Positions 1-64,000 of a stretch of 64,000 bases of DNA are shown here, piece by piece (the first letter of the stretch is position 1; every line of letters begins with the position of its first letter). The notes under the pieces were generated by a model, which was given only the letters and a program-made list of their open reading frames with translations, did no database searches and was not told the origin of the DNA. The position numbers and the translations under genes were made by a program. This DNA comes from Candidatus Omnitrophota bacterium (GTDB taxonomy: Bacteria; Omnitrophota; Gorgyraeia; JABMRN01; RBG-13-46-9), in assembly GCA_043817155.1 (NCBI GenBank), contig JBDRHE010000072.1, positions 1,345-65,344 of the forward strand. Direction: 5' to 3'.

Positions 1-1128
1 TTGAGGATAATGACCTATGACCTGGCGCGCGCCATATTCAGGGCAGCAAAAAAACTTAACGCAGGGGCCTTCATATTCGAAATAGCGAAATCGGAGATGG
101 GGTATACCGATCAGGCGCCGCAGGAATACGCAAGCATGTGTTTGGCCGCTGCTGTCAGCGAAGATTATTCCGGCCCGGTATTTATACAAGGCGATCACTT
201 CCAGCTTAAGGCCAAGAATTACAGCGAGAATCCTAAAAAAGAGTTAGAAGCAATGAAGCTATTAATAAGAGAGGCTGTGAGGTCCGGTTTTTATAATATC
301 GATATAGATTCCTCGACTCTCGTAGACCTCTCTAAGCCGACCGTTAAAGAACAGCAGCTCGATAACTATAAGGTGTGTGCCGAACTTACAAAGTTTATTC
401 GAAAGATCCAGCCGGGCGAACTGGATATATCTATAGGCGGAGAGATCGGAGAGGTCGGCAAGAAGAACTCAACACCTGAGGAACTTCGGGCGTTTATGCA
501 GGGCTATAAAGAATTGACAGGCAAAGGGCTCTCCGGCATCAGCAAGATCAGTATACAGACCGGCACATCCCACGGCGGTGTGGTACTACCGGATGGTACA
601 GTCGCAAAAGTAAAGGTGGATTTTGAGACATTAAAGAATCTATCCAGGTTGGCAAGGGACGAATTTGCCATGGCCGGAGCGGTTCAGCATGGGGCTTCTA
701 CTTTGCCTAACGATGCCTTTGGCAAGTTCGCCGAGGTCGAAACAGCGGAAGTGCATCTTGCGACGCAGTTTCAGAATATGACATATGACAGCAAGGCTTT
801 TCCCGAAGACCTGAAAGCCAAGATATATGATTGGATCAGATCGAATCTGTCCGGGGAAAGAAAAGACGGTCAGACAGAAGAGCAGTTCATATATACGACA
901 AGAAAGAAGGCCCTCGGAGTCTTCAAGAAGGATATTATTACTTTGCCGGCTGAAATAAAAGGGAAGATCGTAAGCGAGATCGAATCTGAATTCGCTTTTC
1001 TATTCGGAAAGCTCAACATAAAAGATACCAAAGATCTCTTATCAAAATGTCCCAAACCTAAAGCTGTTTCGCCTAACATAGAAAGCAAAGCAGTGGCAGT
1101 TGAGATGGATGGAGAGGGCGACGACTAA
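1..1128 (+). CDS. Class II ketose-bisphosphate aldolase family protein (fructose-bisphosphate aldolase-like). The N-terminus may lie before the window start.
   Basis: 375-aa ORF running from position 1. Contains the GDH and SHGG motifs typical of class II zinc aldolases. Window begins with TTG. Confidence 0.6.
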   Translation: MRIMTYDLARAIFRAAKKLNAGAFIFEIAKSEMGYTDQAPQEYASMCLAAAVSEDYSGPVFIQGDHFQLKAKNYSENPKKELEAMKLLIREAVRSGFYNIDIDSSTLVDLSKPTVKEQQLDNYKVCAELTKFIRKIQPGELDISIGGEIGEVGKKNSTPEELRAFMQGYKELTGKGLSGISKISIQTGTSHGGVVLPDGTVAKVKVDFETLKNLSRLARDEFAMAGAVQHGASTLPNDAFGKFAEVETAEVHLATQFQNMTYDSKAFPEDLKAKIYDWIRSNLSGERKDGQTEEQFIYTTRKKALGVFKKDIITLPAEIKGKIVSEIESEFAFLFGKLNIKDTKDLLSKCPKPKAVSPNIESKAVAVEMDGEGDD

Positions 1129-1135
1129 GAAACAG

Positions 1136-1247
1136 CCTCGTCTTTGCGAGGGACCGATAGATACTTAGCGTTCCGAAGCAATCTCAAACGAGCCTCGGAG
1201 AGATTGCTTCGGCACGCTCGAATATTACGGTGCCTCGCAAAGACGAG
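1136..1247. repeat. Family C palindromic element, copy C1 (short form lacking the GCCTGCCTGCCCG core).
   Basis: CCTCGTCTTTGCGAGG...GATTGCTTCGGCACGCTCGAATATTACGGTGCCTCGCAAAGACGAGG. The ends are inverted repeats of each other. Shared with copies at 9.5, 34.5, 41.3, 42.8 and 52.4 kb. Confidence 0.85.
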
Positions 1248-1281
1248 GAAAGTGAAAAACTATCTCTGTCCCTATATCCCG

Positions 1282-2373
1282 TTAGAATTTCTTAAGCAGG
1301 TAAATCCCGAGCCCGCCAAAGATTATATTGCCGAACCACGCTCCCAGAGCCGGCGGCAGTATACCACCTTTTCCAAGAGCAAGTCCAAAGGCCATAACCG
1401 GTATGTAGAGTAGCGCTATAATTATGCCCTTGGCCATTCCAAGAAGGGCTCCGCCTCTTTGCGTAGAGAGGGTAAAAGGTGTGCTTATCAGGATAATTGC
1501 AATAGTGGCAAATGGGAATGATATTTTGTGATAAAGTTCTACGAGAAGCCTGGCATAGGTCTTTTTGCTGCCTGTCGCAAAAATATCGATGTAACTTTTG
1601 AGACGCCCATAGCTCATATATTCAGGTTTCCATTGGTTGTTTATAAAATCAGTGGGCGTTTCAACGATCGGTATGTCTCTTTCCTTTGATATAATAGGTT
1701 CTCCAATAAACTTACCGCTATTATCTATCTTGAAGATGACAACGTCTTTTCCGCGCCAGCGCTTATCGTCCGTCCAATGAATGGATTTTGCCGAGATCTT
1801 CATGATAAGGTCCTGGGCGGTGTCATGCTGGTGGATTATGATATCTTCCAGCACGCAATTCTTAATATCAAACTTTTTGGCAAATATGATCTTATTTCCG
1901 CGCCCGTATATTGCAACATTGTCGATCGTGACCGTTCCGCTCTTGCCGCGTTTGCCCGCATCAAGTTTTTCATAGCGGATCCTGTTCGCCTTTCTCATGG
2001 CGCCGGGCAACATCTTATCGCTCAGTAAAAATACTACTATGCTTATGACAAATCCTACAGCAAGTATGGGTTTTAAGATGCTCCATACACTTATACCGGT
2101 GGCCCTGAGAGCTGTGATTTCGCTGTGCCGGTTTAGATTGCCCAGAAGATAGACGTTTGCTATTAACGCGGATATGGGAATTATTTGTGTAAGAATAAAA
2201 GGCGTAAGATAAAAGTAAAATGCCACAAGGCTCGATGCAGGAATGCGTTCTTTCAGTATTTCATCGAGAAACCCGAATATATCGCCTATAACAAAGAGGA
2301 GCCATAGGAGCAGAACGCAGAATAGAAATGTAACGATAAAGCCTTTGAATATGTACTTATCTATTATTACCAT
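1282..2373 (-). CDS. lptG: LptF/LptG family lipopolysaccharide export permease.
   Basis: 363 aa with multiple TM segments and YjgP/YjgQ-like architecture: N-terminal TM cluster, periplasmic beta-jellyroll region, C-terminal TM helices. Confidence 0.7.
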   Translation of the reverse strand: MVIIDKYIFKGFIVTFLFCVLLLWLLFVIGDIFGFLDEILKERIPASSLVAFYFYLTPFILTQIIPISALIANVYLLGNLNRHSEITALRATGISVWSILKPILAVGFVISIVVFLLSDKMLPGAMRKANRIRYEKLDAGKRGKSGTVTIDNVAIYGRGNKIIFAKKFDIKNCVLEDIIIHQHDTAQDLIMKISAKSIHWTDDKRWRGKDVVIFKIDNSGKFIGEPIISKERDIPIVETPTDFINNQWKPEYMSYGRLKSYIDIFATGSKKTYARLLVELYHKISFPFATIAIILISTPFTLSTQRGGALLGMAKGIIIALLYIPVMAFGLALGKGGILPPALGAWFGNIIFGGLGIYLLKKF

Positions 2374-2430
2374 CTTTGTGTTTTAAGTTCACTTTTGCAA
2401 GTGAGAAAGTGAAAAATTTGCAATCCACCG

Positions 2431-2535
2431 GCAATGAATTCCGCATAGCGGAATTCATTGCTTGGCGAGATGCTAAGCATCTCGCCAAAGGTGATATCTG
2501 TTTTTGATGGAGGAAGGCCCCGGACTTTAATCCGG
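2431..2535. repeat. Family A three-hairpin element, full copy A1.
   Basis: GAATTCCGCATAGCGGAATTC hairpin, then TTGGCGAGATGCTAAGCATCTCGCCAA hairpin, then GGTGATATCTGTTTTTGATGG, then GGAGGAAGGCCCCGGACTTTAATCCGGGGGGCTCCAC hairpin. About 90% identical to the copy at 27283. Confidence 0.85.
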
Positions 2536-2555
2536 GGGGCTCCACTAAATTCCAA

Positions 2556-3650
2556 TTACTTCTTCGACATCCTTAAAAAGAGAAACATCCCGACCATGAA
2601 GAGTATTATATTCGCCATCCACACACCGGTCCAGGGCGGTACGATCTTGCGTATAGCGCAGGCTATGCCTCCCAGCATTATCCCCCAATAGACCAAAAAT
2701 AGAACCATTGTAAGCCCAAAATTTATAGATTTCTCTCTTCTGTGCATTTTGACGGCGATGGGTATGCCTATGAGGACAAATACAAAATTTGAAAATGCCA
2801 AAGCCAACTTATTGTGCAATTCTATATGGAGGGGTATTGTCTCTACGTTATCCCTTTCTAATTTTGTTATCTCTTGTTTTAATTCACTTATGCTCATTTC
2901 TCTTGGCTTTTTCCCCAGCTTCTCTATGTCCAGGGCATCTTTGAAATTCAGGGTCATATAATAGGTGCTGAATACCAGTTTATAGAAGTTGCTTGGGTCC
3001 TGGGGTAGACTCTCGTCGGCACTTCCGTTCTTTAGCTTAAGCTTTATTGCGTTCTGCTCCGGCATAGATATGATTTCGCCTTCTTCGGCAACTATGGTCC
3101 TGGTGGGCCTTCCTTCCTGCGGCTGGTATATTCGAATGTTTTTAAGTATATTCCCTTTTATATTGTAGACAAATATTATATAGTTCTCGAAGCCCTTTAT
3201 GAAGACACCCGGCTCTATCATCGCAATAGGGTTTCTTATGCCAATCTCCTTTATAAGTTTTCGCGCTGCAAACCCGGATTGCGGGAGAACCTTATCGTTT
3301 AGCGGGACGCAGGATAGGCTGAGTATGAATCCCGCGATAAGTACGGGTAGAGCGATCCTGTAGAGGCTAACACCGCTCGATTTTAACGCTATGATCTCAT
3401 TGTCACTTGAGAGCCTACCGAACGCCAAAAGCATAGATGAGAGAACGGAGATGGGTATAGTAAAGGTAAGGAGCCATGGCATCAAACAGAGGAAGAGTTT
3501 CATAACATACACGGGGCTCACACCTTTATTAATAATAAGATCGGCTATCTGGACAATGTTCCCTGTTGCAAGTATCATGGTAGATACAAGAAGCGACAGG
3601 AAAAAAGGCCCGACCAGTTCTTTAAGAACATAATTTCTTATTATGCGCAT
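2556..3650 (-). CDS. lptF: LptF/LptG family lipopolysaccharide export permease.
   Basis: Paralogous to the adjacent lptG. ATG at 3650 is preceded by a GGAGG ribosome-binding site. The track ORF extends to a GTG at 3683. Confidence 0.7.
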   Translation of the reverse strand: MRIIRNYVLKELVGPFFLSLLVSTMILATGNIVQIADLIINKGVSPVYVMKLFLCLMPWLLTFTIPISVLSSMLLAFGRLSSDNEIIALKSSGVSLYRIALPVLIAGFILSLSCVPLNDKVLPQSGFAARKLIKEIGIRNPIAMIEPGVFIKGFENYIIFVYNIKGNILKNIRIYQPQEGRPTRTIVAEEGEIISMPEQNAIKLKLKNGSADESLPQDPSNFYKLVFSTYYMTLNFKDALDIEKLGKKPREMSISELKQEITKLERDNVETIPLHIELHNKLALAFSNFVFVLIGIPIAVKMHRREKSINFGLTMVLFLVYWGIMLGGIACAIRKIVPPWTGVWMANIILFMVGMFLFLRMSKK

Positions 3651-3825
3651 CCGTTTAAGCCTCCAGGCACCCAATATTAGCACTTATGTTCCCGTTTGTC
3701 AACCGGCCGGGCATTCCACCACACGGCTGAGATGAAAGAGATTATCGTGCAAGTAGCAGACACTTGATAAGTTTCTGCTACTGACCCTACCGGGGGTCAA
3801 TGCGTAGGGTGAAAGTTTTCTTTAA

Positions 3826-3882
3826 AAATCCCGTCCCGGGCTGGATTAAAGAGGTTTACCTAGACAGCCCGGGACGGGATTT
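3826..3882. repeat. Family D long hairpin, copy D1.
   Basis: AAATCCCGTCCCGGGCTG / loop GATTAAAGAGGTTTACCTAGA / CAGCCCGGGACGGGATTT, a perfect 18-bp stem. The loop sequence is conserved in copies at 35989, 36072 and 48484. Confidence 0.85.
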
Positions 3883-3907
3883 CTTCGCGCAGGATTTCTT
3901 TGCGTGG

Positions 3908-3935
3908 TTGACAATGAGCCCTACTGTGCTATAAT
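3908..3935 (+). promoter_or_regulatory. Consensus sigma70-type promoter (TTGACA-16-TATAAT) giving an essentially leaderless transcript.
   Basis: TTGACA at 3908-3913 and TATAAT at 3930-3935. The first in-frame ATGs are at 3937 and 3946, only 2-11 nt downstream of the -10 element. Confidence 0.6.
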
Positions 3936-3945
3936 CATGATACTT

Positions 3946-4899
3946 ATGAGGAAGAATAGGCTTTTGAAATGGGCATTGGTCGCCTTTATAGCGATAAACC
4001 TATACTCACTTATTCCTATAGTCAGATTCTATCTTACGAAACACCCCGCTACAAAAAAGCTCAATCAAGACGTGGTTTCCGGTTTTAGGGATAACAAGGA
4101 CCCTTATTTCAGCTTTATCGTGATGAGTGATACGGGTAGTGGCATCTTTCCTGCCGAAGCGGCGACTTTGAAACTGGTTAGAAGGATGAACAGGGAGGAT
4201 AGATTCAATAAGATCCCCATCGACTTTGTTGTAAATGCCGGGGACGTCACATTCAGGGGCAGGGAGTCGCATTATAAGAATTATCTCAAGATAAAGGAGA
4301 TGATCAAGTTCCCGGTTATAGACGGTATTGGGAACCACGATGATGACTTCGACAACGGCCCAAGGGGACTTGCTCTCTTTAACAAGTATTGCGGCGCGGA
4401 ACAATTCTCTTTTACCAACAGGAATTCATACTTCATCTTTCTGGACAATAAAGACGGTAATCTTACAGAGTCTCAATTCGCCTGGGTTGAGAGCGAGCTT
4501 CGCAAAGTCGGGGACTTTGAGCACACATTCATCTTCATGCATAAGCCCCCATTCAATCCCTACCAGCAGGCGTGGTATAGAGTTGAAACAAATCCCTGGA
4601 GTTATGCCTTTCTAAAATTGTGCGATAAATATAAGGTCGATATTGTATTTTCCGGACACGAAAATGTGGGCAGAGTGGTTAAATTCGGTTCTGTTACCTA
4701 CATGGTCTCCGGCGGGGGAGGCACGCTTCTTATCCAGCCGAGTTCCGAGGGTGGCTTTTTAAATTATATTGTAGTTAAGGTAAACGGAAAGTATTTGGAT
4801 CACGAGATACGTAAAGTTAATCCGCCTGTATGGGAATTTTTCACGTATTATATGTGGAAAGACATTATCTACTTTTTACAGGATCTTTTTTTAAACTAG
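3946..4899 (+). CDS. Calcineurin-like metallophosphoesterase with an N-terminal TM/signal segment.
   Basis: Contains GNHDDD, GDVTFRG and GHENV motifs. Start is uncertain among 3904, 3937 and 3946 because the promoter overlaps the ORF-track start. Confidence 0.65.
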   Translation: MRKNRLLKWALVAFIAINLYSLIPIVRFYLTKHPATKKLNQDVVSGFRDNKDPYFSFIVMSDTGSGIFPAEAATLKLVRRMNREDRFNKIPIDFVVNAGDVTFRGRESHYKNYLKIKEMIKFPVIDGIGNHDDDFDNGPRGLALFNKYCGAEQFSFTNRNSYFIFLDNKDGNLTESQFAWVESELRKVGDFEHTFIFMHKPPFNPYQQAWYRVETNPWSYAFLKLCDKYKVDIVFSGHENVGRVVKFGSVTYMVSGGGGTLLIQPSSEGGFLNYIVVKVNGKYLDHEIRKVNPPVWEFFTYYMWKDIIYFLQDLFLN

Positions 4900-5635
4900 A
4901 ACTGTTCAGCATGCCTCTCGCCAGAGTGAGTGAGAAGACATTTTTGGCTTTTGCGTTTACCAGTGTTCTGGCGCATTCATCTATCGTTGCTCCCGTAGTG
5001 TAAACATCGTCGATAAGAAGTACGTTCTGTCTGATAAAACGATTCTTGTCTACGACCAAAAAGGTACCGCTGACATTCTTAAGCCTCTTCTCTCTGCCGA
5101 GCTCACTTTGCGACTGACTCCATTTCAGTTTCTTAAGGTTCTTTGCATCTATCGGTATCAAGAGTCTCTTAGATAGCGAGCGCGCAAGGACCTCTGCATG
5201 ATTATAAGTTCGCTCTCTCTTCTTTGTCGGATACGACGGTACCGGTACGATGAGATCTATCTTTTCGCCCGCGAGATTCTTCCTTGCAAAATCTGTCATG
5301 ATATCACCGAATATGTCGGCCATTCCTATATAGCCACTGTATTTGAATAGGTGTATGCACTCTTTTATCGTGTCCATATAATAGCAGCAAGACCACGCCT
5401 TTTTGACAAGAAAGTCTCTTCCCAGGCATTCGGCGCAAAGCGTACCGCTCTCTGCAATATGCTTACCGCATCCATGGCAGAAGGGCCCCGGTATATACAA
5501 GATCTTTTGCAGACACTCCCGGCACAGCCCGTACTTGCTTTTACAGCTTTCGCCGCATACATAGCAGATTGGCGGCATAAGTATGTCGATGGCCGCCTTT
5601 AAGATCGATTTTGTCTTTTTTAGTATAGTAAACAT
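4865..5635 (-). CDS. comF: ComF family protein (phosphoribosyltransferase domain, ComFC-like).
   Basis: N-terminal CxxC...CxxC zinc finger, followed by a C-terminal PRTase motif (LLIDDVYTTGATI). Start trimmed to the internal ATG at 5635. Confidence 0.65.
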   Translation of the reverse strand: MFTILKKTKSILKAAIDILMPPICYVCGESCKSKYGLCRECLQKILYIPGPFCHGCGKHIAESGTLCAECLGRDFLVKKAWSCCYYMDTIKECIHLFKYSGYIGMADIFGDIMTDFARKNLAGEKIDLIVPVPSYPTKKRERTYNHAEVLARSLSKRLLIPIDAKNLKKLKWSQSQSELGREKRLKNVSGTFLVVDKNRFIRQNVLLIDDVYTTGATIDECARTLVNAKAKNVFSLTLARGMLNSSSLKKDPVKSR

Positions 5636-5907
5636 TTTATCTAATCCGCCACCGTCCGCCGCTTTCAGCAGCGAGACTTCGACGCGATTTCCGCCGAAGC
5701 CCCGGCTTCGCCGAGAGGCGAGCGAAAAAATAAATTCCATAAATGTAAGACAAGGTAGCTACAAAAATATCTTAGCACTCTAACTTCCGGTTGTCAACTG
5801 TCCCATTCTTCTTACGTAGTGCGTATAGCGTATTGCGTGCTGCGTTTTTCGAATCATTCTTTGCGTCCTTTGCGGTGATTTCGCGCTTTTGCGTTAAAAA
5901 AAAGGGC

Positions 5908-5936
5908 TTGATTAAACCTGGGGCTTGTGTTATATT
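5908..5936 (+). promoter_or_regulatory. Candidate promoter TTGATT-17-TATATT.
   Basis: Lies upstream of the small basic ORF at 5975. Preceded by an array of eight TGCGT repeats at 5820-5895. Confidence 0.4.
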
Positions 5937-5974
5937 GTGTTTCGAAAAACACGTTAACTTCAAGGAGTAGAAAT

Positions 5975-6115
5975 ATGGGCATAAAAAAGAGAACAGAGAT
6001 TAAATTTAAGCAGAAGATCAAGCGAAAGAAGAGAAGAGCGGGTCTCTCCAAAAAAGGCAAGAACCCGGACGAACATTTCTATAGCGGGATCAACGTATCG
6101 AAGCGGCTGAAGTAA
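5975..6115 (+). CDS. Small, highly basic, lysine/arginine-rich hypothetical protein (46 aa).
   Basis: AAGGAG ribosome-binding site 8 nt upstream of the ATG. Sequence MGIKKRTEIKFKQKIKRKKRRAGLSKKGKNPDEHFY... No family recognised. Confidence 0.35.
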   Translation: MGIKKRTEIKFKQKIKRKKRRAGLSKKGKNPDEHFYSGINVSKRLK

Positions 6116-6208
6116 CCTCCTCTTATTGGGCATGCAGTAAGACCCGCTATTTAGCATAAGAGACATTATTCAAAGTACCCGCATTCTGCACCCAAAAGGT
6201 ATACCAAG

Positions 6209-7339
6209 TTGAATCAAGAAAAACCCCTCTCCAGCATCTTTACAATAATCCGCGTCATCTTTTTCCTATATGTATTTTTAATCAGCATAAGCCTTATGAG
6301 TCACGCCTTTAAGGCATTCGGCAAAGGTTTTGCTGAGCAGCTTATCACTACGACATCCAATCCATTTGTAGGCCTCTTTATCGGCATTCTTGCTACGAGC
6401 CTTATACAGAGCTCTTCTACCACGACATCTATGGTTGTAGCTTTCGTCGCGTCCGGCGTTCTTTCAGTACGGGGCGCCGTTCCAATTATAATGGGAGCCA
6501 ATATAGGAACGACCGTTACAAATACGCTTGTTGCGCTGGGTCACATTGCAAGGAGAGAGGAGTTCAAGAAGGCGTTTAGCGGTTCAACCATGCACGACTT
6601 CTTTAATATATTTACGGTTATTATCCTCTTTCCCATTGAGATGTCTACCAGGTTCCTTGAGAGGAGCGGCATGTTTCTTTCAGATCTTTTTCAAAACATG
6701 GGAGGCGTAAAGTTTACAAGTCCTATAAAGGTTATCGTGAATCCCGCCGTTCATCTGATCGATGGTTTGGTTGGGAATCTTTTTCACGCGTCGAAGAATG
6801 TTTCCGGCATAATCATGCTTGTCCTGTCTGTAGTGATGCTTTTCGTAGCCCTCTTTTTTATAGTTAAGATCATGCGATCATTGGCCGCCAGGAAGGCCGA
6901 TATGGTATTCAACAAAGTTATAGGTAAGAACGTCATGCTATCGATGTTTATGGGTATGCTATTTACCGCGGTAGTGCAGAGCAGCTCAATAACGACCTCG
7001 ATACTTGTGCCACTGGTAGCGGCAGGGGTCCTTTCGCTTGAGCAGTCCTTTCCGATAGTTCTCGGCGCCAATGTCGGGACGACGATTACGGCCATCCTTG
7101 CTTCCTTAACTGGAAATATAACAGGTATAACGGTTGCCTTTGTCCACCTGATGTTCAATGTTACGGGAATTATTATAATATATCCGATCAAGCAGATAAG
7201 AAGGATCCCGATTAATGCCGCACGCCTTCTGGCCGCAAAATGTTCACAGCGCAGGCGATGGGCCTTTGTATATGTTATAGGCATGTTCTACTTTCTGCCT
7301 ATAATGATGATACTGATGTCGAGACTATTTAAAAAATAG
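6209..7339 (+). CDS. Na+/Pi cotransporter family protein.
   Basis: Duplicated GANIGTTVTN and GANVGTTITA signature loops with QSSSxTT motifs across about 8 TM helices. TTG start. Confidence 0.75.
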   Translation: MNQEKPLSSIFTIIRVIFFLYVFLISISLMSHAFKAFGKGFAEQLITTTSNPFVGLFIGILATSLIQSSSTTTSMVVAFVASGVLSVRGAVPIIMGANIGTTVTNTLVALGHIARREEFKKAFSGSTMHDFFNIFTVIILFPIEMSTRFLERSGMFLSDLFQNMGGVKFTSPIKVIVNPAVHLIDGLVGNLFHASKNVSGIIMLVLSVVMLFVALFFIVKIMRSLAARKADMVFNKVIGKNVMLSMFMGMLFTAVVQSSSITTSILVPLVAAGVLSLEQSFPIVLGANVGTTITAILASLTGNITGITVAFVHLMFNVTGIIIIYPIKQIRRIPINAARLLAAKCSQRRRWAFVYVIGMFYFLPIMMILMSRLFKK

Positions 7340-7351
7340 GAGGGGTGCCAT

Positions 7352-8032
7352 ATGTTCAAGAACTTGATATCGTTCTGGAAAGGGAAAGAGTTCTTAACTG
7401 AAGTTTTGCAAGAATTCAAAGAGATGCTGGATGACACTAAGTACATGTTCGAATCTGTCTGCGCCGCCCTAAAAGCAGGCAAGATAGACCAGGCTCTCGA
7501 GAGCCGCATATACCAGATAGATAAGAAGGTAAACAGCCTTGAAAGGGAGATAAGAAAGAGAATAGTAGAACATCTCTCGATCCAACCCAGCGTAGACGTT
7601 CCGGTCTCTCTTGTGCTTATGAGCGTGGTTAAGGACGCTGAAAGGGTTGGTGATTATTGCAAAAATATACTCGAGATCGTAGGGCTTCTTAGCGCACCCT
7701 TAGATAAGAAGAGGTTTAATGAACTCTTCGATGATATCGATAATCGGATACTGGAAGAATTTGAGAAGACCCAGAAGGCGTTTATGGAATCCGACGAAGA
7801 GGTCGCAAAAGAGATACTGGGTCTTGAGAGAGTGATCGTGAAAGATTGCGATGAGATAGTAAAGAAGATAGCGATGAGCAGCCTTGCCACGAATGAGGCC
7901 GTATGCCTGGCCCTTCTTGCGAGATACTTTAAGCGGGTATCCGCTCACCTTGCGAATATAGGCTCTTCAGTCGCGCTTCCTATAAGCGATCTGGACTTTT
8001 TCGACGAGAAACTAAGACGCGAAAAGAAGTAA
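7352..8032 (+). CDS. PhoU-domain protein, the partner of the Na/Pi cotransporter.
   Basis: Strong ribosome-binding site (AGGAGGGG). Helical, E/K-rich PhoU-like repeats. In YjbB-type proteins this domain is fused to the transporter. Confidence 0.65.
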   Translation: MFKNLISFWKGKEFLTEVLQEFKEMLDDTKYMFESVCAALKAGKIDQALESRIYQIDKKVNSLEREIRKRIVEHLSIQPSVDVPVSLVLMSVVKDAERVGDYCKNILEIVGLLSAPLDKKRFNELFDDIDNRILEEFEKTQKAFMESDEEVAKEILGLERVIVKDCDEIVKKIAMSSLATNEAVCLALLARYFKRVSAHLANIGSSVALPISDLDFFDEKLRREKK

Positions 8033-8117
8033 TTTCGCAAAAACGCGAAGAGTTCGTACGTAAATCACCTACCGACTTGATTTATCCCATTCTATTGTAT
8101 ATATTTGTTAAATGAGA

Positions 8118-8161
8118 CCATGAGTTACGACAACCTTTCAGGGTTGGCGTAACTCATATGG
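8118..8161. repeat. Family F hairpin, copy F1.
   Basis: CCATGAGTTACGACAACC-TTTCAGG-GTTGGCGTAACTCATATGG. Paralogous to the copy at 34381. Confidence 0.8.
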
Positions 8162-8227
8162 TCGAATTTATCCTGAGGCGCCGGAGGAGCCGAAGGATCT
8201 ATATCTCATTAAATACAGGTAATATAT

Positions 8228-9484
8228 ATGAAGAATGTAGCATGCGTAATAATGGGCGGAGGAAGAGGCACCAGGCTTTATCCCCTTACCAAAGAGAGGG
8301 CTAAACCCGCTGTCCCCGTAGCAGGCAAATACCGCCTGATAGATATACCCATCTCGAATTGCATAAATTCCGGGTTTAATAAGATCTACGTCCTTACTCA
8401 ATTCAATTCCGAATCGCTCAATAAACACATAGCCAGGACCTATGCCCTCGATGCTTTTTCAGCCGGCTTCGTAGAGATCATGGCAGCGGAACAGACGATG
8501 GATAACGCCGAGTGGTTTCAAGGCACAGCCGACGCCGTAAGGCAGTGCTTAAAACACATCACAGAACTTTTTATTAAGTATGTAATTATTCTCTCCGGCG
8601 ATCAGCTCTATAAGATGGACCTCAATGAGATGTTGAGTTTTCACAAGAGAGAGCAAGCCGATGTTACATTGGCTTGCAACCCGGTATTCGGTGCAAAGAA
8701 TATTGATGAATTTGGCATATTGAAACTTGGCGAGGGCAGCAGGGTAGTGAATCTTTTCGAAAAATCCAAGGATCCCACGCAGCTAAAAGAGGCGGCCATC
8801 AGGATAGACGACAAAGAGGCGCTTCTGGTATCCATGGGTATATACATCTTTAACAAAGAGGTGCTGATCGAACTTTTAAAAGATAACAGCAAGGTGGATT
8901 TCGCAAAGGAGATCATACCCGACTCCTTTGCCCGCAAAGTAACAAAGGCCTATATTTATAAGGGATACTGGCGCGACATAGGTTCCATAAAGAACTTTTA
9001 TGATGAAAATCTTGTGCTTACAGAGCCAATACCTCCCATAAACTTCTTCGATGAGAGCTGGCCGACATTTACAAGGCCCAGATACCTTCCGCCGTCAAAG
9101 ATAAGCGATAGCAGGATATCGAGATCCGTTTTTTCGGAGGGGTGCATAATTCAGTCGGCTACTATAAAGCATTCCGTGATTGGGTTAAGGAGCAGGATCG
9201 AGGAGAAGTCACTGGTAGAAGATTCCATCATCATGGGATGCGATTACTACGAGTCCCTGGACGATATAATGAAAGCCAGAAAAGAGGGCCGTCCCTATAT
9301 GGGGATCGGGATGAATTGCGTTATAAAAAAAGCGATACTGGATAAGAACGTCAAGATCGGGGATAATTCGAGGATCGTAAATGAAAAGAAAGTAAAAGAG
9401 TTCGAGGGAGAGAATTACTCCATAAAAGACGGCATAGTGATTGTCCATAAGAACGCCACTCTGGCACCGGGGACCGTGATCTAA
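8228..9484 (+). CDS. glgC: Glucose-1-phosphate adenylyltransferase.
   Basis: N-terminal GGGRGTRLYPLT(KER)AKPAVP nucleotidyltransferase motif and a C-terminal left-handed beta-helix. Confidence 0.85.
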   Translation: MKNVACVIMGGGRGTRLYPLTKERAKPAVPVAGKYRLIDIPISNCINSGFNKIYVLTQFNSESLNKHIARTYALDAFSAGFVEIMAAEQTMDNAEWFQGTADAVRQCLKHITELFIKYVIILSGDQLYKMDLNEMLSFHKREQADVTLACNPVFGAKNIDEFGILKLGEGSRVVNLFEKSKDPTQLKEAAIRIDDKEALLVSMGIYIFNKEVLIELLKDNSKVDFAKEIIPDSFARKVTKAYIYKGYWRDIGSIKNFYDENLVLTEPIPPINFFDESWPTFTRPRYLPPSKISDSRISRSVFSEGCIIQSATIKHSVIGLRSRIEEKSLVEDSIIMGCDYYESLDDIMKARKEGRPYMGIGMNCVIKKAILDKNVKIGDNSRIVNEKKVKEFEGENYSIKDGIVIVHKNATLAPGTVI

Positions 9485-9555
9485 TATACAGGTGAGCATA
9501 GATGGGATACGCAGATGGGCGCAGATGGAAGACACAGATTGGCACAGATAAATAA

Positions 9556-9804
9556 CTCGTCTTTGCGAGGTGCCGTAAAGAGCTAGCGCACCGAAACCCC
9601 GCCGCATGCTTCGCATTGCGGGATCCCGCCATACGAAAGTAACGGCGGGACAATCTCTTACTTAACGGTTTGTCATCCCCGCGAAAGCGGGGATCCAGAG
9701 TAGCCTCGTAGAGAGTCTATCCATGGATTCCCGCTTGCGCGGGAATGACAGAGAAGAGATTGCTTCGGCACGTTCGAATATTCCGGTGCCTCGCAAAGAC
9801 GAAG
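9556..9804. repeat. Composite element: a family C copy (C2) split by a nested family B copy (B1, 9671-9750).
   Basis: C left end CTCGTCTTTGCGAGGTGCCGTAAAGAGCTAGCGCACCGAA at 9556-9598. B1 is TGTCATCCCCGCGAAAGCGGGGATCCAG...CTGGATTCCCGCTTGCGCGGGAATGACA. C right end GAGATTGCTTCGGCACGTTCGAATATTCCGGTGCCTCGCAAAGACGAAG at 9755-9804. Confidence 0.85.
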
Positions 9805-9846
9805 TGTAGCTTGTATGCCAATCTGTATTTTTAATAAATTAATCGT

Positions 9847-10941
9847 ATGAACATACTGCACTTGCTTCCCGCCCTTGAGTCGGGAGGCGTCGAGACCGGC
9901 ACGATCGATCTGGCGCTCTCACTTAAAAGACTGGGCCATACCGTTATTGTAGTTTCTAACGGCGGTCAACTTGTCAAAAGCCTGGAAGATAATAAGATAT
10001 CCCATATCAAGCTTCCGGTTCACAAAAAGTCACCATCCGCCATCCTGCTTATACCAAAGATCGTGAGCATCCTTAGATCGCACAACATAGATATCGTCCA
10101 TGCGAAAAGCCGTGTCCCGGCGTGGATAGGCTATTTATCCTGCAAAATATCCGGCACCCCTTTTGTCACAAGCTGCCACGGTTTTTATTCGAAACACTTC
10201 TTCAGTTCCGTTATGGGCCGAGGCCAGCGCGTGATGGTGATTTCAAGGAGCATAGAGATGAGGATGATAGAAGATTTCAAGGTGCCTGCGAGCCGGATCC
10301 GTCTTGTGTATAGAGGCGTGGACCTTTCTAAGTACCCTTACCAGCCTGATAAATATGAAAGCGAAAAGATCTCCTTTATCGTGATCAACATAGGCAGGCT
10401 GACGCCGCTCAAGGGCCAGCACAAATTTATAAAAGCGATGAAGCGTGTCGCCGAAGAGATAAGATCGGTCGAGGCCTGGATCGTGGGCGCGCCGGAAAGA
10501 GGTAAAGAACACTATGTAGAGAGACTGCACAGGGCGGTGCTGGAGCTCGGTATGGAGGGGAGTATAAAGTTTTTAGGTTTACGAAAGGATATCCCCGAGC
10601 TCTTAAAGAAGAGTGATTGCCTGGTGCTCTCTACGAATGTTCCCGAGGGATTCGGAAGGACTGTAGTTGAGGCGGGCGCTATAGGTACGGCTGTATGCGC
10701 ATCTGACGTAGGCGGCCTTAGGGAGATCATAACAGACGGTGTTTCGGGGATACTCTTTCCGCCGGATGACGAAGTTAAGATGGCAGAGGCCATCATAAGA
10801 ATGCTCAGCAGCCGGGATTTCTCGAAAGGCTGTTCAGAGAATCTGCGAAGAAGGGTGGAGAACGATTTTACACTTGAACGTATGACCAAAGAGACGCTTT
10901 CGGTTTACGAAGAGGTCGTGAAGGCCAGAGTACCCGCCTAA
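9847..10941 (+). CDS. Glycosyltransferase family 4 (GT1-type fold).
   Basis: 364 aa. C-terminal EGFG...E motif typical of retaining GT4 enzymes. Confidence 0.7.
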   Translation: MNILHLLPALESGGVETGTIDLALSLKRLGHTVIVVSNGGQLVKSLEDNKISHIKLPVHKKSPSAILLIPKIVSILRSHNIDIVHAKSRVPAWIGYLSCKISGTPFVTSCHGFYSKHFFSSVMGRGQRVMVISRSIEMRMIEDFKVPASRIRLVYRGVDLSKYPYQPDKYESEKISFIVINIGRLTPLKGQHKFIKAMKRVAEEIRSVEAWIVGAPERGKEHYVERLHRAVLELGMEGSIKFLGLRKDIPELLKKSDCLVLSTNVPEGFGRTVVEAGAIGTAVCASDVGGLREIITDGVSGILFPPDDEVKMAEAIIRMLSSRDFSKGCSENLRRRVENDFTLERMTKETLSVYEEVVKARVPA

Positions 10942-10980
10942 AGAGCTTTACTTGACGAAAAGATAAACGTGTGTTAGAGT

Positions 10981-11715
10981 ATGCCCATGCAGAAAGAGTC
11001 AAATAGTGGAGCCCCCCGGACTTTAGTCCTGGGCTCCCTCCATCAAAAACACATATCACCTGCCGCAGTCTGCGGACGGATTAAAATAGCGCCAAGTCTT
11101 CTGGCGGCCGATTTCGGATGCCTCGCTTCAGAGATTGATAAAGCTGAAAAAGCCGGGGCGGATTCGTTGCACGTCGATGTGATGGACGGGCACTTTGTGC
11201 CGAATATAACCCTTGGACCATTCATAGTAAAAGCGATGAGGAGAGTGACGAAGCTTCCATTGATCTCCCACCTTATGATCGAAAGCCCGGAGAAGTATAT
11301 TAAAGAATTCGTCGCGGCAGGAAGCGACATGATCATCTTCCATATAGAGACTACAAAGAGGCCAAAGATGCTTATAGAAAAGATAAAGCGGACTAAAACG
11401 AAGGTAGGGGTTTCGATCAAGCCCAATACGAAGGTCCGCGCCATAAGATCTCTTCTTCCGCTTCTCGATGAGGTGCTTGTTATGACCGTGGAGCCCGGAT
11501 TCGGTGGTCAGAAGTTTATGCATAAACAGCTTCCGAAGATACGGGATATCAGGGAGTCTTTCGCCGGAGACATAGCTGTCGACGGCGGGATAAACCAGGA
11601 GACCGCGGAGCTCGCTGTTTCAAAAGGCGCCAATATACTGATAGCCGGAACGTATCTCTTCGGTGCCAGGAACATGAAGAGCCTCATCCGCAAACTCAAA
11701 TCGATCAAACCCTAA
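10981..11715 (+). CDS. rpe: Ribulose-phosphate 3-epimerase.
   Basis: KIAPSLLAADF, HVDVMDGHFVPN and EPGFGGQKF motifs. The only ATGs (10981, 10987) lie upstream of and read through family A copy A2, giving a ~28-aa N-terminal extension. Confidence 0.8.
   Translation: MPMQKESNSGAPRTLVLGSLHQKHISPAAVCGRIKIAPSLLAADFGCLASEIDKAEKAGADSLHVDVMDGHFVPNITLGPFIVKAMRRVTKLPLISHLMIESPEKYIKEFVAAGSDMIIFHIETTKRPKMLIEKIKRTKTKVGVSIKPNTKVRAIRSLLPLLDEVLVMTVEPGFGGQKFMHKQLPKIRDIRESFAGDIAVDGGINQETAELAVSKGANILIAGTYLFGARNMKSLIRKLKSIKP
11006..11060. repeat. Family A element, partial copy A2 (hairpin 3 plus spacer), in reverse orientation.
   Basis: GTGGAGCCCCCCGGACTTTAGTCCTGGGCTCCCTCCATCAAAAACACATATCACC. Confidence 0.8.
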
Positions 11716-12521
11716 TTGGGGACGTTTCAACTTTCCTCAACCTCGTTCAAGCAAGCTAGCTAGAGAGGCCAAGCGCATTTTTACAAATTCCATCATAATC
11801 TGGTTTAACTCCGATTGCTCGTGTGGGGCAATTCTTCCGCTTGCCCCGTTCCAAATCGCCCTATAAAGGCATTTGGATAAAGAAGATGTTCTTTGCGCAG
11901 AATACTTTTGCAATAGCTAAAAGTTCTAGTGGGCGATTTGTAACGGGGCAAGCCGCCGGTCTATTGCAGTTAGCTGTTGGTAATTCGCTAGCCAGCGCAG
12001 GCCAAGCGGTCCGGGAGGCTTAAGCATAAAAGATTATGCAGAGATTCTCTCTTCTTGCCTCTTCATAAGGTGATAGCCGGTCTTTAAGGAAATGCCGTAA
12101 GCCAAGACATACGTATGCCTGAACTACCGACTCTCACCTTGTAAAGAGACAAAGAGAGAATATGCGCCTCCCGAACCGCTTGGCCCGCGCAAGTTTTGAG
12201 ACGATTCTTTGCACTCAAGTTGCTCCAGCTTAGGTTTATGGGCGAGAGATAGGGTGGTTATCGGAGAATTACCTTGGAGTAATCTTTTGCCTGCACTGGA
12301 GCCCCTTAGCCTGGGCTTACTTTGCAAAGTTAAGAAATGGCGGAATCATTACCCGAAACCCCCTATTTTTTGCTTTTTCGGTTATATCTTAATCAGGTTG
12401 CAAATGCTTCTTTTAAGAACGAACGAACTTTATGGTTGACATTTATGGGGTAGTCAGCTTTAATAGTCGTCGAGGTTTAAGAAGATGAGGAATCTATATG
12501 TTATTTCTATCACTTAAATAT

Positions 12522-12624
12522 GAGTAAGTAGAGAGTAGCAAGTAGCGAGCCCCGTTAGAAATTTACAATTTCTAACGGGGCGAGAAAGACTCTCTCTACT
12601 CTCTACCTGCTACTCGCTACTTAC
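12522..12624. repeat. Long imperfect palindrome (~100 bp, 14-bp perfect core stem) immediately upstream of mnmG.
   Basis: GAGTAAGTAGAGAGTAGCAAGTAGCGAGCCCCGTTAGAAATT-TAC-AATTTCTAACGGGGCGAGAAAGACTCTCTACTCTCTACCTGCTACTCGCTACTTAC. Confidence 0.75.
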
Positions 12625-12651
12625 TGGCATTTGTAAAAAAGAATATAATAC

Positions 12652-14532
12652 ATGTTTTCAAATTGTAAAAGAGAATTCGATGTAATAGTCGTAGGCGGTG
12701 GCCACGCCGGATGCGAGGCGTCACTCGCAAGCGCGCGTCTTGGTTCAAAGACTCTTCTTATCACACAGAAGATCGATAGGATCGGTTTCATGTCCTGCAA
12801 TCCTGCCATAGGCGGTATCGGGAAGGGGCAGCTGGTAAAAGAGGTCGATGCCCTGGGTGGTGAGATGGGAAGGGCTATAGACGCCTCCATGATACAATTT
12901 CGCATGTTAAATTCTTCCAAAGGCTACGCCGCCAGGTCCTCGCGCGCTCAAGCCGATCGGGCCATATATAACAGATTCATGCGAGAACGTGTTCTAGGAC
13001 AGGGTGGGCTGGAAGTCTTAGAGGATGAGGTTGTAGGGATCTCTGTTAAAAATGGCGTCTGCAAAGGTGTAAAAACCGGGCAATCAGGCGAGATGAACTC
13101 CACCGCCGTCATTTTGACACCCGGGACATTTCTGAATGGTGTTATACACATAGGGCTTGAGCATTTTAAAGGCGGAAGGATCGGTGAAGACGCGTCTCTG
13201 GGGTTGTCAGAGAGTCTTGCTGATCTCGGTTTCAAAATATTGACTTTGAAGACCGGTACCACTCCCCGCATAGACGGAAGAACAATAGACTTTTCAAAGT
13301 TGGTGGCGCAGCACGGGGATAGAGAGATAATACCATTCTCGTTCTGGACGAAGAAGATAGACATAGACCAGAAGCCGTGTTTCATAACGCGTACGAATTC
13401 TGAAACGCATAAGGTGATACAGGAGAATCTGGACCGCTCTCCTCTCTATACCGGTAAGATAAAGTCTACAGGGGTTAGATACTGTCCGTCCATAGAAGAC
13501 AAGATAGTCAGGTTCCCCGGGAGACCGTCGCATACGATCTTTCTCGAACCCGAAGGTTGGGATACCGACGATTACTATCCAAACGGGATTTCAACGAGCC
13601 TTCCGAGAGACGCACAGGAGAGGATGGTTCATAGCATAGAGGGTCTGGAAGAAGCGAAGATACTTACTCCGGGATACGGGATAGAATACGATATGGTCGA
13701 TCCAACGAGCCTGAAGCCGACGCTGGAGACTAAAACCGTCAAAGGTCTCTTTCTTGCCGGCCAGATCAACGGAACGACCGGATACGAAGAGGCCGCAAGT
13801 CTAGGGCTTATGGCCGGCATTAATGCCGCAAGGACCATCGGGGGAGAGCCTCCTGTTATTCTCGACAGGTCAGAGGCGTATATAGGTGTTCTAATAGATG
13901 ATCTTGTTACTAAGGGCACGAGCGAGCCGTATCGGATGTTTACCTCCCGGGTAGAATACAGACTGACTGTAAGAGAGGATAACGCTGCGCTAAGATTGAG
14001 TAAGACGGGCCTGTCGATCGGACTTCTGCCGGATAAAAGTTTTCAGGAAGTTATGAAGAGAGAGAAGAAGGTAGGTGAGATCAAGAAGAGACTGAAGGCA
14101 AAGAAAATATATCCGACAAAAGAGATAAATAGTATTCTGGAAGAGAGATTTTCTCAAAGTCCTTTAAAGAATCCAATCAGCCTGGCCGGCCTTCTAAAGA
14201 GGCCCGGTCTATCAATCGAAAACGTGATGGAACTTGCGGCCTGGAAAGATCCTGTGTCTTATTACGAGAAGATCCGGATAGAAGTCGATATCAAATATGA
14301 GGGCTACATCAAGAGGGAGAACGCTTATATAAAGAAGTTTAAGGGTTTGGAGAAGATAAGTATTCCCGAAGATTTCAACTATTCGGATGTAATCGGGCTA
14401 TCGAGTGAGATAAAGGAGAAACTGACAAGCCTTAAACCCCGCTCACTCGGACAAGCAACACGTGTCTCAGGCGTGACCCCGGTAGCGATAACTGTTTTGA
14501 TGATTAAACTACATAGCCGGAATATGAAGTAA
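12652..14532 (+). CDS. mnmG: tRNA uridine 5-carboxymethylaminomethyl modification enzyme MnmG (GidA).
   Basis: N-terminal FAD-binding motif [14 protein letters not shown] and the full-length GidA architecture (626 aa). Confidence 0.9.
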
Positions 14533-14592
14533 ATTACAAATCACAAATTCCCTGCCTGCTGCTGCAAGCGGGCAGGCAAATAACAAACATCT

Positions 14593-14682
14593 TGTCATTC
14601 CCGCGCAAGCGGGAATCCAGACGGAAATGACAAACATATTAGGAAGATAGACTTCTGGATCCCCGCTTTCGCGGGGATGACA
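14593..14682. repeat. Family B element with 27-bp terminal inverted repeats, copy B2.
   Basis: TGTCATTCCCGCGCAAGCGGGAATCCAG...CTGGATCCCCGCTTTCGCGGGGATGACA. Confidence 0.85.
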
Positions 14683-14768
14683 AAATATTAGTTTTAAACA
14701 TTGTAATTTTGATATTGTATATTGTTTGTGCTTTGTGTATTGTATATTGTGATTTAGCGAGGGATTGC

Positions 14769-15677
14769 GTGAGCAGATACTATTACTCATTCAGTGAATA
14801 CCTTAGTGAAAAATTTAATACTAAGGTTCGAAGGATAGGGCTTAATGCTCACTTTTCGTGTCCCAATAGGGATGGAAAGCTGGATACGGCGGGATGTATA
14901 TTTTGTAACGAAACGGGATTTACAGAGTTTGCCAGGACGAAACTTTCCGTAGAAGAACAGATCGAGAAGTCCATGCAGTTTTATAGAAAGCGTTTTAAGG
15001 CTGAAAAGTTCATTGCATATTTCCAGAATGCGACGAATACGCATAGTACAACCGAAAGACTGAAGGAGACCTACGATATAGTAAAGAGATTCCCGGATAT
15101 AGTCGGCCTCTATATTTCTACGCGGCCGGACTGCGTAGACGAAGAGAAGCTGGAGCTTATAGCAGGTTATAAAAAGAATTATGATGTTTGGATAGAATAT
15201 GGCTTGCAGAGCATTCACGATACTACACTAGAAGCGATCAATCGTTCCCATACACATGCTCAAAGTGCGGAGGCAATCAAGAAGACCGCCGAGAAGGGTA
15301 TTAAGGTAGGGGTTCATATTATACTTGGACTTCCCGGTGAATCGAAGAAGGATATGATGGAGACGGCAAGCCAGGTTGCCGCTCTTCCCATAGACGGTAT
15401 TAAGCTTCACGTCTTTCATGTCTTTAAGGACACGGAGCTGGAGAGGTTGCACAAGAAAGGAAAAGTGAAGCTACTCAAATCGGCAGAATATGTGGATCTT
15501 GCATGTGATCTTTTGGAAAGGCAGAGGCCGGAATGCGTGGTAATGCGCCTTCTATCCGATGCTAAAGAGAGCGCTCTTATAGCGCCAAAATGGATAAACC
15601 GGAAACAGAAAATAATAGAAGAAATAAAAAAGGAATTTGAAAGAAGAGGCACGCGGCAGGGGAGTAGATATGAATAA
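14769..15677 (+). CDS. Radical SAM protein of the TIGR01212 (YtqA-like) family.
   Basis: FSCPNRDGKLDTAGCIFCN cysteine motif. GTG start with a GAGGG ribosome-binding site. A TATTGTATATTGT direct repeat (x2) lies at 14713-14750 upstream. Confidence 0.7.
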   Translation: MSRYYYSFSEYLSEKFNTKVRRIGLNAHFSCPNRDGKLDTAGCIFCNETGFTEFARTKLSVEEQIEKSMQFYRKRFKAEKFIAYFQNATNTHSTTERLKETYDIVKRFPDIVGLYISTRPDCVDEEKLELIAGYKKNYDVWIEYGLQSIHDTTLEAINRSHTHAQSAEAIKKTAEKGIKVGVHIILGLPGESKKDMMETASQVAALPIDGIKLHVFHVFKDTELERLHKKGKVKLLKSAEYVDLACDLLERQRPECVVMRLLSDAKESALIAPKWINRKQKIIEEIKKEFERRGTRQGSRYE

Positions 15678-16251
15678 AAGAATTTGCGTATTCGGTAGCT
15701 ACAAGAATCTAGGCAAGAGGAAGCGGGAAGAGATAATAAAACTCGGAAGACTTCTTGCCAAAAATGGCTTTGAAGTTGTGTCAGGAGGATTCGGCGGCAC
15801 AATGGAGGATATATCAAAAGGCGCAAAAGAGGCCGGGGGCAAGACGATAGGCGTAACATACTACAAACGGATCGATGGCCCTTCCAAGAAGCCGAACCCT
15901 TATATCGATGAAGAGATAAGAACGGACACCATCTTTAAGCGGATCGAAGCGATGATGGAGAAGTCGGATGCTTTTATAGTCCTGGAAGGAGGCACTGGTA
16001 CGCTTCTTGAGCTGGCCGCATGCCTGGAATATATCAACAAGGGCCTTATGAAGCCGAAACCGATCATAGCGCTTGGCAGTTTTTGGAAAGTGATTGCCGA
16101 TACCCTTGCCCGCGAAGAGGTGTTGAGCAAAGAGGCCGCAGCTATCTTAAGCGCCAAGACCTGCCGCGATCTAATCATATTCTCAAATAAGATAGAAGAC
16201 GTCGTGAAGATATTGATCGATTCTTTGGCGACTATATCCAATAAGCAGTAG
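15670..16251 (+). CDS. LOG family / TIGR00725 Rossmann-fold nucleotide-binding protein.
   Basis: RICVFGS...GGFGGTMEDISKGA...LEGGTGTLLE motifs. Confidence 0.6.
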   Translation: MNKRICVFGSYKNLGKRKREEIIKLGRLLAKNGFEVVSGGFGGTMEDISKGAKEAGGKTIGVTYYKRIDGPSKKPNPYIDEEIRTDTIFKRIEAMMEKSDAFIVLEGGTGTLLELAACLEYINKGLMKPKPIIALGSFWKVIADTLAREEVLSKEAAAILSAKTCRDLIIFSNKIEDVVKILIDSLATISNKQ

Positions 16252-16282
16252 CCGGGGCTTAAGCCCCGGCTACTGCTTTTTG
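16243..16282 (+). terminator. Rho-independent terminator.
   Basis: Perfect 18-bp palindromic stem AAGCAGTAGCCGGGGCTT/AAGCCCCGGCTACTGCTT followed by TTTTT. It overlaps the stop codon of the LOG-family gene. Confidence 0.8.
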
Positions 16283-16320
16283 AAGCTCTTAATAGGTCCG
16301 TTCAACAGTTTGTCATTCCC

Positions 16321-16407
16321 GCGAAAGCGGGAATCCAGTCATGCCACAATGCATTAGAAAGAATACACTTCTGGATCCCCGCTTGCGCGGGGATGACATG
16401 ACTTTAT
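16321..16407. repeat. Family B element, copy B3.
   Basis: TGTCATTCCCGCGAAAGCGGGAATCCAG...CTGGATCCCCGCTTGCGCGGGGATGACA. Confidence 0.85.
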
Positions 16408-16505
16408 TCCAAAAGTAGATCGATATTACTTATTGAAAAGAGGGACATAATTAGTGAGCATTAACAACAGTCCCTTCTTATAGCAATTTTACCACCTGAT
16501 TCCGC

Positions 16506-16534
16506 TTGTAATATACTCCCGGGTATGCTAAAAT
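16506..16534 (+). promoter_or_regulatory. Candidate promoter TTGTAA-17-TAAAAT upstream of purH.
   Basis: About 55 nt upstream of the purH ATG. purH has a strong ribosome-binding site (GGGAGGG). Confidence 0.45.
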
Positions 16535-16589
16535 TTGCTTCTGCGCTATTTAATATATTATCCAAATAGTAGTATGTAAGGGAGGGTTA

Positions 16590-18182
16590 ATGCTGAAGAT
16601 CAAGAAGGCTTTGATAAGCGTGTCGGATAAGAGCGGTTTAGATGAACTGGTCAAAACTCTAAACGAGTTTGGCGTTAAGATATTGTCTACTGGCGGTACT
16701 GCTAAGAGGATTAAATCATTAGGTATAGAGTGTAAAGATGTTTCGGATTATACGGGATTTCCCGAGATGATGAACGGCCGCGTGAAAACATTGCATCCGA
16801 AGATCCACGGGGGGCTTCTTGCGCTCCGGGACAACGAATCACACATGACTCAAGCAAAAGATCATGATATAGAGATGATCGACATGGTGGTGGTGAACCT
16901 CTATCCGTTCGAAAAGACCGTTGCCAGGCCCGATGTGACACTGGAAGAAGCTATAGAAAATATAGATATTGGCGGGCCTTCAATGCTCCGCAGCGCGGCA
17001 AAGAATCACAGGTCGGTCGCCGTAGTAACGGACCCCGCGCGGTACCCGGATATAATAAAAGAGCTTAAAGAGAACAAGGGTTCGCTCTCCAAAAAAACTC
17101 TTATGAATTTGGCCTTTGAGGTCTTCAGACGGACGGCGGAGTACGACGGAGCTATCCATGACTATTTACACGCTACGATGGACGATGGACGACGGACGAT
17201 GGACGATGGACGACGGACGACGGATGAGTTTCCCAAGAGACTGGACTTGACGTTTGAAAAGGCACAGGACCTGAGATACGGGGAGAACCCGCACCAGAAG
17301 GCAGCGTTTTACAAGGCTCCATCTACATCTGAATCCGGTATATGCAATGCCAGGCAGCTTCAAGGCAAGGAGCTCTCATTTAACAACATATTGGACCTTA
17401 ACGCAGCTATTGAAATAGTTAAAGATTTCGATAAGCCGGCCGCGAGTGTCATAAAGCATACAAATCCATGCGGAGCTGCTGTAGCAGACTCTTTATCCAA
17501 AGCTTATTTGGATGCGCTGGATTGTGATAGACTGAGTGCCTTTGGAAGTATCGTGGGCTTTAATGGCGCTGTCGACAAGAAGCTTGCTGAAACGGTTATG
17601 AGGGAGACGGATTTTGTGGAATGCATAATTGCGCCTTCTTTCGAAACGGATGCAAAAGCAGTATTTTCGGCAAAGAAGAACTTGAGGCTTCTCGAAGTGC
17701 CTTACTACAAAAGGACCACTGAAAAGGAATTGGATCTAAAGAGAGTGGTAGGCGGCATACTCGCTCAAGGAATGGATTTAAAAGTGATCAAGGAGAGCGA
17801 TCTCAAAGTAGCTACTACCAAGAAGCCGACAAAAGAGGAGATAGAGTCGCTTCTCTTTGGGTGGATTATTGTGAAGCATGTTAAGAGTAACGCAATAGTA
17901 TTATGCCAGGGAACGAAGACGGTTGGCATAGGCGCCGGCCAGATGTCTAGAGTCGATTCTGTGATCATCGCAGGCCGTAAGGCCGGCAGCAAAACCAAAG
18001 GTTCGACATTGGCTAGCGACGCATTCTTTCCAAAGCCGGATGCAATAGAGCAGGCTCACAAGGCAGGCGTAAAGGCTATAATACAACCCGGCGGCTCAAA
18101 AGGTGATCCTGAAGTAATAGCCGCCTGTGATAAATACGGCATCTCTATGGTATTCACCGGAGTGCGGCATTTTAAACACTAA
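16590..18182 (+). CDS. purH: Bifunctional AICAR transformylase / IMP cyclohydrolase.
   Basis: MGS-like N-terminal domain (ISVSDKSGL) and AICARFT C-terminal domain. Contains an in-frame 21-bp tandem duplication in the linker at 17178-17219. Confidence 0.9.
   Translation: MLKIKKALISVSDKSGLDELVKTLNEFGVKILSTGGTAKRIKSLGIECKDVSDYTGFPEMMNGRVKTLHPKIHGGLLALRDNESHMTQAKDHDIEMIDMVVVNLYPFEKTVARPDVTLEEAIENIDIGGPSMLRSAAKNHRSVAVVTDPARYPDIIKELKENKGSLSKKTLMNLAFEVFRRTAEYDGAIHDYLHATMDDGRRTMDDGRRTTDEFPKRLDLTFEKAQDLRYGENPHQKAAFYKAPSTSESGICNARQLQGKELSFNNILDLNAAIEIVKDFDKPAASVIKHTNPCGAAVADSLSKAYLDALDCDRLSAFGSIVGFNGAVDKKLAETVMRETDFVECIIAPSFETDAKAVFSAKKNLRLLEVPYYKRTTEKELDLKRVVGGILAQGMDLKVIKESDLKVATTKKPTKEEIESLLFGWIIVKHVKSNAIVLCQGTKTVGIGAGQMSRVDSVIIAGRKAGSKTKGSTLASDAFFPKPDAIEQAHKAGVKAIIQPGGSKGDPEVIAACDKYGISMVFTGVRHFKH
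17178..17219 (+). repeat. In-frame tandem duplication, 2 x 21 bp (ATGGACGATGGACGACGGACG), encoding MDDGRRT-MDDGRRT inside purH.
   Basis: Seen directly in the sequence. Followed by a partial third unit ACGGATGAG. Confidence 0.9.
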
Positions 18183-18287
18183 CACGGTGCACCAGAGCAC
18201 CAGCGCACAGGAGCACCAGTATGAGATTTCTAATTTGGTGCACTTGTGTTCTTGCGCACTTGTGCTCCCGTAATAAAACGAGCAGAT

Positions 18288-18845
18288 GTGGATAGACAGA
18301 AGATAATAAAAGCGATGAAGATGATCCTGGAGGCCGTGGGAGACAACCCCCGTAGGGCGGATCTTCTTGATACTCCAAGAAGAGTAGCCGACATGTATGA
18401 AGAGGTCCTAAGCGGCATAAAGAAGGATCCGGGCAAAGAGCTCGAGGTTTTACTCTCAGCTGACCACGATGAAATTGTGCTTCTTAAGGACATACCCATT
18501 TTTTCAATATGTGAGCACCATCTACTGCCTTTCATAGGGAAAGCCCACGTAGCGTATGTTCCGAAGGATAATCGCGTGACGGGTCTTAGTAAACTCGCCA
18601 GAGTGGTAGATGTATTCGCCAAGCGTCTCCAGGTCCAAGAGAGGCTTACCACGCAGATCGCCGATACGATCATGAAGAAGCTAAAGCCGAAAGGTGTGAT
18701 GGTTGTCATTGAGGCCGAACACCTCTGCATGAGCATGAGAGGGGTTAAGAAGCCCGGGGTAACAACTGTAACGAGCGCAGTAAGGGGTATATTCAGGAGC
18801 AACTCAAAGACGAGATCCGAGACGTTGGATCTGATACGCTTGTAA
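18288..18845 (+). CDS. folE: GTP cyclohydrolase I.
   Basis: [18 protein letters not shown] and QVQERLT motifs. GTG start at 18288 chosen by comparison with the remembered Bacillus MtrA N-terminus. The track ORF starts at 18246. Confidence 0.85.
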
Positions 18846-18973
18846 GATGATATGGATTCAGCGAGTAGCTTGTTAGAGCATTAGCTTATTAGCTTTCTAG
18901 GATAAGAATGCTTTCTAAGAAGCTAGAAAGCTAAAGCTCTAGTAAGCTATCCGCTATATGCTAGTAATTAGAT

Positions 18974-19684
18974 ATGAAAAACCGAAAGATAGTAACGCAA
19001 GTAGGATCTCTCCCGTACGAAGATGTGAAGGCTGCCGTAGAATACAGCCTTAGGCACGATATACCATTTTTGCCCGAGCTTCCCAGGAAGGGCGACGCTA
19101 TGCTTAACTATATTAAAAATCCGGGAGAGCTTAGTTGCCTGGAAGAATTCAAGAAGCATAGCTTCAAGACGGTTAAGATACAGTGCGTAGGGCCCGCAAC
19201 GCTTGTGATCGGGGGATATAGTGAAGACGAAGCCATACAAAGGCCGCTCGAGCACATATCTAAAATAATTGACGGACTTACTGCTGAAGAGATAATACTC
19301 TTTCTGGATGAGCCGGCCCTTGGTCACGTCGGTTTTGACTTTAGCAAAATATGGGACGCGCTCTTTTCAAGTTTTAATGTCATCTCCGGGGTTCATACCT
19401 GCGGTAACATGGATTGGGATAAACTCTTCAGCTCAAATATAGACATTATAAGTTTCGATGCTTCCGAGTTCGATCTTACAAAATATTCCGGATATAGAAG
19501 CGGAAAGAGAATTGCCTGGGGTGTGCAGGAAGCCGAAAATATCAGGGATTTCAAAACCGGTGATCTTGTGACGCTGCCTTGCGGCCTGGGATCGCCTCTC
19601 CACAAAGTAGATGACTGCGAGGATAAGCTGAATAAACTTAATGACATAGCCCTTAAGATTGCCCAAGGAGGTAAAGATGGCTAA
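18974..19684 (+). CDS. Minimal MetE-like (cobalamin-independent methionine synthase C-terminal-like, UroD/MetE superfamily) protein.
   Basis: 236 aa. Motifs resemble MetE: VTQVGSLPYED (cf. TTTIGSFPRT), FLDEPAL (cf. IQIDEPAL), VHTCG (His-Cys zinc site) and LPCGLGSP (cf. PDCGL). Confidence 0.5.
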   Translation: MKNRKIVTQVGSLPYEDVKAAVEYSLRHDIPFLPELPRKGDAMLNYIKNPGELSCLEEFKKHSFKTVKIQCVGPATLVIGGYSEDEAIQRPLEHISKIIDGLTAEEIILFLDEPALGHVGFDFSKIWDALFSSFNVISGVHTCGNMDWDKLFSSNIDIISFDASEFDLTKYSGYRSGKRIAWGVQEAENIRDFKTGDLVTLPCGLGSPLHKVDDCEDKLNKLNDIALKIAQGGKDG

Positions 19685-21380
19685 GGTTCCTTCTGACTTA
19701 GAGATCGCGCAAAGCGCGAGATTGAAACCTATAAAGAGCATAGCAAAGAAGCTTGGCCTAAAGGATAAGGAACTTTTTCTTTATGGCGAACACATGGCAA
19801 AGGTTTCGCTCGATGTTCTGGGTCGCCTTAAGAAGAGGAAGATCGGGAAATATATAGACGTAACTGCCATTACTCCTACGCCGCTTGGCGAAGGCAAGAC
19901 CGTTACCACGATAGGTCTTTCTATGGGCCTTAACAGGATCGGCAAAGACACTACCGTAGTTATTCGTCAGCCGTCCCTGGGACCGGTATTCGGCATCAAA
20001 GGAGGGGCAGCCGGCGGAGGGTATTCACAGGTTGTGCCGATGGAACATTTCAACCTACACCTTACCGGTGATGTGCATGCTGTCGGGCTTGCGCACAACC
20101 TTTGCGCCGCATTCTTAGATAATTCCATCTTTAAGGGAAACAAGCTAAACATAGATATCCCTTCCATACAGTGGAGGCGTGTTGTAGATGTATCGGATAG
20201 ATTCTTGCGCAATATAAAGATTGGGCTCGGCACTCCCGAGGATGGTATTGAACGGGATACAGGATTCGATATTACAGTCGCAAGCGAGGTAATGGCTATA
20301 TTGGCCTTAACAGACTCTCTTAAGGATCTGAGGAGACGCATAGGACGCATAGTTCTTGGTACAACGAAGGATGGAAAGCCGGTTACCGCGGAAGATATAA
20401 AGGTGGCCGGCGCTATGACAGTCCTTCTTAAAGACGCGATCAAGCCTAACCTTCTCCAGACTCTTGACAATACACCGTGTCTTGTGCATGCCGGACCGTT
20501 TGCCAATATTGCGCACGGCAACAGTTCTATATTGGCTGATAAGATAGCGCTTAAACTATCCGATTACGTTGTTACTGAATCCGGTTTTGGCGCAGATTGC
20601 GGGGCTGAGAAGTTTATGGACTTAAAGTGCAGAATAAGCGGGCTTAAGCCCGACTGTGTTGTTATGGTCTGTACTGTAAGGGCTCTTAAGATGCATTCCG
20701 GAAGATTCCAGGTTGTAGCCGGTAAACCACTCGATCCGAAATTGCTACAAGAGGATCTGGAAACGCTAAGTGACGGTTGCGCCAACCTCGAGAAGCATAT
20801 AGAGAACATGAAACTATTTGGAGTGCCGGTGGTCGTGGCGGTGAATAAATTCACCCACGATACCCCTAAGGAGATAGAGCTTATTCGCAAGAAGGCTATA
20901 GCCGCGGGAGCAGAAGATGCAGTTTTGAGTGAAGTTTGGGCAAAAGGTTCTAAGGGGGGCACGGAGCTTGCAAGGGCCGTTGTTAAGGCGGCGGAGAAGA
21001 GATCAAAATTTAAATTCTTATATCCTTTAGACATGTCCATTAAGAAGAAGATAGAGACGATCGCTACAAAGATCTACGGGGCAAAGGATGTTAGCTATGA
21101 GGAGAAGGCGGAGAAGTCGATAGCGTTATTTACAAGACTGGGCTATGATAAGATACCGCTTTGCATGGCAAAGACGCATCTTTCCCTTTCGCATGATCCT
21201 AAATTAAAGGGCAGGCCGGAAGGTTTTACATTGCCTATACGGGATGTGCGCGCATCGGTAGGCGCCGGATTCTTATACCCGCTGTGCGGGACAATGCGTA
21301 CGATGCCGGGACTGCCAACCCATCCTGCCGGCGAGAAGGTGGATATCGACTCGAAGGGACGAACAGTAGGGCTATTTTGA
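19677..21380 (+). CDS. fhs: Formate-tetrahydrofolate ligase.
   Basis: PTPLGEGKTVTTIGL P-loop. 568 aa. ATG preceded by a GGAGG ribosome-binding site. Confidence 0.9.
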   Translation: MAKVPSDLEIAQSARLKPIKSIAKKLGLKDKELFLYGEHMAKVSLDVLGRLKKRKIGKYIDVTAITPTPLGEGKTVTTIGLSMGLNRIGKDTTVVIRQPSLGPVFGIKGGAAGGGYSQVVPMEHFNLHLTGDVHAVGLAHNLCAAFLDNSIFKGNKLNIDIPSIQWRRVVDVSDRFLRNIKIGLGTPEDGIERDTGFDITVASEVMAILALTDSLKDLRRRIGRIVLGTTKDGKPVTAEDIKVAGAMTVLLKDAIKPNLLQTLDNTPCLVHAGPFANIAHGNSSILADKIALKLSDYVVTESGFGADCGAEKFMDLKCRISGLKPDCVVMVCTVRALKMHSGRFQVVAGKPLDPKLLQEDLETLSDGCANLEKHIENMKLFGVPVVVAVNKFTHDTPKEIELIRKKAIAAGAEDAVLSEVWAKGSKGGTELARAVVKAAEKRSKFKFLYPLDMSIKKKIETIATKIYGAKDVSYEEKAEKSIALFTRLGYDKIPLCMAKTHLSLSHDPKLKGRPEGFTLPIRDVRASVGAGFLYPLCGTMRTMPGLPTHPAGEKVDIDSKGRTVGLF

Positions 21381-21428
21381 CAATTCCAGGCCCCGGGCCT
21401 TTTTCATCAGGCCCGGGGCCTGGAATTG
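21381..21428. repeat. Family D hairpin, copy D2.
   Basis: CAATTCCAGGCCCCGGGCC-TTTTTCATCA-GGCCCGGGGCCTGGAATTG, directly after the fhs stop. No downstream T-tract. Confidence 0.8.
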
Positions 21429-21449
21429 GTGGTGACCTGACAGGTAGAA

Positions 21450-22067
21450 ATGGTGTATAAACACGACAGAATCTGTGATTACTTAGACAAGCTTGCCTCG
21501 AAATCGCCGACGCCGGGAGGCGGAAGCGCGGCTGCGCTGATCGGCGCTACTGGCATAGCGCTTCTTGCCAAGGTCGCGAACTTTACAGTAGGAAAAGAAA
21601 AGTATAAAAGTTCCTGGAATGAGATGACAGATATCCTCGGCCTCTGTAAAAGACTGGACGCGGAGTGCCATAGATTATGTTCAGATGACGCGGCAGCCTA
21701 TAAGAAGCTGAGCGAAGTTTTTAAGATGCCAAAAGGCGATGAGCGCAGCGCCAGGCTTCAGAAAGCCTTAAAGGAGGCTATGGGAGTCCCCATGGATATA
21801 TGCAGAAAGACCCATGAGGCCATAAAACTATGTCTGCCCTTGGCTGAAAGAGGAAATGCCAACCTTCTGACCGACACTGGCATAGCCAGCCTCGCATTAA
21901 AGTGCGCTTTTCTCTCTGCCAGGCTTAATGTGGACGTGAACTTAAAGAGTCTTAAAGATGGGAAGCTAGTAACCCAGATGCGAGAAGCGCTCGATTCTAT
22001 GGAGAAGGATGTTGTCTCTTCAAATGAAAAGGTTGCGGCAGCTGTAGATACGTATCTAAAAGGGTAA
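21450..22067 (+). CDS. fchA: Methenyltetrahydrofolate cyclohydrolase (cyclodeaminase/cyclohydrolase family).
   Basis: SPTPGGGSAAALIGATGIALLAKV motif of the FTCD/FchA family. Confidence 0.75.
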   Translation: MVYKHDRICDYLDKLASKSPTPGGGSAAALIGATGIALLAKVANFTVGKEKYKSSWNEMTDILGLCKRLDAECHRLCSDDAAAYKKLSEVFKMPKGDERSARLQKALKEAMGVPMDICRKTHEAIKLCLPLAERGNANLLTDTGIASLALKCAFLSARLNVDVNLKSLKDGKLVTQMREALDSMEKDVVSSNEKVAAAVDTYLKG

Positions 22068-22167
22068 AAGAGGTCAATTCGACTGTTCAAAGAAGAAATT
22101 CACGGTAGATGCATTTACAAAAATCTTTGATTTTCGTAAATGCAGGTCTCATTGAAGGAGGGACGAG

Positions 22168-23061
22168 ATGATAAGGAAGATATCGGATATTCTGAAGGAG
22201 AAAGCTTGCACTTATTCTTTTGAATTCTTTCCGCCGAAGACCCAGAAGGGGAGAGATAAGCTTCCCGAAGTTGCGAAGGTCTTCGCAGAGAACGGAGCAG
22301 ACTGGTTTTCAGTCACTTATGGCGCCGGCGGGTCAACGAGAGAAGCCACGATGGATATCGTAGAAGATCTGCAGAAACGTTTTAGCGTACCTGTAATGCA
22401 CCATTTTACCTGCGTGGGACACAGCCAGGAAGAACTTAAAAAGATATTGGGGAGGATGAAGGAGAAGAACATCCGCAATATACTCGCGCTTCGAGGCGAC
22501 GCGCCTGAAGGCGAAGAGTTATGGGCGCCGTCCCCTGACGGCTTCGAATACTGTTATCAGCTGGTAGAGCTCATACGGTCGTATGGAGACTTCTTCAGCA
22601 TAGGTGTCGCCGGTTTCCCCGAAGGCCACATAAACTGCCCGGACAAGGAGACGGATTCTAAGTACTTGAAGATCAAGATGGATAAAGGCGGCGAGTTCGC
22701 GATAACACAGCTCTTTTTTGATAATAAAGACTACTTTGAATACCTGCAGCGCATAAAGAAGATCGGTGTGACTGCGCGAATTCTTCCGGGAGTTATCACA
22801 ATAACGAATTATAAGACATTGCTTAAGTTCTGCGGTACGTGCGGGGCCACCATTCCGCAGAAGGTGCATGATATATTCAAGCCGCTCCAGGATGACCTCG
22901 AAGCAACATACAAAGCCGGCGTCGAATTTGCGGTTAAGCAGTGTAAAGAGCTGCTGGATGGCGGCGCTCCGGGACTCCACTTCTATTCTCTAAATAAGGT
23001 GGAGCCGACGCTCGAAGTTATGAATAAGGTAAAGGCGATGTCAACCTGCAAAGCGAAATAA
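22168..23061 (+). CDS. metF: Methylenetetrahydrofolate reductase.
   Basis: YSFEFFPPKT and ALRGD motifs. Strong ribosome-binding site. Confidence 0.85.
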   Translation: MIRKISDILKEKACTYSFEFFPPKTQKGRDKLPEVAKVFAENGADWFSVTYGAGGSTREATMDIVEDLQKRFSVPVMHHFTCVGHSQEELKKILGRMKEKNIRNILALRGDAPEGEELWAPSPDGFEYCYQLVELIRSYGDFFSIGVAGFPEGHINCPDKETDSKYLKIKMDKGGEFAITQLFFDNKDYFEYLQRIKKIGVTARILPGVITITNYKTLLKFCGTCGATIPQKVHDIFKPLQDDLEATYKAGVEFAVKQCKELLDGGAPGLHFYSLNKVEPTLEVMNKVKAMSTCKAK

Positions 23062-23081
23062 TTACAATTTAGGAGAAGAGT

Positions 23082-23942
23082 ATGTCTGCAAAGTTGTTAG
23101 AAGGAAAAGCGATCGCCGGTAAGATCAAAGAGGATCTAAAAAAAGAGATAGAGTCTTTAAAAGCGAAGACCGGCAAAGGGCCTAAGCTCGTGAGCATCCA
23201 GGTTGGAGAGAACGCGGCTTCCGCGGTCTATATAAAATCCCAAAAGAAGAATGCGGAGAACCTGGGCATAGAGTATGAACTTAAGACGCTTGATGCCGAT
23301 CTTACTCAGGATGGTCTGATAGAAGAGATGGGAAGGCTGAATAGCGATAAAGGCGTTACAGCGATCATAGTACAGCTTCCCCTGCCTAAACAGATAGATC
23401 ATAAAATTGTCATGGCAGCCATTGCGCCTGAAAAGGACGCGGAGGGAATGCATCCGACAAACCTCGGGCGTCTTCTTCTTGGAAGCTCAAACCTGGCTCC
23501 GTGTACAGCGCAAGCGGTAATGGAGCTAATACTATCAACAGGTATTAAACTCTATGGAAAGGAAGCCGTTATAGTCGGCCACTCCGAGATAGTGGGAAAG
23601 CCGCTAAGCATGCTGCTTCTAAAGCAGTTTGCTACTACGAGAGTATGTCATATCGCCACCGGTGAAAGAGGCGTTCTGGCCGAACACGTAAAGGACGCTG
23701 AAGTACTTGTTGTCGCGGTAGGTAAGGCAGGCCTCGTAAAAGGGGATTGGATAAAGAAGGATGCTATCGTTGTAGACGTAGGAATAAATCGGATCGAAGG
23801 TAAAATAGTAGGTGATGTAGAGTTTGAAAAAGCGAAGGAGCGGGCAAGCTATATTACACCCGTTCCGGGCGGTGTTGGCCCGCTAACGGTTACGATGTTG
23901 CTTAAGAATGTCGTTGAAGCTTTTAAGTTGCAGCATCAGTAA
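23082..23942 (+). CDS. folD: Bifunctional methylene-THF dehydrogenase / methenyl-THF cyclohydrolase.
   Basis: LLEGKAIAGKIKED..., GxSxxVGKP and PVPGGVGPLT motifs. Confidence 0.9.
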   Translation: MSAKLLEGKAIAGKIKEDLKKEIESLKAKTGKGPKLVSIQVGENAASAVYIKSQKKNAENLGIEYELKTLDADLTQDGLIEEMGRLNSDKGVTAIIVQLPLPKQIDHKIVMAAIAPEKDAEGMHPTNLGRLLLGSSNLAPCTAQAVMELILSTGIKLYGKEAVIVGHSEIVGKPLSMLLLKQFATTRVCHIATGERGVLAEHVKDAEVLVVAVGKAGLVKGDWIKKDAIVVDVGINRIEGKIVGDVEFEKAKERASYITPVPGGVGPLTVTMLLKNVVEAFKLQHQ

Positions 23943-23946
23943 TTTC

Positions 23947-24026
23947 TGTCATCCCCGCGCAAGCGGGGATCCAGAGCGGACACGTAGATAGTTAATCCAT
24001 GGATTCCCGCTTTCGCGGGAATGACA
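23947..24026. repeat. Family B element, copy B4.
   Basis: TGTCATCCCCGCGCAAGCGGGGATCCAG...ATGGATTCCCGCTTTCGCGGGAATGACA. Its right end supplies ATG codons at 24021 and 24026. Confidence 0.85.
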
Positions 24027-24061
24027 TGTGGGAAGATGCCAAGGGACAAATAGAGGTCTCA

Positions 24062-24820
24062 TTGAAGATCGCATTTACGGGAAAAGGCGGAGTTGGGAAG
24101 ACGACACTAGCGAGTCTTTTTATCCGTGTTCTTTCAAAAGACGAGGCAGTTTTGGCGGTCGATTGTGATCCCGATGCTAATCTCGGGCGCGCGCTTGGCT
24201 TTAAAGATGCCGAAAAGATACGGCCTATCGTCAATATGAAAGAGATGATCGCCGATCGCATGGGCATTAAGGATGGCGATAAGTCCTTTTATCAGCTCAA
24301 TCCTAAAATTGACGATATTCCGGATTCATATTCAAAAAATAACGGGAACATAAAGTTAATTGTGATGGGGGCCGTAGAAGAGGGTGGATCGGGGTGCATG
24401 TGTCCGGAGAGCGCTTTTGTAAAGAGCCTCATTTCGCACCTTATACTTCGCCGGAACGAACATGTTGTTATGGATATGGAAGCCGGCGTCGAGCATCTCG
24501 GCAGGGGAACCGCAGGTTCCTGTGATTTTGTTATTACCGTTTGCGAGCCTACGCATAACTCTGTTGAGACGGCAAAACGGATAGAGGGATTCGCGAAGGA
24601 TATCGGGGTGCGCAAGATCTATGCTGTAGGAAACAAGATCAGGTCAGCAAGCGATAGGATATTTTTAGAGAAGGCGCTTGGAGAGATACGTCTTCTTGAA
24701 TCTGTAGAATTTTCAGATGAATTTCTAGAAACCTGCAAGGAGAACGCTCCTGATCTGGTTTCAGAAGACGTGGTTTTAAAGATCAAAACGATCAGGCGTC
24801 TATTGGAGGAGGAGACATAA
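24062..24820 (+). CDS. cooC: CO dehydrogenase nickel-insertion accessory ATPase CooC.
   Basis: KIAFTGKGGVGKTT Walker A motif at the very N-terminus if the TTG at 24062 is used (AGAGGT ribosome-binding site 7 nt upstream). Alternative ATG at 24026 lies inside repeat B4. CxC motif present. Confidence 0.8.
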   Translation: MKIAFTGKGGVGKTTLASLFIRVLSKDEAVLAVDCDPDANLGRALGFKDAEKIRPIVNMKEMIADRMGIKDGDKSFYQLNPKIDDIPDSYSKNNGNIKLIVMGAVEEGGSGCMCPESAFVKSLISHLILRRNEHVVMDMEAGVEHLGRGTAGSCDFVITVCEPTHNSVETAKRIEGFAKDIGVRKIYAVGNKIRSASDRIFLEKALGEIRLLESVEFSDEFLETCKENAPDLVSEDVVLKIKTIRRLLEEET

Positions 24821-26742
24821 TGGCGGAAAAGAAGAAGACCGGTATCGATAAATTGCGGGAGATCTGTTATTCGTGCGGTCTGGAAACGATATGGGACAGG
24901 TACGATGCGCAGGAGCCTCACTGTGGTTTTGGCCTGCTTGGGCTTTGCTGCAAAACATGCAATCTCGGACCATGCCGAATTGACCCGTTCGGAGAGGGGC
25001 CGCAGGCGGGTACATGCGGCGCCACAGCTGATACGATAAGCGCGCGGAATCTCGCGCGTCATGTCGCAGCGGGAAGTTCGTGCCACTCAGATCATGGAAG
25101 AGAGATAGCCCATACACTTCATCTCTATGGCCAGGGGAAGGCTCCGAGCTACGAGATACGAAGTGAAAAGAAACTCAAGGTAGTCGCCGGCGAATATGGG
25201 ATTACCATTGATGGTAAGACAAATGAGGAGATCGCGCGAGAACTAGGAGAGCGCATGCTTGAGGATTTTGGCAGCCAAGCGAAGGCCCCTACACTTCTTG
25301 CCAGAGCCCCAAAGAAACAGCAAAAGATATGGGATGAACGCAGGATAGTTCCGCATGGAATCGACAGACCGGTCGTTGAGACGATGGCGCGTACCAATAT
25401 AGGGGTAGATACCGACTATAAAAACATAATTTTAGGTTCGATGAAAGCGGCGCTCGCCGATGGTTGGGGAGGGTCGATGATAGCTACAGAAGCTAGTGAT
25501 ATTCTTTTTGGCGCCCCGCAGGCTATCAGGGCAAAGGTCAATCTCGGAGTTTTAAAAGAAGATCAGGTCAATATTATTATTCACGGGCACGTCCCACTTT
25601 TAAGTGATGTCATCGTTACAGCTTCGCGAGACCAGGAGATGCTGAAATTGGCAAAGGCAAAGGGCGCTTCCGGCATTACTGTCGCGGGGATCTGTTGTAC
25701 GGCAAACGAGATCTTAATGAGAAGGGGCGTTCCTGTAGCAGGGAGTTTCCTGCAGCAGGAACTGGCGATCTCGACCGGAGCGGTCGAAGCAATGGTTGTA
25801 GATTTACAGTGCGTTCTTCCGGGTCTGGCGAGGATTGGGGAGAAGTTCCATACAAATCTTATTTCTACTCATCCGAAGGCAAAGTTCCCGGGCATGGAAC
25901 ACATAGAGTTCTCCGAAGAGAAGGCGCTCGATATTGCCAGGGCCATTGTAACAAAAGCGATAGAAAATTATCCTAATCGGGACAAATCAAAGGTGAATAT
26001 CCCGAAAGGAACCATGGATCTCATCGCCGGGTTCACCCCTGAAAATATTTATCATTATCTCGGAGGAAAATATCGCTCGACATACCGGCCGCTTAACGAT
26101 GCGATTGCGAGCGGACGTATACGCGGTGTTGCCGGCGTAGTAGGGTGTGATAATCCGAAACAGAAGAGCGGGAAGAGCCACATGGAGATGGTAAAAGAGC
26201 TCCTTAAACACGATGTGCTGGTTGTCCAGACCGGGTGTTCTGCGCTGGAGTCTGCGCAGGCAGGACTTCTCGTTCCGGAAGCCGCGAAGAAGTACGCGGG
26301 CAAAGGTATACAGGAGGTCTGCGAAGCGGTAGGGATACCCCCGGTTTTGCATCTCGGCTCCTGTGTTGACAATTCCAGAATTCTTATAGCTTGTACAAAT
26401 ATTGTTCGTGAAGGCGGGATAGGGGACGGGATCGATGAGCTTCCGGTGGCAGGGGCAGCGCCCGAATGGATGAGCGAAAAAGCTATCGCTATCGGTTCCT
26501 ATTTTGTCGCTTCGGGAGTTCTTGTTGTGATCGGGTCCCCGCTACCGGTGACGGGTTCGAAGAACGTGGTCAGCTATCTCACCGAAGAGCTGGAGGATGT
26601 TGTAGGAGGAAAATGGGCTTTTGAGGAGGACCCGATAAGAGGGGCCCATATAATAATACGCCACCTTGATAAGAAGCGTACGGCATTAAAGCTTGCGCCT
26701 ATGATGTATCAGAAATCCGAAACTGTTTTGGTGAAAGAATAA
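24820..26742 (+). CDS. cooS: Anaerobic carbon monoxide dehydrogenase catalytic subunit.
   Basis: N-terminal D- and B-cluster cysteine motifs (CGFGLLGLCCKTCNLGPCR). 640 aa. GGAGGAGG ribosome-binding site. Confidence 0.9.
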   Translation: MAEKKKTGIDKLREICYSCGLETIWDRYDAQEPHCGFGLLGLCCKTCNLGPCRIDPFGEGPQAGTCGATADTISARNLARHVAAGSSCHSDHGREIAHTLHLYGQGKAPSYEIRSEKKLKVVAGEYGITIDGKTNEEIARELGERMLEDFGSQAKAPTLLARAPKKQQKIWDERRIVPHGIDRPVVETMARTNIGVDTDYKNIILGSMKAALADGWGGSMIATEASDILFGAPQAIRAKVNLGVLKEDQVNIIIHGHVPLLSDVIVTASRDQEMLKLAKAKGASGITVAGICCTANEILMRRGVPVAGSFLQQELAISTGAVEAMVVDLQCVLPGLARIGEKFHTNLISTHPKAKFPGMEHIEFSEEKALDIARAIVTKAIENYPNRDKSKVNIPKGTMDLIAGFTPENIYHYLGGKYRSTYRPLNDAIASGRIRGVAGVVGCDNPKQKSGKSHMEMVKELLKHDVLVVQTGCSALESAQAGLLVPEAAKKYAGKGIQEVCEAVGIPPVLHLGSCVDNSRILIACTNIVREGGIGDGIDELPVAGAAPEWMSEKAIAIGSYFVASGVLVVIGSPLPVTGSKNVVSYLTEELEDVVGGKWAFEEDPIRGAHIIIRHLDKKRTALKLAPMMYQKSETVLVKE

Positions 26743-27272
26743 TGGTAATGAAGAAGGGGATAATTATAGTAGATCCCAAAAGATGTGTCGCATGCAGGAC
26801 GTGCGAGCTGCAATGCGCGGTTGCGCATTCAAAATCGAAAGATCTGAATAAGGCAATTTACGAAGAGCCGCGCTCCAAATCGCGGGTCAAGGTCGAATCA
26901 TGCCAGGACCTTGTAGTTCCTTTGCAATGCCGGCACTGTGAGGATGCCCCGTGCGTAAAGATATGTCCGACAAAAGCGCTCGAGAAGTTTGAAGTTGAAG
27001 GCCCGGTATTGATAGATGACAAGAGATGCATTGGATGTAAGTGGTGCGTCGTGGTCTGTCCATTCGGTGTAATAAATATGGATAAGTCCGGGAAGGCCAT
27101 AATAAAATGCGACCTCTGTTTTGAACGACTTAAAAATGGGGAGAGACCTGTCTGCTGCGCGGCCTGTCCAACCGGCGCATTACAGTTTAAGACCATGGAA
27201 GAGGTGACCAGGGAGAAGAAGAGAGAGTATCTGGTCAAGTTTAATTCGTCCGCAGAATTACCCGGGCTTTAG
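26742..27272 (+). CDS. cooF: CODH-associated 4Fe-4S ferredoxin-type iron-sulfur protein CooF.
   Basis: Four CxxCxxCxxxCP-type motifs. Start overlaps the cooS stop (TAATG). Confidence 0.8.
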   Translation: MVMKKGIIIVDPKRCVACRTCELQCAVAHSKSKDLNKAIYEEPRSKSRVKVESCQDLVVPLQCRHCEDAPCVKICPTKALEKFEVEGPVLIDDKRCIGCKWCVVVCPFGVINMDKSGKAIIKCDLCFERLKNGERPVCCAACPTGALQFKTMEEVTREKKREYLVKFNSSAELPGL

Positions 27273-27282
27273 CCCGTGGATA

Positions 27283-27393
27283 GAATTTCGCAAAGCGAAA
27301 TTCATTGCTTGGCGAGATGCTAAGCATCTCACCAAAGGTGATATGTGTTTTTGATGGAGGGAGCCCACCGGACTTTAGCCCGGGGGGCTCCAC
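27283..27393. repeat. Family A three-hairpin element, full copy A3.
   Basis: GAATTTCGCAAAGCGAAATTC / TTGGCGAGATGCTAAGCATCTCACCAA / GGTGATATGTGTTTTTGATGG / GGAGCCCACCGGACTTTAGCCCGGGGGGCTCCAC. Confidence 0.85.
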
Positions 27394-27419
27394 GAAAGAG
27401 AAGCAAGGGGGAGCGGTCT

Positions 27420-27890
27420 TTGAAGAAGGCAATAGACGTAAAGAAGATAGACGGCATAGTTAAGCGGCATAAATGCCGCATGAGTGGACTTATCGGGATG
27501 TTACAGGACATTCAGGGTAGTCATGGTTTTCTGCCTAAAGAGGCGCTCACCCGTGTGGCTGAGGCATTGAATGCCCCGCTAAGTCAGGTATACAGTCTGG
27601 CCACTTTCTATAAGGCTTTTAGTCTAAAGGCGCGCGGTAAGTATATGGTCTCTCTTTGCATGGGTACCGCATGCCACGTAAGAGGAACGGAAAGAATACT
27701 GGATGAATTGGAGAGGAAGCTCAAGATAAAAGCCGGCAACACAAGCAAGGACTCACGCTTCAGCCTGGAGACGGTCAACTGTTTAGGCGCTTGCGCGCTT
27801 GGGCCATTAATGGTTATAAACGGCGAATATTACGCTAAGATGAATGCCAAGAAGGTGGGTTCGATTCTTAAAAAATATGAAAAATCCTAA
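27420..27890 (+). CDS. NuoE/HoxE-like 2Fe-2S thioredoxin-fold subunit of an NAD(P)H-dependent flavoprotein module.
   Basis: CMGTACHVRG...CLGACALGP cysteine motif. TTG start with an AGGGGGAG ribosome-binding site. The track ORF begins inside repeat A3. Confidence 0.75.
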   Translation: MKKAIDVKKIDGIVKRHKCRMSGLIGMLQDIQGSHGFLPKEALTRVAEALNAPLSQVYSLATFYKAFSLKARGKYMVSLCMGTACHVRGTERILDELERKLKIKAGNTSKDSRFSLETVNCLGACALGPLMVINGEYYAKMNAKKVGSILKKYEKS

Positions 27891-29754
27891 AACGCCAAAG
27901 ATAAAAAAGCTGAAAGATACAAAAGGGCTTGAGGAGCTAAGAAGATCTATATTGAAAAAGCGCGAGGCCGGCAAGCCCTGTGTAACCATATGTAAAGGAA
28001 CCGGGTGTTCTGCCTCCGGGGCATCAGAGCTTGAAGCTGATCTTAAAGAAGAGATCAAAAAGAAGAAATTGGACCGTGAAGTGGACGTTAGAACGACCGG
28101 ATGTCACGGATTCTGTGAAAAGGGGCCGCTTCTCGTTGTGCACCCCAGCAAGATATTCTATCAGAGCGTTAAAAGTAAAGATGTGCCCGAGATAGTTGAA
28201 GAGACACTGGTAAAGAAAAGAATAGTAGATAGATTGCTTTACAGCGATCCCGCAACCGGTAAAAAAATCACGCATGAAGATGAGGTCCCTTTCTATAAGA
28301 AGCAGACCAGACTCATCTTTGGCAATAACGGAAAGATAGATCCTACTAATATCGAAGACTATATAGCGCTCGGCGGGTATAGTTCTTTATCTAAAGTACT
28401 ATCAAAGATGAAGCCCGAAGATGTCATAGATGAGGTGAATCGTTCAGGTCTCCGCGGCAGAGGCGGCGGAGGCTTCCCGACAGGCAGGAAGTGGGAATCC
28501 TGTAGTAAGTCAAAGGGCGATACGAAATATGTAATATGCAATGCGGATGAAGGGGACCCGGGCGCTTTTCAGGATCGGAGCCTTCTTGAAGGTAACCCTC
28601 ATGCTGTGGTAGAGGGGATGATAATAGGCGCTTATGCCATTGGCGCTAAAGAAGGATATATTTATGTACGAAACGAGTATCCGCTGGCAGTAAAGCACAT
28701 CGAGATAGCCATAGAGAGCGCCGAAGACTTGGGATTATTGGGCAAAGATATCCTGGGATCGAAATTCTCTTTTACAATTAACGTTGTAAAAGGCGGGGGA
28801 GCATTTGTTTGCGGTGAATCCTCGGCACTAACGGCGTCTATAGAAGGGCGCATTGGTGAGCCGCGCTTTAAACATGTTCACGCTACCGAAAAAGGGCTTT
28901 GGGATAAACCCACGACTCTTAATAATGTTAAGACCTGGGCAACGGTTCCATTTGTTATCGATAAAGGCGCTCGCTTTTATTCAAAGATAGGTACCGAAAG
29001 AAGCAAGGGAACGATGATCTTTTCGTTGGTTGGCAAGATCAATAATACCGGTCTTATCGAGGTTCCTATGGGGATAACTTTGCGTGAACTGATATACGAT
29101 ATAGGCGGCGGTATTCCCGGCAAGAAGAGATTTAAGGCTGTGCAGACAGGAGGCCCCTCAGGGGGGTGTGTCCCGGAAAGCCATCTCGATATTCCTGTAG
29201 ATTACGAAAAACTTACAGAAGCCGGCTCCATGATGGGCTCGGGCGCAATGATAGTAATGGATGAAGATACCTGCATGGTAAATGTGGCCAAATATTTTCT
29301 CTCCTTTACCAAAGATGAATCATGCGGGAAGTGTACCCCATGCCGGGAAGGCGTGAAACATATGCTCGATATATTAAATAGAATTACAAAGGGCGAGGGA
29401 GAAGCCGGGGACATAGAATTACTCGAAGAGCTGGGTAGCAGAATATCGGAGACATCACTTTGCGCTTTAGGACAGACAGCCTCAAATCCGGTACGCACGA
29501 CAATACGATATTTCAGGGATGAGTACAAGGCGCATATAGAAGATAAGAAGTGCCCGGCGAAAGTTTGCCACGATCTCATAACTTACTCTATCGATGAAAG
29601 TAAGTGCACAGGATGCACATTGTGCGCTATAGAGTGTCCCGAGAAGGTAATTTCAGGTGAAAAGAAGAAGCCTCACAAGATAGACGAGAAGAAGTGCATC
29701 AGGTGTGGTGTCTGTTTTGATGTCTGCAAGTTCGGCGCGGTAAAGGTGAAGTAG
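27877..29754 (+). CDS. NuoF/HoxF/HydB-like flavoprotein subunit (FMN and NADH binding, 4Fe-4S, extra N-terminal 2Fe-2S domain and C-terminal ferredoxin domain).
   Basis: GLRGRGGGGFPTGRKWE NADH/FMN motif, ESCGKCTPCREG 4Fe-4S motif, and two C-terminal CxxCxxCxxxCP motifs. Confidence 0.85.
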   Translation: MKNPKTPKIKKLKDTKGLEELRRSILKKREAGKPCVTICKGTGCSASGASELEADLKEEIKKKKLDREVDVRTTGCHGFCEKGPLLVVHPSKIFYQSVKSKDVPEIVEETLVKKRIVDRLLYSDPATGKKITHEDEVPFYKKQTRLIFGNNGKIDPTNIEDYIALGGYSSLSKVLSKMKPEDVIDEVNRSGLRGRGGGGFPTGRKWESCSKSKGDTKYVICNADEGDPGAFQDRSLLEGNPHAVVEGMIIGAYAIGAKEGYIYVRNEYPLAVKHIEIAIESAEDLGLLGKDILGSKFSFTINVVKGGGAFVCGESSALTASIEGRIGEPRFKHVHATEKGLWDKPTTLNNVKTWATVPFVIDKGARFYSKIGTERSKGTMIFSLVGKINNTGLIEVPMGITLRELIYDIGGGIPGKKRFKAVQTGGPSGGCVPESHLDIPVDYEKLTEAGSMMGSGAMIVMDEDTCMVNVAKYFLSFTKDESCGKCTPCREGVKHMLDILNRITKGEGEAGDIELLEELGSRISETSLCALGQTASNPVRTTIRYFRDEYKAHIEDKKCPAKVCHDLITYSIDESKCTGCTLCAIECPEKVISGEKKKPHKIDEKKCIRCGVCFDVCKFGAVKVK

Positions 29755-29785
29755 TGTAATGGGTGAGCTTTCATGGTTTTTTCTC

Positions 29786-29885
29786 TGTCATTCCCGGACC
29801 GCTGCTGCGGTCTAAACTCCAGCGGGAATCCATGGATGCACTCTCTACGAGTCCGCTCTGGATCCCCGCTTTCGCGGGGATGACA
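29786..29885. repeat. Family B element, copy B5 (long-left-arm subtype).
   Basis: TGTCATTCCCGGACCGCTGCTGCGGTCTAAACTCCAGCGGGAATCCATGG...CTGGATCCCCGCTTTCGCGGGGATGACA. Same subtype as copy B8. Confidence 0.85.
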
Positions 29886-29931
29886 AGCGGGGACAAACTC
29901 TTGTTTATTAACCAATTATGGAATAGGGACG

Positions 29932-30666
29932 ATGGAAAAGGTAACTATAGATAGTCGAAAGATAGATGTAGAAGCGGGGACGACTATTCTCGAAGCGGCC
30001 AACGAACTCGGGATAGAGATCCCTACGCTATGTTATCATGAGGCGCTTGGACCTTACGGCTCCTGTCGGGTATGCATGGTGGAGATCGTTACTGAGAGAG
30101 GCTCGAAGTTGGTAACTGCCTGTACGTATCCTGTATGGGATGGACTTGTGGTTAAGACCGATTCAGAAAAAGTTATTGAGGCACGCAAATTCATAGTGGA
30201 ACTGATGTTGGCGCGCTGCCCGAACGTAGACGCGATCAAGAGGCTGGCCGAAAGATTGGGAGTAAAGAATAGGGGTCTGGCGACCGCAGATGAGAATTGC
30301 ATTCTTTGCGGTTTATGCATAAGGGCCTGTAAAGATATGATAGGAACCTCGGCGATAAGCTTTGCAAATCGAGGCATGGAAAGAAAGGTACAGACACCTT
30401 TTGAGGAAGCATCTGTTGTCTGTATAGGATGCGGCGCCTGCGCGTTTGTCTGCCCTACAGGCGCCATCGATATTCAAGATATAGAGAAGATCCGCAAGGT
30501 ACATGGCAATACGGATCTAACGCTTGCAGCTTGCAAGGGTTGTGGTAAGCAATTTGCTACCGTAAAAGAGCTAGACTATATAAAAGAGAAGATAGATCTG
30601 CCGCAGGAGATATTCGAACTTTGTCATAAGTGTAAACGCAATAAATTAAGGAGAGATATGAAATAA
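29932..30666 (+). CDS. NuoG/HydA N-terminal-like ferredoxin (2Fe-2S plus two 4Fe-4S) without a catalytic domain.
   Basis: CYHEALGPYGSCRVC (2Fe-2S), CILCGLCIRAC and CIGCGACAFVCP motifs. Only 244 aa. Confidence 0.7.
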   Translation: MEKVTIDSRKIDVEAGTTILEAANELGIEIPTLCYHEALGPYGSCRVCMVEIVTERGSKLVTACTYPVWDGLVVKTDSEKVIEARKFIVELMLARCPNVDAIKRLAERLGVKNRGLATADENCILCGLCIRACKDMIGTSAISFANRGMERKVQTPFEEASVVCIGCGACAFVCPTGAIDIQDIEKIRKVHGNTDLTLAACKGCGKQFATVKELDYIKEKIDLPQEIFELCHKCKRNKLRRDMK

Positions 30667-30819
30667 GATCCCTCGGCTATACCTGGGGATTAATTACGAT
30701 CATTCAAACCTGCCTGCCTATCAGCAAGTCGGGCAGGCAGGGAAGAGAAACAGGGAAGATGAACTTATGAAAATTAGAAATTTTCATAAGTTCAGATCTC
30801 ATTAAAGGGAGAAAAACTC

Positions 30820-33800
30820 ATGTCGAGAATAGTTGCTCAATCAGCAATAAGAGGCGCGAAGAAGCTTGTACAGGAAGCCGAGGGGCTACTGGGCAAGGCG
30901 ATCGAAGAGAAGGGCAAGGAACAGATACTGGAATTCCCGGAGACGGCTTTCTTCATGCCGATGGCCAATGCCCTACTGGGGGCCGAGGTCAAGACTCTAA
31001 ATGAAGCATTGCCCATAATAAAAGAGGCCAAATCGCTTTTGCACGAAGATCCGACTAACGATCTATGGCTTCCTTATCTTGGTAGCGCGCTGGATTCCGG
31101 AATCGCGGCTTTGCTGGCAGAGGAGATTATTCTGGCTATACGCTACATTTATGGCAAAGAGCCTCAGGCCGATTGTAACGGCTTTTTTACGGATACGATA
31201 CTGCGCACTTTAGGAATACAACTCGTAGATGGCAGGATGCCTGGCTTTGCCGCGATACTTGGGGCTGCTCCGGACAATAAGACCGCGGTAGATATCGTAA
31301 GGGACTTTCAGAAGAGAAACATAATGACTTTTGTAGGCTCAAGCTCAAATGGTAAGAGCATCATAGACCAGCTTAAAGAAGAGAAGATCGAGATGGGATG
31401 GGATACTTATATAGTACCTTATGGCAGGGATACCGTATCTGCGCTCTATCCGTTGAACTGGGCCATAAGAGGAGCGCTTACTTTTGGCGGGATCAAGGCC
31501 GGGAATGCAAAGAAATGCTTAATGTATTGCAAAGAGAGGGTCTTTGCTTTCGGATTAACTCTCGGAGAGGTCGATGATGTTAAGTACGCTACCGGTGCGG
31601 GAGCAATAAACATGGGATTTCCTATAATAGCCGATACCGAGATACCGGAGATCAGGCCAACAGGTATATGCACGTATGAACATCTTGTAAAAGAACTTGA
31701 TCATAAGAAGATAGTTCAAAGCTGCATTGAGGTAAGGGGTGTTAAGGTGAAGCTTTCCGAGATACCGATACCCGTTGCATATAGCGCTGCTTTTGAAGGG
31801 GAGAGAGTAAGGCGCGAACAGATGTATGCGCAATTCGGAGGGAAGTTCTCACACGCGTTCGAATACGTTCGCTCTAAATCTCTTGATGAGGTAGAAGATG
31901 ATAAGATAGAGGTCGTCGGGCCGGAGATAGATGAAATGACCGAAGGAGGGGCCTATCCTCTCGGTATAGTGGTGGATGTCGCAGGAAGAAAGATGCAGCA
32001 CGATTTTGAACCTATACTGGAAAGGCAGGTGCATACCTTCTTAAATGAAGCTATGGGCATATTCCATATGGGTCAGAGAAGTATGTGCTGGATGAGGATC
32101 TCTAAAGACGCGCAGAAGAAAGGCTTTAAGCTGAGGCACCTGGGCGTGATCCTCCATGCGCAATTTCACGATATCTACTCTAAGATCGTTGACAAAGTCC
32201 AGATCACCATCTACACGAAGAAAGAGGATGTCGATAGGATAATGCCTGAAGCTGAAAAGGTATATGAAGAGCGTGATGAGCGTATGGCCGGTATGACGGA
32301 TGAGAGCATCGACACGTTTTACAGCTGCACGCTTTGTCAGAGTTTTGCGCCGAATCACCTTTGCATAATAAAGCCCGAGAGACTCGGTCTCTGCGGGGCT
32401 TATAGCTGGCTCGATGCGAAGGCATGTTACGAATTGAATCCGTCAGGACCGAATCAGCCCATCAAAAAAGGCGAATGTCTGGACCCGGTCCGGGGTGAAT
32501 GGAAGAATATAAACGATTTTATATATAAGAGTTCTAATAAGACGCTTGAGAAGTTCCACGGATATTCGATCATGAGCTACCCGGAAACAAGTTGTTGCAC
32601 CGGTGATACAGAGGTGTTGATAGGTGGAAAGATCGTAAAGATCGGTGATTTTATAGACCTTCATAGGGGTGGGGAGGAGTATGCCAGATTTAAGGCAGCA
32701 ACCTTGAGCGGTGGCAAAACCGTAGAAGAGGATATCGTTGCTATGCAAAGATTTACGGCTCCGGAAGAGTTGATAAGGATTGAAACAAAATCGGGCGCAG
32801 AACTTGTATTGACAAAGGATCATAAGGTCTTTGTTGATAGGCAGGAAGGGGAAGCTCAGGTTAGGGCAGATGAGATAAGAGATGAGGATAGAATCGTATC
32901 GCTTAAGAGACTGAATCTAAAAGAGGAGTTGCCTGAGATATCCGAAATATTCGGGGGGCGTTTAAACGAGGATATTTCAAATGAGATTATAAACAAGGAT
33001 CTCTTTTATATATTGGGACTCCTTGCTTCCGACGGTTCGATATGCAGAGTGGGAAGAAGGGAATACAAGATCAATTTTATCAACACCGAACCGGCGTTGA
33101 TTAATAAGTATAAGAGGCTCGCTAAAAAATTATTTCCAAAAAAGAACTGCAAAGCCCGCATTAAGAACAAAAATCTCTCCACAATAAAAGGACGTATTAT
33201 AAATTCTCAGAAGGTATGCTACGATTGTTATTCGAACAATAGCGTTTTGGGAATGATTGCAGAGTATTTTGGTATAAAAGTTGGCATTAAAGGGGTATGG
33301 AATTTGGCACAATTGATTAATCTTCCAAAGGACTTCATCGGTTCTTTTTTGGCCGGCATCTTCGACGGCGATGGAAGCATAAGATTGAGAAGATACTATT
33401 CCAAGTGGGATATCCCCGAAGCCTATCTCTGTATCGGGGATAAGAAAGCAGCATCTCACCTTCAGATGCTATTGCGAAGATTTGGCATAACAAGTTTTGT
33501 AAAGAAGTCCAATTCGGTTTACAAGGTGACTTTATACGGAACGAACCTAATTAAATTCCTGGATATTGCACCCATTGTTCATCCAAAGAAGAAGAAAATA
33601 TCGGAAAGAGTCAAGAAATTATCAAAAGCGAATAAAGGTCCTGACAGGGCACAGGGAGAGGTTCTGCCTTTTGGAGTAGGCAAAATTTTGGCAGAAATCC
33701 CTGAAACGAAAACAATACTTAGCCCTAGCACACTTTTCTATTATAGAACATTCAGATCTAGACCCGTGCTTTCCAATGTAAATAAGGTGATTGACGGATT

Positions 33801-34374
33801 GCCAAACGATAAGGCGCAAATCCTAAAAGATGCTATTGACACCGATTACTTTTTGGACATTGTTTCAAAGGTTAGAACAATAAAGAATAACGGGAGATTT
33901 GATTATGTGTACAATTTAACCCTTTCCGATACCCATAGTTATTATGCGAATGGAATGCATATTGCAAATTGCGGATGTTTTGAATGTATAATCGCGATTC
34001 TGCCTGAAGCGAACGGATTCATGGTGGTGAACAGGGAGTTTCCCGGGCTTACGCCTGCGGGGATGAAATTCTCTACGCTCGCAGGGTCCGTTGGCGGCGG
34101 AAATCAGACTCCCGGATTCATGGGTGTAGGAAGGCTTTATATAATCAGTAAAAAGTTCATATCCGCTGATGGCGGATTAAAGAGGCTGGTCTGGATGCCG
34201 AAGGAACTTAAAAGTGCTCTCGGTGACAGGCTAAAGAAGAGGTGCGCGGATCTCGGCATGCCGGATCTATTTGATAAGATAGCCGATGAGACTAACGCAA
34301 CTGAATCGGAAGCATTGGTAAAATATTTAACCGAGAAGGGCCATCCGGCCATTACGATGGAACCGTTAATGTGA
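30820..34374 (+). CDS. acsB: Acetyl-CoA synthase catalytic subunit (AcsB/CdhC) interrupted by an in-frame intein.
   Basis: 1184 aa, against about 730 aa for AcsB. The extein ends ...SYPETSC and resumes CGCFECIIAILPE (the A-cluster Cys-Gly-Cys Ni site). The intervening 458 aa has intein blocks. Confidence 0.9.
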   Translation: MSRIVAQSAIRGAKKLVQEAEGLLGKAIEEKGKEQILEFPETAFFMPMANALLGAEVKTLNEALPIIKEAKSLLHEDPTNDLWLPYLGSALDSGIAALLAEEIILAIRYIYGKEPQADCNGFFTDTILRTLGIQLVDGRMPGFAAILGAAPDNKTAVDIVRDFQKRNIMTFVGSSSNGKSIIDQLKEEKIEMGWDTYIVPYGRDTVSALYPLNWAIRGALTFGGIKAGNAKKCLMYCKERVFAFGLTLGEVDDVKYATGAGAINMGFPIIADTEIPEIRPTGICTYEHLVKELDHKKIVQSCIEVRGVKVKLSEIPIPVAYSAAFEGERVRREQMYAQFGGKFSHAFEYVRSKSLDEVEDDKIEVVGPEIDEMTEGGAYPLGIVVDVAGRKMQHDFEPILERQVHTFLNEAMGIFHMGQRSMCWMRISKDAQKKGFKLRHLGVILHAQFHDIYSKIVDKVQITIYTKKEDVDRIMPEAEKVYEERDERMAGMTDESIDTFYSCTLCQSFAPNHLCIIKPERLGLCGAYSWLDAKACYELNPSGPNQPIKKGECLDPVRGEWKNINDFIYKSSNKTLEKFHGYSIMSYPETSCCTGDTEVLIGGKIVKIGDFIDLHRGGEEYARFKAATLSGGKTVEEDIVAMQRFTAPEELIRIETKSGAELVLTKDHKVFVDRQEGEAQVRADEIRDEDRIVSLKRLNLKEELPEISEIFGGRLNEDISNEIINKDLFYILGLLASDGSICRVGRREYKINFINTEPALINKYKRLAKKLFPKKNCKARIKNKNLSTIKGRIINSQKVCYDCYSNNSVLGMIAEYFGIKVGIKGVWNLAQLINLPKDFIGSFLAGIFDGDGSIRLRRYYSKWDIPEAYLCIGDKKAASHLQMLLRRFGITSFVKKSNSVYKVTLYGTNLIKFLDIAPIVHPKKKKISERVKKLSKANKGPDRAQGEVLPFGVGKILAEIPETKTILSPSTLFYYRTFRSRPVLSNVNKVIDGLPNDKAQILKDAIDTDYFLDIVSKVRTIKNNGRFDYVYNLTLSDTHSYYANGMHIANCGCFECIIAILPEANGFMVVNREFPGLTPAGMKFSTLAGSVGGGNQTPGFMGVGRLYIISKKFISADGGLKRLVWMPKELKSALGDRLKKRCADLGMPDLFDKIADETNATESEALVKYLTEKGHPAITMEPLM
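32596..33969 (+). mobile_element. Intein (458 aa) with a LAGLIDADG homing endonuclease domain, inserted in acsB.
   Basis: Block A CTGDTEVLIGG. Block B LTKDHKVFV. Two LAGLIDADG motifs (LGLLASDGSI, LAGIFDGDGSI). Block G YYANGMHIAN, followed by the +1 Cys of the CGCFEC motif. Confidence 0.85.
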
Positions 34375-34380
34375 AATGAA

Positions 34381-34424
34381 GCCATAAGTTACGACAACCC
34401 AGTGGTTGTCGTAACTTATATGGC
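34381..34424. repeat. Family F hairpin, copy F2, directly after the acsB stop.
   Basis: GCCATAAGTTACGACAACC-CAGT-GGTTGTCGTAACTTATATGGC. Confidence 0.8.
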
Positions 34425-34478
34425 TGAATTTCATCCCGAGGCACTGAAAGTGCCGAGGGATCTCAAACTTAAAACACT

Positions 34479-34613
34479 TGTCATTCCCGCGCAAGCGGGA
34501 ATCCATGGATGTACTCTCGACGAGTCCGCTCTGGATCCCCGCTTACGCGGGGATGACAAAAGATGAGATTGCTTCGGCGCGCTAAGAAGAATAAGGCGCC
34601 TCGCAAAGACGAT
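34479..34613. repeat. Family B copy B6 (34479-34558) abutting a family C right-end fragment C3 (34563-34613).
   Basis: B6: TGTCATTCCCGCGCAAGCGGGAATCCATGG...CTGGATCCCCGCTTACGCGGGGATGACA. C3: GAGATTGCTTCGGCGCGC...GGCGCCTCGCAAAGACGATG. Confidence 0.8.
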
Positions 34614-34641
34614 GTAACTTAAAAAAAAGGAGAGTCAAGAA

Positions 34642-35979
34642 ATGGCCTTATCCGGACTTGCTATATACAAATTATTACCGAAGACGAATTGTAAAAAATG
34701 TGGATTTCCGACGTGTCTGGCGTTCGCGATGCAGCTTGCGGCAAAGAAGATATCTCTGGATAAATGTCCCGATGTTACGGAAGAGACCAAGAGGACTCTC
34801 GATGGCGCTTCCCAGCCACCCATAAAGCTGATCACGATCGGTACGGGCGATGATAAACTCCAGATCGGCAATGAGACCGTCCTATTTAGACACGAGGAGA
34901 AATTCTACCATCCTGCGGGTATCGGGTTTATTGTAGACGACACCGAAAGCTCTGACGAGATCAAGCAGGCGCTCGGCGAGATAAGCAAGCTCGATTTTGA
35001 AAGGGTTGGTCAGAGAATAAAGGGCGATCTGGTCTGCGTATCGTGCAAAAGTGACAATGCGACCAAATTCCGGGATGCGGTAAAGACTGTACTTGAGAAT
35101 TCGAAACTTCCCATAGCGTTAATGAGTGATGATGCCGTGATCGTGGGCAAAGCCCTTGAGATATCAAAAGAGAGAGTTCCGCTAATATGCGGGGCAACGG
35201 CTGCAAACTTCAAAGAGATGGCAAAGCTTTCTAAAGATTTTAAAGCGCCGGTTGTAGCCAGCGCGCCAAGCCTCGAGGAACTGGAGACGCTTGTAAAGAA
35301 CCTGAATACCGAGGGCGTGCAGGATATAGTACTGGATACAGGGAAGAAGAATCTCTCGGAAAAGTTGTGGGATCTTGTGCAGATAAGGAGGCTTGCTCTA
35401 AAGAAGTCATTTAGGCCGTTTGGCTATCCTGTCATTACATTTACAGAGAGCGAGGATCCCTACCAGGAAGCGGCCGAAGCGTCGACCTATGTTTCCAAGT
35501 ACGCCGGTATCGTTGTGATTAAGAATAGACACCCCTGGGAGGTGCTCCCGATCTTAACCGTAAGACAGAATATATACACAGATCCCCAGAAACCTCTCCA
35601 GGTTGACTCAAAGATCTATGAGGTGGGAAAGGTATCCGATAGTTCGCCTGTTATCGTCACAACAAATTTCTCTCTCACATATTATACGGTAGAGGCGGAA
35701 GTGGAATCGAGCAAGGTCCCTTCCTACATAATACCGTGTGACGCCGAAGGTATGTCGGTCCTTACAGCATGGGCCGCTGAAAAGTTTACGGCAGAGAGCA
35801 TAGCCCAGACGCTTAGTAAATTCGGTATGAAGGACAAGGTGAATCACAAAAGTGTGGTCATTCCCGGATATGTCGCGGTTTTGAGCGCTAAATTAGAAGA
35901 GGAATCCGGTTGGAAGGTAACTGTCGGCCCGAAGGAGGCCTCGGGCCTGCCAACATTTTTACGAAATCTTAATAAGTGA
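34642..35979 (+). CDS. acsC: Corrinoid iron-sulfur protein large subunit (AcsC/CdhE).
   Basis: N-terminal CKKCGFPTCLAFA 4Fe-4S motif. 445 aa. Strong AAGGAG ribosome-binding site. Confidence 0.9.
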   Translation: MALSGLAIYKLLPKTNCKKCGFPTCLAFAMQLAAKKISLDKCPDVTEETKRTLDGASQPPIKLITIGTGDDKLQIGNETVLFRHEEKFYHPAGIGFIVDDTESSDEIKQALGEISKLDFERVGQRIKGDLVCVSCKSDNATKFRDAVKTVLENSKLPIALMSDDAVIVGKALEISKERVPLICGATAANFKEMAKLSKDFKAPVVASAPSLEELETLVKNLNTEGVQDIVLDTGKKNLSEKLWDLVQIRRLALKKSFRPFGYPVITFTESEDPYQEAAEASTYVSKYAGIVVIKNRHPWEVLPILTVRQNIYTDPQKPLQVDSKIYEVGKVSDSSPVIVTTNFSLTYYTVEAEVESSKVPSYIIPCDAEGMSVLTAWAAEKFTAESIAQTLSKFGMKDKVNHKSVVIPGYVAVLSAKLEEESGWKVTVGPKEASGLPTFLRNLNK

Positions 35980-35988
35980 AATGAGGTC

Positions 35989-36128
35989 AATTCCAGTCCC
36001 GGCCTGGATTATAGAGGTTTGCCTAGACAGGCCGGGACTGGAATGCAGATCGCGTACGGATAGAATCAGGACATTCAGGTCCCGGGCTTTCTAGGACAAC
36101 CTCTTTTATCAAGCCCGGGACCTGAATG
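35989..36128. repeat. Two tandem family D hairpins (D3a 35989-36045, D3b 36072-36128).
   Basis: CAATTCCAGTCCCGGCCTG-GATTATAGAGGTTTGCCTAGA-CAGGCCGGGACTGGAATG and CATTCAGGTCCCGGGCTT-TCTAGGACAACCTCTTTTATC-AAGCCCGGGACCTGAATG. The second loop is the reverse complement of the first loop type. Confidence 0.85.
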
Positions 36129-36141
36129 ATGAGGAAGCAGG

Positions 36142-38085
36142 ATGGAGAAGTTCAAAGTTACATTTAAACCGGGCAACAAGATTGCCGAAGCAAAGAAGGG
36201 CGCGGATCTTCTTTCGGCCGCGGTCTCTTGCGGTGTATTCATAAATTCAAGTTGCGGCGGTGAAGGTGTTTGCGGAAGGTGCAAAGTCGTGATCAAGAAG
36301 GGCGACTTTAAGACCGAGCCTACCGGGAGGGTGTTACCGGAAGAGAGAAAGAAAGGCGTTGTCCTTGCGTGTCTTACGACGGTCGAAGGAGACCTCGAAG
36401 TATTTGTTCCGAAGGAATCCAGGCTCGATCTTGGTAAGATCAAGGATGAGGACGCAAGGCTTCATAGACTAAAGGGCGTATATTCCGAAGCGGTCGAGAT
36501 CGATAAAGGAAGGCCGATCATAAACGAAGACCTGTTTACCCATAGCCCGATATCGACAAAGATCTATACGGAGCTCCCGCAACCGACACTGGATGACAGC
36601 GTAAGTGATTATGAAAGATTGATAAGGGAGATAAAGGAGAAGCACAACGTACCTGTCGTACAGACGGGCCTAAGAAACATAAGAAAGCTTGGCAGCCTAC
36701 TTCGTCATAGCGATTGGAAGGTTACAGCGACCCTCGGCAAGAGGAACGAAACTACCGAGGTTGTGATAATCGAGCCGGGGGATACTTCAAAAGAGAATTA
36801 TGGCATCGCTTTTGATATAGGCACGACTACGGTTTCGGGGCAGCTTGTGAACCTGAATACCAAAGAGGTTCTTGGCACAAAGGCTACCTATAACAAACAG
36901 ATAGTCTTTGGCGACGATGTGATCACGCGGATAGTATTTGCAACCGAAGAGAGCGGCCTTGAACGTTTGCACCACGCTGTTATCGATAACATGAATTCTA
37001 TTATTCATGAATTGATCACTGAGCATAACATACCGTTAAACTGGGTAACGGGCGTTGTATGCGCCGGAAATACTACAATGATGCATCTCCTGCTTCGCGT
37101 GGACCCCACTCATATAAGGAGAGAACCCTATGTATCAACTGCGAATTTTGTACCGGTCGTAAGATCCGCGGAGGTCGGTATTAAAGTTCACCCCAGGGGG
37201 CTGCTTGCTTGTATACCGGGGGTTAGTACCTATGTCGGAGGCGATATAGTTGCCGGTGTAGTGGCCTGTGGCATTAATAGGAGTGAACAACTTACACTGC
37301 TTATAGATATCGGTACAAACGGTGAGATGGCGCTTGGCAATAAAGAATGGATGGCATGCTGTTCAGCGAGCGCAGGACCGGCTTTTGAAGGCACCGGGGT
37401 TTCGTGTGGGATGAGGGCAATGGATGGCGCGATAGAGAAAGTCGAGATTGGTTCTGATCTTGAATCAAGGACCCGGACCATTAAGAACGCAAAGCCAATG
37501 GGGATTTGCGGTTCAGGATATATATCGCTCATCTCCGAGATGTTTAAAAGAAAGATCATAAAGCGGGATGGCAAATTGAACGACGATCTTAAAACAGAGC
37601 GCATCAGGGTGTCGAATGATGAGCTTGAATACGTGGTCGTCTTTAAGAAGGATGCGTGCTGTGATTATGACATCGTGATCAAGGAGTCCGATATTGAAAA
37701 TATTAAAAGGTCAAAAGGCGCGATCTATTCAGCGGCATACATACTGGTTAAAAAGTTCGATCTGACTTTTGACCAGATCGATAAGGTATATATCGCAGGT
37801 GGATTTGGGACGTTTCTCGATATAGATTGCGCTGTATCCATAGGACTTTTACCGGATATCGAGAGAGGTAAATTCCAATTTGTAGGAAACAGCTCTCTAA
37901 TAGGATCGAGAGAGATCCTGCTGTCTTATGATACAATGAAGAAGGCCGAAGAGATCGCCAGGAAGATGACATATATCGAGCTTAGCAAGGACCCCGGCTA
38001 CATGGATGAATATGTTTCGAGCCTCTTCTTCCCGCATACGGACCTCGAACGGTTTCCGAGCGTGAAGAAGGGAAGATCTGCTTGA
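36142..38085 (+). CDS. Reductive activator of the corrinoid iron-sulfur protein (RACo/AcsV). 2Fe-2S ferredoxin domain plus ASKHA ATPase.
   Basis: N-terminal CGGEGVCGRCKV plant-type ferredoxin motif and an FDIGTTTV ASKHA phosphate-1 motif. 647 aa. Confidence 0.8.
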   Translation: MEKFKVTFKPGNKIAEAKKGADLLSAAVSCGVFINSSCGGEGVCGRCKVVIKKGDFKTEPTGRVLPEERKKGVVLACLTTVEGDLEVFVPKESRLDLGKIKDEDARLHRLKGVYSEAVEIDKGRPIINEDLFTHSPISTKIYTELPQPTLDDSVSDYERLIREIKEKHNVPVVQTGLRNIRKLGSLLRHSDWKVTATLGKRNETTEVVIIEPGDTSKENYGIAFDIGTTTVSGQLVNLNTKEVLGTKATYNKQIVFGDDVITRIVFATEESGLERLHHAVIDNMNSIIHELITEHNIPLNWVTGVVCAGNTTMMHLLLRVDPTHIRREPYVSTANFVPVVRSAEVGIKVHPRGLLACIPGVSTYVGGDIVAGVVACGINRSEQLTLLIDIGTNGEMALGNKEWMACCSASAGPAFEGTGVSCGMRAMDGAIEKVEIGSDLESRTRTIKNAKPMGICGSGYISLISEMFKRKIIKRDGKLNDDLKTERIRVSNDELEYVVVFKKDACCDYDIVIKESDIENIKRSKGAIYSAAYILVKKFDLTFDQIDKVYIAGGFGTFLDIDCAVSIGLLPDIERGKFQFVGNSSLIGSREILLSYDTMKKAEEIARKMTYIELSKDPGYMDEYVSSLFFPHTDLERFPSVKKGRSA

Positions 38086-38124
38086 TCAATTAGAAGGGAG
38101 TCTGTTACCGAACACAAACATCGT

Positions 38125-38214
38125 GTCATTCCCGTGTTTTCCCACATGTCATCCCCGCGTAAGCGGGGATCCAGACGAGGCCCACCATGGATTCCCGCTT
38201 CCGCGGGAATGACA
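38125..38214. repeat. Family B element, copy B7, with a partial duplicated left end.
   Basis: GTGTCATTCCCGTGTTTTCCCACA + TGTCATCCCCGCGTAAGCGGGGATCCAG...ATGGATTCCCGCTTCCGCGGGAATGACA. Confidence 0.85.
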
Positions 38215-38278
38215 GAGTTAGATGTGGATGACAAAGGGATAAATATGGTTTTGGCAACAAATTCGAAAGAAATTAATT

Positions 38279-39034
38279 ATGGGTCAGATAATAGCTATAG
38301 CCGGTAAGGGTGGCACCGGAAAGACTACGCTGGCGAGCTTAATCGTAAGAACGCTAAAGGAGCAGAATTCAGGGTCCATTCTTGCTATAGACGCAGATCC
38401 CAATAACACCCTTGGGCAGACGTTGGGCGTAAAGGATATATCTACAATAGTGGAGATCGTTGATAATATTTCAAAGAATCTGTCAGAGATCCCGGCCGGT
38501 ATGACAAAGGATAGATTTCTGGATATGAAGATCCAGGAATCCATAAATGAGGAGCCGGGTTTCGATCTATTAAGTATGGGTAGGCCCGAGGGTCCGGGAT
38601 GTTACTGTTTTATCAATAACCTGCTGCGCGATCTCATAGAGAGGCTTATGAAGAACTACTCGTATATTATCGTGGATAACGAAGCCGGTATGGAGCATCT
38701 TTCCCGCAGGCTTGTTCGCAAGATCGACAGACTTTTTATGACAAGCGACAGTTCCATAATAGGCATAAGATCCGCTGCCAGGATATCTAAGCTTATCGAT
38801 GATCTGAACATAACGGTAAAGGACCGGGGACTCGTACTAAATAAGTTAAAAGTCGGACGGGATACGCTAAATAAAGAGATAGAGAGATCGGGGCTTGAAA
38901 TGATAACAACCCTGCCGTTTGACGAAGAGATTGAGGTCGCTGCCATAGGAGAGAGATCTATATTCGAGATAGCGAGCGAGAACAGGCTTTTAAATTTGGT
39001 AAAGGATCATTTCAAACTTGCGGTAACAAAATAA
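38279..39034 (+). CDS. acsF: ACS/CODH accessory Ni-insertion ATPase of the CooC/AcsF family (second paralog).
   Basis: IAIAGKGGTGKTT Walker A motif and CYC motif. MinD/ParA fold. Confidence 0.8.
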   Translation: MGQIIAIAGKGGTGKTTLASLIVRTLKEQNSGSILAIDADPNNTLGQTLGVKDISTIVEIVDNISKNLSEIPAGMTKDRFLDMKIQESINEEPGFDLLSMGRPEGPGCYCFINNLLRDLIERLMKNYSYIIVDNEAGMEHLSRRLVRKIDRLFMTSDSSIIGIRSAARISKLIDDLNITVKDRGLVLNKLKVGRDTLNKEIERSGLEMITTLPFDEEIEVAAIGERSIFEIASENRLLNLVKDHFKLAVTK

Positions 39035-39041
39035 GGAGCGG

Positions 39042-40016
39042 ATGATGGAGTTATTAAAAGAGGCGCACGCAAACAAGGTCAATACAGTTACTATAGGCGC
39101 TACCGGGACGGAAGGCGGAACAAGGGATTCAAAAGTCATAGCCGGAGGCGAAAGCACGCTACCGTATCTCTTTAAAGAAGGCCAGATGCCCAACGAGCCG
39201 GTCATAGCCATGGAGATCCTGGACATAGAGCCGGAGGATTGGCCGGAGACCCTTAAGAGACCTTTTGGCGACGTTTTAAAGGACCCGGTTAAATGGGCTG
39301 TAAAATGCGTTGAAGAATATAAGGTAAGCATTTTATGCGTCAAATTACAGGGAACACACCCGGATTTCGGCAGCAGGTCCGCGGATGATGCAGGAAAGCT
39401 CATCAAGGATATATTGCAGGCGGTAAAGGTGCCGCTTATAATATTGGGCTCGGGTGATAATGAAAAAGACAACGTAGTTCTGGCAAAAGCAAGCCAGGTT
39501 CTGAAAGGAGAAAGGGCTCTTTTGGGCGATGCTACCGAGAAGAATTATAAGACGCTTACGGCAAGCTGCCTGGCTGACGGGCACAACATAATTGCGGAGT
39601 CCCCGATAGATATTAACATAGCCAAACAGGCCAATATCCTTATAAGCGAGATGGGTTTTCCACTCGAGAGAATCGTTATAAATCCAACTATAGGCGCGCT
39701 TGGATACGGCATGGAATACGCATACTCCATAATGGAGCGCGCAAGGAATGCTGCTTTAATAGGCGATAAGATGCTAGCCATGCCTTTTGTATGCTTTATA
39801 GGAAATGAAGCGTGGCGGGCAAAGGAAGCAAAGTCTACGGCCAGAGAGCACCCCGATTGGGGTGACGAATATTCAAGAGGCGTTCTTTGGGAGATAGAGA
39901 CCGCTTGCTGCATGCTTCAGGCGGGGGGAGACATACTTATAATGCGCCATCCGAAAGCGGTCGAGGAGACGAGGAAGTATATTGCTAAGCTGATGGGTCC
40001 GAAAGATAAAGTTTAG
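39042..40016 (+). CDS. acsD: Corrinoid iron-sulfur protein small subunit (AcsD/CdhD).
   Basis: TIM-barrel CFeSP delta-type subunit. 324 aa. AAGGAG ribosome-binding site. Confidence 0.85.
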   Translation: MMELLKEAHANKVNTVTIGATGTEGGTRDSKVIAGGESTLPYLFKEGQMPNEPVIAMEILDIEPEDWPETLKRPFGDVLKDPVKWAVKCVEEYKVSILCVKLQGTHPDFGSRSADDAGKLIKDILQAVKVPLIILGSGDNEKDNVVLAKASQVLKGERALLGDATEKNYKTLTASCLADGHNIIAESPIDINIAKQANILISEMGFPLERIVINPTIGALGYGMEYAYSIMERARNAALIGDKMLAMPFVCFIGNEAWRAKEAKSTAREHPDWGDEYSRGVLWEIETACCMLQAGGDILIMRHPKAVEETRKYIAKLMGPKDKV

Positions 40017-40040
40017 TGGATAGCGCATAAAGGAGGCTAA

Positions 40041-40829
40041 ATGCTAGTAATAGGCGAGCTAATAAATGGGATGTACAAGGATATCGGTAGAGCCATAAAA
40101 GAGCGCGATAAAGCCGGTATTCAAAAGTCGGCCATCGAGCAGGTGGCAGCCGGAGCCGGGATGCTCGACGTAAATACAGGACCTTATGAGAAGAACCCGA
40201 AAGACGCGATGAAGTGGCTCGTCGAAACGATCCAGGAGGTAACCGATGTGCCGCTCGCGCTCGATAGCACTAAACCTGAAGTGATAGAAGAGGGTCTTAA
40301 GATCGTAAAGAAGAAGGCGATGATCAATTCGACGAACTCCGATGACAGTAAACTGGATGTGCTTGTACCGATGGCAAAGAAGTACAATGCATCTCTCATC
40401 GGTCTTACCATGGGAAAGAGTGGTATCCCGCGTGACAGAAATGAGAGGATGGAGCACGCGGTAAAGATGGTAACGAAGTGCCAGGAAGTGGGGCTTCCGA
40501 TGAGCGACTTTTATATAGATCCTATAGTGCTTCCTGTGAACGTAGCCCAGGCGCAGGCAAAAGAGGTGCTGGAATCGATCAAAGAATTTAAGTTTCTATG
40601 TGACCCGGCCCCAAATACCGTAGTAGGCTTAAGTAATGCTTCTCAGAGCACAAAGGAGAGGCCTATTATAAACAGGACGTATCTTGTAATGGCAATAGCA
40701 AGTGGATTATCCGCAGCTATATTGGACCCGCTTGACAAAGACCTCATGGACGCCGCAATAACGGCGGAACTCATTTTGAACAAGAATATATATTGTGACT
40801 CTTTCTTGAACGCATATAAAACAAAATAG
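40041..40829 (+). CDS. acsE: Methyltetrahydrofolate:corrinoid iron-sulfur protein methyltransferase (AcsE). Pterin-binding domain.
   Basis: DHPS-like pterin-binding fold with ALDSTKPEV and INST motifs. AGGAGG ribosome-binding site. Confidence 0.85.
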   Translation: MLVIGELINGMYKDIGRAIKERDKAGIQKSAIEQVAAGAGMLDVNTGPYEKNPKDAMKWLVETIQEVTDVPLALDSTKPEVIEEGLKIVKKKAMINSTNSDDSKLDVLVPMAKKYNASLIGLTMGKSGIPRDRNERMEHAVKMVTKCQEVGLPMSDFYIDPIVLPVNVAQAQAKEVLESIKEFKFLCDPAPNTVVGLSNASQSTKERPIINRTYLVMAIASGLSAAILDPLDKDLMDAAITAELILNKNIYCDSFLNAYKTK

Positions 40830-40867
40830 CCATAAGCTGTAAGCTTTAAGCCATAAGCGGAATAAAG

Positions 40868-41284
40868 ATGGTTATAACTGAATACATAAAACTAAAGTCG
40901 CGTGGCGAGACGGATATAATAAATATAACCGATGACGTTGCAGGCGCCCTCGAGAAGGCAAAACCGAAGAACGGCATTGTTACCGTATTTGTTTCCGGAG
41001 CAACGGGAGGCCTTACCACGGTAGAGTATGAGCCGGGGCTTGTCAGTGACCTGAAGAGCGCTTTTGAGAAGTTGGCCCCTCGCGACGCGGAATATGTCCA
41101 TAATCTGAGATGGGCCGACGGAAATGGTTTTTCACATGTGAGGGCCTCGCTATTAGGGCCATCTCTAACCGTTCCTTTCACAAACAAGAGACTAACGCTC
41201 GGCACCTGGCAGCAGATCATATTTATAGATTTCGATAATAGGCCCAGGACGAGAGAGATAGTTGTACAGATAATGGGAGAATAA
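40868..41284 (+). CDS. YjbQ/UPF0047 family protein (secondary thiamine-phosphate synthase-like).
   Basis: 138 aa. Conserved GTWQ and HVRASLLGPS motifs. Confidence 0.7.
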   Translation: MVITEYIKLKSRGETDIINITDDVAGALEKAKPKNGIVTVFVSGATGGLTTVEYEPGLVSDLKSAFEKLAPRDAEYVHNLRWADGNGFSHVRASLLGPSLTVPFTNKRLTLGTWQQIIFIDFDNRPRTREIVVQIMGE

Positions 41285-41312
41285 AGGGAGCGCCAGAGCA
41301 CTTGTTTCTTCT

Positions 41313-41487
41313 CTCGTCTTTGCGAGGTGCCGTAAAAAGCTAGCGCACCGAAGCAATCTCCGACTAGCTCGAATGAGATTGCCTGCCTGCCCGCCAAAGC
41401 TTTTAAATGGCAGGCGGGCCTGCCAGTATATTTCGGGCAGGCAGGCTTCGGCACACTCGAATCTTACGGTGCCTCGCAAAGACGAAG
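41313..41487. repeat. Family C element, full copy C4.
   Basis: CTCGTCTTTGCGAGGTGCCGTAAAAAGCTAGCGCACCGAAGCAATCTC...GATTGCCTGCCTGCCCG...GGCAGGCGGGCC...CGGGCAGGCAGGCTTCGGCACACTCGAATCTTACGGTGCCTCGCAAAGACGAAG. Confidence 0.85.
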
Positions 41488-41513
41488 TAACTTTAAACGC
41501 GAGAGTAAAAACC

Positions 41514-42806
41514 ATGAAGCCAATATTACAGTTAGCGCTGGATTTCGTTAATTTGAAAAGAGCCCTTAAGGTCGCTGAAGAGGCCATGAAGGGCGGTGTC
41601 GATTGGCTTGAGGTCGGCACTCCGCTTATAAAGAGCGAAGGGCTTGACGCTATAAGAGAGCTAAGAAAAAGATTCCCGAAAATCAAGATAGTCGCCGATA
41701 TGAAGATAATGGATGCCGGGAGGATCGAAACCGAGGCCGCGGCCAAAGCAGGGGCAAACGTAGTCTGTGTTCTCGCGGTTGCTTCCGATAGCACCATACG
41801 TGAATGTGTTGAAGCAGGCCGGAACTATGGAGCAGAGATAGAAGCGGATTTAATAGGAATAGAAGCGAGCCGCCTGGAGTCGAGGGCGAAGGACCTGGAG
41901 AAGCTGGGGGTACACTATATAGGTATGCATATAGCCATCGATGATCAGATGAGAGGAGAGAATCCTTTTCTCAAGCTGAGCAAAATAGCAAAAGCTGTTA
42001 AGATCCCTGTCGCCTGCGCAGGAGGCGTAAACTCTGAGACGGCTTTCAAAGCGATCAACGCCGGCGCCGATATAATAATTGTAGGAGGAGCCATAAGCAA
42101 GGCTAAGAACCCGACAAAAGCCGCGCGGGATATAAAAAGATCCATAGAAAAACGGAGGGCCATAAAGACTAAACTTTTCAAGCGGGTTGGCGCGGGCGAT
42201 GTTAGGAAGATCTTAAGAGAGGTATCCACATCAAATATTTCAGATGCAATGCACAGAACCGGTAGCCTGCCGGAGCTCTATCCTATTTCAAGGGGATTTA
42301 AGATGGTTGGTCCGGCATTTACGGTTCGCACCTTTCCGGGGGATTGGGCGAAGACTGTTCAAGCCGTCGATATGGCCGATAAAGGACAGGTTATCGTTAT
42401 AGACGCAGGCGGCGTAGGCCCTGCAGTATGGGGTGAGCTCGCAACACATGGCGCCATTCAGAGAAGACTTGCAGGTGTTGTGATCTATGGAGCGGTAAGG
42501 GATGTAGCGGAGATAAGAAAATTAAATTTTCCGGTATTTTCCAAACTTATAACTCCTGTCGCGGGCGAGCCCAAAGGATTCGGAGAACTGGGCGCACCGG
42601 TATCGATAGGCGGCGTGAGAGTCTGTAACGGCGATTGGATAGTAGGTGATGATGACGGGGTAGTCTCTATACCCAAAGACAGGACGGTCGAGATCACAAA
42701 CCGGGCCATGAGCGTCTTAGAGCAGGAGAACAGGCTAAGAGAAGAGATCGACCGGGGTTCTACCTTGGCTCAGGTGGTTGAACTCCTGCGGTGGGAGAAG
42801 AAGTAA
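41514..42806 (+). CDS. Fusion protein: 3-hexulose-6-phosphate synthase-like (OMP decarboxylase fold) N-terminal domain plus RraA/MenG-like C-terminal domain.
   Basis: N-terminus LQLALDFVNLKRAL...IKIVADMKIMDAG (HPS/KGPDC-like). C-terminus GELATHGAIQRRLAGVVIYGAVRD (RraA family). The track ORF starts inside repeat C4. Confidence 0.65.
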   Translation: MKPILQLALDFVNLKRALKVAEEAMKGGVDWLEVGTPLIKSEGLDAIRELRKRFPKIKIVADMKIMDAGRIETEAAAKAGANVVCVLAVASDSTIRECVEAGRNYGAEIEADLIGIEASRLESRAKDLEKLGVHYIGMHIAIDDQMRGENPFLKLSKIAKAVKIPVACAGGVNSETAFKAINAGADIIIVGGAISKAKNPTKAARDIKRSIEKRRAIKTKLFKRVGAGDVRKILREVSTSNISDAMHRTGSLPELYPISRGFKMVGPAFTVRTFPGDWAKTVQAVDMADKGQVIVIDAGGVGPAVWGELATHGAIQRRLAGVVIYGAVRDVAEIRKLNFPVFSKLITPVAGEPKGFGELGAPVSIGGVRVCNGDWIVGDDDGVVSIPKDRTVEITNRAMSVLEQENRLREEIDRGSTLAQVVELLRWEKK

Positions 42807-42844
42807 GGACAGACTAACCAGAGCACCGGAGTAATTGGCTCTCT

Positions 42845-42984
42845 CCTCGTCTTTGCGAGGTGCCGTAACATAGTTAGCGCACCGAAGCAATCTCAGACTA
42901 GCTCGAATGAGATTGCCTGCCTGCCCGTATATTTCGGGCAGGCAGGCTTCGGCACGCTCGAATTTTACGGTGCCTCGCAAAGAC
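42845..42984. repeat. Family C element, copy C5.
   Basis: CCTCGTCTTTGCGAGGTGCCGTAACATAGTTAGCGCACCGAAGCAATCTCAGACTAGCTCGAATGAGATTGCCTGCCTGCCCGTATATTTCGGGCAGGCAGGCTTCGGCACGCTCGAATTTTACGGTGCCTCGCAAAGAC. Confidence 0.85.
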
Positions 42985-43024
42985 ATGTGTACTAACTTGA
43001 GCGATAAGGAGTAAAAAACAGATT

Positions 43025-44131
43025 GTGGCGAAACCGTTACGCATATTCATATCAGCGACCTTACAGAATACAGGCAAGACCACCTTCTCGCTCGGGCTTA
43101 TAGCCGCGCTTCTTAAGCGATTCAAGAATATAGGTTTTATTAAACCGATCGGGCAACGCTATCTGATGGAGCAAGGATTTAAGATAGACGAAGACTCGGT
43201 TCTGCTCGACAAAATATTTAATTTAGCCTCCAATCTTAATATAAAAGATCTCTCTCCTATTGCCGTTGAGAGAGGTTTTACCGAGAAGTATATCGAAGGT
43301 GTATCTTCAGGAGATTATGTAAAGGAGATAAAGGATTCGTTTGACAGGGTTGCAGAAGGTAAGGACCTTGTAATAATTGAGGGAACCGGTCATGCGGGGG
43401 TAGGGTCAGTATTCGATCTATCCAATGCCACGGTAGCGAAACTGCTGAATGCAAAAACCGTGCTTATTGCGCCCGGCGGTATTGGAAGACCGATAGACGA
43501 GGTTATGCTAAATAAGGCGCTCTTTGATAAAGAGAATGTTGAACTTGCAGGCGTGGTTGTAAATAAAGTGCTTCCAGAGAAGCTCGATAAGATAGATAAA
43601 TATGTAAGGATGGGATTTGAGAAGAAGGGATTGTCGGTCCTGGGAGTCATGCCCTACCATAAGAGCCTCGATCTTCCCACCATGAGGGAGATATACGGAG
43701 AGATCAAGATAAAGCTTATATGCGGCGGATCCTATTTAGACAATGCGGTAAACAGGATATTGATCGGAGCTATGGAGGTGAAGGAGGCGCTTAAATATGT
43801 AGTGGATAGGTCCCTCATAATAACTCCATGCGATCGTGACGATATAATATCTGCGATGATAGAGGTCCAAAGGTGTAGGATGGATAAGAGATGCAGTATA
43901 TCGGGAATGATCCTGTCAGGAGGCGTAGAACCGCCGGCAGAGACGATCAAACTTCTTGAAAAGAACCGGATCCCCACGCTTCTTGCCGAAGGCGATACAT
44001 ATTCAATCGCAGCCAGGGTACACAACATGAAAGTTAAGATTAAACCCGAAGATAAACTAAAAATTGATATAATAGTTAAGATGGTGAGCAAGTACGTGGA
44101 TGTGGATAAGATCGTGGAGAGTATAAGTTAA
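43025..44131 (+). CDS. DRTGG-domain protein resembling the N-terminal (non-catalytic) part of phosphotransacetylase (P-loop CobQ/MinD-like domain plus DRTGG domain).
   Basis: GTG start with an AGGAG ribosome-binding site. C-terminal DRDDIISAMI (DRTGG-like) motif. Confidence 0.55.
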   Translation: MAKPLRIFISATLQNTGKTTFSLGLIAALLKRFKNIGFIKPIGQRYLMEQGFKIDEDSVLLDKIFNLASNLNIKDLSPIAVERGFTEKYIEGVSSGDYVKEIKDSFDRVAEGKDLVIIEGTGHAGVGSVFDLSNATVAKLLNAKTVLIAPGGIGRPIDEVMLNKALFDKENVELAGVVVNKVLPEKLDKIDKYVRMGFEKKGLSVLGVMPYHKSLDLPTMREIYGEIKIKLICGGSYLDNAVNRILIGAMEVKEALKYVVDRSLIITPCDRDDIISAMIEVQRCRMDKRCSISGMILSGGVEPPAETIKLLEKNRIPTLLAEGDTYSIAARVHNMKVKIKPEDKLKIDIIVKMVSKYVDVDKIVESIS

Positions 44132-44187
44132 GCATCTAAAATTAACAGCTTGGATTTTAAAATCACTACTGATTAAAATACCCTTTT

Positions 44188-44276
44188 TGTCATTCCCGGA
44201 CCGATCTTGCGGTCTAAACTCCAGCGGGAATCCATAGTGGGGCTCGCCTGGATCCCCGCTTCCGCGGGGATGACAT
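44188..44276. repeat. Family B element, copy B8 (long-left-arm subtype).
   Basis: TGTCATTCCCGGACCGATCTTGCGGTCTAAACTCCAGCGGGAATCCATAG...CTGGATCCCCGCTTCCGCGGGGATGACA. Confidence 0.85.
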
Positions 44277-44403
44277 GTGGGACAGAGCGGGCATGATAGG
44301 AATTCGTATATCAGAATACTATTTCCGTCTTTACAGTGCTATTAATTTAAACACGAGTGTTATAAAGTATCAATTTAATTTTTCTATTTTTAGGAGGTAA
44401 AAA

Positions 44404-45390
44404 ATGAAGATTCTACTTACAGGCGGCGCCGGCTTCATCGGAAGCTGTATGTTATGGAGATTGAACAATGCCGGCATCACAGATATAGTCGTTGTTGATC
44501 ATCTCGGCCAGTCGGCTAAATGGAAGAACCTGGTAGGGAAGAGGTTTGACGATTACCTCGAAAAGGATAAGCTTTTCGATAAACTGGAAAGAGGTAGCCT
44601 CGGCCGGAAGGTGGATACCATAATCCATTTTGGAGCGTGTTCTTCCACTACCGAACAGAACGCCTCGTATATGATGGAGAATAACTATATCTATTCAAGA
44701 AGGCTTGCCGAATGGGCTCTGGCAAATAACAAGCCATTTTTGTATGCCTCAAGCGCGGCAACGTACGGGTCCGGCGAGCACGGATATTCAGACAACGACG
44801 AGGATACCCCGGATCTCAAGCCACTTAATATCTACGGTTATTCAAAGCATCTATTTGATCTCTGGATGCTGAAGAATGCATTGCAGGATAAGGTCGTAGG
44901 CTTTAAATTCTTTAATGTCTTCGGTCCCAACGAGGGGCACAAGGGCGATATGAGAAGCATGGTCAATAAAGGGTATCAGCAGATAAAATCGACCGGCAAG
45001 ATCCGGCTCTTCAAATCAAATATACCTGAATGCAAAGATGGCGGCCAGAAAAGGGATTTCATATATGTAAAGGACGCTGTTGAGCTGGTCTACCATTTTA
45101 TAGAGCATCCCACCAAGAAGGGCCTATATAACATAGGTTCGGGGAAGGCGAGCACGTGGAACGACCTGGCTAATGCTCTGTTCAAAGCTTTAGATATTAA
45201 GCCTAAGATAGAGTACTTCGATATGCCCGAAGTCTTACGCGACAAATACCAGAATTTCACAGAAGCGAACCTTGCCAAGTTAAAGGAGGCAAATGCAGCG
45301 CATAAATACTTTGACTTGCACGATTTTACAAGTCTGGAGGATGCGGTAAAGGAGTATGTGAGGTTCTTGGAGAAGGACGAATATTTATAA
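44404..45390 (+). CDS. hldD: ADP-L-glycero-D-manno-heptose 6-epimerase-like NAD-dependent epimerase.
   Basis: ILLTGGAGFIGS Rossmann motif, catalytic YGYSK motif, and about 320 aa. AGGAGG ribosome-binding site. Confidence 0.7.
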   Translation: MKILLTGGAGFIGSCMLWRLNNAGITDIVVVDHLGQSAKWKNLVGKRFDDYLEKDKLFDKLERGSLGRKVDTIIHFGACSSTTEQNASYMMENNYIYSRRLAEWALANNKPFLYASSAATYGSGEHGYSDNDEDTPDLKPLNIYGYSKHLFDLWMLKNALQDKVVGFKFFNVFGPNEGHKGDMRSMVNKGYQQIKSTGKIRLFKSNIPECKDGGQKRDFIYVKDAVELVYHFIEHPTKKGLYNIGSGKASTWNDLANALFKALDIKPKIEYFDMPEVLRDKYQNFTEANLAKLKEANAAHKYFDLHDFTSLEDAVKEYVRFLEKDEYL

Positions 45391-45393
45391 TAA

Positions 45394-45471
45394 TTGATTA
45401 CACTGATTTATTATTGATTACACGGATTGGGGAATTGATTACACTGATTTAATATTGATTACACTGATTGA
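45394..45471 (+). repeat. Tandem direct-repeat array E1: four copies of TTGATTACAC(T/G)GATT with a 20-21-bp period.
   Basis: Units at 45394, 45414, 45435 and 45455. Begins 4 nt after the hldD stop and ends 18 nt before the ATG of the flavodoxin-like gene. Confidence 0.85.
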
Positions 45472-45488
45472 TAAGGCTAGAGGTTGAG

Positions 45489-46049
45489 ATGAAAGTTTTA
45501 GGCATTAGTGGAAGTCCCAGGATAGGTGGGAATACGGATGTGCTTTTAGAAAAAGCGCTCGAAGGCGCACGGAGTTCGGGAGCCGAGACCGAGAAGATCA
45601 TATTAAATAGCTTAAATATGGTTCCGTGCCAGGAATGCGTTAAGGTGGAGAATGACGGCACGTGCCAGATAGAGGATGATTTTCAGAACGTATACAAAAG
45701 TATTAAAGGCGCAGACACCGTGATACTGGCATCACCTATATTCTTCGGATCGCTCTCGGCCCAGACAAAGGTAATGATCGACAGGTTTCAGTGCCATTGG
45801 AGGTACAGGTATATTTTAAAGAAGATAACCGAAGAGAAGACCAGGCCCGGTCTTCTTATACTGGTGGAGGCATCGACCAGGGGGAGCTTTCTTGAAAATG
45901 CAAAATCTATCGTAAAGAATTTCTTTGCTACAGCGGGACTTAGTTACGCAGGTGAGCTTCTCTGCCAGGGCATTGATGAAAAGGGCGCTATCTTGTCCCA
46001 TCCGGATCTTTTAGATAAAGCGACAAAACTCGGCAAAGCACTTCTGTAG
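45489..46049 (+). CDS. NADPH-dependent FMN reductase / flavodoxin-like (iron-sulfur flavoprotein family) protein.
   Basis: MKVLGISGSPRIGGNT N-terminus and a CQEC motif, typical of the Isf/NADPH-FMN reductase fold. Confidence 0.65.
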   Translation: MKVLGISGSPRIGGNTDVLLEKALEGARSSGAETEKIILNSLNMVPCQECVKVENDGTCQIEDDFQNVYKSIKGADTVILASPIFFGSLSAQTKVMIDRFQCHWRYRYILKKITEEKTRPGLLILVEASTRGSFLENAKSIVKNFFATAGLSYAGELLCQGIDEKGAILSHPDLLDKATKLGKALL

Positions 46050-46383
46050 CTCTCTTTTTTTACCCGAACCGTCAACCTAATCATATATGGTAGTTGACAA
46101 TATGATTACGCCAAATAAAATAAAGACCGATTCATCCGCCTTCGCAGGAAATCTCGGCTTTGATCGGGAAGGAATGCGGCAGTCCTGCTTCGGCGCGATG
46201 TCCGCCAATACTATCGGAAAGGCGAGACCTTGCCATAGCCTAAAAGGCGAAGGCAGGTCGCCCTTAAAATTGAAGGCGGATGCCGTGCCGACTTGTCCGC
46301 CGAAGCTGAACGTGAATACAATTCAGCGAAGGCGGGCAACAACAAGGCATTCCGGACTTGCCCGGTGGGCTCCACTCCTTAAA

Positions 46384-47268
46384 GTGCCTCTAACAGAGCT
46401 TATCTCCCGTGCCAATACTGTGAGGAAAAGAAAAGTAGGAAATAAGCTCGAGCTCTGTAGCATCGTAAGCGCCAAGTCCGGACTTTGCAACGAAGACTGC
46501 AAGTTCTGCGCTCAATCGTCTCGTCACAAAACAAAAGTGCCAACGTATTCACTTAAGAGTTCAGGCGAGATGATCGAAGCGGCAATCGAGGCCAGAAGAA
46601 ACGGCGCATCCAGGTTCGGGATCGTTACAAGCGGGAATCGTTTAACATCTTGTGAACTTAAGACCATAGCGCAAGCGATCTCCGAGATCAGGAAAAGGAT
46701 CGGTATAGCGGTTTGCGGTTCACTGGGGGCCCTGGGATTCGATGAGCTGACAATGCTTAAAAGCGCCGGGCTTACCAGGTACCATCATAACATAGAGACT
46801 TCACGGCGTTTCTATCGCAAGATCGTGTCGACCCATAGCTTTGAGGAGCGTATAGATACTATAAAGGGCGCGAAACTCGCGGGACTCGAAATATGCTCAG
46901 GTGGCATAATAGGGATGGGTGAGACATGGCAGGACAGGATAGATATGGCCTATCTTCTAAAGTATCTCGATGTAGATTCGGTGCCTTTGAATATTCTCGT
47001 GCCGATAAAAGGCACACCCCTTGAGTCTGTAAAACCCATCTCACCTGCCGATGTTATAAGGACGATCTGTATATTCAGAATAATTTTAGGTGATAAGATA
47101 ATAAAGATAGCCGCGGGCAGGGAGACTGTGCTTAAAGATCTTCAGGCCATGGGTTTTATGGCAGGGGCAAATGGTATGTTGATAGGCGGATACCTTACTA
47201 TCAAAGGCAGGAGCCTTGAAGAGGACCGGCTGCTTGCAAGAGAGATAAAGATATTATGGAAAGAGTAG
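46384..47268 (+). CDS. bioB: Biotin synthase.
   Basis: CNEDCKFCAQS radical SAM motif. Start at GTG 46384 chosen by homology to the canonical N-terminus. The track ORF extends about 100 codons upstream through a repeat-rich region. Confidence 0.8.
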   Translation: MPLTELISRANTVRKRKVGNKLELCSIVSAKSGLCNEDCKFCAQSSRHKTKVPTYSLKSSGEMIEAAIEARRNGASRFGIVTSGNRLTSCELKTIAQAISEIRKRIGIAVCGSLGALGFDELTMLKSAGLTRYHHNIETSRRFYRKIVSTHSFEERIDTIKGAKLAGLEICSGGIIGMGETWQDRIDMAYLLKYLDVDSVPLNILVPIKGTPLESVKPISPADVIRTICIFRIILGDKIIKIAAGRETVLKDLQAMGFMAGANGMLIGGYLTIKGRSLEEDRLLAREIKILWKE

Positions 47269-48404
47269 AGAAACTATTAAAAGAGCGAAAAGCAAAAGGC
47301 CTTTTAAGGAGACTTGAACCCCTGAGTAAGAGAGGTAGGGGTAGGATCCGTCTTCAAGAGAGAGACTACCTGGACTTCTCTTCGAATGACTATTTAGGAC
47401 TTACAAATCACCCACGGCTTATCGAGGCTGCCGTAAAGGCCACTCAGGCCTGGGGGACGGGTTCGTCGGCGTCACGTCTTTTAAGCGGAGACCTCAATAT
47501 TCACCACGATCTGGAATCGAAAGTAGCCGCGTTCAAGGGCAAAGAGGCGGCGCTCGTATTCAATTCCGGGTATCAGGCCAATGTGGGGATAATAAGCGCT
47601 ATTGTCGGAAGAGGAGACGCCATATTTTCTGACAGACTGAACCATGCAAGTATAATTGATGGAGCCCTTCTCTCCGGCGCCAAATTATTCAGATACAGGC
47701 ACAATGACGTAAATCATCTGGAATCTTTGCTAAAGAGGGAGAGAGACAAATTCAAAGGAGTCCTTATATTGACCGAATCGGTCTTCAGTATGGATGGGGA
47801 TCGAGCCCCCCTGAAGGAGATCGCTCTTCTTAAGGAGAGATTTGGGTCTCTTTTGATGGTGGACGAGGCGCATGCAACGGGCATCTTTGGCGCAAGCGGC
47901 GCCGGTATGGTGGAAGAAGAGGGCATGATAGACAAGGTCGATCTTATAATGGGTACGTTCAGTAAAGCGCTTGGTAGTTTCGGTGGCTACATAGCATGCG
48001 ATCGGCGCATTAAGGAGTACCTGGTCAATTTTTCAAGAAGTTTTATCTATTCTACAGCGTTACCACCGTCTGTGATAGCGGTAAACTCAGCGAGCATAGA
48101 TTTAATAAAGGAGGAACCTTTTAGGAGAGATAGATTGATCGAAAATAGTATCTATTTTCGAAAAGGACTGGTAGGGCGTGGCTTCTGTGTGCGTGGCGAT
48201 TCCGAGATCGTTCCGGTTATCCTGGGGGGAGCCTTACGGGCCGTTAACCTAAGCAAAGCATTACAAGAATCCGGATATCACGTTCTTCCTATAAGGCCGC
48301 CAACCGTTCCCACAGGGGAGTCGAGACTCAGATTTTCACTAAATTTCGATCATACGAAGGAGATTTTGGACAGAGTGATCGATGCTATTGTAGGGGGCAT
48401 TTAA
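47256..48404 (+). CDS. bioF: 8-amino-7-oxononanoate synthase.
   Basis: PLP-dependent AOS family with an SKALGSFGG lysine motif. Start overlaps the bioB end. Confidence 0.85.
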   Translation: MERVEKLLKERKAKGLLRRLEPLSKRGRGRIRLQERDYLDFSSNDYLGLTNHPRLIEAAVKATQAWGTGSSASRLLSGDLNIHHDLESKVAAFKGKEAALVFNSGYQANVGIISAIVGRGDAIFSDRLNHASIIDGALLSGAKLFRYRHNDVNHLESLLKRERDKFKGVLILTESVFSMDGDRAPLKEIALLKERFGSLLMVDEAHATGIFGASGAGMVEEEGMIDKVDLIMGTFSKALGSFGGYIACDRRIKEYLVNFSRSFIYSTALPPSVIAVNSASIDLIKEEPFRRDRLIENSIYFRKGLVGRGFCVRGDSEIVPVILGGALRAVNLSKALQESGYHVLPIRPPTVPTGESRLRFSLNFDHTKEILDRVIDAIVGGI

Positions 48405-48539
48405 GCCCCGGGCTTAGATTATGAAGGTTGTTGTGAAAAGCCCGGGGCTTAAATGCAGACTAAAGTAGATGCGGACAAAGGCCATTCAGGTCCCGGGCTT
48501 TCTTGGTAAACCACTTTATTCAAGCCCGGGACCTGAATG
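48398..48539. repeat. Two tandem family D hairpins (D4a 48398-48455, overlapping the bioF stop codon; D4b 48484-48539).
   Basis: CATTTAAGCCCCGGGCTT-AGATTATGAAGGTTGTTGTGAAA-AGCCCGGGGCTTAAATG and CATTCAGGTCCCGGGCTT-TCTTGGTAAACCACTTTATTC-AAGCCCGGGACCTGAATG. Confidence 0.85.
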
Positions 48540-48620
48540 GGATAAGCCCGGCGAAACAATCTGACGAAATCCGTCGGATTACGTTTGTGTATTAGAAATT
48601 ATGAGTTAACGATATAAAAG

Positions 48621-49301
48621 ATGCAGACAGGATTTAAGTATATAGATAGAAATAAGAAGCGGACGATGGTACTGGTACCGGGATGGGCAACAGACCACAG
48701 GATATTTGATTTTCTTGATATCGATTTTAACTATCTATTGCCTACGCTCTGCTACCCGAGAGACTTTGAAACCGAACTATTAAATGCGTTGCGGGAATAT
48801 AAACTCGAAAAGGTATCGATTCTCGGGTTTTCGATGGGTGGATTCGTATCCGCGAAGTTTGCGGCAAGACATGCCGGTCTTATCGAAACTCTCATCTTCG
48901 TCGGTATACGCCGCAGGTTTAGGACCGATAAGATCGAGGAGATAAGAGGGCTTCTTCTGAAGAATAAAAGAGCGTTCTTGTACAAATTCTATCTTGAATG
49001 TTTTGCGGGGAAAGAGAGTCTTATGTTGTTTAAGAGAACCTTCCTTAAAAGTTACTGCGAAGAGATGGAGATAGACCATCTATTAATGACCCTCGATTAC
49101 CTGAAGAGTGCCGAGATCGAGCCCGAAACGCTTCTTGGCATAAAGAGTATTAAGATCATCCACGGGGAAGAAGATAAGATCGCGCCTCTTAATGAAGCTA
49201 ATTGGATAAGGGAGAGGTTGCCTAAAGCAGAGTTTATTGCATTGAAAGGCGAGGGACACATTCCGTTCTTAAATAAGGAGTTCAGTAAGTCGATATGGTA
49301 G
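48621..49301 (+). CDS. Alpha/beta hydrolase, candidate pimeloyl-ACP methyl ester esterase (BioH-like).
   Basis: GFSMGG nucleophile elbow. Located inside the biotin operon between bioF and bioC. Confidence 0.55.
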   Translation: MQTGFKYIDRNKKRTMVLVPGWATDHRIFDFLDIDFNYLLPTLCYPRDFETELLNALREYKLEKVSILGFSMGGFVSAKFAARHAGLIETLIFVGIRRRFRTDKIEEIRGLLLKNKRAFLYKFYLECFAGKESLMLFKRTFLKSYCEEMEIDHLLMTLDYLKSAEIEPETLLGIKSIKIIHGEEDKIAPLNEANWIRERLPKAEFIALKGEGHIPFLNKEFSKSIW

Positions 49302-49386
49302 ATCAGTCGTGTCCAAATGAGTTGTACCATATCGACGGAAATAGCGTTTTGACATTCGAAACTTTGCCATGACCGCTTTTCTCACA

Positions 49387-49455
49387 TGTCATCCCCGCGC
49401 AAGCGGGGATCCAGGCGAGAGTTTCGTCTGGATTCCCGCTTCCGCGGAAATGACA
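49387..49455. repeat. Family B element, copy B9.
   Basis: TGTCATCCCCGCGCAAGCGGGGATCCAGG...CTGGATTCCCGCTTCCGCGGAAATGACA. Confidence 0.85.
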
Positions 49456-49475
49456 AAAAGCTAATTTGGACAGCA

Positions 49476-50246
49476 ATGATGGTAGATAAAGAGACGATCA
49501 AGAAGAACTTCTCAAGGTGCGCCCCGGGATACGATAAGCACGCGTCCGTGCAAAAGATGGTTGCTTCGCAGCTTATTAAATTGATAAAGAAGCGCCGGTT
49601 CGACAATATACTGGATATAGGCTGCGGTACCGGTATCTATACTAAATATTTAAGAGAACGGTTCCCAAAAGCGCATATAAAAGCTGTGGATATCTCCCCC
49701 GGGATGATAGACGTTGCTTGCAGAAAAGATGAGCTTAAAGGGATTGAATTTGTCGCTTGCGATGGCGAAACTATGGATTTGACGGATAGCTTCGATCTGA
49801 TAACATCAAGCGCCAGTTTTCAATGGTTCACCGATCTGGAGACGGCTTTATCAAGATATAGGGGGGCATTAAAGAAGGGCGGTATGATGCTCTTTTCAAC
49901 CTTTGGCCCGCTTACTTTTTATGAATTGAATCAAACCCTGGATGACTTTTTTGGCAAGGGGGCATTTACCCATTCCCATACCTTTGACGGGCGCGCGAAG
50001 ATAGAGAATACGCTGAAGACCCTCTTTGAAGATGTTGCGATAGAGGAGAAGCAATACAAGGAAGTGTATGACTCGATCAAAAACCTTTTAATGACTATAA
50101 AACTGTGTGGCATCAGAGGTAAAGGGATCAGCCAGAGATCCGTTTGGGTGCCGGAGACAATTTCAGGACTGGAAGAGAGATACATAAGAAGATTTGAAGG
50201 TATAGTAGCAACTTATCAGGCATTCTTCTGCAGAGGAGAAAAGTGA
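49476..50246 (+). CDS. bioC: Malonyl-ACP O-methyltransferase.
   Basis: ILDIGCGTG SAM motif and the BioC-like N-terminus KETIKKNFSRCAPGYDKHASVQ. The track ORF starts inside repeat B9. Confidence 0.75.
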   Translation: MMVDKETIKKNFSRCAPGYDKHASVQKMVASQLIKLIKKRRFDNILDIGCGTGIYTKYLRERFPKAHIKAVDISPGMIDVACRKDELKGIEFVACDGETMDLTDSFDLITSSASFQWFTDLETALSRYRGALKKGGMMLFSTFGPLTFYELNQTLDDFFGKGAFTHSHTFDGRAKIENTLKTLFEDVAIEEKQYKEVYDSIKNLLMTIKLCGIRGKGISQRSVWVPETISGLEERYIRRFEGIVATYQAFFCRGEK

Positions 50247-50938
50247 AGAGATCTAAAGCGGTATTTATTGCAAGTACGGATACCGGGGTAGGGAAGACCG
50301 TAGTAACGGGTCTTTTTGGTAGATTCCTTTTAAGTAGGGGTTTAAACGCTATACCCCAAAAATGGATACAGACAGGAGGCGTTACCGCGCTAGATGCCTT
50401 CAGGCATCTTGGTCTCATGCGAATTACCGGAGACGATATAAAGAAGCATATAGCCCATATCTCTCCATATATATTTAAATTTGCAGCCTCTCCACATCTT
50501 GCAGCTTTGCGAGAAGGAAGGAGAATAGATAAGGGCAAAATAGAGCGGAGTTTCAAACACCTGTGTTCCGAATTCGATCATGTTTTGGTAGAAGGAATTG
50601 GCGGCGGGCTTGTGCCATTTAACAAAAAGGATATGGTTATAGATATTGCGGCGAAACTTAAACTTCCGGTGATTATTGTGGCGGCAAATAGGTTGGGGGC
50701 GATCAATCATACCCTTCTTACTGTAGAGGCTATTAAAAGAAGAGGCATGAAGATATTGGGTGTTGTATTTAATGACCAGCGCAAGAAAGAGAACCCGGTT
50801 ATTCTAAAGGATAATATCAGAATAATAAGGGAGATTACAGGCCAGAGGGTGCTGGGTCGCTTGCCCTGGATCAAGAATGAGGCTGCATTATACAGAGCAT
50901 TCTTGCCCATAGGAAGGAAAATATACAAGGTTCTTTAA
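50243..50938 (+). CDS. bioD: Dethiobiotin synthetase.
   Basis: FIASTDTGVGKTVVT P-loop. GTG start overlaps the bioC stop (GTGA). Confidence 0.85.
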   Translation: MKRSKAVFIASTDTGVGKTVVTGLFGRFLLSRGLNAIPQKWIQTGGVTALDAFRHLGLMRITGDDIKKHIAHISPYIFKFAASPHLAALREGRRIDKGKIERSFKHLCSEFDHVLVEGIGGGLVPFNKKDMVIDIAAKLKLPVIIVAANRLGAINHTLLTVEAIKRRGMKILGVVFNDQRKKENPVILKDNIRIIREITGQRVLGRLPWIKNEAALYRAFLPIGRKIYKVL

Positions 50939-52276
50939 ATGGATACCTGGATAAAACGAGATTTAAAACATAATTGGCACCCTTATACGCAGATGAAGGA
51001 TTGCAAGAGGCTGCCACCCATTCTGATCGAAAAGGCGAAGGGGTTAAAATTATATGATAATAAGGGTAAGTTCTATTACGATACCATATCCAGCTGGTGG
51101 TGTAATATCCATGGGCACAATCACCCTACGATAAGACGCGCCGTTAAAGAACAGCTGGATACCCTTGAACACGTACTGTTTGCCGGTTTTACTCACAAAC
51201 CGGCAATAATCTTATCAGAGAAACTCGTCTCGATCGCTCCAAAAAACCTTACAAGAGTATTCTATTCGGACAATGGATCGACAGCGGTTGAGACGGCAAT
51301 TAAGATGTCGCTTCAATACTGGTATAATACCGGCAGAAGCAACAAGAGAAGATTTATATCGCTGGATCATGGATACCATGGTGATACCGCAGGCGCTATG
51401 AGTGTAGGCGGCGTAAGCCTCTTTAACGAGGTATTCAGCCCGCTCCTCTTTAAGGCTTTCAAAGCGCCATCACCTTATTGCTATAGGTGTCCTATGGGCG
51501 AAGAGAGAGACTCCTGTGGTATAGAATGCATAAAGCCGCTCGAGAAGATATTAAAGGCAAAGAGTGGCGAAATAGCCGGCATGATCCTGGAGCCGCTTGT
51601 CATGGCAGCGGGCGGAATGATAATCTATCCGAAGGAGTACCTAAAGAAGGCGCGCGAACTTACCGGAAGATATAATGTGCATTTGATACTGGATGAGGTG
51701 GCTACCGGATTTGGAAGAACAGGGAAGATGTTCGCGTGTGAGCACACGAATACCAAGCCCGACTTCATGTGTCTCTCTAAAGGCATCACATCCGGATACA
51801 TGCCGCTTGCCGCGACACTTACTACCGGCAAGATATATAGAGCTTTCTACGCCGATCTCGAAAAGAAGAAGACCTTCTATCACGGTCACACCTACACCGC
51901 CAATCCTCTGGCATGCAGAGCGGCGCTGGCAAGTCTCGAGATCTTTAAAAATGAGGATACGCTTAAAAGGGTAGAAGCGATAGCTCCCATCTTTAATGAA
52001 GAGCTAGCAATGTTCAGAAACCTAAAGTTAATAGGGGATGTCAGGCACATAGGTATGATAGGGGCCCTTGAGCTTGTAAAGGATAAGAGCACAAAGGAGC
52101 CCTTCGCCATTAAAGATGGGATAGGCGCACGCATCTATAAGGAGGGGCTCAAGAAGAATCTTCTACTCAGGCCGCTTGGGAACATAGTCTACTTCTACCT
52201 ACCGCTTTGCATAAAGAAATCGGAGCTTCGCACCATCCTGAAGCGAACCTTCAAAATAATTAAAAGAATATATTGA
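50939..52276 (+). CDS. bioA: Adenosylmethionine-8-amino-7-oxononanoate aminotransferase.
   Basis: Class III aminotransferase with an LDEVATGFGRTG motif. 445 aa. Confidence 0.9.
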   Translation: MDTWIKRDLKHNWHPYTQMKDCKRLPPILIEKAKGLKLYDNKGKFYYDTISSWWCNIHGHNHPTIRRAVKEQLDTLEHVLFAGFTHKPAIILSEKLVSIAPKNLTRVFYSDNGSTAVETAIKMSLQYWYNTGRSNKRRFISLDHGYHGDTAGAMSVGGVSLFNEVFSPLLFKAFKAPSPYCYRCPMGEERDSCGIECIKPLEKILKAKSGEIAGMILEPLVMAAGGMIIYPKEYLKKARELTGRYNVHLILDEVATGFGRTGKMFACEHTNTKPDFMCLSKGITSGYMPLAATLTTGKIYRAFYADLEKKKTFYHGHTYTANPLACRAALASLEIFKNEDTLKRVEAIAPIFNEELAMFRNLKLIGDVRHIGMIGALELVKDKSTKEPFAIKDGIGARIYKEGLKKNLLLRPLGNIVYFYLPLCIKKSELRTILKRTFKIIKRIY

Positions 52277-52431
52277 CAGAAGTTTTTTTTCTGCTACAAT
52301 TGAAATTGAATTTCAATGTCATCCTCCTGCGCCATAGCAGAAATTCACTGTATCTATGCTCCGGAGGATGCTATCCACCGAAGCCAAACACGGTAAGTAT
52401 TTGGCGAAGGTGGATCAATAGACGCCACCGT

Positions 52432-52627
52432 CTCGTCTTTGCGAGGTGCCGTGATTTACTGAGCGCACCGAAGCAATCTCAAACGAGCTCGAATGAGATT
52501 GCCTGCCTGCCAGTATATTTCGGGCAGGCAGGCTTCGGCACGCTCGAATATTCCGGTGCCTCGCAAAGACAGAGTAAAATGAGACTGCTTCGGCACACTC
52601 CGAATTTTTTGGTATCTCGCAATGATG
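52432..52627. repeat. Family C element, copy C6, plus a degenerate extra right-end fragment.
   Basis: CTCGTCTTTGCGAGGTGCCGTGATTTACTGAGCGCACCGAAGCAATCTC...GATTGCCTGCCTGCCAGTATATTTCGGGCAGGCAGGCTTCGGCACGCTCGAATATTCCGGTGCCTCGCAAAGAC, then GAGACTGCTTCGGCACACTCCGAAT. Confidence 0.85.
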
Positions 52628-52649
52628 TGCTGGATGAGAGGAGAGTAAT

Positions 52650-53075
52650 ATGAGCAAAGAGCTGGAGCTTTTTAACTCGTTCCTGAAGAAGAAGAATCTA
52701 AAGGTTACCAAACAAAGGGAAGAGCTATTAAAGATATTCTTAAATACGAGAAAACACCTTAGCGTTGAAGAATTCTATAACATTGCCAAGAAGAGAGACC
52801 ACCGCATAGGTCTTGCTACTGCGTTTAGAACGCTCAAGCTTTTGAAGGAGATGGGTATTGCCAAAGAGGTGCTCCTCGGGGATAAGATCATAAGATATGA
52901 GAGGAAGTACGGACACGGTCATCACGATCACCTTGTGTGCACTGATTGCGGAAAATGTATAGAGGCCGTAGACCCCAAAATAGAGGAGCTGCAGGATACC
53001 CTCTGTAAGAGATTTGGGTTTAAACCCGAACGGCACAGAATGGAGATCTTTGGCCTTTGTAAAAAATGTAGATAA
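52650..53075 (+). CDS. fur: Fur family transcriptional regulator.
   Basis: HHDHLVC..C zinc/regulatory site and a winged-helix N-terminus. Strong ribosome-binding site. Confidence 0.85.
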   Translation: MSKELELFNSFLKKKNLKVTKQREELLKIFLNTRKHLSVEEFYNIAKKRDHRIGLATAFRTLKLLKEMGIAKEVLLGDKIIRYERKYGHGHHDHLVCTDCGKCIEAVDPKIEELQDTLCKRFGFKPERHRMEIFGLCKKCR

Positions 53076-53133
53076 TGATTACACAGATTATCAGGGATTG
53101 ATTACACAGACTTTAGACGGATTACACAGATTA
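53076..53133 (+). repeat. Tandem direct-repeat array E2: three copies of (T)GATTACACAGA(T/C)T with a 21-22-bp period.
   Basis: Units at 53076, 53098 and 53119. Begins 1 nt after the fur stop and ends 17 nt before the feoB ATG. The first unit reads GATAATGATTACACAGATTATC, with Fur-box-like GATAAT/ATTATC arms. Confidence 0.85.
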
Positions 53134-53149
53134 TAGGTTAGGTGTTCGG

Positions 53150-53638
53150 ATGAAGAAGATTGCGATAGTTGGAAGTCCTAACGTAGGCAAGAGCGTCTTA
53201 TTTAATGCGCTTACTAAAAGGTATGTAACGGTATCGAACTATCCCGGTACGACGGTCGAAGTTTCGCGAGGAAGGATAGAACTGGAAGGCATGGAGTATG
53301 AGGTAATCGATACGCCGGGGATGTATTCTCTTATGCCGATCACAGAAGAGGAGCGTGTTGCCAGAAGGATTCTTATAAATGAGAAGCCCGATATCGTCCT
53401 CCATGTACTCGATGCAAAGAACTTAGAGAGAATGTTATCTTTGACCTTGCAGCTATCGGAGGCGCATCTTCACACCATATTGGTGCTCAATATCATGGAT
53501 GAAGCAGCCAAAGAGGGAGTCTTTATAGATACCGCGCTACTTGAAAAGGAACTGAAGATTCCCGTTTTAGAGACTGTCTCTACAAAAGGCAAGGGGATAG
53601 AGGAGCTTAAGAAGAGGATTGTCAATCATGACAAATGA
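53150..53638 (+). CDS. feoB: Ferrous iron transporter FeoB, N-terminal GTPase domain, encoded as a separate ORF.
   Basis: GSPNVGKS (G1), DTPG (G3) and NIMD (G4) motifs. 162 aa. Confidence 0.8.
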   Translation: MKKIAIVGSPNVGKSVLFNALTKRYVTVSNYPGTTVEVSRGRIELEGMEYEVIDTPGMYSLMPITEEERVARRILINEKPDIVLHVLDAKNLERMLSLTLQLSEAHLHTILVLNIMDEAAKEGVFIDTALLEKELKIPVLETVSTKGKGIEELKKRIVNHDK

Positions 53639-55076
53639 ATATAAAGGACCGGTCGAATACTCTATAGAGATCGCAGCTGAGAGGATCGAGGCCCTCTTAA
53701 AGGCCGATTACGGCATCTCCAAGCGGTCAATCGCTCTCCTTCTTTTGCAGGAGGATGGCGAAATATTGGATCTTGCGAAGGAGAGAGATCCTGGATCCTT
53801 TCCTGAGATAGATGAATCTATAGAGGAGCTCAAATCACATTATTCCAATCCGATTGTGTACGAGCTGGCGGTTGAAAGGCAAAACGTAGTAAAGGAGATA
53901 ACAGGGAAGGTAGTGAAACTGCGCAAAACTAAGGTCTCTTTCCAGGAAAGATTGAGCCGTCTTACAACGAATCCGGTAACGGGGATACCCATACTTCTAT
54001 TTATTCTTTACATAGGGTTGTATAAGTTTGTAGGTGGGTTTGGCGCAGGAACCATAGTTGATTTTTTGGAGAGGACTATCTTCGAAGAGCGCCTGAATCC
54101 TTTTTTGATAGACCTATTTACCCGCTTTGTTCCATGGGGGGTTATACGGGATCTATTTGTCGGGGAATACGGATTAGTAACGATGGGATTCAGGTATGCA
54201 GTAGCATTGATATTGCCCATCGTTACTCTCTTCTTTGTTGTATTCTCTATAATAGAAGATAGCGGTTATCTGCCGCGCCTTGCGATGCTGATCGACAGAA
54301 CGTTCAAAAAGATCGGCTTAAGCGGAAGGGCTGTTATACCTATGGTGCTGGGGTTCGGATGCGCAACAATGGCAACAATGGTTACAAGGACTCTTCCGAC
54401 CAAACGTGAGCGTGTTATTGCGACCATGCTTCTTGCTCTGGCTGTACCGTGTTCAGCGCAGCTTGGAGTTATCCTGGCTCTTCTGGAGGGTAAGACCGGC
54501 GCTATGTTCATATGGGTCGGGGTGGTTAGTTTTATATTTTTATTTATCGGTTTTCTGACAGCAAAAATTCTACCGGGAGAGAGGCCGTCATTCTATATGG
54601 AGATACCGCCACTACGCATGCCGGGGCTCTCCAATGTGCTTACAAAGACATACGTAAGGGTTAAGTGGTATTTTAAAGAGATACTGCCGATCTTTCTTAT
54701 AGCGAGCGTTCTTATATGGTTTGGTCAGCTTATAGGACTATTTGATCTATTAATAAGGTTTCTTGCAAAACCCGTAGCTCTTATAGGTTTACCTGAGGAA
54801 GCGGCAAAGATATTCTTGTTCGGTTTTTTTAGGCGGGACTATGGTGCAGCCGGGCTTTATGACCTTAATAAGCAGGGGCTATTAAGCGGCGTGCAGCTTG
54901 TAGTCGCATGTGTAGCTTTGACACTATTCCTTCCGTGTATCGCGCAGTTCCTTATTAATGTAAAAGAACGCGGATGGAAGACCGGGTTTGCAATATCGAT
55001 ATTCATACTCTTCTTCTCTTTTGGAGCTGCGTATACGGTCAATCTCCTGTTGACAAGATTGGGAGTGGTGTTATGA
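53628..55076 (+). CDS. feoB: FeoB GDI/helical domain plus membrane permease domain, encoded as a separate ORF.
   Basis: 485 aa with gate-motif-containing TM helices. Overlaps the upstream ORF by 11 nt in the +1 frame. Confidence 0.8.
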   Translation: MTNEYKGPVEYSIEIAAERIEALLKADYGISKRSIALLLLQEDGEILDLAKERDPGSFPEIDESIEELKSHYSNPIVYELAVERQNVVKEITGKVVKLRKTKVSFQERLSRLTTNPVTGIPILLFILYIGLYKFVGGFGAGTIVDFLERTIFEERLNPFLIDLFTRFVPWGVIRDLFVGEYGLVTMGFRYAVALILPIVTLFFVVFSIIEDSGYLPRLAMLIDRTFKKIGLSGRAVIPMVLGFGCATMATMVTRTLPTKRERVIATMLLALAVPCSAQLGVILALLEGKTGAMFIWVGVVSFIFLFIGFLTAKILPGERPSFYMEIPPLRMPGLSNVLTKTYVRVKWYFKEILPIFLIASVLIWFGQLIGLFDLLIRFLAKPVALIGLPEEAAKIFLFGFFRRDYGAAGLYDLNKQGLLSGVQLVVACVALTLFLPCIAQFLINVKERGWKTGFAISIFILFFSFGAAYTVNLLLTRLGVVL

Positions 55077-55252
55077 TTAAGTGCACGCTCTGTGGACTTG
55101 AATTCAATAAAAGTGACGCGAAGGGCGGCTGCACGAGCTGTCCGATGTTAAAGAATAATTGCGAACTTGTAAGGTGTCCCAACTGCGGGTTTGAGACAGT
55201 TTGCCCCGTGGAACGGTCCAAAGATAAAAAGGAAGGAAACCTACCGAAATGA
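55073..55252 (+). CDS. Small Cys-rich (8 Cys) zinc-ribbon-like protein.
   Basis: MIKCTLCGLEF...GGCTSCPMLKNNCELVRCPNCGFE. Translationally coupled (TGATG-type overlap) to feoB and dtxR. Confidence 0.4.
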   Translation: MIKCTLCGLEFNKSDAKGGCTSCPMLKNNCELVRCPNCGFETVCPVERSKDKKEGNLPK

Positions 55253-55887
55253 TATTGACGGACAAAGAAGAAGAGATATTGGAGAGGCTTTGGATAGAGT
55301 TGATAGAACAGAAGAAGGGTCTCTGTGATCCCGAGACCTTCAGAGACAATGAAAGCCTCGAACGCTTAGACGATCTGGGCTATATAAAAATAGAAGAAGC
55401 CCGGATAACTCTTACAGCGAAGGGTGAAGGCGAAGCGAAATATTGCGTAAGAAGGCACCGTCTGGCAGAGAGATTATTTGTAGATGTGTTTGACATCAAA
55501 ATGAAATCGGCTCACGCTCCAAGCTGCAAATTTGAACATCTGCTTCATAAGGGACTTGATGAGAGCATATGTACGCTTTTGGGTCACCCGAAAACATGTC
55601 CACATGGGAAGGCTATACCCGAAGGCAATTGTTGTAATAGGGCCAGGGTGGATCCAAAGAAAATTATAATGCCCTTGCACGAACTAGATGTGAATAAGAA
55701 AGCAAAGATCTGCTATCTTCAGACAAAAGACTCAAGCACCTTGCAGAAGGCCATTGCGATAGGCGCATTGCCTAATACGGAGATCTCTCTTATACAGAAG
55801 ACCCCCTCTATCGTGTTCCAGGTAGGGAAGAGTCAATTCGCCATAGACACCGAACTCGCAAGTCATATATACGTAAGGATATTATAG
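55249..55887 (+). CDS. DtxR/MntR family metal-dependent transcriptional regulator with a C-terminal FeoA (SH3-like) domain.
   Basis: N-terminal HTH. Metal-site residues in RRHRLAERLF...HAPSCKFEH. C-terminal FeoA-like beta domain. Confidence 0.7.
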   Translation: MILTDKEEEILERLWIELIEQKKGLCDPETFRDNESLERLDDLGYIKIEEARITLTAKGEGEAKYCVRRHRLAERLFVDVFDIKMKSAHAPSCKFEHLLHKGLDESICTLLGHPKTCPHGKAIPEGNCCNRARVDPKKIIMPLHELDVNKKAKICYLQTKDSSTLQKAIAIGALPNTEISLIQKTPSIVFQVGKSQFAIDTELASHIYVRIL

Positions 55888-55889
55888 AG

Positions 55890-56807
55890 ATGGACTATCA
55901 GGCGATGACCACAGATTTTATTCATACACTTAAATACTATCTGATCGAGATAATACCCGCTCTCGGGATCGGGTTCTTCCTGAGCGGGCTGGTCCACGAG
56001 TTTATCCCTTCCCACTGGATAAACAGGCATCTTGGCGGCAGGGGAATGAAGGGCATTCTATATTCTACATTAATAGGTACACTTATGCCTGTATGTTGTT
56101 GGGGGTCTCTTCCGATAGCAATGAGCTTTTACATGAGAGGGGCGTCTCTAGGGCCGGTACTCGCGATACTCATTGCCACGCCTGCCACCTCGATCAATGC
56201 GATCATCGTAACCGGTAAATTCTTTGGACTTAAGCTCGCGGCATTCCTATTCTTCTCCGTTATATCGATAGGTGTAACAGCCGGCATAGTCGGTAACATG
56301 ATAAAGGTAAAGCGGAGAGAGTTACCTGACGAGTCGTGTGAATGCCCAACATGCGAGACTGATGAAGGCAAGAGTAAGCCACAGAAGAGAGGACTCAGTC
56401 AGCGCCTCTTGTCCGTTCTCAAGTTTGCGTACATTGATATGCCGAAGAGAATCGGGGTAGAGACGGCTATAGGTCTTCTGCTCGCGGCATTTATAAGCAC
56501 AGTAACTCCCGTTGGGTATTTAGTAAAGAACTACCTGGCAGGGAGCGCGGGATATATATTCTCTGTAATCTTCGGGCTTGCCATGTATATGTGCGCTACC
56601 ATGGGAGTGCCTCTAGTTTACGCTTTTGTAAAACAGGGGCTCGCGATCGGTCCGGGCTTCACGCTACTTCTAATTGGGCCTATCACAAGCTACGGCACAA
56701 TACTTGTGCTGAAGAAGGAATTCGGAATGAAGATACTGGGGATATATCTATCCTTAATATGCGTTACATCGGTACTTTTAGGATATGTATATAGCCTGAT
56801 CCGGTAA
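55890..56807 (+). CDS. Permease of the DUF318/UPF0718 family (two-repeat membrane protein with a central Cys-rich cytoplasmic loop).
   Basis: About 8 TM helices. PVCCWGS motif and CECPTCE loop. Confidence 0.55.
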   Translation: MDYQAMTTDFIHTLKYYLIEIIPALGIGFFLSGLVHEFIPSHWINRHLGGRGMKGILYSTLIGTLMPVCCWGSLPIAMSFYMRGASLGPVLAILIATPATSINAIIVTGKFFGLKLAAFLFFSVISIGVTAGIVGNMIKVKRRELPDESCECPTCETDEGKSKPQKRGLSQRLLSVLKFAYIDMPKRIGVETAIGLLLAAFISTVTPVGYLVKNYLAGSAGYIFSVIFGLAMYMCATMGVPLVYAFVKQGLAIGPGFTLLLIGPITSYGTILVLKKEFGMKILGIYLSLICVTSVLLGYVYSLIR

Positions 56808-56828
56808 GGGAGTTTTTTAACCGGTAAT

Positions 56829-56866
56829 CATTCCAACCCCGGGCTGAACAACCCGGGGCTGGAATG
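56829..56866. repeat. Family D short hairpin, copy D5.
   Basis: CATTCCAACCCCGGG-CTGAACAA-CCCGGGGCTGGAATG. Confidence 0.75.
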
Positions 56867-56921
56867 CGCATCTCGGCTGTTGACGAAAAGTGACGATTAT
56901 CGAGACTCGACCCCAAGTTAT

Positions 56922-57662
56922 ATGAGAAAATTCGCTCTTATTGCATTGGTGTTTTTTAATGCTGCATGCGCCTGGTGCCCTTTATGGCTTTTCACTCAGG
57001 ATTCTGTAGAAGAGAATATATTTTTTTCATATGAAAGATTCTATCCCCAGGCAAGTGTGGTAAAAGATCCTCACCGGGATGGCATAGTACAGACCAACAT
57101 AAGCGATTTTATGCAAAATTATTCAGACGGCATATACGCCATATCCGCGGGGGAAACGGAAAAAGCAAAAAGTAACCTATTAAAAGCGCGGGCAATCTGG
57201 CCGGAATATTTCGGCACGGATTTTCTTTTGGCCCGTGTAAACGAAGACGAGAGGCACTATGGCCTGTCAGCCAGATTTTACAAAAGTTATTTAAATAAAT
57301 TAAGATCTTTGTCCGCAGGGGAATACAGGGTTTCAGAAAAGCTCATAGAGACTATAACCCCTTACAAAATAGAGAACTATGACGAGGCATATATATTCGT
57401 TGAAGAGAGGCTAATGCGATACGGTATAGATCTGGCCAGAGTCCGACCTGTTTATATGATCCTGCCTTTTATCAAGTATTTGATCATATTTTTCGTAATA
57501 GGGACAGGGTGTATAGCAGTGGTTTACAAGGTTATACCGTATATTAAGATGCGGCAGCTTATAAAAAATCCTCCCGAAGGATTTTGGGTGTGTAGTAATT
57601 GCGGAACGGAAAACACTCTGCTTCAAAAAAAATGTGAAAAATGCGACAATTTTAAACAATAG
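56922..57662 (+). CDS. Hypothetical protein with an N-terminal signal/TM segment, a TPR-like segment, a C-terminal TM segment and a zinc ribbon.
   Basis: MRKFALIALVFFNAACA N-terminus and C-terminal WVCSNCGTENTLLQKKCEKC motif. Confidence 0.45.
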   Translation: MRKFALIALVFFNAACAWCPLWLFTQDSVEENIFFSYERFYPQASVVKDPHRDGIVQTNISDFMQNYSDGIYAISAGETEKAKSNLLKARAIWPEYFGTDFLLARVNEDERHYGLSARFYKSYLNKLRSLSAGEYRVSEKLIETITPYKIENYDEAYIFVEERLMRYGIDLARVRPVYMILPFIKYLIIFFVIGTGCIAVVYKVIPYIKMRQLIKNPPEGFWVCSNCGTENTLLQKKCEKCDNFKQ

Positions 57663-57697
57663 GAACAGTGACCATTTTTTAAAAAAAGGAGGAGAAG

Positions 57698-57925
57698 ATG
57701 GCAGAAGCTGAAAGCAAACATGATAAATTTAAAAGGCTGGCATCGCTAAGGGTGACGAATGCAATAAAGAAGATAGAGCTGATAGGGAACCTGACCGGTT
57801 CCGGTTACGAATCCACACCGGAAGAGGTGGAGAAGATATTCAAGGCCATCCAGGATACACTGGACGTTGTTAAAGGCAAATTTTCCAAGACAAAGAGGGT
57901 AGACAGCAGCAAGTTCGAGCTGTAA
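57698..57925 (+). CDS. Small hypothetical protein (75 aa).
   Basis: Strong AAAGGAGGAG ribosome-binding site. No recognised family. Confidence 0.4.
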   Translation: MAEAESKHDKFKRLASLRVTNAIKKIELIGNLTGSGYESTPEEVEKIFKAIQDTLDVVKGKFSKTKRVDSSKFEL

Positions 57926-57974
57926 TAAAGAGTGCCTTTTTTTAAATTGGCTATCCCATGTTATATCTTTTTTC

Positions 57975-58003
57975 TTGACAAAAGCCGAATTATAGTATAT
58001 AAT
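57975..58003 (+). promoter_or_regulatory. Consensus sigma70-type promoter TTGACA-17-TATAAT.
   Basis: TTGACA at 57975-57980 and TATAAT at 57998-58003. Predicted transcription start near 58010. Confidence 0.6.
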
Positions 58004-58025
58004 TGATAATGGAAACCGTTATCAA
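58003..58025 (+). promoter_or_regulatory. Inverted repeat TTGATAA-N9-TTATCAA overlapping the -10 element and transcription start: a candidate autoregulatory operator.
   Basis: Its arms match Fur-box half-sites (TGATAAT). Confidence 0.4.
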
Positions 58026-58038
58026 TAGGAGATGCGAA

Positions 58039-58509
58039 ATGCCCAGACGAGACGGAACAGGGCCACCATGGTGGCATGGAAGATTTAGGGGATGTGGCTA
58101 CAGGATGACTGTGCCGAGGCAGGCTATATTAGATGTATTATGCAGAACATCCAAGCATCTAAGCGCTGAGGATGTATATATGGCTGTTCATAAGGTCTAT
58201 CCCAATGTCGGCCTTACTACGATCTATCGTACTTTAGAATTATTGGTCCAGATGGGACTTGTTTTTAAGTTCGATTTCGGTGATGGAAGAGCACGCTATG
58301 AGTTATCAGAAGGACCAAAGGGAGCCAGGCATCACCATCATTTAGTCTGCACAAGCTGTGGCAGAGCCATTGATTATACAGATTTCATAGATGAAGAAGT
58401 AGAATTGCTTAACCAAACCGAAAAAGGACTCTCAAAAAAGTACAATTTCAAAATTACAAATCATCTCATCCAGTTCTATGGGCAATGCGATAGGTGTAAG
58501 AAGGGATAA
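58039..58509 (+). CDS. Fur family transcriptional regulator (second paralog) with a 22-aa Gly/Pro/Arg-rich N-terminal extension (MPRRDGTGPPWWHGRFRGCGYR).
   Basis: AGGAG ribosome-binding site 7 nt upstream of the ATG at 58039. The Fur core starts MTVPRQAILDVL. HHHHLVCTSCG regulatory site. Confidence 0.7.
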   Translation: MPRRDGTGPPWWHGRFRGCGYRMTVPRQAILDVLCRTSKHLSAEDVYMAVHKVYPNVGLTTIYRTLELLVQMGLVFKFDFGDGRARYELSEGPKGARHHHHLVCTSCGRAIDYTDFIDEEVELLNQTEKGLSKKYNFKITNHLIQFYGQCDRCKKG

Positions 58510-58521
58510 ATTTTTTTTCAA

Positions 58522-58548
58522 TGTAAATGACAATGATTGTCATTTACA
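58522..58548 (+). promoter_or_regulatory. Perfect 13-1-13 palindrome TGTAAATGACAAT-G-ATTGTCATTTACA, a Fur-family 7-1-7-type operator candidate (core TGACAATgATTGTCA).
   Basis: Lies between the Fur-family gene and the downstream small-protein/NifX-like operon. Compare the Fur box TGATAATnATTATCA. Confidence 0.55.
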
Positions 58549-58565
58549 AAAAAAAGGTGATTAAT

Positions 58566-58850
58566 ATGCCAGGTGGAGACGGAACTGGCCCTATTGGAAT
58601 GGGGCCGATGACAGGTGGTGGTAGAGGCCATTGTGCTGTTTCGGTTGGAAGAACGCGGAATCGTACTTTTGCCGGGAGATCTTTTGGTGGAGGCAGACGT
58701 CGAGGCTGCGCCGGCCTGCCGACTTGGATGCGATTTAATCAAATGCAGGCAGAAGAAGAGCTTGAAACGCTTAAAGCATATGCGGGTGACATGAAACAAG
58801 AACTCGCGAATATAGAAGAGCGCATAGAAACTCTGCAAAAGTCAAAATGA
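58566..58850 (+). CDS. Small Gly/Pro/Arg-rich protein with a C-terminal coiled coil. It resembles the DUF5320-type proteins found next to NifX-like genes in anaerobes.
   Basis: MPGGDGTGPIGMGPMTGGGRGHCA... then EELETLKAYAGDMKQELANIEERIETLQK. AAGGTGA ribosome-binding site. Confidence 0.55.
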   Translation: MPGGDGTGPIGMGPMTGGGRGHCAVSVGRTRNRTFAGRSFGGGRRRGCAGLPTWMRFNQMQAEEELETLKAYAGDMKQELANIEERIETLQKSK

Positions 58851-58884
58851 GAAAGTAAATAAGAAAGAGATACACACGATATAA

Positions 58885-59259
58885 ATGGAGGAACTGATGA
58901 AACTAGGGATAACTCTGGAAGATGAGAGAGGCATAGATGGCAATGTATCGCTTCATTTCGGGCAATGCAAATATTTTCTCATTGCGGACATAGAAGGCAA
59001 AAAGGTTGCGTGTTCAAAGGTTGTGCCTAATACAGCTGTGCATGGTGGTGGAGGATGTGTTGCAGTGGATGAGATTCTAAAACACAATATTACCCATGTT
59101 ATATCAGGCGGTATGGGTATGGGCGCCCAGAATAAATTTGCTCAAGCAGGCGTTAAGGTTTTTGGATATTCTGGCAAGGTAAAAGACGCGGTAGACGCGC
59201 TTATTAAGAATAATCTAGGCGGATTAGATGCTTGTCATCAGCATGGAGAGTGTAGTTAA
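58885..59259 (+). CDS. NifX/NifB-C-terminal-like dinitrogenase FeMo-cofactor-binding domain protein.
   Basis: About 120 aa with HFGQCKYFLIADIEGKK... and VISGGMG motifs of the NifX/NafY fold. Confidence 0.7.
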   Translation: MEELMKLGITLEDERGIDGNVSLHFGQCKYFLIADIEGKKVACSKVVPNTAVHGGGGCVAVDEILKHNITHVISGGMGMGAQNKFAQAGVKVFGYSGKVKDAVDALIKNNLGGLDACHQHGECS

Positions 59260-59271
59260 AAAAAGGAGATA

Positions 59272-59652
59272 ATGATGAAAGTTTGTGTTACCTCAGAAGG
59301 AAATGCTTTAGATGCCAAGGTTGATCAGCGTTTTGGAAGATGCCAGTATTTCATATTTGTTGATACAGAGACCTTAGAATTTGAGGCAATTGAAAACCCT
59401 AACATTAGTGCTTCTGGCGGTGCCGGTATTCAAGCAGCTCAACTTGTTGCACAGGAGGAAGTAAAGGCAATTTTGACCGGCAATGTGGGTCCAAATGCCT
59501 TTCAAACGTTACAAGCAGCAGGGATCGGTGTGATTACCGGAGCATCCGGTACTGTTAAAGATGTGATAGAGAAGTACAAAAAGAGTGAATTTAAGCCAAC
59601 CCAGGGTCCAAGTGTAAATTCGAAATTCGGCATACCCGGAAAAGAAAAGTAA
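59272..59652 (+). CDS. NifX-like FeMo-cofactor-binding domain protein (paralog).
   Basis: RFGRCQYFIFVD and ILTGNVGPNA motifs. Strong ribosome-binding site. Confidence 0.7.
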   Translation: MMKVCVTSEGNALDAKVDQRFGRCQYFIFVDTETLEFEAIENPNISASGGAGIQAAQLVAQEEVKAILTGNVGPNAFQTLQAAGIGVITGASGTVKDVIEKYKKSEFKPTQGPSVNSKFGIPGKEK

Positions 59653-59666
59653 GGGAGGATCATAAG

Positions 59667-59891
59667 ATGCCATTTAAAGACGCAGCGGGACCAATCGGTC
59701 AGGGTCCAGGTCAAGGTCGAGGCATGGGTAGAGGAGGTAGGCGAAGCAGAGGTCGTCACATTGCGCCTGGCGCAGGACCCGGGGGATATTGTGTCTGCCC
59801 AAGATGTGGCACAAAGATTTCTCATCAGGCCGGGGCACCATGCGGTTCTTTAAATTGTTCAAAATGTGGAAGTCGAATGGCGCGGGAGTAA
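59667..59891 (+). CDS. Small Gly/Pro/Arg-rich protein with a C-terminal zinc ribbon (paralog of the N-termini at 58039 and 58566).
   Basis: MPFKDAAGPIGQGPGQGRGMGRGGRRSRGR...CVCPRCG...CSKCG. AGGGAGG ribosome-binding site. Confidence 0.5.
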   Translation: MPFKDAAGPIGQGPGQGRGMGRGGRRSRGRHIAPGAGPGGYCVCPRCGTKISHQAGAPCGSLNCSKCGSRMARE

Positions 59892-59894
59892 TTC

Positions 59895-60503
59895 TTGGAA
59901 GAGCAATTATCAGAAAACCATAAAAGATATTTAGAGAGAATAAATTTTTACAAAGATTTTGGTTATGATGTTGAAGAAGAGAGAAAATTTATCTTAGAAA
60001 AGTCATGCCCTCTCTATGGAGATATAGTAGAGGTAGGAACGGGCAAGGGATATTTCACTGTTGAACTTGCCAAAGAAGGATACAACTTTACCACTATAGA
60101 TATTTCAGATGAAGAGCAGGAATTTGCCAGACTTAATATAAGATATTTCGGCCTTGAAAAACTTGTAGATTTTAGAATAGAGAACGCCGAGTACTTGAGT
60201 TTTGATAATTCCAGCTTCGATATAATATTTTCTATTAATACAATTCATCATCTTACCAATCCGGCTAAGGTAACAGAAGAGCTGATAAGGATAGTTACTC
60301 TTGAAGGAAAGATAATTTTAAGCGATTTCACCGAAGACGGTTTAAAAATTATAAATAAAATTCATGCAACTGAAGGACGAGTGCATGAAGCCGGTCAAAC
60401 AAGTTTATCAGAAGTAGGTAATTATTTAGAGCAGAGAAGATTCGGTATGCAAAAGCATAAAAGCAGGTTTCAGGAGATACTTATCGCATATCGCCAAAGG
60501 TGA
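59895..60503 (+). CDS. Class I SAM-dependent methyltransferase.
   Basis: VEVGTGKGYFT motif I. TTG start. Its stop codon lies inside repeat A4. Confidence 0.65.
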   Translation: MEEQLSENHKRYLERINFYKDFGYDVEEERKFILEKSCPLYGDIVEVGTGKGYFTVELAKEGYNFTTIDISDEEQEFARLNIRYFGLEKLVDFRIENAEYLSFDNSSFDIIFSINTIHHLTNPAKVTEELIRIVTLEGKIILSDFTEDGLKIINKIHATEGRVHEAGQTSLSEVGNYLEQRRFGMQKHKSRFQEILIAYRQR

Positions 60504-60552
60504 TATGTGTTTTTGATGGAGGGGGGCCCGGACTTTAGTCCGGGGGCTCCAC
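60491..60552. repeat. Family A element, partial copy A4 (hairpin 3 plus spacer).
   Basis: TCGCCAAAGGTGATATGTGTTTTTGATGGAGGGGGGCCCGGACTTTAGTCCGGGGGCTCCAC. Ends 5 nt before the ATG of the MinD-like gene. Confidence 0.8.
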
Positions 60553-60557
60553 TAGTT

Positions 60558-61394
60558 ATGATTATATCAATTGCCAGCGGAAAAGGCGGAACAGGAAAAA
60601 CCACAGTTGCTACAAGTCTCGCCCTCTCCATAAATAGCGGTATTCAGCTTTTGGACTGTGATGTAGAAGAGCCCAACGCCCATATATTCCTAAAACCTAA
60701 AATTCAACAAAGCAAAACCGTATATATCCCCGTACCTAAAATAGACGAATCTAAATGTACCTTTTGCGGGAGATGTGCGGAAGTTTGCACTTATAATGCT
60801 CTTGCCGTACTGAAAGAGAAAGTTTTAACGTTCCCGCATCTATGCCACGGCTGTGGAGGGTGTAATCTTTTTTGTCCCCAGAAAGCGATTACAGAAGGCG
60901 ATAAAAAAATAGGTGTCGTAGAGATTGGCAATTCATCTCACGTGCAATTTGTGCATGGAAGATTAAATATTGGTGAAGTAATGTCGCCCCCCCTGATTAG
61001 AGCGGTTAAAGAGTATATCAACCCAACCAGATCCGTTATTGTAGACGCTCCTCCGGGTACATCCTGTCCTGTTATCGAATCGGTTAAGGGAAGCGACTTT
61101 TGTATATTAGTTACCGAGCCAACACCTTTTGGTTTAAATGATCTAATATTGGCTGTTGAGGTCTTGAAAAAATTAACTATACCTTTCGGGATAGCGGTCA
61201 ATAGGGCTGATATCGGAGATAGCAGCCTAGACGATTATTGCGAGAAAGAGAATATTCCTATACTAATGCGGATACCTTTTAAAAAGAAAATAGCTTTTGC
61301 CTATTCAAAAGGGCTTGCTCTTGTTAGTGAATTTCCAGAATATAAGAAGGAATTTATTCGAGTTTATAAAGAAATTTCAGAAAGAATAAGATGA
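60558..61394 (+). CDS. MinD/Mrp-like P-loop ATPase with an inserted 2x(4Fe-4S) ferredoxin domain.
   Basis: SGKGGTGKTT Walker A motif plus CTFCGRCAEVC and CHGCGGCNLFCP motifs. Confidence 0.75.
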   Translation: MIISIASGKGGTGKTTVATSLALSINSGIQLLDCDVEEPNAHIFLKPKIQQSKTVYIPVPKIDESKCTFCGRCAEVCTYNALAVLKEKVLTFPHLCHGCGGCNLFCPQKAITEGDKKIGVVEIGNSSHVQFVHGRLNIGEVMSPPLIRAVKEYINPTRSVIVDAPPGTSCPVIESVKGSDFCILVTEPTPFGLNDLILAVEVLKKLTIPFGIAVNRADIGDSSLDDYCEKENIPILMRIPFKKKIAFAYSKGLALVSEFPEYKKEFIRVYKEISERIR

Positions 61395-62236
61395 AGCAAA
61401 TAGTAGTAATCAGCGGAAAGGGTGGTACGGGTAAGACTGTGTTAACAGCATCATTTGCTGCTTTGGCGAAAAACGCTAGTTTCGCAGACTGTGATGTAGA
61501 TGCGCCTGATCTGCATTTATTATTAAAACCGGAAATAAAGGAAAAGCATGAATTTAGAAGCGGAAAGACGGCAAAGATAGATAAGAGACTCTGCCAGGAA
61601 TGCGGTAAATGTATTGATATATGCAGGTTTGATGCGTTACGTAAAGATTTTACAATAGATTCTATTTCCTGTGAAGGCTGTGCTGTTTGTAGTCGCGTAT
61701 GTCCAACTAATGCAATCACCATGGAAGAGAATCTATCGGGAGAATGGTTTATTTCAGAAACAAAATATGGCCCCATGGTACACGCAAGGCTTGGCATCGC
61801 TGAGGAAAACTCGGGTAAGCTTGTAACGTTAGTGAGGCAAAATGCGAAGAAAATCGCGGAAGAAAGAAATAAAGACTATTGTATTATTGATGGGCCTCCG
61901 GGAATTGGATGTCCGGTGATCGCTTCATTAGCCAATGTAGATCTAGCCTTGATAGTTACAGAACCCACCCTGTCGGGTATCCATGATATGGAACGGGTCG
62001 CCGATGTTACTAAGCACTTTAGCATCAATACAAAGGTCGTAATAAATAAGTACGATATTAATTTTAAAAACGCCCAGGATATTAGAAAAATATGCCAAGT
62101 CAGGAAAGTAGAAGTTGTGGCCGAGTTGCCCTTTTCTGAAAATGTAACCAGGTCGGTAGTGCGAGGTATGCCCATTGTTGAATTCTGCAATGACCAAATA
62201 GCAAAGGATATAGTTGCTTTATGGAAGAAGATTTAG
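61391..62236 (+). CDS. MinD/Mrp-like P-loop ATPase with an inserted 4Fe-4S ferredoxin domain (paralog).
   Basis: SGKGGTGKTV plus CQECGKCIDIC and CEGCAVCSRVCP motifs. ATGA overlap with the upstream gene. Confidence 0.75.
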   Translation: MKQIVVISGKGGTGKTVLTASFAALAKNASFADCDVDAPDLHLLLKPEIKEKHEFRSGKTAKIDKRLCQECGKCIDICRFDALRKDFTIDSISCEGCAVCSRVCPTNAITMEENLSGEWFISETKYGPMVHARLGIAEENSGKLVTLVRQNAKKIAEERNKDYCIIDGPPGIGCPVIASLANVDLALIVTEPTLSGIHDMERVADVTKHFSINTKVVINKYDINFKNAQDIRKICQVRKVEVVAELPFSENVTRSVVRGMPIVEFCNDQIAKDIVALWKKI

Positions 62237-62601
62237 TTGCTTATCCAGAACATATTATAGCGCTTGCTAAGGACTCCACACACTTTGGAAGAATGAATGA
62301 TCCTACGAGTGCAGCAATCATTAAAGGGCCTTGCGGCGATGAAATGGAATTTTATCTTGTTATTAAGGACAGGATTATTGAGGATATAAAATTTTACACT
62401 AAAGGATGCTTAGCTACAATCGTCTGCGGCTCTATGACCGCACAGTTAGCATTAGGAAAATCTATTGACGAAGTACTGGGGATTTCTCCCAAAGAGGTTG
62501 TTGATGCCTTGAGTGGTTTATCAGAAGATCACTGTCACTGCTCTATTTTGGCTGTCAGTGCCATTTATAGGGCCATTGCGGATTACCTACTTAAGAAATG
62601 A
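62221..62601 (+). CDS. IscU/NifU N-terminal-like Fe-S scaffold domain protein.
   Basis: GPCGDEM, GCLATIVCGS and HCHCS motifs (the three Cys plus His of IscU). Confidence 0.7.
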   Translation: MEEDLVAYPEHIIALAKDSTHFGRMNDPTSAAIIKGPCGDEMEFYLVIKDRIIEDIKFYTKGCLATIVCGSMTAQLALGKSIDEVLGISPKEVVDALSGLSEDHCHCSILAVSAIYRAIADYLLKK

Positions 62602-62604
62602 AAC

Positions 62605-63318
62605 ATGCAAATAAAAATACTTTTTGATAGCGTTGCTTTGGATAATAGGTTTTTAACGGGTTGGGGTGTTTCATATTTGATTGATGGTAAGATTTTATTC
62701 GATACAGGGGAGAAATCAAGCTCGTTGCTTAAAAATATGAAAAATATGGATGTAGATATTTCCAATTTGAAAGCAGTGATTATTTCTCATGATCATTGGG
62801 ATCACAGAGGTGGTTTATGGGGAATTTTAAAAAAAAATCCCAAACTGAAAGTTTATATTTGTCCTCGTTTCAGTAAAAGATCCAAGAATAGGATTGTATC
62901 CCATGGAGGTCAATTAATCGAAGTTGATAAATTTACTCAGATATGTAAAAATATATATACTACCGGAGAGATAGGAGGAAAATATAATGGCAAGCACATG
63001 CCGGAACAAGCCTTAGTTTTAAAAACATCAAAAGGTATATCGATTCTTACGGGGTGCGCCCATCCGGGCATAATGAGGATAATTGAAAATGCGAAACAAA
63101 ATATTGCTGGCAATGTTTATCTTGTAATGGGTGGTTTTCATTTGAGAGGAAAGCATAAAAAAACAATCAGTCCCATCGTAAGTAAATTTAAGCAATTGGG
63201 AGTGAAGAAAGCTGCACCTGCTCATTGCACAGGCAGAGGAGCAAAAAGAATCTTTTTGAAGGTTTACAAGCGCAATTTTACTTCGATAAAAACCGGACAG
63301 ATAATAAATATCTGGTAA
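62605..63318 (+). CDS. MBL-fold metallo-hydrolase.
   Basis: ISHDHWDHRGG metal-binding motif. Confidence 0.65.
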   Translation: MQIKILFDSVALDNRFLTGWGVSYLIDGKILFDTGEKSSSLLKNMKNMDVDISNLKAVIISHDHWDHRGGLWGILKKNPKLKVYICPRFSKRSKNRIVSHGGQLIEVDKFTQICKNIYTTGEIGGKYNGKHMPEQALVLKTSKGISILTGCAHPGIMRIIENAKQNIAGNVYLVMGGFHLRGKHKKTISPIVSKFKQLGVKKAAPAHCTGRGAKRIFLKVYKRNFTSIKTGQIINIW

Positions 63319-63339
63319 ACTAAAAAAGGGGACGTTATT

Positions 63340-64000
63340 ATGAAATACATAGAGATTGAAAATCTTAGCGTTAGTTATGCCGGTAAACGTATGAAAAGAG
63401 CCCTGCGAGGTCTCAATCTCACTGTAAATAAAGGACATATTTATGGCTTTCTCGGTCCTAACGGAGCAGGGAAAACCACGGCCATTAAAACAATGATAGG
63501 ATTAATTCCGGAATACGAAGGCAAGGTGCTAATATTTGGCGGAGCTCCTACTGAGTTATCGGGCAAATATAAAATGGGATTTATGCCTGAAATAGCGAAC
63601 TACTATTGGTATCTTACGCCAAGGGAATTATTGAAAATGTATGCGCGAATATTCAATATCGATAAAAAAAAGACCGCTACTAAGATTGAAGAATTGCTTA
63701 ACTTGGTAGATTTAAACGATGCTGCTGATGATATGCTGAAAACTTTTTCCAAAGGAATGATGCAAAAGGTTAATTTTGCACAAGCGCTTATCAATGATCC
63801 CGAACTGCTTATTCTAGATGAGCCAACAAGCGGGCTAGATCCCCTTTCAAGGATTAAGATGAGAGATGTTATCAAGGAACTCCAACGTAGAGGAAAAACG
63901 ATATTCTTTTCTTCTCATGAATTGTCCGAAGTCGAGATGATCTGTGACAAAGTAGCGATCATAAAAGAAGGTACGTTATTGAGGTCCGGTAAGCTGGAGA
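63340..64000 (+). CDS. ABC transporter ATP-binding protein (3' end beyond the window).
   Basis: GPNGAGKTT Walker A, LSGGQ-like SKGMMQK signature and ILDEPTSGLD Walker B. No stop before the window end. Confidence 0.7.
   Translation, partial: MKYIEIENLSVSYAGKRMKRALRGLNLTVNKGHIYGFLGPNGAGKTTAIKTMIGLIPEYEGKVLIFGGAPTELSGKYKMGFMPEIANYYWYLTPRELLKMYARIFNIDKKKTATKIEELLNLVDLNDAADDMLKTFSKGMMQKVNFAQALINDPELLILDEPTSGLDPLSRIKMRDVIKELQRRGKTIFFSSHELSEVEMICDKVAIIKEGTLLRSGKLE

Follow-up and report, generated by a model that had tools for sequence, protein, structure and literature searches.

Six REPIN-like dimers of a CGTC-tagged, Ssn-related hairpin module in an Omnitrophota contig

The window, i.e., the whole 64,000-nt stretch of Candidatus Omnitrophota contig JBDRHE010000072.1 that was analyzed, carries the family C element at six loci (c1 to c6, all given on the + strand), and all of them are intergenic. 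The simplest copy, c1 (1137–1247), has no secondary insertion and lies between the convergent genes of a class II aldolase (+) and lptF/G (−), with a left module at 1137–1185, a 14-nt spacer and a right module at 1200–1247. Copy c2 (9556–9803), between glgC and a GT4 glycosyltransferase gene, has a left module (9556–9595 plus 9651–9657) whose halves are split by a 55-nt hairpin (9596–9650), a spacer that holds a family B (NTS-type) dimer (9671–9750), and a right module at 9756–9803. Between acsB and cdhD, c3 (34431–34613) combines a variant left module (34431–34464; TCATCCCGAGG..CCGAGGGATCTC, helix ATCCC/GGGAT) with a right module at 34565–34613, and the family B dimer in its spacer (34479–34558) is oriented opposite to that in c2. 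Copy c4 (41313–41487), between yjbQ and hps-rraA, consists of a left module (41313–41360), a spacer (41361–41374) and a right module (41375–41487) broken by a core hairpin and a further 33-nt insertion (41383–41446). Copy c5 (42846–42984) follows hps-rraA and precedes an AAA_26/DRTGG gene; its left module (42846–42894) and spacer (42895–42908) are followed by a right module (42909–42984) that carries the 31-nt core hairpin at 42917–42947. Finally, c6 (52432–52626), between bioA and fur, comprises a left module (52432–52480), a right module (52495–52570) with the core hairpin at 52503–52533, and a second, degenerate right module (52581–52626) with the head ATCATTGCGAGA. A solo hairpin of the core type (CCTGCCTGCC..GGGCAGGCAGG, 30709–30742, + strand) lies 77 nt upstream of the acsB start and is a separate small hairpin repeat, of the kind inserted in the right modules of c4 to c6.

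An earlier sequence-only reading had reported six copies, and all six loci exist, at the corrected coordinates given above. Its gene context (aldolase, glgC, yjbQ, hps-rraA, and bioA) and the end sequences that it quoted are right, the left 23-mer being exact at 9556, 41313, and 42846, and it had recognized the splitting of c2, the extra half-copy in c6 and the solo hairpin in the acsB 5′ region. What it took for a core of the basic element is instead a 31-nt hairpin inserted in the right modules of three copies. The family C repeats are not due to chance: the 20-mer end CTCGTCTTTGCGAGGTGCCG has nine matches in the window with up to three mismatches (0.00 expected), GAGATTGCTTCGGCAC has eight (0.48 expected), the core CGGGCAGGCAGGC has nine (1.06 expected), and a two-box module pattern has eight, compared with 0.01 in dinucleotide shuffles.

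Each family C copy is a heads-out heterodimer of a structured module of about 48 nt, and is REPIN-like in this respect. Eleven modules were mapped in the window through two conserved boxes. Each starts with a CGTC head (C/T-GTC), followed by a first helix (A/T)TTGC/GCAAT of 4–5 bp, a GA/GAA internal loop, a G-C pair, a second helix of variable sequence (5 bp, with a 13–14 nt loop), and a C(T/C)C tail. The head reads (C/T)(C/T)GTCTT in the intact modules, CATCAT in the degenerate one and YYGTCAT in modules from other genomes, and every intact module has GCAAT-C-T-C, in which a cytosine immediately follows the palindrome. Helix 1 opens with a T·T mismatch in 10 of the 11 window modules and with an A-T pair in 34 of 50 foreign ones. 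Within the dimers, 18 nt separate the GCAATC and GATTGC boxes, and 14 nt the module ends. The second helix is GGTGC/GCACC in left modules vs. GGCAC/GTGCC in right modules, except in the left module of c1 (GGGAC/GTTCC) and the right module of c3 (GGCGC/GCGCC). This helix is 98% paired, two of its pairs covary, and the pairing introduces mismatches into the long hairpin of the dimer. Selection acts at the module level: compensatory changes maintain the second helices even though the inverted repeat is weakened by them. The variable helix contains as many G·T as A·C oppositions, so that neither strand stands out as the selected one.

The nested hairpins of the sequence-only reading are real on folding, apart from the assignment of the core to the basic element. 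As DNA, the c5 stretch 42846–42985 folds at −50 kcal/mol on either strand (z about −10.9), and c1 at −44.4 kcal/mol (z −11.9); RNA structure prediction, which that reading had suggested as a check, gives −85 kcal/mol for the c5 stretch. When single-stranded, the full dimer favors a single long hairpin (−50 kcal/mol) in which the CGTC heads are buried, and an isolated module folds weakly (−7.7 kcal/mol, z −1.7).

Copies c5 (42846) and c6 (52432) are 93% identical over 140 nt with unrelated flanks, and c4 to c6, whose flanks are also unrelated, share one 31-nt insertion, located at the same position in box B. Since these copies have a secondary insertion in common, the dimer was copied in its entirety, and family C shows the REPIN trait of an inverted doublet as the replicating unit. 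No target-site duplication flanks five of the six copies, and the flanks of c5 have only an imperfect 24-nt similarity (p = 0.004, uncorrected). Family B dimers are nested in the spacers of two copies, c2 and c3.

Family C had been read as a MITE-like family, and its copies do behave as insertions of a dispersed repeat, missing from the same gene junctions in five related loci. A classical MITE would derive by internal deletion from a DDE-type insertion sequence, and a transposase provided in trans would recognize its terminal inverted repeats in double-stranded form; an intergenic element of 110–190 bp with inverted ends and several copies with unrelated flanks has this appearance. However, target-site duplications are lacking, and Pfam scans of about 52 window proteins found no transposase. 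The ends are not simple inverted repeats: each is a self-folding module that elsewhere occurs singly, in tandem or in alternating arrays (e.g., in locus L117), as in REP, BIME and REPIN sequences, and that keeps its own helix at the expense of the inverted repeat. Moreover, the gene found between such modules in another locus (see below) encodes a 100-amino acid GIY-YIG nuclease, not a DDE enzyme. We therefore consider the classical MITE reading largely refuted and leave it almost no weight. Correia elements and other bacterial MITEs resemble family C in size (about 100–150 bp), inverted ends, intergenic location, co-transcription with neighboring genes and the formation of RNA hairpins. Correia elements have simple 26-bp inverted repeats and duplicate a TA target, whereas the ends of family C are structured modules and no duplication accompanies them.

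The copies had also been placed at operon boundaries; they lie instead inside co-directional gene clusters, and at least three of them occupy junctions that are tight (−16 to 15 nt) in most relatives, the exceptions being the related loci L225 (99–130 nt) and L226 (61 nt). The yjbQ|hps gap in five related Omnitrophota loci measures 0, 0, 99, −1, and −4 nt vs. 229 nt here (c4), and the hps|AAA_26 gap in them is 3, −16, 2, −4, and −16 nt vs. 218 nt here (c5); the acsB|cdhD gap is 9–130 nt in related loci vs. 267 nt here (c3). Family C was absent at these junctions in all related loci compared. Because the relatives' junctions are tight there, c4 and c5 are placed as insertions inside an operon, and comparison of the loci indicates that the copies were inserted into tight operon junctions in this lineage specifically. 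L225 carries a related dimer at another junction.

Alternatively, the hairpins might be RNA elements selected as mRNA stabilizers, RNase sites or attenuators, with DNA-level nuclease recognition irrelevant here. The cistrons concerned belong to Wood-Ljungdahl, hps and biotin operons. Every copy is intergenic and, since nearly all window genes are on the + strand, would be transcribed; the predicted RNA hairpin is very stable, and a left-type module lies upstream on the + strand in six of six dimers, although this bias is weak (about p = 0.03). REP sequences stabilize upstream mRNA. This precedent, discussed by Di Nocera et al. (PMC3733652), would favor a role in RNA. By contrast, no Rfam family matched at the gathering threshold in the window or in 10 module-rich loci, the sole hit of an E-value scan of 41250–43050 was a chance snoRNA match, and the family C copies have neither a terminator-like tail nor an excess of promoters. 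In relatives, the same operons run with gaps of 0–12 nt, so that the hairpins are not needed there. The modules are also tightly associated with a nuclease that does not act on RNA (PMC11893778), which argues for an origin at the DNA level. RNA effects would fit as a secondary consequence of the explanation preferred below, and we judge a primarily RNA-level element improbable.

That association emerged from other genomes. A family C-specific 25-base pattern had no match in the metagenome collection, and a peptide proxy search for family C found nothing. When viral contigs were scanned for TTGCGAGG-N15-45-CGAAGCAATC, 128 matches were obtained, about 80 of which carry the prefix GTCA, which the pattern does not specify. 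Covariation is clear in 166 unique inserts of the module class. In locus L022, a gene for a 100-amino acid GIY-YIG protein sits between inverted modules, and this protein is 45% identical by tblastn (E 6e-17) and 44% identical by blastp (E 2e-22) to the ssnA locus of Neisseria gonorrhoeae, which is flanked by NTS. Among 10 homologs of extended length, the extension translates the module in 8. Eighty metagenome loci encode relatives in one clade of Ssn-family GIY-YIG nucleases; a module lies within 250 nt of the Ssn-clade gene in 72 of them, and on both sides of it in 42. Module density is 4.3 per kb near these genes vs. 0.30 per kb further away, a 14.6-fold difference. Neighboring modules near Ssn genes are most often arranged heads-out, a median of 18 nt apart, like family C, and the ATCCC variant of the c3 left module also flanks a Spirosoma Ssn homolog. 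In 50 Ssn-flanking modules, 85% of cells are paired vs. 69% when shuffled, 8 of 11 pairs changed on both sides, and none of 500 shuffles reached the observed covariation score.

A covariance model (R1) built from foreign Ssn-flanking modules only recovered seven intact modules in the window at 35–42 bits (E 2e-9 to 1.2e-7). These include both modules of c1 (37 bits, E 4.7e-8), the right modules of c2 (E 4.4e-8) and c3 (41.8 bits, E 2.1e-9), and the left modules of c4 (E 1e-7) and c5 (E 1.2e-7); the three modules of c6 scored E 1.1e-7, 0.003, and 0.021. Split or degenerate modules were found at E 0.003–0.18, among them the right modules of c4 (E 0.18) and c5 (E 0.0067), and nothing else fell below E 1, the variant left module of c3 scoring E 4.9. 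In other phyla, the module class is the repeat that characteristically flanks the genes of one clade of Ssn-family GIY-YIG nucleases. No Ssn or GIY-YIG homolog was found in either the 64-kb window or the related loci.

Hairpin dimers, heterodimers, nested insertions in loops and the lack of target duplication are also traits of ordinary REPINs and BIMEs (PMC3116915, PMC3733652), and family C might be mobilized by a RAYT (an HUH/Y1 enzyme related to IS200/IS605), with the Ssn association incidental. The head, however, is CGTC/TGTC and not GTAG, Di Nocera et al. found neither an associated enzyme nor a dedicated transposase for CGTC repeats (PMC3733652), Pfam detected no Y1 transposase in the window, and the gene that module C flanks in 72 of 80 loci is an Ssn homolog. 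We regard mobilization by a RAYT as very improbable.

Rather than by a RAYT or a DDE transposase, we propose, with a probability of roughly 70%, that family C consists of REPIN-like dimers of a CGTC-tagged/Ssn-related module that are recognized, and may be spread, through an Ssn nuclease. In this proposal the module would fold once the DNA is single-stranded (during replication, repair or uptake) and be bound by its cognate Ssn nuclease, whose gene would lie elsewhere in the genome. By analogy with the action of Neisseria SsnA on NTS, this enzyme would nick the DNA a few nucleotides to the 5′ side of the CGTC head. Nicks at the outer borders of the dimer could modulate the recombination of single-stranded DNA, and could also seed copy-and-paste spread of the dimer, as is thought for the RAYT transposase with REPINs. 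Since the copies sit inside operons, their transcription would also yield very stable RNA hairpins, which may, as a side effect, change the stability of the mRNA. The recognition step draws on the properties of SsnA, which binds NTS only as single-stranded DNA and on one strand, cutting a few nucleotides upstream, and for which the critical bases are the GTC that precedes the stem and the C that follows it, that C being the most critical for binding (PMC11893778). Both are conserved in module C.

Ssn might also bind and cut the copies without spreading them, their multiplication being due to another recombinase, hairpin template switching or gene conversion. Neisseria dRS3/NTS repeats, for example, are integration targets for other elements as well. 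Binding, cleavage and an effect on transformation are reported for Ssn, whereas mobilization is offered as a hypothesis (PMC11893778). On the other side, though neither amounts to proof, the borders of the element lie 2–3 nt 5′ of each CGTC head, about the SsnA cut position relative to NTS, and a gene between inverted repeats mirrors the RAYT/REP arrangement. We consider cutting without spread unlikely. The stronger version of the preferred reading, a REPIN/RAYT-like partnership in which a GIY-YIG nuclease of about 100 amino acids drives the copy-and-paste of module C dimers, is put forward tentatively, as possible rather than probable. We know of no repeat for which transposition by an Ssn nuclease was demonstrated. 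If true, the enzyme would be neither HUH nor DDE and would provide a new enzymatic route to bacterial DNA transposition, and the window would preserve recent events of this kind, in which elements entered operon junctions with zero gap and one repeat type entered the apical loop of another.

Family C had been thought independent of family B. The published pattern of Ssn-related motifs (SRM) has 15 matches in the window, 14 of which are family B units (14 vs. 0.05 expected). No family C module fits this pattern, HGTCWYN(0-2)YYVSBRHN(0-5)WNVSBRGN(0-2)RNCYNB, nor does it match within 250 nt of the 80 Ssn genes flanked by module C. Intact window modules do have the SRM head HGTCWY immediately 5′ of the stem, the post-palindrome cytosine and the RNCYNB tail. 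A CGTC(A/T)T head and an AATC(C/T) tail, as in CGTC-tagged/Ssn-related repeats, are common to both families and, with family B dimers inside two family C spacers, they are sister types, not independent.

Module C belongs to the CGTC-tagged/Ssn-related repeat superfamily. With NTS/SRM and SsnA (a GIY-YIG single-strand nuclease of cd10448; Chenal et al., Nat Commun 2025, PMC11893778) it shares the CGTC(A/T)T head, a C-rich tail, a stem that starts with AT (in most foreign modules) and is directly followed by C, hundreds of intergenic hairpin repeats, often in inverted pairs, and repeats on both sides of a single-domain GIY-YIG gene of about 100 amino acids; the protein flanked by module C is a recognizable homolog of Neisseria SsnA. 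However, NTS consists of one 8-bp stem and a 4-nt loop, whereas module C has two helices and a conserved GA/GAA internal loop, sometimes with tandem G·A pairs, and its apical helix is free in sequence and length (module 37–66 nt). The CGTC-tagged REPs CGTC-1 to CGTC-4 (Di Nocera et al., BMC Genomics 2013, PMC3733652) are alike in their CGTC/TGTC tag, a stem beginning with AT (for module C, in most foreign modules), a short unpaired tail (CCA or CTC), a prevalence of inverted dimers, often heterodimers with different stems, and sites between co-directional or convergent genes, but have an uninterrupted stem of 8–9 bp and a loop of 4–5 nt, in contrast to the 4–5 bp helix, internal loop, second helix and 3–14 nt loop of module C. 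In the REPIN-RAYT system (Bertels & Rainey 2011, PMC3116915) and E. coli BIMEs, an inverted pair of hairpin modules likewise spreads and can fold into a long hairpin, singletons resemble decayed dimers and targets are not duplicated; there too, the repeats lie on the flanks of a nuclease gene present in single copy. The enzyme there is an HUH/Y1 transposase and the head GTAG, whereas module C is associated with a GIY-YIG nuclease, has a CGTC head, and its mobilization is hypothetical. Family C is not a classical miniature transposon but a structural variant of the repeat class described in 2013 and 2025.

Family C is a real repeat family, and its best description is REPIN-like dimers built from a two-helix variant of the Ssn-related, CGTC-tagged repeats. 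The six loci proposed by the sequence-only reading were all present when the loci were read directly, with only small coordinate shifts (copies at 1137, 9556, 34565, 41313, 42846 and 52432), and within the window the end 20-mer (up to three mismatches), the inner arm and the core 13-mer were matched nine, eight and nine times against 0, 0.48 and 1.06 expected, respectively. A repeat finder recovered the family independently, with 93% identity between the copies at 42846 and 52432 over 140 nt. The hairpins formed by full copies are very stable: for the copy at 42846-42985, structure prediction gave -50 kcal/mol for either DNA strand (z about -10.9) and -85 kcal/mol for the RNA, in agreement with the hairpin character first read from the sequence. 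No Rfam family matched the window element or the module-rich loci outside it, and a terminator and promoter scan of family C yielded only chance-level results.

The internal organization differs from what had been proposed. Rather than a palindrome with simple terminal repeats, which is wrong for this family, mapping of two conserved boxes, GTC(A/T)TTGCGAGG and CGAAGCAATC(T/C)C, in all window copies resolves pairs of modules: every copy consists of two units of about 48 nt (module C) with heads outward and tails facing, spaced by 18 nt from the GCAATC box to the GATTGC box, or 14 nt from module end to module end. Likewise, the supposed core hairpin is a 31-nt insertion within box B of the right module, common to the copies at 41313, 42846 and 52432, and the first of these holds a further 33 nt within that insertion. 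In the copy at 9556, box B of the left module holds a 55-nt hairpin and the spacer holds a dimer of family B, another repeat of the window; the copy at 34565 has a family B dimer at the same place in the opposite orientation, and its left module is a variant with ATCCC/GGGAT as helix 1. The extra half-copy noticed at 52432 was recovered as a second, degenerate right module. The two family B insertions, independent, in opposite orientations and both in family C apical spacers, hint, as two cases only, that extruded hairpin loops are targeted by family B insertion.

Each module folds into helix 1 (TTGC/GCAA, with T·T as its first pair in the window modules), an internal loop GA/GAA, and helix 2. 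The second helices differ between modules and are nevertheless self-complementary, with GGTGC/GCACC on the left vs. GGCAC/GTGCC on the right, and two more compensated versions occur in the left module of the copy at 1137 and the right module of the copy at 34565. As a result, helix 2 has 98% pairing and two covarying pairs, at the price of G·T pairs and A·C mismatches in the long hairpin. Conservation acts on the module fold and not on the long palindrome alone, and the long hairpin would compete with this fold.

The window encodes housekeeping functions (Wood-Ljungdahl and folate genes, glgC, a bioBF(H)CDA cluster, fur/feo), with nearly all genes on the + strand and GC skew positive throughout, and no transposase, RAYT or GIY-YIG gene was found in it. 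Its hps-rraA product matches a protein from a Candidatus Omnitrophota MAG with 100% identity. The gene order acsB-cdhD-RACo-cbiA-cdhD-pterin-yjbQ-hps-AAA_26-epimerase is kept in five related Omnitrophota loci at about 73-77% protein identity. At the yjbQ/hps junction the gap is 0, 0, 99, -1 and -4 nt in the relatives and 229 nt in the window, at hps/AAA_26 it is 3, -16, 2, -4 and -16 nt vs. 218 nt, and at acsB/cdhD 9-130 nt vs. 267 nt. In the junction sequences of the relatives the stop codon directly abuts the ATG, and both family C and family B are absent at these junctions in all five; one of the five, L225, a locus from another Omnitrophota genome, carries a related heads-out dimer at another place, just upstream of acsB. 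Six of the nine junctions of the window cluster are widened by 160-270 nt, each with a hairpin repeat. Taken together, the expanded junctions, the secondary insertion shared by the copies at 41313, 42846 and 52432, and the unrelated flanks of these three copies show lineage-specific insertion with copying of the entire dimer. Such filled and empty sites within essential operons are evidence that the repeats are, or recently were, mobile, a property not known to have been demonstrated for this repeat class.

A target-site duplication around family C copies was looked for and was not supported. The hexamer TAACTT lies 1-8 nt past the right-module head in the copies at 34565, 41313 and 42846 (34613-34625, 41487-41500 and 42985-43000), with an AACTT version likewise placed at the related dimer of L225 (1189-1200), and an imperfect 24-nt direct repeat (ACTAAC..GAGC..GGAGTAA, p = 0.004) lies on both sides of the copy at 42846; these may reflect a target preference or be part of the unit. 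A 3' tail, TAACTT-N7-RRGGAG, was rejected as a defined part of the element, because the composite pattern is not enriched, though TAACTT itself recurs.

Several other features lie in the same region and elsewhere in the window. The acsB product (30820-34374) is 1184 aa long because of an intein with a LAGLIDADG homing-endonuclease domain; among the relatives, the intein is absent in three loci (725 aa), a mini-intein in one (894 aa) and full in one (1172 aa). A near-perfect 47-nt palindrome (34380-34426, AGCCATAAGTTACGACAACC-CAG-TGGTTGTCGTAACTTATATGGCT) begins 6 nt past the acsB stop codon, upstream of the copy at 34565. A hairpin repeat, AGGnCATTCAGGTCCCGGGC ... GCCCGGGACCTGAATG, occurs with 89% identity in the cdhD/RACo junction (36068-36128) and the bioF/hydrolase junction (48479-48539), and a further dispersed repeat of about 100 nt, 86-91% identical and ending in the hairpin CCCCGGACTTTAATCCGGGG, is found at 2436-2539, 27283-27386, 60486-60545 and 11003-11033. 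Upstream of an FMN-reductase gene, an GATTACAC-rich 41-nt unit is present in tandem (45392-45470), and a related copy lies between fur and feoB (53096-53133); a metal regulator may use these units as operator sites. The stretch at 9500-9550, between the glgC stop codon and the copy at 9556, holds short CAGAT(G/T)G repeats (GCAGATGGG CGCAGATGGA AGACACAGATTGGCACAGAT).

CGTC-tagged REPs were defined by Di Nocera et al. (2013, PMC3733652), according to whom a dedicated transposase is absent. The Ssn nucleases were described in 2025 as the first nucleases that are site-specific and restricted to single-stranded DNA; the Neisseria SsnA, a 94-aa GIY-YIG protein, binds its repeat, NTS (CGTCATTCCCGCGMAVGCGGGAATCYRG), in single-stranded form only and makes its cut a few nucleotides upstream, and 71% of homologs are flanked by Ssn-related motifs, or SRM (Chenal et al., 2025, PMC11893778). 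A separate target repeat is expected for each Ssn clade. In the window, 14 family B units match the published SRM pattern vs. 0.05 expected, identifying family B as SRM, and no family C module matches it. The family B consensus, TGTCAT(T/C)CCCGCG-NAA-GCGGG(A/G)ATCCAG, fits the Neisseria NTS/SRM pattern, at a density of about 220 units per Mb. Its dimers (9671-9750, 14593-14682, 16311-16398, 23947-24026, 34479-34558, 38147-38214 and 49387-49454) are heads-out heterodimers of ATCCCC and ATTCCC stems in both orientations, and single units lie at 29858-29885 and 44248-44275. In the units at 29786-29833 and 44188-44235 a small extra hairpin (GGACCGC..GCGGTC) replaces the tetraloop, a design that falls between NTS, with its one helix, and module C, with two.

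The link between module C and Ssn came from outside the window. Scanning a 596-Gb genome collection with the 17-mer GTCTTTGCGAGGTGCCG gave 40 single matches in unrelated taxa, about the chance number, and the sole informative one was L022, an Anaerolineales locus in which a 100-aa GIY-YIG gene is preceded by two forward modules and followed by a reverse one. Its protein is an Ssn homolog, 45% identical (E 6e-17) to an N. gonorrhoeae locus whose NTS flanks were confirmed (44%, E 2e-22, by pairwise blastp); in PDB and NCBIfam its similarity was weak and limited to UPF0213/UvrC. The metagenome collection had no match to a 25-base pattern specific to family C, a protein search with a 48-aa ORF reading through family C gave no candidates, and the literature returned only primer coincidences for the box sequences as strings and nothing relevant for GIY-YIG together with MITE.

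Among 80 metagenome loci with a gene for a relative of the L022 protein, module C lies within 250 nt of the gene in 72 and on both sides in 42, at a density of 4.3 per kb near the Ssn-type gene vs. 0.30 per kb further off. The published SRM pattern had no matches at these loci, where the commonest arrangement is a heads-out dimer with a median gap of 18 nt, the design of family C. Ssn homologs from Planktothrix and Spirosoma are flanked by other variants that the SRM pattern misses, in which helix 1 is altered with compensation (ATTCT, ATCCT, ATCCC), the ATCCC variant being the form at window positions 34431-34464. One such gene, flanked by its own repeat variants on a Planktothrix agardhii plasmid (NZ_LR882964.1, 18847-19131), sits inside a defense island, between an MmeI-type restriction-modification gene and the DISARM gene drmA. 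Fifty Ssn-flanking modules from other organisms align cleanly and covary in both helices (85% of cells paired vs. 69% shuffled), with 8 of 11 pairs changed on both sides. A covariance model built from these foreign modules recovered seven intact window modules (35-42 bits, E 2e-9 to 1.2e-7); the degenerate module and the three split by the core hairpin followed at E 0.003-0.18, and nothing else in the 64 kb scored below E 1.

Modules also occur in viral contigs, where 128 matches to the two box cores were found, roughly 80 of which have the GTCA prefix left unspecified in the query, in single, tandem and, once, seven alternating copies. Folding gave the same two-helix shape for 56 unique modules. 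Of 166 unique inserts, 151 have G-C as the first pair; the second and third positions hold Watson-Crick pairs or a tandem G·A/A·G, and pairing at positions 4-5 far exceeds the shuffled expectation. Wobble pairs were also examined for strand choice; in 49 of 56 modules the better fold is that of the head strand, but the constant loops cause this, and the evidence was dropped because the variable helix has as many G·T as A·C. No relatives of the L022 nuclease were found in the viral contigs, nor by tblastn against 98 module-bearing viral loci, so that most modules lie far from an Ssn gene.

The repeats create spurious ORFs and false N-terminal extensions, and probably break metagenome assemblies. 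ORFs run through them at 41373-41513, 52273-52653 and 42735-42986 (- strand); the first would lengthen the hps-rraA N-terminus by 47 residues, and the others, of 83-126 aa, are spurious. Module C is translated as an extension in eight of ten over-long homologs of the L022 nuclease, and GIY-YIG proteins in public databases (P0148, P0187, P0199, P0207, P0221, P0222, P0227 and P0234) are extended at the N- or C-terminus by homologous artefacts. Effects at the RNA level are likely because the copies are transcribed, and are regarded as secondary since the relatives manage without them.

The comparisons show the module class and its fold, the tie to an Ssn clade, insertion at operon junctions and copying as dimers; beyond these, we propose that a cognate Ssn encoded elsewhere in the genome would bind the folded module on single-stranded DNA and nick 5' of its head. 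The borders of family C homology fall 2-3 nt beyond each CGTC head, approximately the position at which SsnA cuts with respect to NTS, which by analogy is consistent with such nicking. These nicks might drive the spread of the repeats, as proposed for RAYT and REPINs. The published search pattern misses the two-helix design, and therefore Ssn-related repeats and 'orphan' Ssn genes are probably undercounted. One large Ssn clade is paired with a target of another design, in which a conserved GA/GAA loop separates two helices and the apical helix is free, and this two-helix module is a ready candidate for a new nuclease specificity.

Follow-up and report, generated by a model that had tools for sequence, protein, structure and literature searches.

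The 64-kb stretch of DNA analysed here (the window), from an uncultured Omnitrophota bacterium, carries a 28-nt hairpin unit, TGTCATYCCCGCGNAAGCGGGRATCCAK, in 18 copies, against a chance expectation of none. These copies, referred to as arms, are paired as inverted doublets that look like ORF-less versions of a unit in which two such arms enclose the nuclease gene ssn. The hairpin unit itself is already known, and by their sequence the window arms belong to the NTS/SRM family. The explanation that we consider rather probable is that the arms are single-stranded DNA (ssDNA) sites of the NTS/SRM type for Ssn, and that the doublet is a reduced, gene-less form of the arm–ssn–arm unit, possibly acted upon in trans. 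The points that are new here are the ssn-like layout of the doublets, the empty sites in relatives, the nesting within another repeat family (family A), the conservation of the arms, and the lack of target-site duplications.

Architecture of the Doublets

A search with TGTCATYCCCGCGMAAGCGGGRATCCAG, allowing up to 3 mismatches, returned 16 matches in the window versus 0 in 100 dinucleotide-preserving shuffles; two further arms are long-loop variants lying outside these 16, which brings the total to 18 arms in nine inverted doublets (Table 1). The nine two-ended elements described in an earlier, sequence-only reading of this DNA are therefore real, although their dimensions had to be revised: the third copy begins at 16311 and not at 16321, the terminal repeats given as 27 bp are arms of 28 nt, the separation of 25–50 bp is an inter-arm spacer of 12–34 nt, and the elements, described as 80–100 bp long, measure 68–100 bp.

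Table 1. Arm doublets of the window and the gene junctions that they occupy
Feature	Coordinates	Structure (strand)	Location
Doublet, subfamily i	9671..9750	C arm 9671-9698 (+), 24-nt spacer, T arm 9723-9750 (-)	glgC / GT4 glycosyltransferase gene
Doublet, subfamily ii	14593..14682	T arm 14593-14620 (+), 34-nt spacer, C arm 14655-14682 (-)	mnmG / radical-SAM gene mnmL/ytqA
Doublet, subfamily ii	16311..16398	T arm 16311-16338 (+), 32-nt spacer, C arm 16371-16398 (-)	LOG-family gene / purH
Doublet, subfamily i	23947..24026	C arm 23947-23974 (+), 24-nt spacer, T arm 23999-24026 (-)	folD / cooC
Doublet, subfamily i	29786..29885	long-loop T arm 29786-29833 (+), 24-nt spacer, C arm 29858-29885 (-)	NuoF-like gene / HoxU/NuoG-like hydrogenase subunit gene
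Doublet, subfamily i	34479..34558	T arm 34479-34506 (+), 24-nt spacer, C arm 34531-34558 (-)	acsB / cdhD
Truncated extra T half-arm	38125..38146	GTCATTCCCGTGTTTTCCCACA (+)	abuts doublet 38147..38214
Doublet, subfamily iii	38147..38214	C arm 38147-38174 (+), 12-nt spacer, T arm 38187-38214 (-)	RACo gene / second cooC-like gene
Doublet, subfamily iii	44188..44275	long-loop T arm 44188-44235 (+), 12-nt spacer, C arm 44248-44275 (-)	DRTGG/AAA_26 gene / epimerase gene
Doublet, subfamily iii	49387..49455	C arm 49387-49414 (+), 13-nt spacer, T-like arm 49428-49455 (-), one stem mismatch	alpha/beta-hydrolase gene / bioC-like methyltransferase gene

Each doublet is made up of one “C” arm (CATCCCCGCG..CGGGGATCCAG) and one “T” arm (CATTCCCGCG..CGGGAATCCAK), with the GTCAT ends of both pointing outward. 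Of the 16 arms of standard length, 15 show base-pair covariation between Y and R; the remaining one is the arm that ends at 49455, TGTCATTTCCGCGGAAGCGGGAATCCAG. The distinct long-arm variant previously noted at copies 29786 and 44188 is indeed common to both; in the arm at 29786, the apical loop is swapped for a GACCGC..GCGGTC hairpin together with TAAACTCCAG. No decayed arms were found in the window.

All nine doublets are intergenic, and every arm lies outside genes once the true start codons are applied. The in-frame ATGs and N-terminal extensions that the copies had been thought to donate to cooC and bioC are longest-ORF artefacts: the doublet at the folD/cooC junction begins 4 nt past the folD stop codon and ends 36 nt ahead of the true cooC start (TTG 24062, set by alignment with an ortholog), and translation from ATG 49476 already gives a complete bioC-like methyltransferase domain. 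The genes around the doublets include those of carbon fixation via the Wood–Ljungdahl pathway.

Empty Sites, Nesting, and Arm Constraint

Four syntenic Omnitrophota relatives (L121, L122, L243, and L244) have no arm in about 87 kb. Seven of the nine positions are empty and compact in these relatives, as assessed at 70–83% protein identity: at six of these the junctions in the relatives are overlapping or at most 33 bp long, and the seventh is motif-free. The glgC–GT4 junction measures 33 bp in L121 and 22 bp in L122 and contains no motif, mnmG and mnmL/ytqA overlap or abut, folD and cooC share a 4-bp overlap in L121, L243, and L244, and in L243 and L244 the acsB–cdhD junction is 12–15 bp, the genes for RACo and the second CooC-like protein overlap or are 4 bp apart, and the DRTGG/AAA_26 and epimerase genes are separated by 9 bp. 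The intergenic region between the LOG-family gene and purH is longer (272–430 bp) and motif-free, and the site at 29786 has no comparable junction in the relatives because gene content differs there. Loss in the relatives instead of gain in the window lineage is unlikely. Two of the doublets are, in addition, nested within another repeat: the one at 9671 lies between the two arms of a family-A hairpin doublet (at approximately 9559 and 9785-9800), and the one at 34479 lies within a degenerate family-A doublet (A arm 34561-34625).

The direct repeats flanking the doublets are 0–1 nt long at all nine copies, meaning that terminal inverted repeats are present and target-site duplications, which had been suggested as a feature to look for, are absent. 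The sequence-only reading had counted such an absence, together with a lack of polymorphic insertion sites between strains, as an argument against a transposable family; this argument does not apply here, since elements of such kind are not expected to make target-site duplications. Taken together, the comparisons show that the doublets entered intergenic sites of the window lineage as whole units, without target duplications. They resemble MITEs such as the Correia elements of Neisseria in being short, gene-less, and intergenic and in having terminal inverted repeats, but differ from these in lacking target-site duplications, in having self-folding hairpins for arms rather than simple transposase-binding ends, and in having no known DDE-transposase parent.

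The nine C arms show 0 differences at the 27 non-loop positions, the TGTCAT and CCAG flanks being invariant, and all four bases occur at loop position 14, where the NTS consensus is likewise variable (M). The subfamily-i spacers, in turn, diverge by about 20%. The arms are thus held constant while the spacers drift, which argues against recent bursts and for maintenance of the arms. The arm pairing and the subfamily-specific spacers support the copying of whole doublets as units. Of the earlier proposal of an active or recently active non-autonomous transposable-element or REP family, the part that holds is that the elements are REP/REPIN/MITE-like, entered intergenic sites, and were copied as units; recent activity is not supported, the arms being invariant beside spacers that are some 20% divergent within a subfamily. 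The databases contain no strain-level relatives, the nearest MnmG being 70% identical.

Folding and a Possible Role in RNA

Taken alone, each arm forms a hairpin of 8 bp closed by a 4-nt loop, with a folding energy as DNA of -9 to -10 kcal/mol (z about -5), which bears out the earlier claim that each end folds on its own, and the whole doublet forms one long hairpin of -20 to -29 kcal/mol. Such hairpins could, in principle, serve the host as REP-like elements with no dedicated enzyme, acting in RNA or DNA between operon genes (e.g. in mRNA 3′-end protection, processing, attenuation, or the binding of nucleoid proteins or gyrase) and spreading by recombination. The placement of 18/18 arms between co-directional genes of long operons, the strong constraint on the arms beside drifting spacers, and GNAA-type tetraloops, which would be stable in RNA, are all consistent with this. 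The doublets also resemble the REP/BIME sequences of E. coli, in which two slightly different hairpin types (Y and Z there, C and T here) also alternate in inverted orientation in intergenic positions within operons, although the sequences are unrelated and the proposed enzyme partner and the distribution differ. Against a host-serving role, none of the arms coincides with a terminator-like site, the stems are not followed by a T-run, and the window gave 0 Rfam matches at the gathering score. The doublets, moreover, occur in both orientations relative to transcription (C arm first in four, T arm first in five), and the non-palindromic flanks TGTCAT and CCAG are conserved like the stem, which fits oriented recognition of one strand by a protein. 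The near-identity of the arms across phyla and phages would also be left unexplained. We therefore consider it quite unlikely that a host-serving role accounts for the doublets, though such a role is compatible with, and not exclusive of, the explanation via Ssn.

Relationship to NTS/SRM and dRS3

The NTS/SRM is a published hairpin motif of Neisseria and many other bacteria, SRM (Ssn-related motif) being the broader term; the Neisseria NTS has the consensus CGTCATTCCCGCGMAVGCGGGAATCYRG, from which its authors allow 1 mismatch (Chenal et al., Nat Commun 2025, PMC11893778). Compared with this Neisseria consensus, two T arms of the window deviate once (T for C at position 1), the other T arms at 2–3 positions and the C arms at 3–4, and the two long-loop arms do not align, so that the strict definition (≤1 mismatch) covers 2 of the 18 arms. 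The degenerate SRM pattern HGTCWYN(0-2)YYVSBRHN(0-5)WNVSBRGN(0-2)RNCYNB matches 14/18, missing the two long-loop arms and those at 38187-38214 and 49428-49455; it has one extra match inside a gene at 36570, which is probably due to chance. The arms share with SRMs a hairpin palindrome bearing orienting, non-palindromic flanks and a position outside genes. The likeness to the published family extends to the 28-nt oriented plan (GTCAT, a ATTCCCGCG..CGCGGGAAT palindrome, a variable loop, and CCAG), to an almost wholly intergenic location, a hundreds-per-genome style of density and a broad phylogenetic spread, and to the arm–ssn–arm layout, which the present analysis confirms in many loci. The window differs in that its host is an Omnitrophota MAG, that no ssn gene lies within it, that its C arm (CATCCCC..GGGGATC) is 3–4 positions off the consensus, and that its arms form strictly heterotypic, gene-less C/T inverted doublets, an arrangement undescribed in that work (PMC11893778).

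The family is not confined to the genome studied here. It is the published NTS/SRM motif, which contains the Neisseria dRS3 and occurs in many phyla and in viral contigs: exact copies of the 26-nt core are present in at least 120 reference-genome stretches that span many phyla, other Omnitrophota included, and in at least 120 viral contigs, these genome and viral loci having been ascertained by exact arm match. Adjacent arms no more than 150 bp apart formed 81 outward-facing and 14 inward-facing pairs.

Six of the window arms, all of them T arms, include an exact dRS3 sequence (ATTCCC-N8-GGGAAT), while the C arms have ATCCCC..GGGGAT. As in the dRS3/NIME arrays of Neisseria, the arms bracket short variable segments and form mosaics with other repeats, here with doublets placed inside family-A doublets; the phylum is a different one, however, the spacer sequences are unrelated, and the repeats punctuate Wood–Ljungdahl pathway genes with no association with surface-antigen genes. 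Since a phage recombinase has been reported to target dRS3 in Neisseria, and arms are present in phage contigs too, the arms might be regarded not as mobile themselves but as attachment or target sites for site-specific elements (IS110/IS1111-type insertion sequences or dRS3-using recombinases of filamentous phages). This we consider highly improbable, as neither an insertion sequence nor a prophage lies within or next to any of the nine doublets, and a role as target explains neither the arrival of 18 arms at sites that are empty in relatives nor the paired units with shared spacers.

The ssn Gene between Outward-Facing Arms

Ssn is a GIY-YIG nuclease of about 95 aa that binds the single-stranded NTS hairpin and cleaves immediately on its 5′ side (PMC11893778); this binding and 5′ cutting have been demonstrated for the Ssn homologs of Neisseria, N. 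elongata, N. wadsworthii, and Wolbachia. At seven arm-flanked ssn loci, one of them in an Omnitrophota MAG (L048), a forward arm lies 13–25 nt ahead of the ATG and a reverse arm follows the gene. Outward-facing arm pairs 150–3000 bp apart enclose ssn in 4/8 cases and pairs in other orientations in 0/83, and clustering of the ORFs from 120 genome loci yielded ssn as the only small recurrent family. The same layout prevails at 80 independent metagenomic ssn loci, where arms were located with a custom hairpin finder: upstream of the gene a forward arm was found in 60 of 79 (a reverse arm in 9), downstream a reverse arm in 61 of 77 (a forward arm in 16), and both a forward upstream and a reverse downstream arm, with GTCAT ends outward, in 50 of 76. 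The 64-kb window itself contains no ssn gene.

These loci bear directly on the alternative that the doublets are REPINs copied by a REP-associated tyrosine transposase (RAYT; Y1, HUH) encoded once elsewhere in the genome. The doublets agree with REPINs in that all nine combine two inverted hairpin units at a distance below 130 bp, fold as one long hairpin, and replicate as a non-autonomous unit with no target duplication. Moreover, Bertels and colleagues gave ATTCCCGCGCAGGCGGGAATC as a Neisseria REPIN seed, thereby claiming the same sequence as RAYT-linked, assigned the dRS3-containing doublets to a Group 2 RAYT, and reported REPIN decay where this RAYT is frameshifted in Neisseria (bioRxiv 10.1101/2021.07.10.451892). 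In the arm-bearing loci examined here, however, no RAYT was found near the arms: 2.08 Mb contained 0 ORFs with an HUH plus YxxNP signature (custom motif test), no transposase family recurred among 149 ORFs adjoining arms (Pfam sample) or in the ORF clustering of the 120 genome loci, and the window has no RAYT gene by a custom consensus. The one gene found repeatedly between arms that face outward is ssn, which encodes a GIY-YIG protein and not a Y1 transposase. The arm also lacks a 5′ GTAG-type tetranucleotide where REPs typically have one, and is nearly identical across many phyla, whereas RAYT–REP pairs are usually lineage-specific. Copying by a RAYT is accordingly judged unlikely, and Ssn is better supported as the cognate enzyme than the IS200/IS605-type TnpA-REP suggested by the sequence-only reading.

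Proposed Model

In the model based on Ssn, each 28-nt arm is a predicted ssDNA recognition site of this single-domain GIY-YIG protein (cd10448), which would place its nick a few nt 5′ of GTCAT, as does the Neisseria enzyme. Two inverted arms with their GTCAT ends outward make the doublet a gene-less miniature of arm–ssn–arm. Whichever strand is read, the 5′ end of the doublet is an arm oriented for cleavage, which puts the predicted nicks precisely at the two outer limits of the conserved sequence. The arms may be acted on in trans by an Ssn whose gene lies elsewhere in the genome, and doublets might be copied to new sites when extruded or replicative ssDNA is nicked and host repair or annealing follows; the same activity would also process any ssDNA that carries arms, as in Neisseria transformation. 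One nick per strand cannot alone account for copying. To our knowledge, only the nicking of ssDNA has been demonstrated for Ssn, and strand transfer or transposition for no GIY-YIG protein of the Ssn family.

A further-reaching version, which we put forward tentatively and regard as doubtful, is that ssn is the sole gene of a mobile unit, with the doublets as its non-autonomous copies and Ssn as the nuclease of an unrecognised class of ssDNA-based prokaryotic transposable elements. Such a class would be neither DDE, HUH, serine, nor tyrosine based and would have carried a near-identical 26-nt end into many bacterial phyla and into phages, and the C/T arm pairing with its border-precise predicted nicks would represent the left and right ends of the element. 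In the model based on Ssn, the C arms would be Ssn substrates as well, and their departure from the NTS consensus at 3–4 positions counts against it. The long-loop arm subtype of the window also occurs at four of the metagenomic ssn loci (L272, L274, L291, and L292) and in one viral contig (L190).

Structure of the arms and doublets

The 28-nt unit TGTCATYCCCGCGMAAGCGGGRATCCAG has 16 matches in the window when up to three mismatches are allowed and none in any of 100 dinucleotide-preserving shuffles of the window, so that a chance origin of these units, here called arms, is rejected. Reading of the flanks gives nine elements, each made of two inverted arms with their TGTCAT ends facing outward (a doublet), and a total of 18 arms besides a truncated half-arm. 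The dense nine-copy family described in the sequence-only reading is therefore real, and its number of elements stands, with the corrections that the third copy starts at 16311 and not at 16321, that the arms measure 28 nt and that the spacers measure 12-34 nt. Doublets 29786 and 44188, in one arm of which the 4-nt loop is swapped for a second small hairpin plus TAAACTCCAG, do share a long-arm variant as had been noticed, and this variant is not local, as it recurs in other loci.

Folded as ssDNA, a single arm gives an 8-bp stem with a GNAA-type loop (-9 to -10 kcal/mol), and the whole doublet can be folded as one long hairpin (-20 to -29 kcal/mol, much lower than shuffled sequences give). All nine doublets combine one C arm (CATCCCCGCG..CGGGGATCCAG) with one T arm (CATTCCCGCG..CGGGAATCCAK), with the two positions that distinguish these arm types co-varying as a base pair in 15 of the 16 standard arms. 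A pyrimidine is found two positions before TGTCAT in 18/18 arms. At three arm ends ATGACA is followed by the flank TGTGGGA(A/C), and CTCACA stands beside an arm of doublet 49387; these recurrent flanks point to an arm subgroup in which 7 conserved nt extend outward (YCCCACA before TGTCAT).

Family identity and distribution

Chenal et al. (2025, PMC11893778) described the 28-nt Neisseria Transformation Sequence (NTS), CGTCATTCCCGCGMAVGCGGGAATCYRG, which embeds the classical dRS3 repeat ATTCCC-N8-GGGAAT, and also defined a degenerate “Ssn-related motif” (SRM). Against the NTS consensus the T arms, six of which contain an exact dRS3, show 1-3 mismatches and the C arms 3-4; the published SRM pattern matches 14 of the 18 arms. 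Loop position 14, the sole freely varying arm position in the window, where all four bases occur, is likewise variable (M) in the NTS consensus. A search of the window against Rfam gave no match for the arms, which rejects a known RNA family. The doublets are an Omnitrophota member of a family already described under three separate labels, namely dRS3, NTS/SRM and REPIN, for which two different enzymes have been put forward as the partner. In Omnitrophota, a phylum mostly known through metagenome-assembled genomes, the window presents this arm family in a clean form, as doublets without a gene only.

A scan of one genome per species found the 26-nt core GTCATYCCCGCGNAAGCGGGRATCCA in at least 120 stretches, whose record titles name Alpha-, Beta- and Gammaproteobacteria, “Deltaproteobacteria”/Desulfobacterota, Bacteroidetes, Chloroflexota, Planctomycetota, Omnitrophota, several Patescibacteria lineages, Gemmatimonadota, Acidobacteriota, Nitrospirota, Elusimicrobia, Latescibacterota, Zixiibacteriota, Hydrogenedentota, Armatimonadota, Binatia, Vampirovibrionales and a Rickettsia endosymbiont. 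Since the core is present across many phyla, the arm is not a species-private REP, and a genome-private REP family is rejected.

At least 120 IMG/VR contigs also have this 26-nt arm (viral loci L123-L242, e.g. L151, L169 and L137/L157/L172). In some of them it adjoins phage tail-tube, capsid, portal or S49 protease genes, and three carry an arm-flanked ssn gene (L152, L153 and L206). It is plausible that phages have carried the arm from phylum to phylum.

Insertion into intergenic sites

All 18 arms are intergenic and flanked by co-directional genes. The databases hold no strain-level relatives (the nearest MnmG is 70% and the nearest RACo 83% identical). Neither the arms of these doublets (family B) nor those of a second hairpin-repeat family (family A) occur in about 87 kb of syntenic DNA from related Omnitrophota (L121, L122, L243 and L244), in which the junctions listed in the table were compared; for sites 29786 and 49387 the relatives offer no comparable junction. 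The doublets entered intergenic sites in the lineage of the window as whole units. Were the arms nothing but landing pads for phages or IS110-type elements, their arrival as paired units would go unexplained. Two of the doublets, 9671 and 34479, sit in spacers that belong to family-A hairpin doublets; their positions there are similar, their orientations opposite.

Comparison of the flanks revealed no target-site duplication at any of the nine copies, a feature that the sequence-only reading had suggested looking for, and a classical MITE with such duplications is rejected.

Coordinates of the repeats and junctions in the window, and loci of the ssn genes read by eye
Feature	Position in the window	State in relatives, or remark
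glgC - GT4 junction	doublet 9671	33 or 22 bp
mnmG - radical SAM junction	doublet 14593	overlap or abut
LOG - purH junction	doublet 16311	272-430 bp, motif-free
folD - cooC junction	doublet 23947	4-bp overlap
acsB - cdhD junction	doublet 34479	12-15 bp
RACo - cooC2 junction	doublet 38147	overlap or 4 bp
DRTGG - epimerase junction	doublet 44188	9 bp
Truncated half-arm	38125-38146	
TGTGGGA(A/C) flank	24027-24034, 44276-44283, 38139-38146	inverted at 38139-38146
CTCACA	49381-49386	
Family A	1132-1251, 9556-9600, 9752-9807, 34561-34625, 41313-41490, 42841-42999, 52427-52585	
Third small hairpin	41380-41450, 42905-42950, 52490-52535	similar sequence near 14553-14580
Repeat of ~100 nt	2436-2539, 27283-27386, 60486-60545, 11003-11033	
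61-nt long hairpin	36068-36128, 48479-48539	
Tandem short repeats	45392-45470, 53096-53133	
AcsB/CdhC gene	30820-34374	
ssn loci read by eye		L048 (Omnitrophota MAG), L090, L091, L152, L153 and L206 (viral), L245

Subfamilies and constraint on the arms

By their spacers, the nine doublets fall into three subfamilies of four (i), two (ii) and three (iii) copies. That all nine doublets are C/T heterotypic would be unlikely had their arms landed independently; under random pairing with equal frequency of the two arm types, nine such pairs would arise with a chance of about (1/2)^9. The 24-nt spacers of subfamily i are 20% divergent; the T arms diverge by 3%, and the nine C arms are identical to one another at 27 non-loop positions. 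No decayed arm turned up in the window with as many as 8 substitutions allowed. Spacers diverged to this extent next to near-invariant arms imply that the copies are not recent twins, so that a recent burst of identical copies is rejected and the description of the family as “recently active” is left unsupported. Selection for recognition or some homogenising process keeps the arms constant, in agreement with the published finding that the nuclease Ssn recognizes the palindrome with its flanks by sequence as well as by structure (PMC11893778).

The partner enzyme

Two published enzymes compete for this arm sequence, which makes the partner contested in the literature. SsnA, a 94-aa single-domain GIY-YIG protein (cd10448), needs the hairpin in ssDNA form for binding and makes its cut a few nucleotides upstream while sparing the complementary strand, so that nicking takes place just 5' of the arm and in one orientation only; the motif typically lies on both sides of ssn genes, and in N. 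meningitidis the Ssn system reduces the integration of transforming DNA that carries it (PMC11893778). Bertels and colleagues treated doublets of ATTCCCGCGCAGGCGGGAATC in Neisseria as REPINs and held them to depend on a Group 2 RAYT (a Y1 transposase), reporting REPIN decay where this RAYT is frameshifted (bioRxiv 10.1101/2021.07.10.451892). The Ssn paper mentions neither REPINs, nor RAYTs by that name, nor doublets (PMC11893778).

Neither an ssn nor a RAYT gene was found in the 64-kb window with home-made consensus queries, of which the GIY-YIG one retrieved real genes and the RAYT one is unvalidated. In the 120 genome loci listed, neighbouring arms no more than 150 bp apart point outward in 81 pairs and inward in 14, and heterotypic pairs (an ATTCCC arm with an A(T/C)CCCC arm) are frequent in other phyla too. 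Clustering of the ORFs from 120 genome loci returned only abundant paralog families (such as ABC ATPases and sensor kinases) and a single small family, GIY-YIG. The seven ssn loci read by eye have a forward arm 13-25 nt before the ATG and a reverse arm after the gene, the same outward-facing geometry as in the doublets; a T-type upstream arm and a C-type downstream arm are seen in L152 and L245. Outward-facing arm pairs 150-3000 bp apart enclose ssn in 4 of 8 cases, and pairs in other orientations in 0 of 83. An Ssn alignment, run against metagenome contigs, yielded 80 further ssn loci: the forward arm expected upstream, within 130 nt, is there in 60 of 79 (a reverse arm in 9), the reverse arm expected downstream in 61 of 77 (a forward arm in 16), and both in 50 of 76. 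The long-loop design GTCATTCCYG-hairpin-TAAACTYCRGC(G/A)GGAATC is present in four metagenomic ssn loci and one viral contig.

It is possible that a REPIN-RAYT system copies the doublets, as the correlation published for Neisseria would have it (bioRxiv 10.1101/2021.07.10.451892); the loci examined here offer nothing in its favour. In 2.08 Mb of arm-bearing DNA no ORF with an HUH plus YxxNP signature was found, and Pfam shows no recurrent transposase family among 149 arm-adjacent ORFs, in an output of the 25 commonest families where a lone RAYT could be hidden. The IS200/IS605-type (TnpA-REP) partner proposed from sequence is thus not borne out, the arm-bearing loci having no RAYT-like ORF and showing ssn between outward-facing arms instead. 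The general idea of a non-autonomous REP-like element was right; the enzyme and the recent activity ascribed to it lack support.

The Ssn family is very large, with at least 7,978 matches at E <= 1e-10 in a protein search, and highly conserved, with 68-80% identity to the query among the top matches listed; the few of these that bear a name belong to lineages that are unrelated (a Wildermuthbacteria MAG, a Deltaproteobacteria MAG). Many homologs lie on contigs shorter than 1 kb, as expected of a repeated or mobile gene that breaks assemblies. One Ssn protein, looked up for multiple genomic contexts, was seen on 13 contigs, which represent the same locus in different samples. A literature search found no follow-up work on Ssn mobility.

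Proposed mode of action

These comparisons show that the arms belong to the NTS/SRM family and are constrained, and that the doublets share their geometry with ssn units. A doublet looks like an ssn unit minus its gene, with predicted nicks at its borders. Each of its strands, read 5' to 3', would start with an arm in the cleavable orientation, so that the Ssn nicks would coincide exactly, on both strands, with the outer limits of the conserved sequence. An Ssn encoded elsewhere in the genome would act on the doublets in trans, the doublet being the putative gene-less counterpart of the arm-ssn-arm unit, and any ssDNA bearing doublets, whether incoming or exposed, would be cut in the same way. 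We know of no joining activity shown for the GIY-YIG Ssn enzyme family. Should Ssn move the doublets, its transposition chemistry would be a new one; otherwise the C, T and long-loop arms of the doublets form a natural collection of Ssn substrates, useful for the ssDNA-cutting tools proposed for this family.

A purely host-serving REP role of the arms could coexist with action by Ssn. Against such a role, the arms are not terminator-like, which rejects intrinsic terminators, they match no Rfam family, and the doublets are present in both orientations.

Genomic setting and other repeats

The proteins of the window are MFH1594251 to MFH1594309 at NCBI (76,331-bp contig of a MAG labelled Candidatus Omnitrophota bacterium), and nearly all genes, among them glgC, mnmG, purH, those of the folate branch and the CODH/ACS genes of the Wood-Ljungdahl pathway, lie on the + strand. 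By its ortholog, cooC starts at TTG 24062, 36 nt downstream of doublet 23947, its MDSRFRGND extension being a translated arm, and the bioC-like methyltransferase has a complete domain from ATG 49476. Real N-terminal extensions of both genes are thereby rejected; the in-frame ATGs and extensions thought to be donated by the elements are longest-ORF artefacts, the real starts lying past the elements. For annotation, the arms account for recurrent spurious N-terminal extensions of the “MDSRFRGND / VIPAKAGIQ” type. AcsB/CdhC has 1184 aa in the window versus 725 aa in the relatives, and the extra segment matches intein splicing and LAGLIDADG domains, indicating an intein with a homing-endonuclease domain in the gene.

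Family A, absent from the syntenic relatives, consists of CGTCTTTGCGAGGTGCC, a loop of ~13 nt and GCACCGAAGCAATCTC, arranged in outward-facing inverted doublets. It has the SRM-like GTCWY...ATC outline, but its loop is longer than the published SRM pattern permits; family A may serve a second Ssn paralog as substrate. Within the second arm of three family-A doublets sits a third small hairpin, GCCTGCCTGCCCG-TATATTT-CGGGCAGGCAGGC, which makes three levels of nesting among the repeats. The ~100-nt repeat GCATCTCGCCAAAGGTGATATCTGTTTTTGATGGAGG....CCCGGACTTTAATCCGGGG is present in three to four copies of 86-91% identity, and the 61-nt long hairpin AGGACATTCAGGTCCCGGGCTT...AAGCCCGGGACCTGAATG in two intergenic copies that are 89% identical. 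Finally, tandem short repeats on GATTACAC(T/G)GAT lie upstream of genes and could be a binding-site array.

Follow-up and report, generated by a model that had tools for sequence, protein, structure and literature searches.

Enterobacterial BIMEs and the intergenic mosaic elements of Neisseria are intergenic clusters of interleaved short palindromic modules, which vary in order and orientation. REPINs, reportedly described by Bertels and Rainey in 2011 (PMC3116915), are said to be pairs of GTAG-tagged REPs that go with a tyrosine transposase (RAYT). The CGTC-tagged REPs, among them the CGTC-1 family with the Neisseria repeat dRS3, form a further superfamily of hairpins (Di Nocera, De Gregorio and Rocco 2013, PMC3733652). 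CGTC-1 repeats carry the tag CGTC or its variants TGTC and CCTC, a stem of 8-9 bp that opens with AT, a loop of 4-5 nt and a CCA tail. CGTC REPs occur mostly as inverted pairs, often with unlike arms, and the same study reported DNA lying between pair partners, mosaic clusters in Neisseria and, for Halothiobacillus neapolitanus, pairs that other palindromes enclose (PMC3733652). The Neisseria NTS, CGTCATTCCCGCGMAVGCGGGAATCYRG, contains dRS3, and both the NTS and the Ssn-related motifs (SRMs) are hairpins linked to ssn genes (Chenal et al. 2025, PMC11893778). Ssn is a single-domain GIY-YIG enzyme (cd10448) of 94 residues, which in Neisseria was found to bind the hairpin only as single-stranded DNA and to cut it a few bases 5' of the tag (PMC11893778). 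Among genomes with >200 SRMs, 81% carry ssn. What was shown for Ssn is cleavage of DNA, and a role in the spread of the repeats is the authors' own hypothesis; the scope of that study was cleavage and transformation, not repeat nesting or spread (PMC11893778).

The window analysed here, the whole of a 64-kb stretch of Omnitrophota DNA, holds two families of paired hairpins, B and C, which probably are CGTC-tagged REPs, or SRMs, and thus repeats of a known kind, now in the phylum Omnitrophota. The B arms share with CGTC-1 the tag (TGTC), the 8-bp stem starting with AT, the 4-nt loop, the CCA tail and the pairing of unlike inverted arms. The resemblance extends to the intergenic location between same-strand genes, the DNA between partners, the pairs inside palindromes and the mosaic clusters. 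However, Omnitrophota are absent from the five phyla listed by Di Nocera et al. (PMC3733652), and the palindrome that encloses B here consists of two tagged hairpins belonging to another class (C). The C arms lie outside the stem and loop limits of CGTC-1, and differ from all four CGTC families in having a two-part stem and a loop of 13-15 nt, compared with a stem of 8-9 bp and a loop of 4-5 nt. With the pattern that Chenal et al. gave for SRMs, HGTCWYN(0-2)YYVSBRHN(0-5)WNVSBRGN(0-2)RNCYNB (PMC11893778), the 64 kb yield 15 matches, where 100 dinucleotide shuffles average 0.14, and 14 of the 15 are B arms. Two B arms are at most one mismatch away from the N. meningitidis NTS consensus. No C arm matches this pattern, because loop and inner stem are too long. 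The bases reported as critical for SsnA (GTC 5' of the palindrome and C right after it) are conserved in B and C arms alike. If 15 SRMs per 64 kb were typical of the genome, the total would be well above 200 SRMs.

The initial annotation had treated B and C as elements with terminal repeats; each end is better described as an independent CGTC-tagged REP hairpin of the superfamily above. For annotation, this would mean that B and C in Omnitrophota and similar uncultured lineages are not novel transposons or regulatory RNAs, the superfamily having been described in 2013 and its link to a nuclease in 2025. Translated arms give rise to spurious small ORFs, and a literature search on the peptides they encode (RFARND and others) returned nothing relevant. 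The repeats may also add to the fragmentation of metagenome assemblies. Two other kinds of repeat were rejected by inspection: integron attC sites, as R/L core sites are lacking, and CRISPR repeats, as the copies are not regularly spaced. A loose scan of the whole window for tag plus hairpin had too much noise to be of use.

The main site lies between glgC (8228-9484) and a gene for a GT4 glycosyltransferase (9847-10941), in a part of the window, from about 3.9 kb onward, where the + strand holds nearly all genes. The repeat mosaic lies in the 362-nt intergenic gap, 9485-9846. The relatives used for the empty-site comparison are distant ones; apart from its own protein, the closest relatives of the window's GlgC are at most 76% identical. 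Three of them (GlgC 73-75% identical) keep the gene order PhoU-GlgC-GT4-Rpe-transaldolase-GidA, and in these the distance from glgC stop to glycosyltransferase start is 4-7 nt, so that the mosaic was added where two genes had been closely joined. About 70 kb of the relatives' sequence contains neither B nor C arms. The earlier proposal that these sequences were acquired, and are not conserved regulatory motifs, is thereby supported. About 30 arms in 64 kb, with none in the syntenic relatives, are a strong lineage-specific expansion. Searches of Rfam (at the gathering cut-off, then at E<=1), a tRNA scan and a promoter/terminator scan were all empty. A 262-nt stretch folds at -73 kcal/mol (z=-10 against shuffles).

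Table 1. Positions of the hairpin arms, pairs, spacers and inserts described in the text
Feature	Coordinates	Strand	Remarks
Outer 16-nt inverted repeat, left arm AAGACACAGATTGGCA	9529-9544	.	88% complementary with 9816-9831; encloses C element
C2 left arm, first part	9557-9595	+	Tag TCGTC, then TTGC-GA-GGTGC ... GCACC-GAA
55-nt self-complementary insert, two CCCGC..GCGGG hairpins	9596-9650	.	Interrupts left C arm, after CCGAA and before CAATCTC
C2 left arm, final 7 nt CAATCTC	9651-9657	+	With next 2 nt, pairs perfectly with 9754-9762
Spacer, C left arm to B, TTACTTAACGGTT	9658-9670	.	13 nt
B left arm, C-type hairpin TGTC-ATCCCCGC-GAAA-GCGGGGAT-CCAG	9671-9698	+	Matches published SRM pattern
B internal spacer, 24 nt	9699-9722	.	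Homologous to spacers of B at 23947, 29786, 34479
B right arm, T-type hairpin TGTC-ATTCCCGC-GCAA-GCGGGAAT-CCAT (as - strand)	9723-9750	-	B arm pattern
Spacer, B to C right arm, GAGAA	9751-9755	.	5 nt
C2 right arm, - strand reading TCGTCTTTGCGAGGCACCGGAATATTCGAACGTGCCGAAGCAATCTC	9756-9802	-	C alignment
Outer 16-nt inverted repeat, right arm TGCCAATCTGTATTTT	9816-9831	.	Pairs with 9529-9544
Long hairpin	34373-34432	.	Just 3' of upstream gene's stop codon; second copy 8114-8163
Tagged hairpin TCAT-CCCGAGGCAC-TGAAA-GTGCCGAGGG-ATCTC	34431-34464	+	Occupies left C arm position; variant at 8168-8201
B pair, C-associated	34479-34558	-	Orientation opposite to B at 9671; T-type arm left, C-type arm right
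Single complete C arm, third stem type GGCGC/GCGCC	34565-34612	-	6 nt from B
Solitary B pair, 90 nt	14593-14682	-	B arm and SRM patterns
Solitary B pair, 88 nt	16311-16398	-	B arm and SRM patterns
Solitary B pair, 80 nt	23947-24026	+	89% identical to B at 9671
B pair	29786-29885	-	T-type arm with 25-nt hairpin in loop
Solitary B pair, 68 nt	38147-38214	+	Half-arm remnants flank both sides
B pair	44188-44275	-	Loop insertion same as in 29786 copy
Solitary B pair, 69 nt	49387-49455	+	B arm pattern
C1, simplest C pair, 109 nt	1138-1246	+	Two arms and 14-nt spacer
C4, C pair	41314-41485	+	CCTGCCTGCC..GGCAGGCAGG hairpin nested in right arm, 41382-41445
C5, C pair	42847-42986	+	Nested hairpin as in C4, at 42916-42946
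C6, C pair	52433-52572	+	Nested hairpin at 52502-52532; then degenerate single C arm 52581-52627

C arms flanking a complete family B element had been proposed at 9556-9804, and the alignments confirm this arrangement, with C flanks at 9557-9595 and 9756-9802 and B at 9671-9750 (Table 1). The left flank aligns with the left arms of C1 and C4-C6 (39 of 40 positions identical to C4), and the right flank with their right arms, with 29 invariant columns across all six aligned sequences. The flanks within 9557-9802 are therefore homologous to full C copies, and non-homologous flanks, named beforehand as the outcome that would speak against nesting, were not what was found. The interval between the two C halves had been given as 72 bp plus a complete B. 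The B is complete indeed, 80 nt long and 89-91% identical to two other copies, the one at 23947 and, in reverse complement, the one at 34479, but the stretch before it, 9596-9670, measures 75 nt. It is not an anonymous spacer either, being made up of a 55-nt insert, the final 7 nt of the left C arm and a 13-nt spacer. Seen in arm orientation, the place of this insert agrees to within 1 nt with that of the nested hairpin in C4-C6, which there lies in the right arm, and a search of the window and of the retrieved loci gave no second copy of the insert. Altogether, the inverted repeats at 9485-9846 form four concentric levels, which are the outer 16-nt pair, the C arms, the B arms and the small hairpin in each B arm. 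In this the locus differs from BIMEs and the Neisseria mosaics, which consist of other hairpin classes in other hosts; its modules are arranged concentrically, at four inverted-repeat levels, and not only side by side. The left arm of the outer repeat, at 9529-9544, sits in a short array of CAGAT(G/T)G repeats (9501-9549).

A second association of the two families, at 34479-34613, had been described as a B element directly abutting a C right-end fragment. A B does lie beside a C there, but a gap of 6 nt separates them, and the C arm is complete rather than broken. The site is a chain of hairpins, in the order long hairpin, tagged hairpin, 14 nt, B, 6 nt and a C arm starting GAGATTGC. Since the hairpin at 34431-34464 stands in the place of the missing left arm, the geometry of both sites is alike: an arm ending in ATCTC, 13-14 nt, B, 5-6 nt and the GAGATTGC arm, with B in opposite orientation.

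The B arm pattern has 16 matches in the window and none in shuffles, and its consensus, TGTC-AT[T/C]CCCGC-GNAA-GCGGG[A/G]AT-CCA, describes an arm that folds alone. The TGTC tag is present in 16 of 16 B arms and likewise in both arms that carry a loop insertion. Arm variants differ at one stem pair, T..A or C..G, and the change is compensated within the arm every time, whereas pairing across the two arms of a B pair would create mismatches. Each B is an inverted pair with its tags outward, one arm having the stem ATTCCCGC and the other ATCCCCGC. All nine B pairs combine one T-type with one C-type arm, which has a probability of about 0.002 under random pairing of equally common arms. The two orientations are found in four and five of the nine pairs. 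For family C, the end pattern has 11 matches in the window against 0.44 in shuffles, and the arm consensus is (T)CGTCTTTGC-GA-GGYRC-loop-GYRCC-GAA-GCAATCTC, with a stem in two parts (4+5 bp) and a loop of 13-15 nt. Pairing within the arm holds in 98% of cells over 12 C arms, and two stem positions co-vary on both sides (GGTGC/GCACC, GGCAC/GTGCC and GGCGC/GCGCC). The tag of these 12 arms is TCGTC in nine, TGTC in two and a degenerate CATC in one. The family comprises five pairs and two single arms (34565-34612 and 52581-52627); left-type and right-type arms follow in identical order in all five pairs, each of which is oriented as the genes. Given the pairing and compensated changes within arms, and the constancy of the unlike arm pairs, the arm is the folding unit and the pair the copied unit.

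C4-C6 do not show the plain form of C, because of the extra hairpin nested in the right arm. This CCTGCCTGCC..GGCAGGCAGG hairpin is also found alone, at 14550-14578 and 30709-30741. It lies at an identical position in C4, C5 and C6, and these three copies are 88-96% identical. Movement as a unit does fit the composite of C pair and CCTGCC hairpin seen in them.

Taking these features together, it is likely that the region is a mosaic of CGTC-tagged REPs (SRMs), in which the hairpin arm is the unit, pairs were multiplied, a B pair came to lie inside a C pair and, by analogy, an enzyme of Ssn type was involved. Each arm consists of a 5' (C/T)GTC tag, a stem opening with A/T, a loop, the return stem and then a C. 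Pairs, rather than single arms, would have been multiplied in this Omnitrophota lineage, entering intergenic DNA. The B pair would then have entered an existing C pair at its central spacer, and one more palindrome would have split the left C arm; a short inverted repeat encloses the whole. These copies may be acted on and spread by an enzyme of Ssn type with its gene in another part of the genome, a suggestion by analogy with the described systems that is consistent with the determinant bases being kept and with a repeat density like that of the genomes of which 81% carry ssn. On an inverted pair, we infer, such an enzyme would cut at both outer edges, on opposite strands, and would thereby delimit the pair, making it a natural unit. 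The single-stranded loops at the centres of hairpin pairs may be tolerated, and possibly favoured, as landing sites.

Preferential targeting of C by B, one of two suggestions in the initial annotation, found no support: the families occur together in 2 of 33 intergenic regions, where chance would give 1.6 (hypergeometric P=0.53), and gaps of 5-15 nt between modules are general in the clusters, not special to B and C. The other, that a B/C composite moves as a unit, is likewise unsupported, given the inversion of B between the two sites and the different stem types of their C arms. Moreover, the B copies at the two B/C sites resemble one another no more than they resemble solitary copies, and the two composites are therefore not copies of one another. 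A target-site duplication was looked for, and none was present at any of the nine B or five C pairs. Reconstruction of the uninterrupted C also failed, as the spacer minus B (TTACTTAACGGTT+GAGAA, 18 nt) gives no clean alignment to the intact 14-nt spacer; with this leftover unalignable and no duplication, the insertion point of B is not reconstructable. Co-occurrence at chance level and an insertion point that resists reconstruction would also fit a history without ordered nesting, in which modules accumulate at the few intergenic sites that tolerate them and are shuffled into a mosaic through recombination, template switching or gene conversion, B inside C being one arrangement of many. Such an origin would also accommodate the packing of at least five kinds of module 5-15 nt apart in many combinations, the replacement of the left C arm by a different hairpin at the second site, and the mixed clusters described for Neisseria (PMC3733652). 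It is unlikely, however, in view of the main site itself. C2 keeps the canonical left and right arm types in their canonical order, which favours one insertion into a C pair over two single arms landing around B, and an extended complementarity is found next to the C2 spacer (CAATCTCTT/AAGAGATTG), as one insertion into an intact C predicts. From the sequence, the landing of a B pair in the centre of a C pair is the simplest history.

Nesting recurs at three kinds of position. The first is the centre of a pair, where B lies in C2 and also between the 34431 hairpin and the 34565 C arm. The second is the GAA|GCAAT junction of the C arm, occupied in C2 by the 55-nt insert and in C4-C6 by the CCTGCC hairpin, and the third is the loop of the T-type arm of B (29786 and 44188). 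These recurrent positions, together with the constant pairing of unlike arms, offer testable clues to how the repeats multiply. It is possible, if doubtful, that hairpin pairs are mobile themselves and integrate preferentially at the single-stranded centres or loops of other pairs, a preference that the three positions would fit and that would build up concentric stacks of hairpins, with at least two Ssn specificities (B-type and C-type) coexisting in one Omnitrophota genome. If pairs are mobile and nesting is preferred, this would be the first sequence-level evidence of Ssn-associated repeat transposition and target choice.

The association of such hairpins with ssn was followed in other genomes. 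An Ssn probe led to genes annotated as GIY-YIG on plasmids and chromosomes, N. gonorrhoeae among them, with tagged hairpins in their flanks, and a profile built from those GIY-YIG proteins retrieved 80 metagenomic loci. Tag and hairpin are present in the flanks of 76 of these 80 ssn loci. The sequence GTCATTCCCGCG occurs 57 times and GTCATCCCCGCG 10 times in ssn-locus flanks, so that GTCAT[T/C]CCCGCG is found 67 times in all. The ssn gene of Azospirillum (L071) has sufB and sufC as its neighbours and a B-like inverted pair on each side; B-like inverted pairs flank ssn in Neisseria as well, and B-design hairpins stand by ssn also in L065. Another locus (L157) has an arm(+)-ssn-arm(-) cassette between resB and ccsA. 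Hairpins with CCCGAGG/CCTGAGG stems, like those at 34431 and 8168, adjoin ssn in Spirosoma (L070) and Methylobacterium, and a TCTGAG/CCTGAA form does so in Planktothrix. The B arms thus resemble the NTS and SRMs in pattern, in their determinant bases and in the company they keep elsewhere. The window differs from these systems in that no ssn homolog was found within its 64 kb in any frame (hmmsearch, E<=10), and in that its C arms are outside the SRM pattern although the C design flanks ssn in three loci. No GIY-YIG gene was found by regular expression and profile in the window or in loci L001-L064. Among the 120 best relatives of one low-GC Ssn, the named proteins came only from Nitrospirota, Chloroflexi, Desantisbacteria, Syntrophales and Acidobacteriota, and none from Omnitrophota. 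Many of the Ssn homologs among those relatives are on contigs of <2 kb.

Mobilisation by RAYT, a tyrosine transposase of IS200/IS605 type, is the explanation that the architecture would suggest if B and C were REPINs in the strict sense. As in REPINs, two inverted REP hairpins with a spacer are copied as a unit without target duplication, there are many intergenic copies, and the single arms are likely remnants. The tag, however, is (C/T)GTC and not GTAG, RAYT genes go with GTAG REPs while CGTC REPs are without an associated transposase (PMC3733652), and hairpins of the B and C designs flank genes for a GIY-YIG nuclease, ssn, instead. Strict REPINs are therefore very unlikely. Even less probable are ordinary MITEs, with terminal inverted repeats and a DDE transposase, one of which (B) transposed into the other (C), as the initial annotation implied. 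Inverted ends, many intergenic copies and a site that is empty in relatives would be in keeping with MITEs, but target-site duplications are missing from all B and C pairs, and what would be the terminal repeats are hairpins in their own right, in which changes are compensated within the arm. The arms also stand singly (34565-34612, 52581-52627) and are hairpins that flank GIY-YIG genes in other phyla.

That the hairpins serve mainly as RNA elements in the transcript of glgC and the glycosyltransferase gene, be it as terminator, stabiliser or site of processing, and are maintained by selection rather than mobile, has a close to negligible probability, since their location between same-strand genes, a fold far better than that of shuffles, the gene orientation of all five C pairs and an effect of REPs on mRNA stability, as noted by Di Nocera et al. 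(PMC3733652), are outweighed by their absence from the same operon junction in three relatives, by the lack of an Rfam match at E<=1 and of a terminator- or promoter-like site, by the occurrence of B in both orientations (4 vs 5) and by the near-identical hairpins that adjoin a nuclease gene in unrelated phyla. Effects on the transcript may be a by-product of the hairpins.

In the preferred reading, a mosaic of CGTC-tagged REPs, family C calls for a class of its own. C-design arms, GTCATTGCGAG..GAAGCAATCC, directly adjoin ssn in three loci (L139, L150 and L138), so that C is a further class of the superfamily, though the published pattern misses it, and the reach of the Ssn-repeat system is probably underestimated. 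Beyond what was described before, and besides Omnitrophota as a new host phylum, there are two modest extras, a longer hairpin class (C) outside the published pattern and recurrent nesting positions. A scan of a genome collection with the C end pattern gave at least 59 loci, to be compared with about 70 chance matches expected for 17 specified bases. About one quarter of the matches listed contain a complete C-like pair (e.g. L004, L006, L011, L013, L020 and L055), and full pairs were found, among these matches, in Sphingomonadaceae, in Legionellaceae and in two other Omnitrophota MAGs.

The right arms of C4, C5 and C6, three family C pairs of inverted, CGTC-tagged hairpin arms, share a CCTGCCTGCC..GGCAGGCAGG hairpin at an identical position, which implies that the composite was copied as a unit, and the C4 copy of this hairpin carries an extra 33 nt within it. 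In family B, two arms contain an identical 25-nt hairpin (GACCG..CGGTC TAAACTCCA) and are a single sub-lineage rather than the products of two separate events. Ssn, a GIY-YIG single-strand nuclease, is reported to tolerate extended loops (Chenal et al. 2025, PMC11893778). With the TGTC-tagged hairpin and the degenerate C arm beside C6 counted, its intergenic region holds at least four tagged arms.

Hairpin, tandem and repeat features by window position
Feature	Positions	Remark
CCTGCCTGCC..GGCAGGCAGG hairpin inside C right arm	41382-41445; 42916-42946; 52502-52532	C4; C5; C6
CCTGCCTGCC..GGCAGGCAGG hairpin	14550-14578; 30709-30741	solitary copies
B arms	29787-29829; 44189-44231	loop replaced by 25-nt hairpin
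TGTC-tagged hairpin (TGTCATCCTCC..GGAGGATGC)	52317-52371	long loop; adjoins C6
Degenerate single C arm (CATCATTGCGAG..)	52581-52627	adjoins C6
Short runs of imperfect tandem motifs	9501-9549; 18183-18245; 18846-18973; 45391-45467; 53076-53149
~110-nt repeat family (GCATCTCGCCAAAGGTGATAT..GGCCCCGGACTTTAATCCGGGG)	2436-2549; 27283-27397; 60486-60554; 11004-11061
(C)ATTCCAG/CAGG-(N)CCCGGGC-stem hairpin family	3829-3879; 21381-21436; 35992-36042; 36068-36128; 48405-48450; 48479-48539; 56827-56865

Outside the window, an 18-nt unit is repeated in tandem about 18 times directly downstream of ssn in the metagenome contig Ga0181519_10003122 (locus L139, about 545-851). Each unit consists of a tag plus a half stem (GCCGTCATC(A/G)(T/C)GAGCTCA), and the units resemble serially truncated arms. 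Arm-ssn-arm cassettes have also been found within operons, between sufB and sufC in Azospirillum (L071) and between resB and ccsA in the metagenomic locus L157. Among P0121-P0240 (the 120 best relatives of one Ssn protein), one Ssn subgroup retains 74-88% identity across Nitrospirota, Chloroflexi, Desantisbacteria, Syntrophales and Acidobacteriota, as the MAGs are named; such identity across differently named MAGs points to horizontal transfer of this subgroup.

Several intergenic gaps in the window are filled by short imperfect tandem runs (motifs CAGATGG, GCACCAG, TAGCTT and GATTACAC(T/A)GATT). The outer inverted repeat enclosing C2, the C pair between glgC and a glycosyltransferase gene, comes from the first of these runs. 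The rpe-gidA interval, where three syntenic relatives have a transaldolase gene, contains here 936 nt (11716-12651) without an ORF of at least 80 aa, ending in a long hairpin (about 12530-12640); tblastn with one relative's transaldolase as query found no transaldolase remnant in this stretch.

Copies of the ~110-nt family form hairpins internally, and some abut or overlap predicted gene starts. Several hairpins of the (N)CCCGGGC-stem family have a GATTAnAGAGGTT loop as partner. A two-module unit occurs twice (8114-8201 and 34373-34464), both times downstream of a stop codon; its first module is a long hairpin and its second a tagged hairpin whose stem reads CC(C/T)GAGG.
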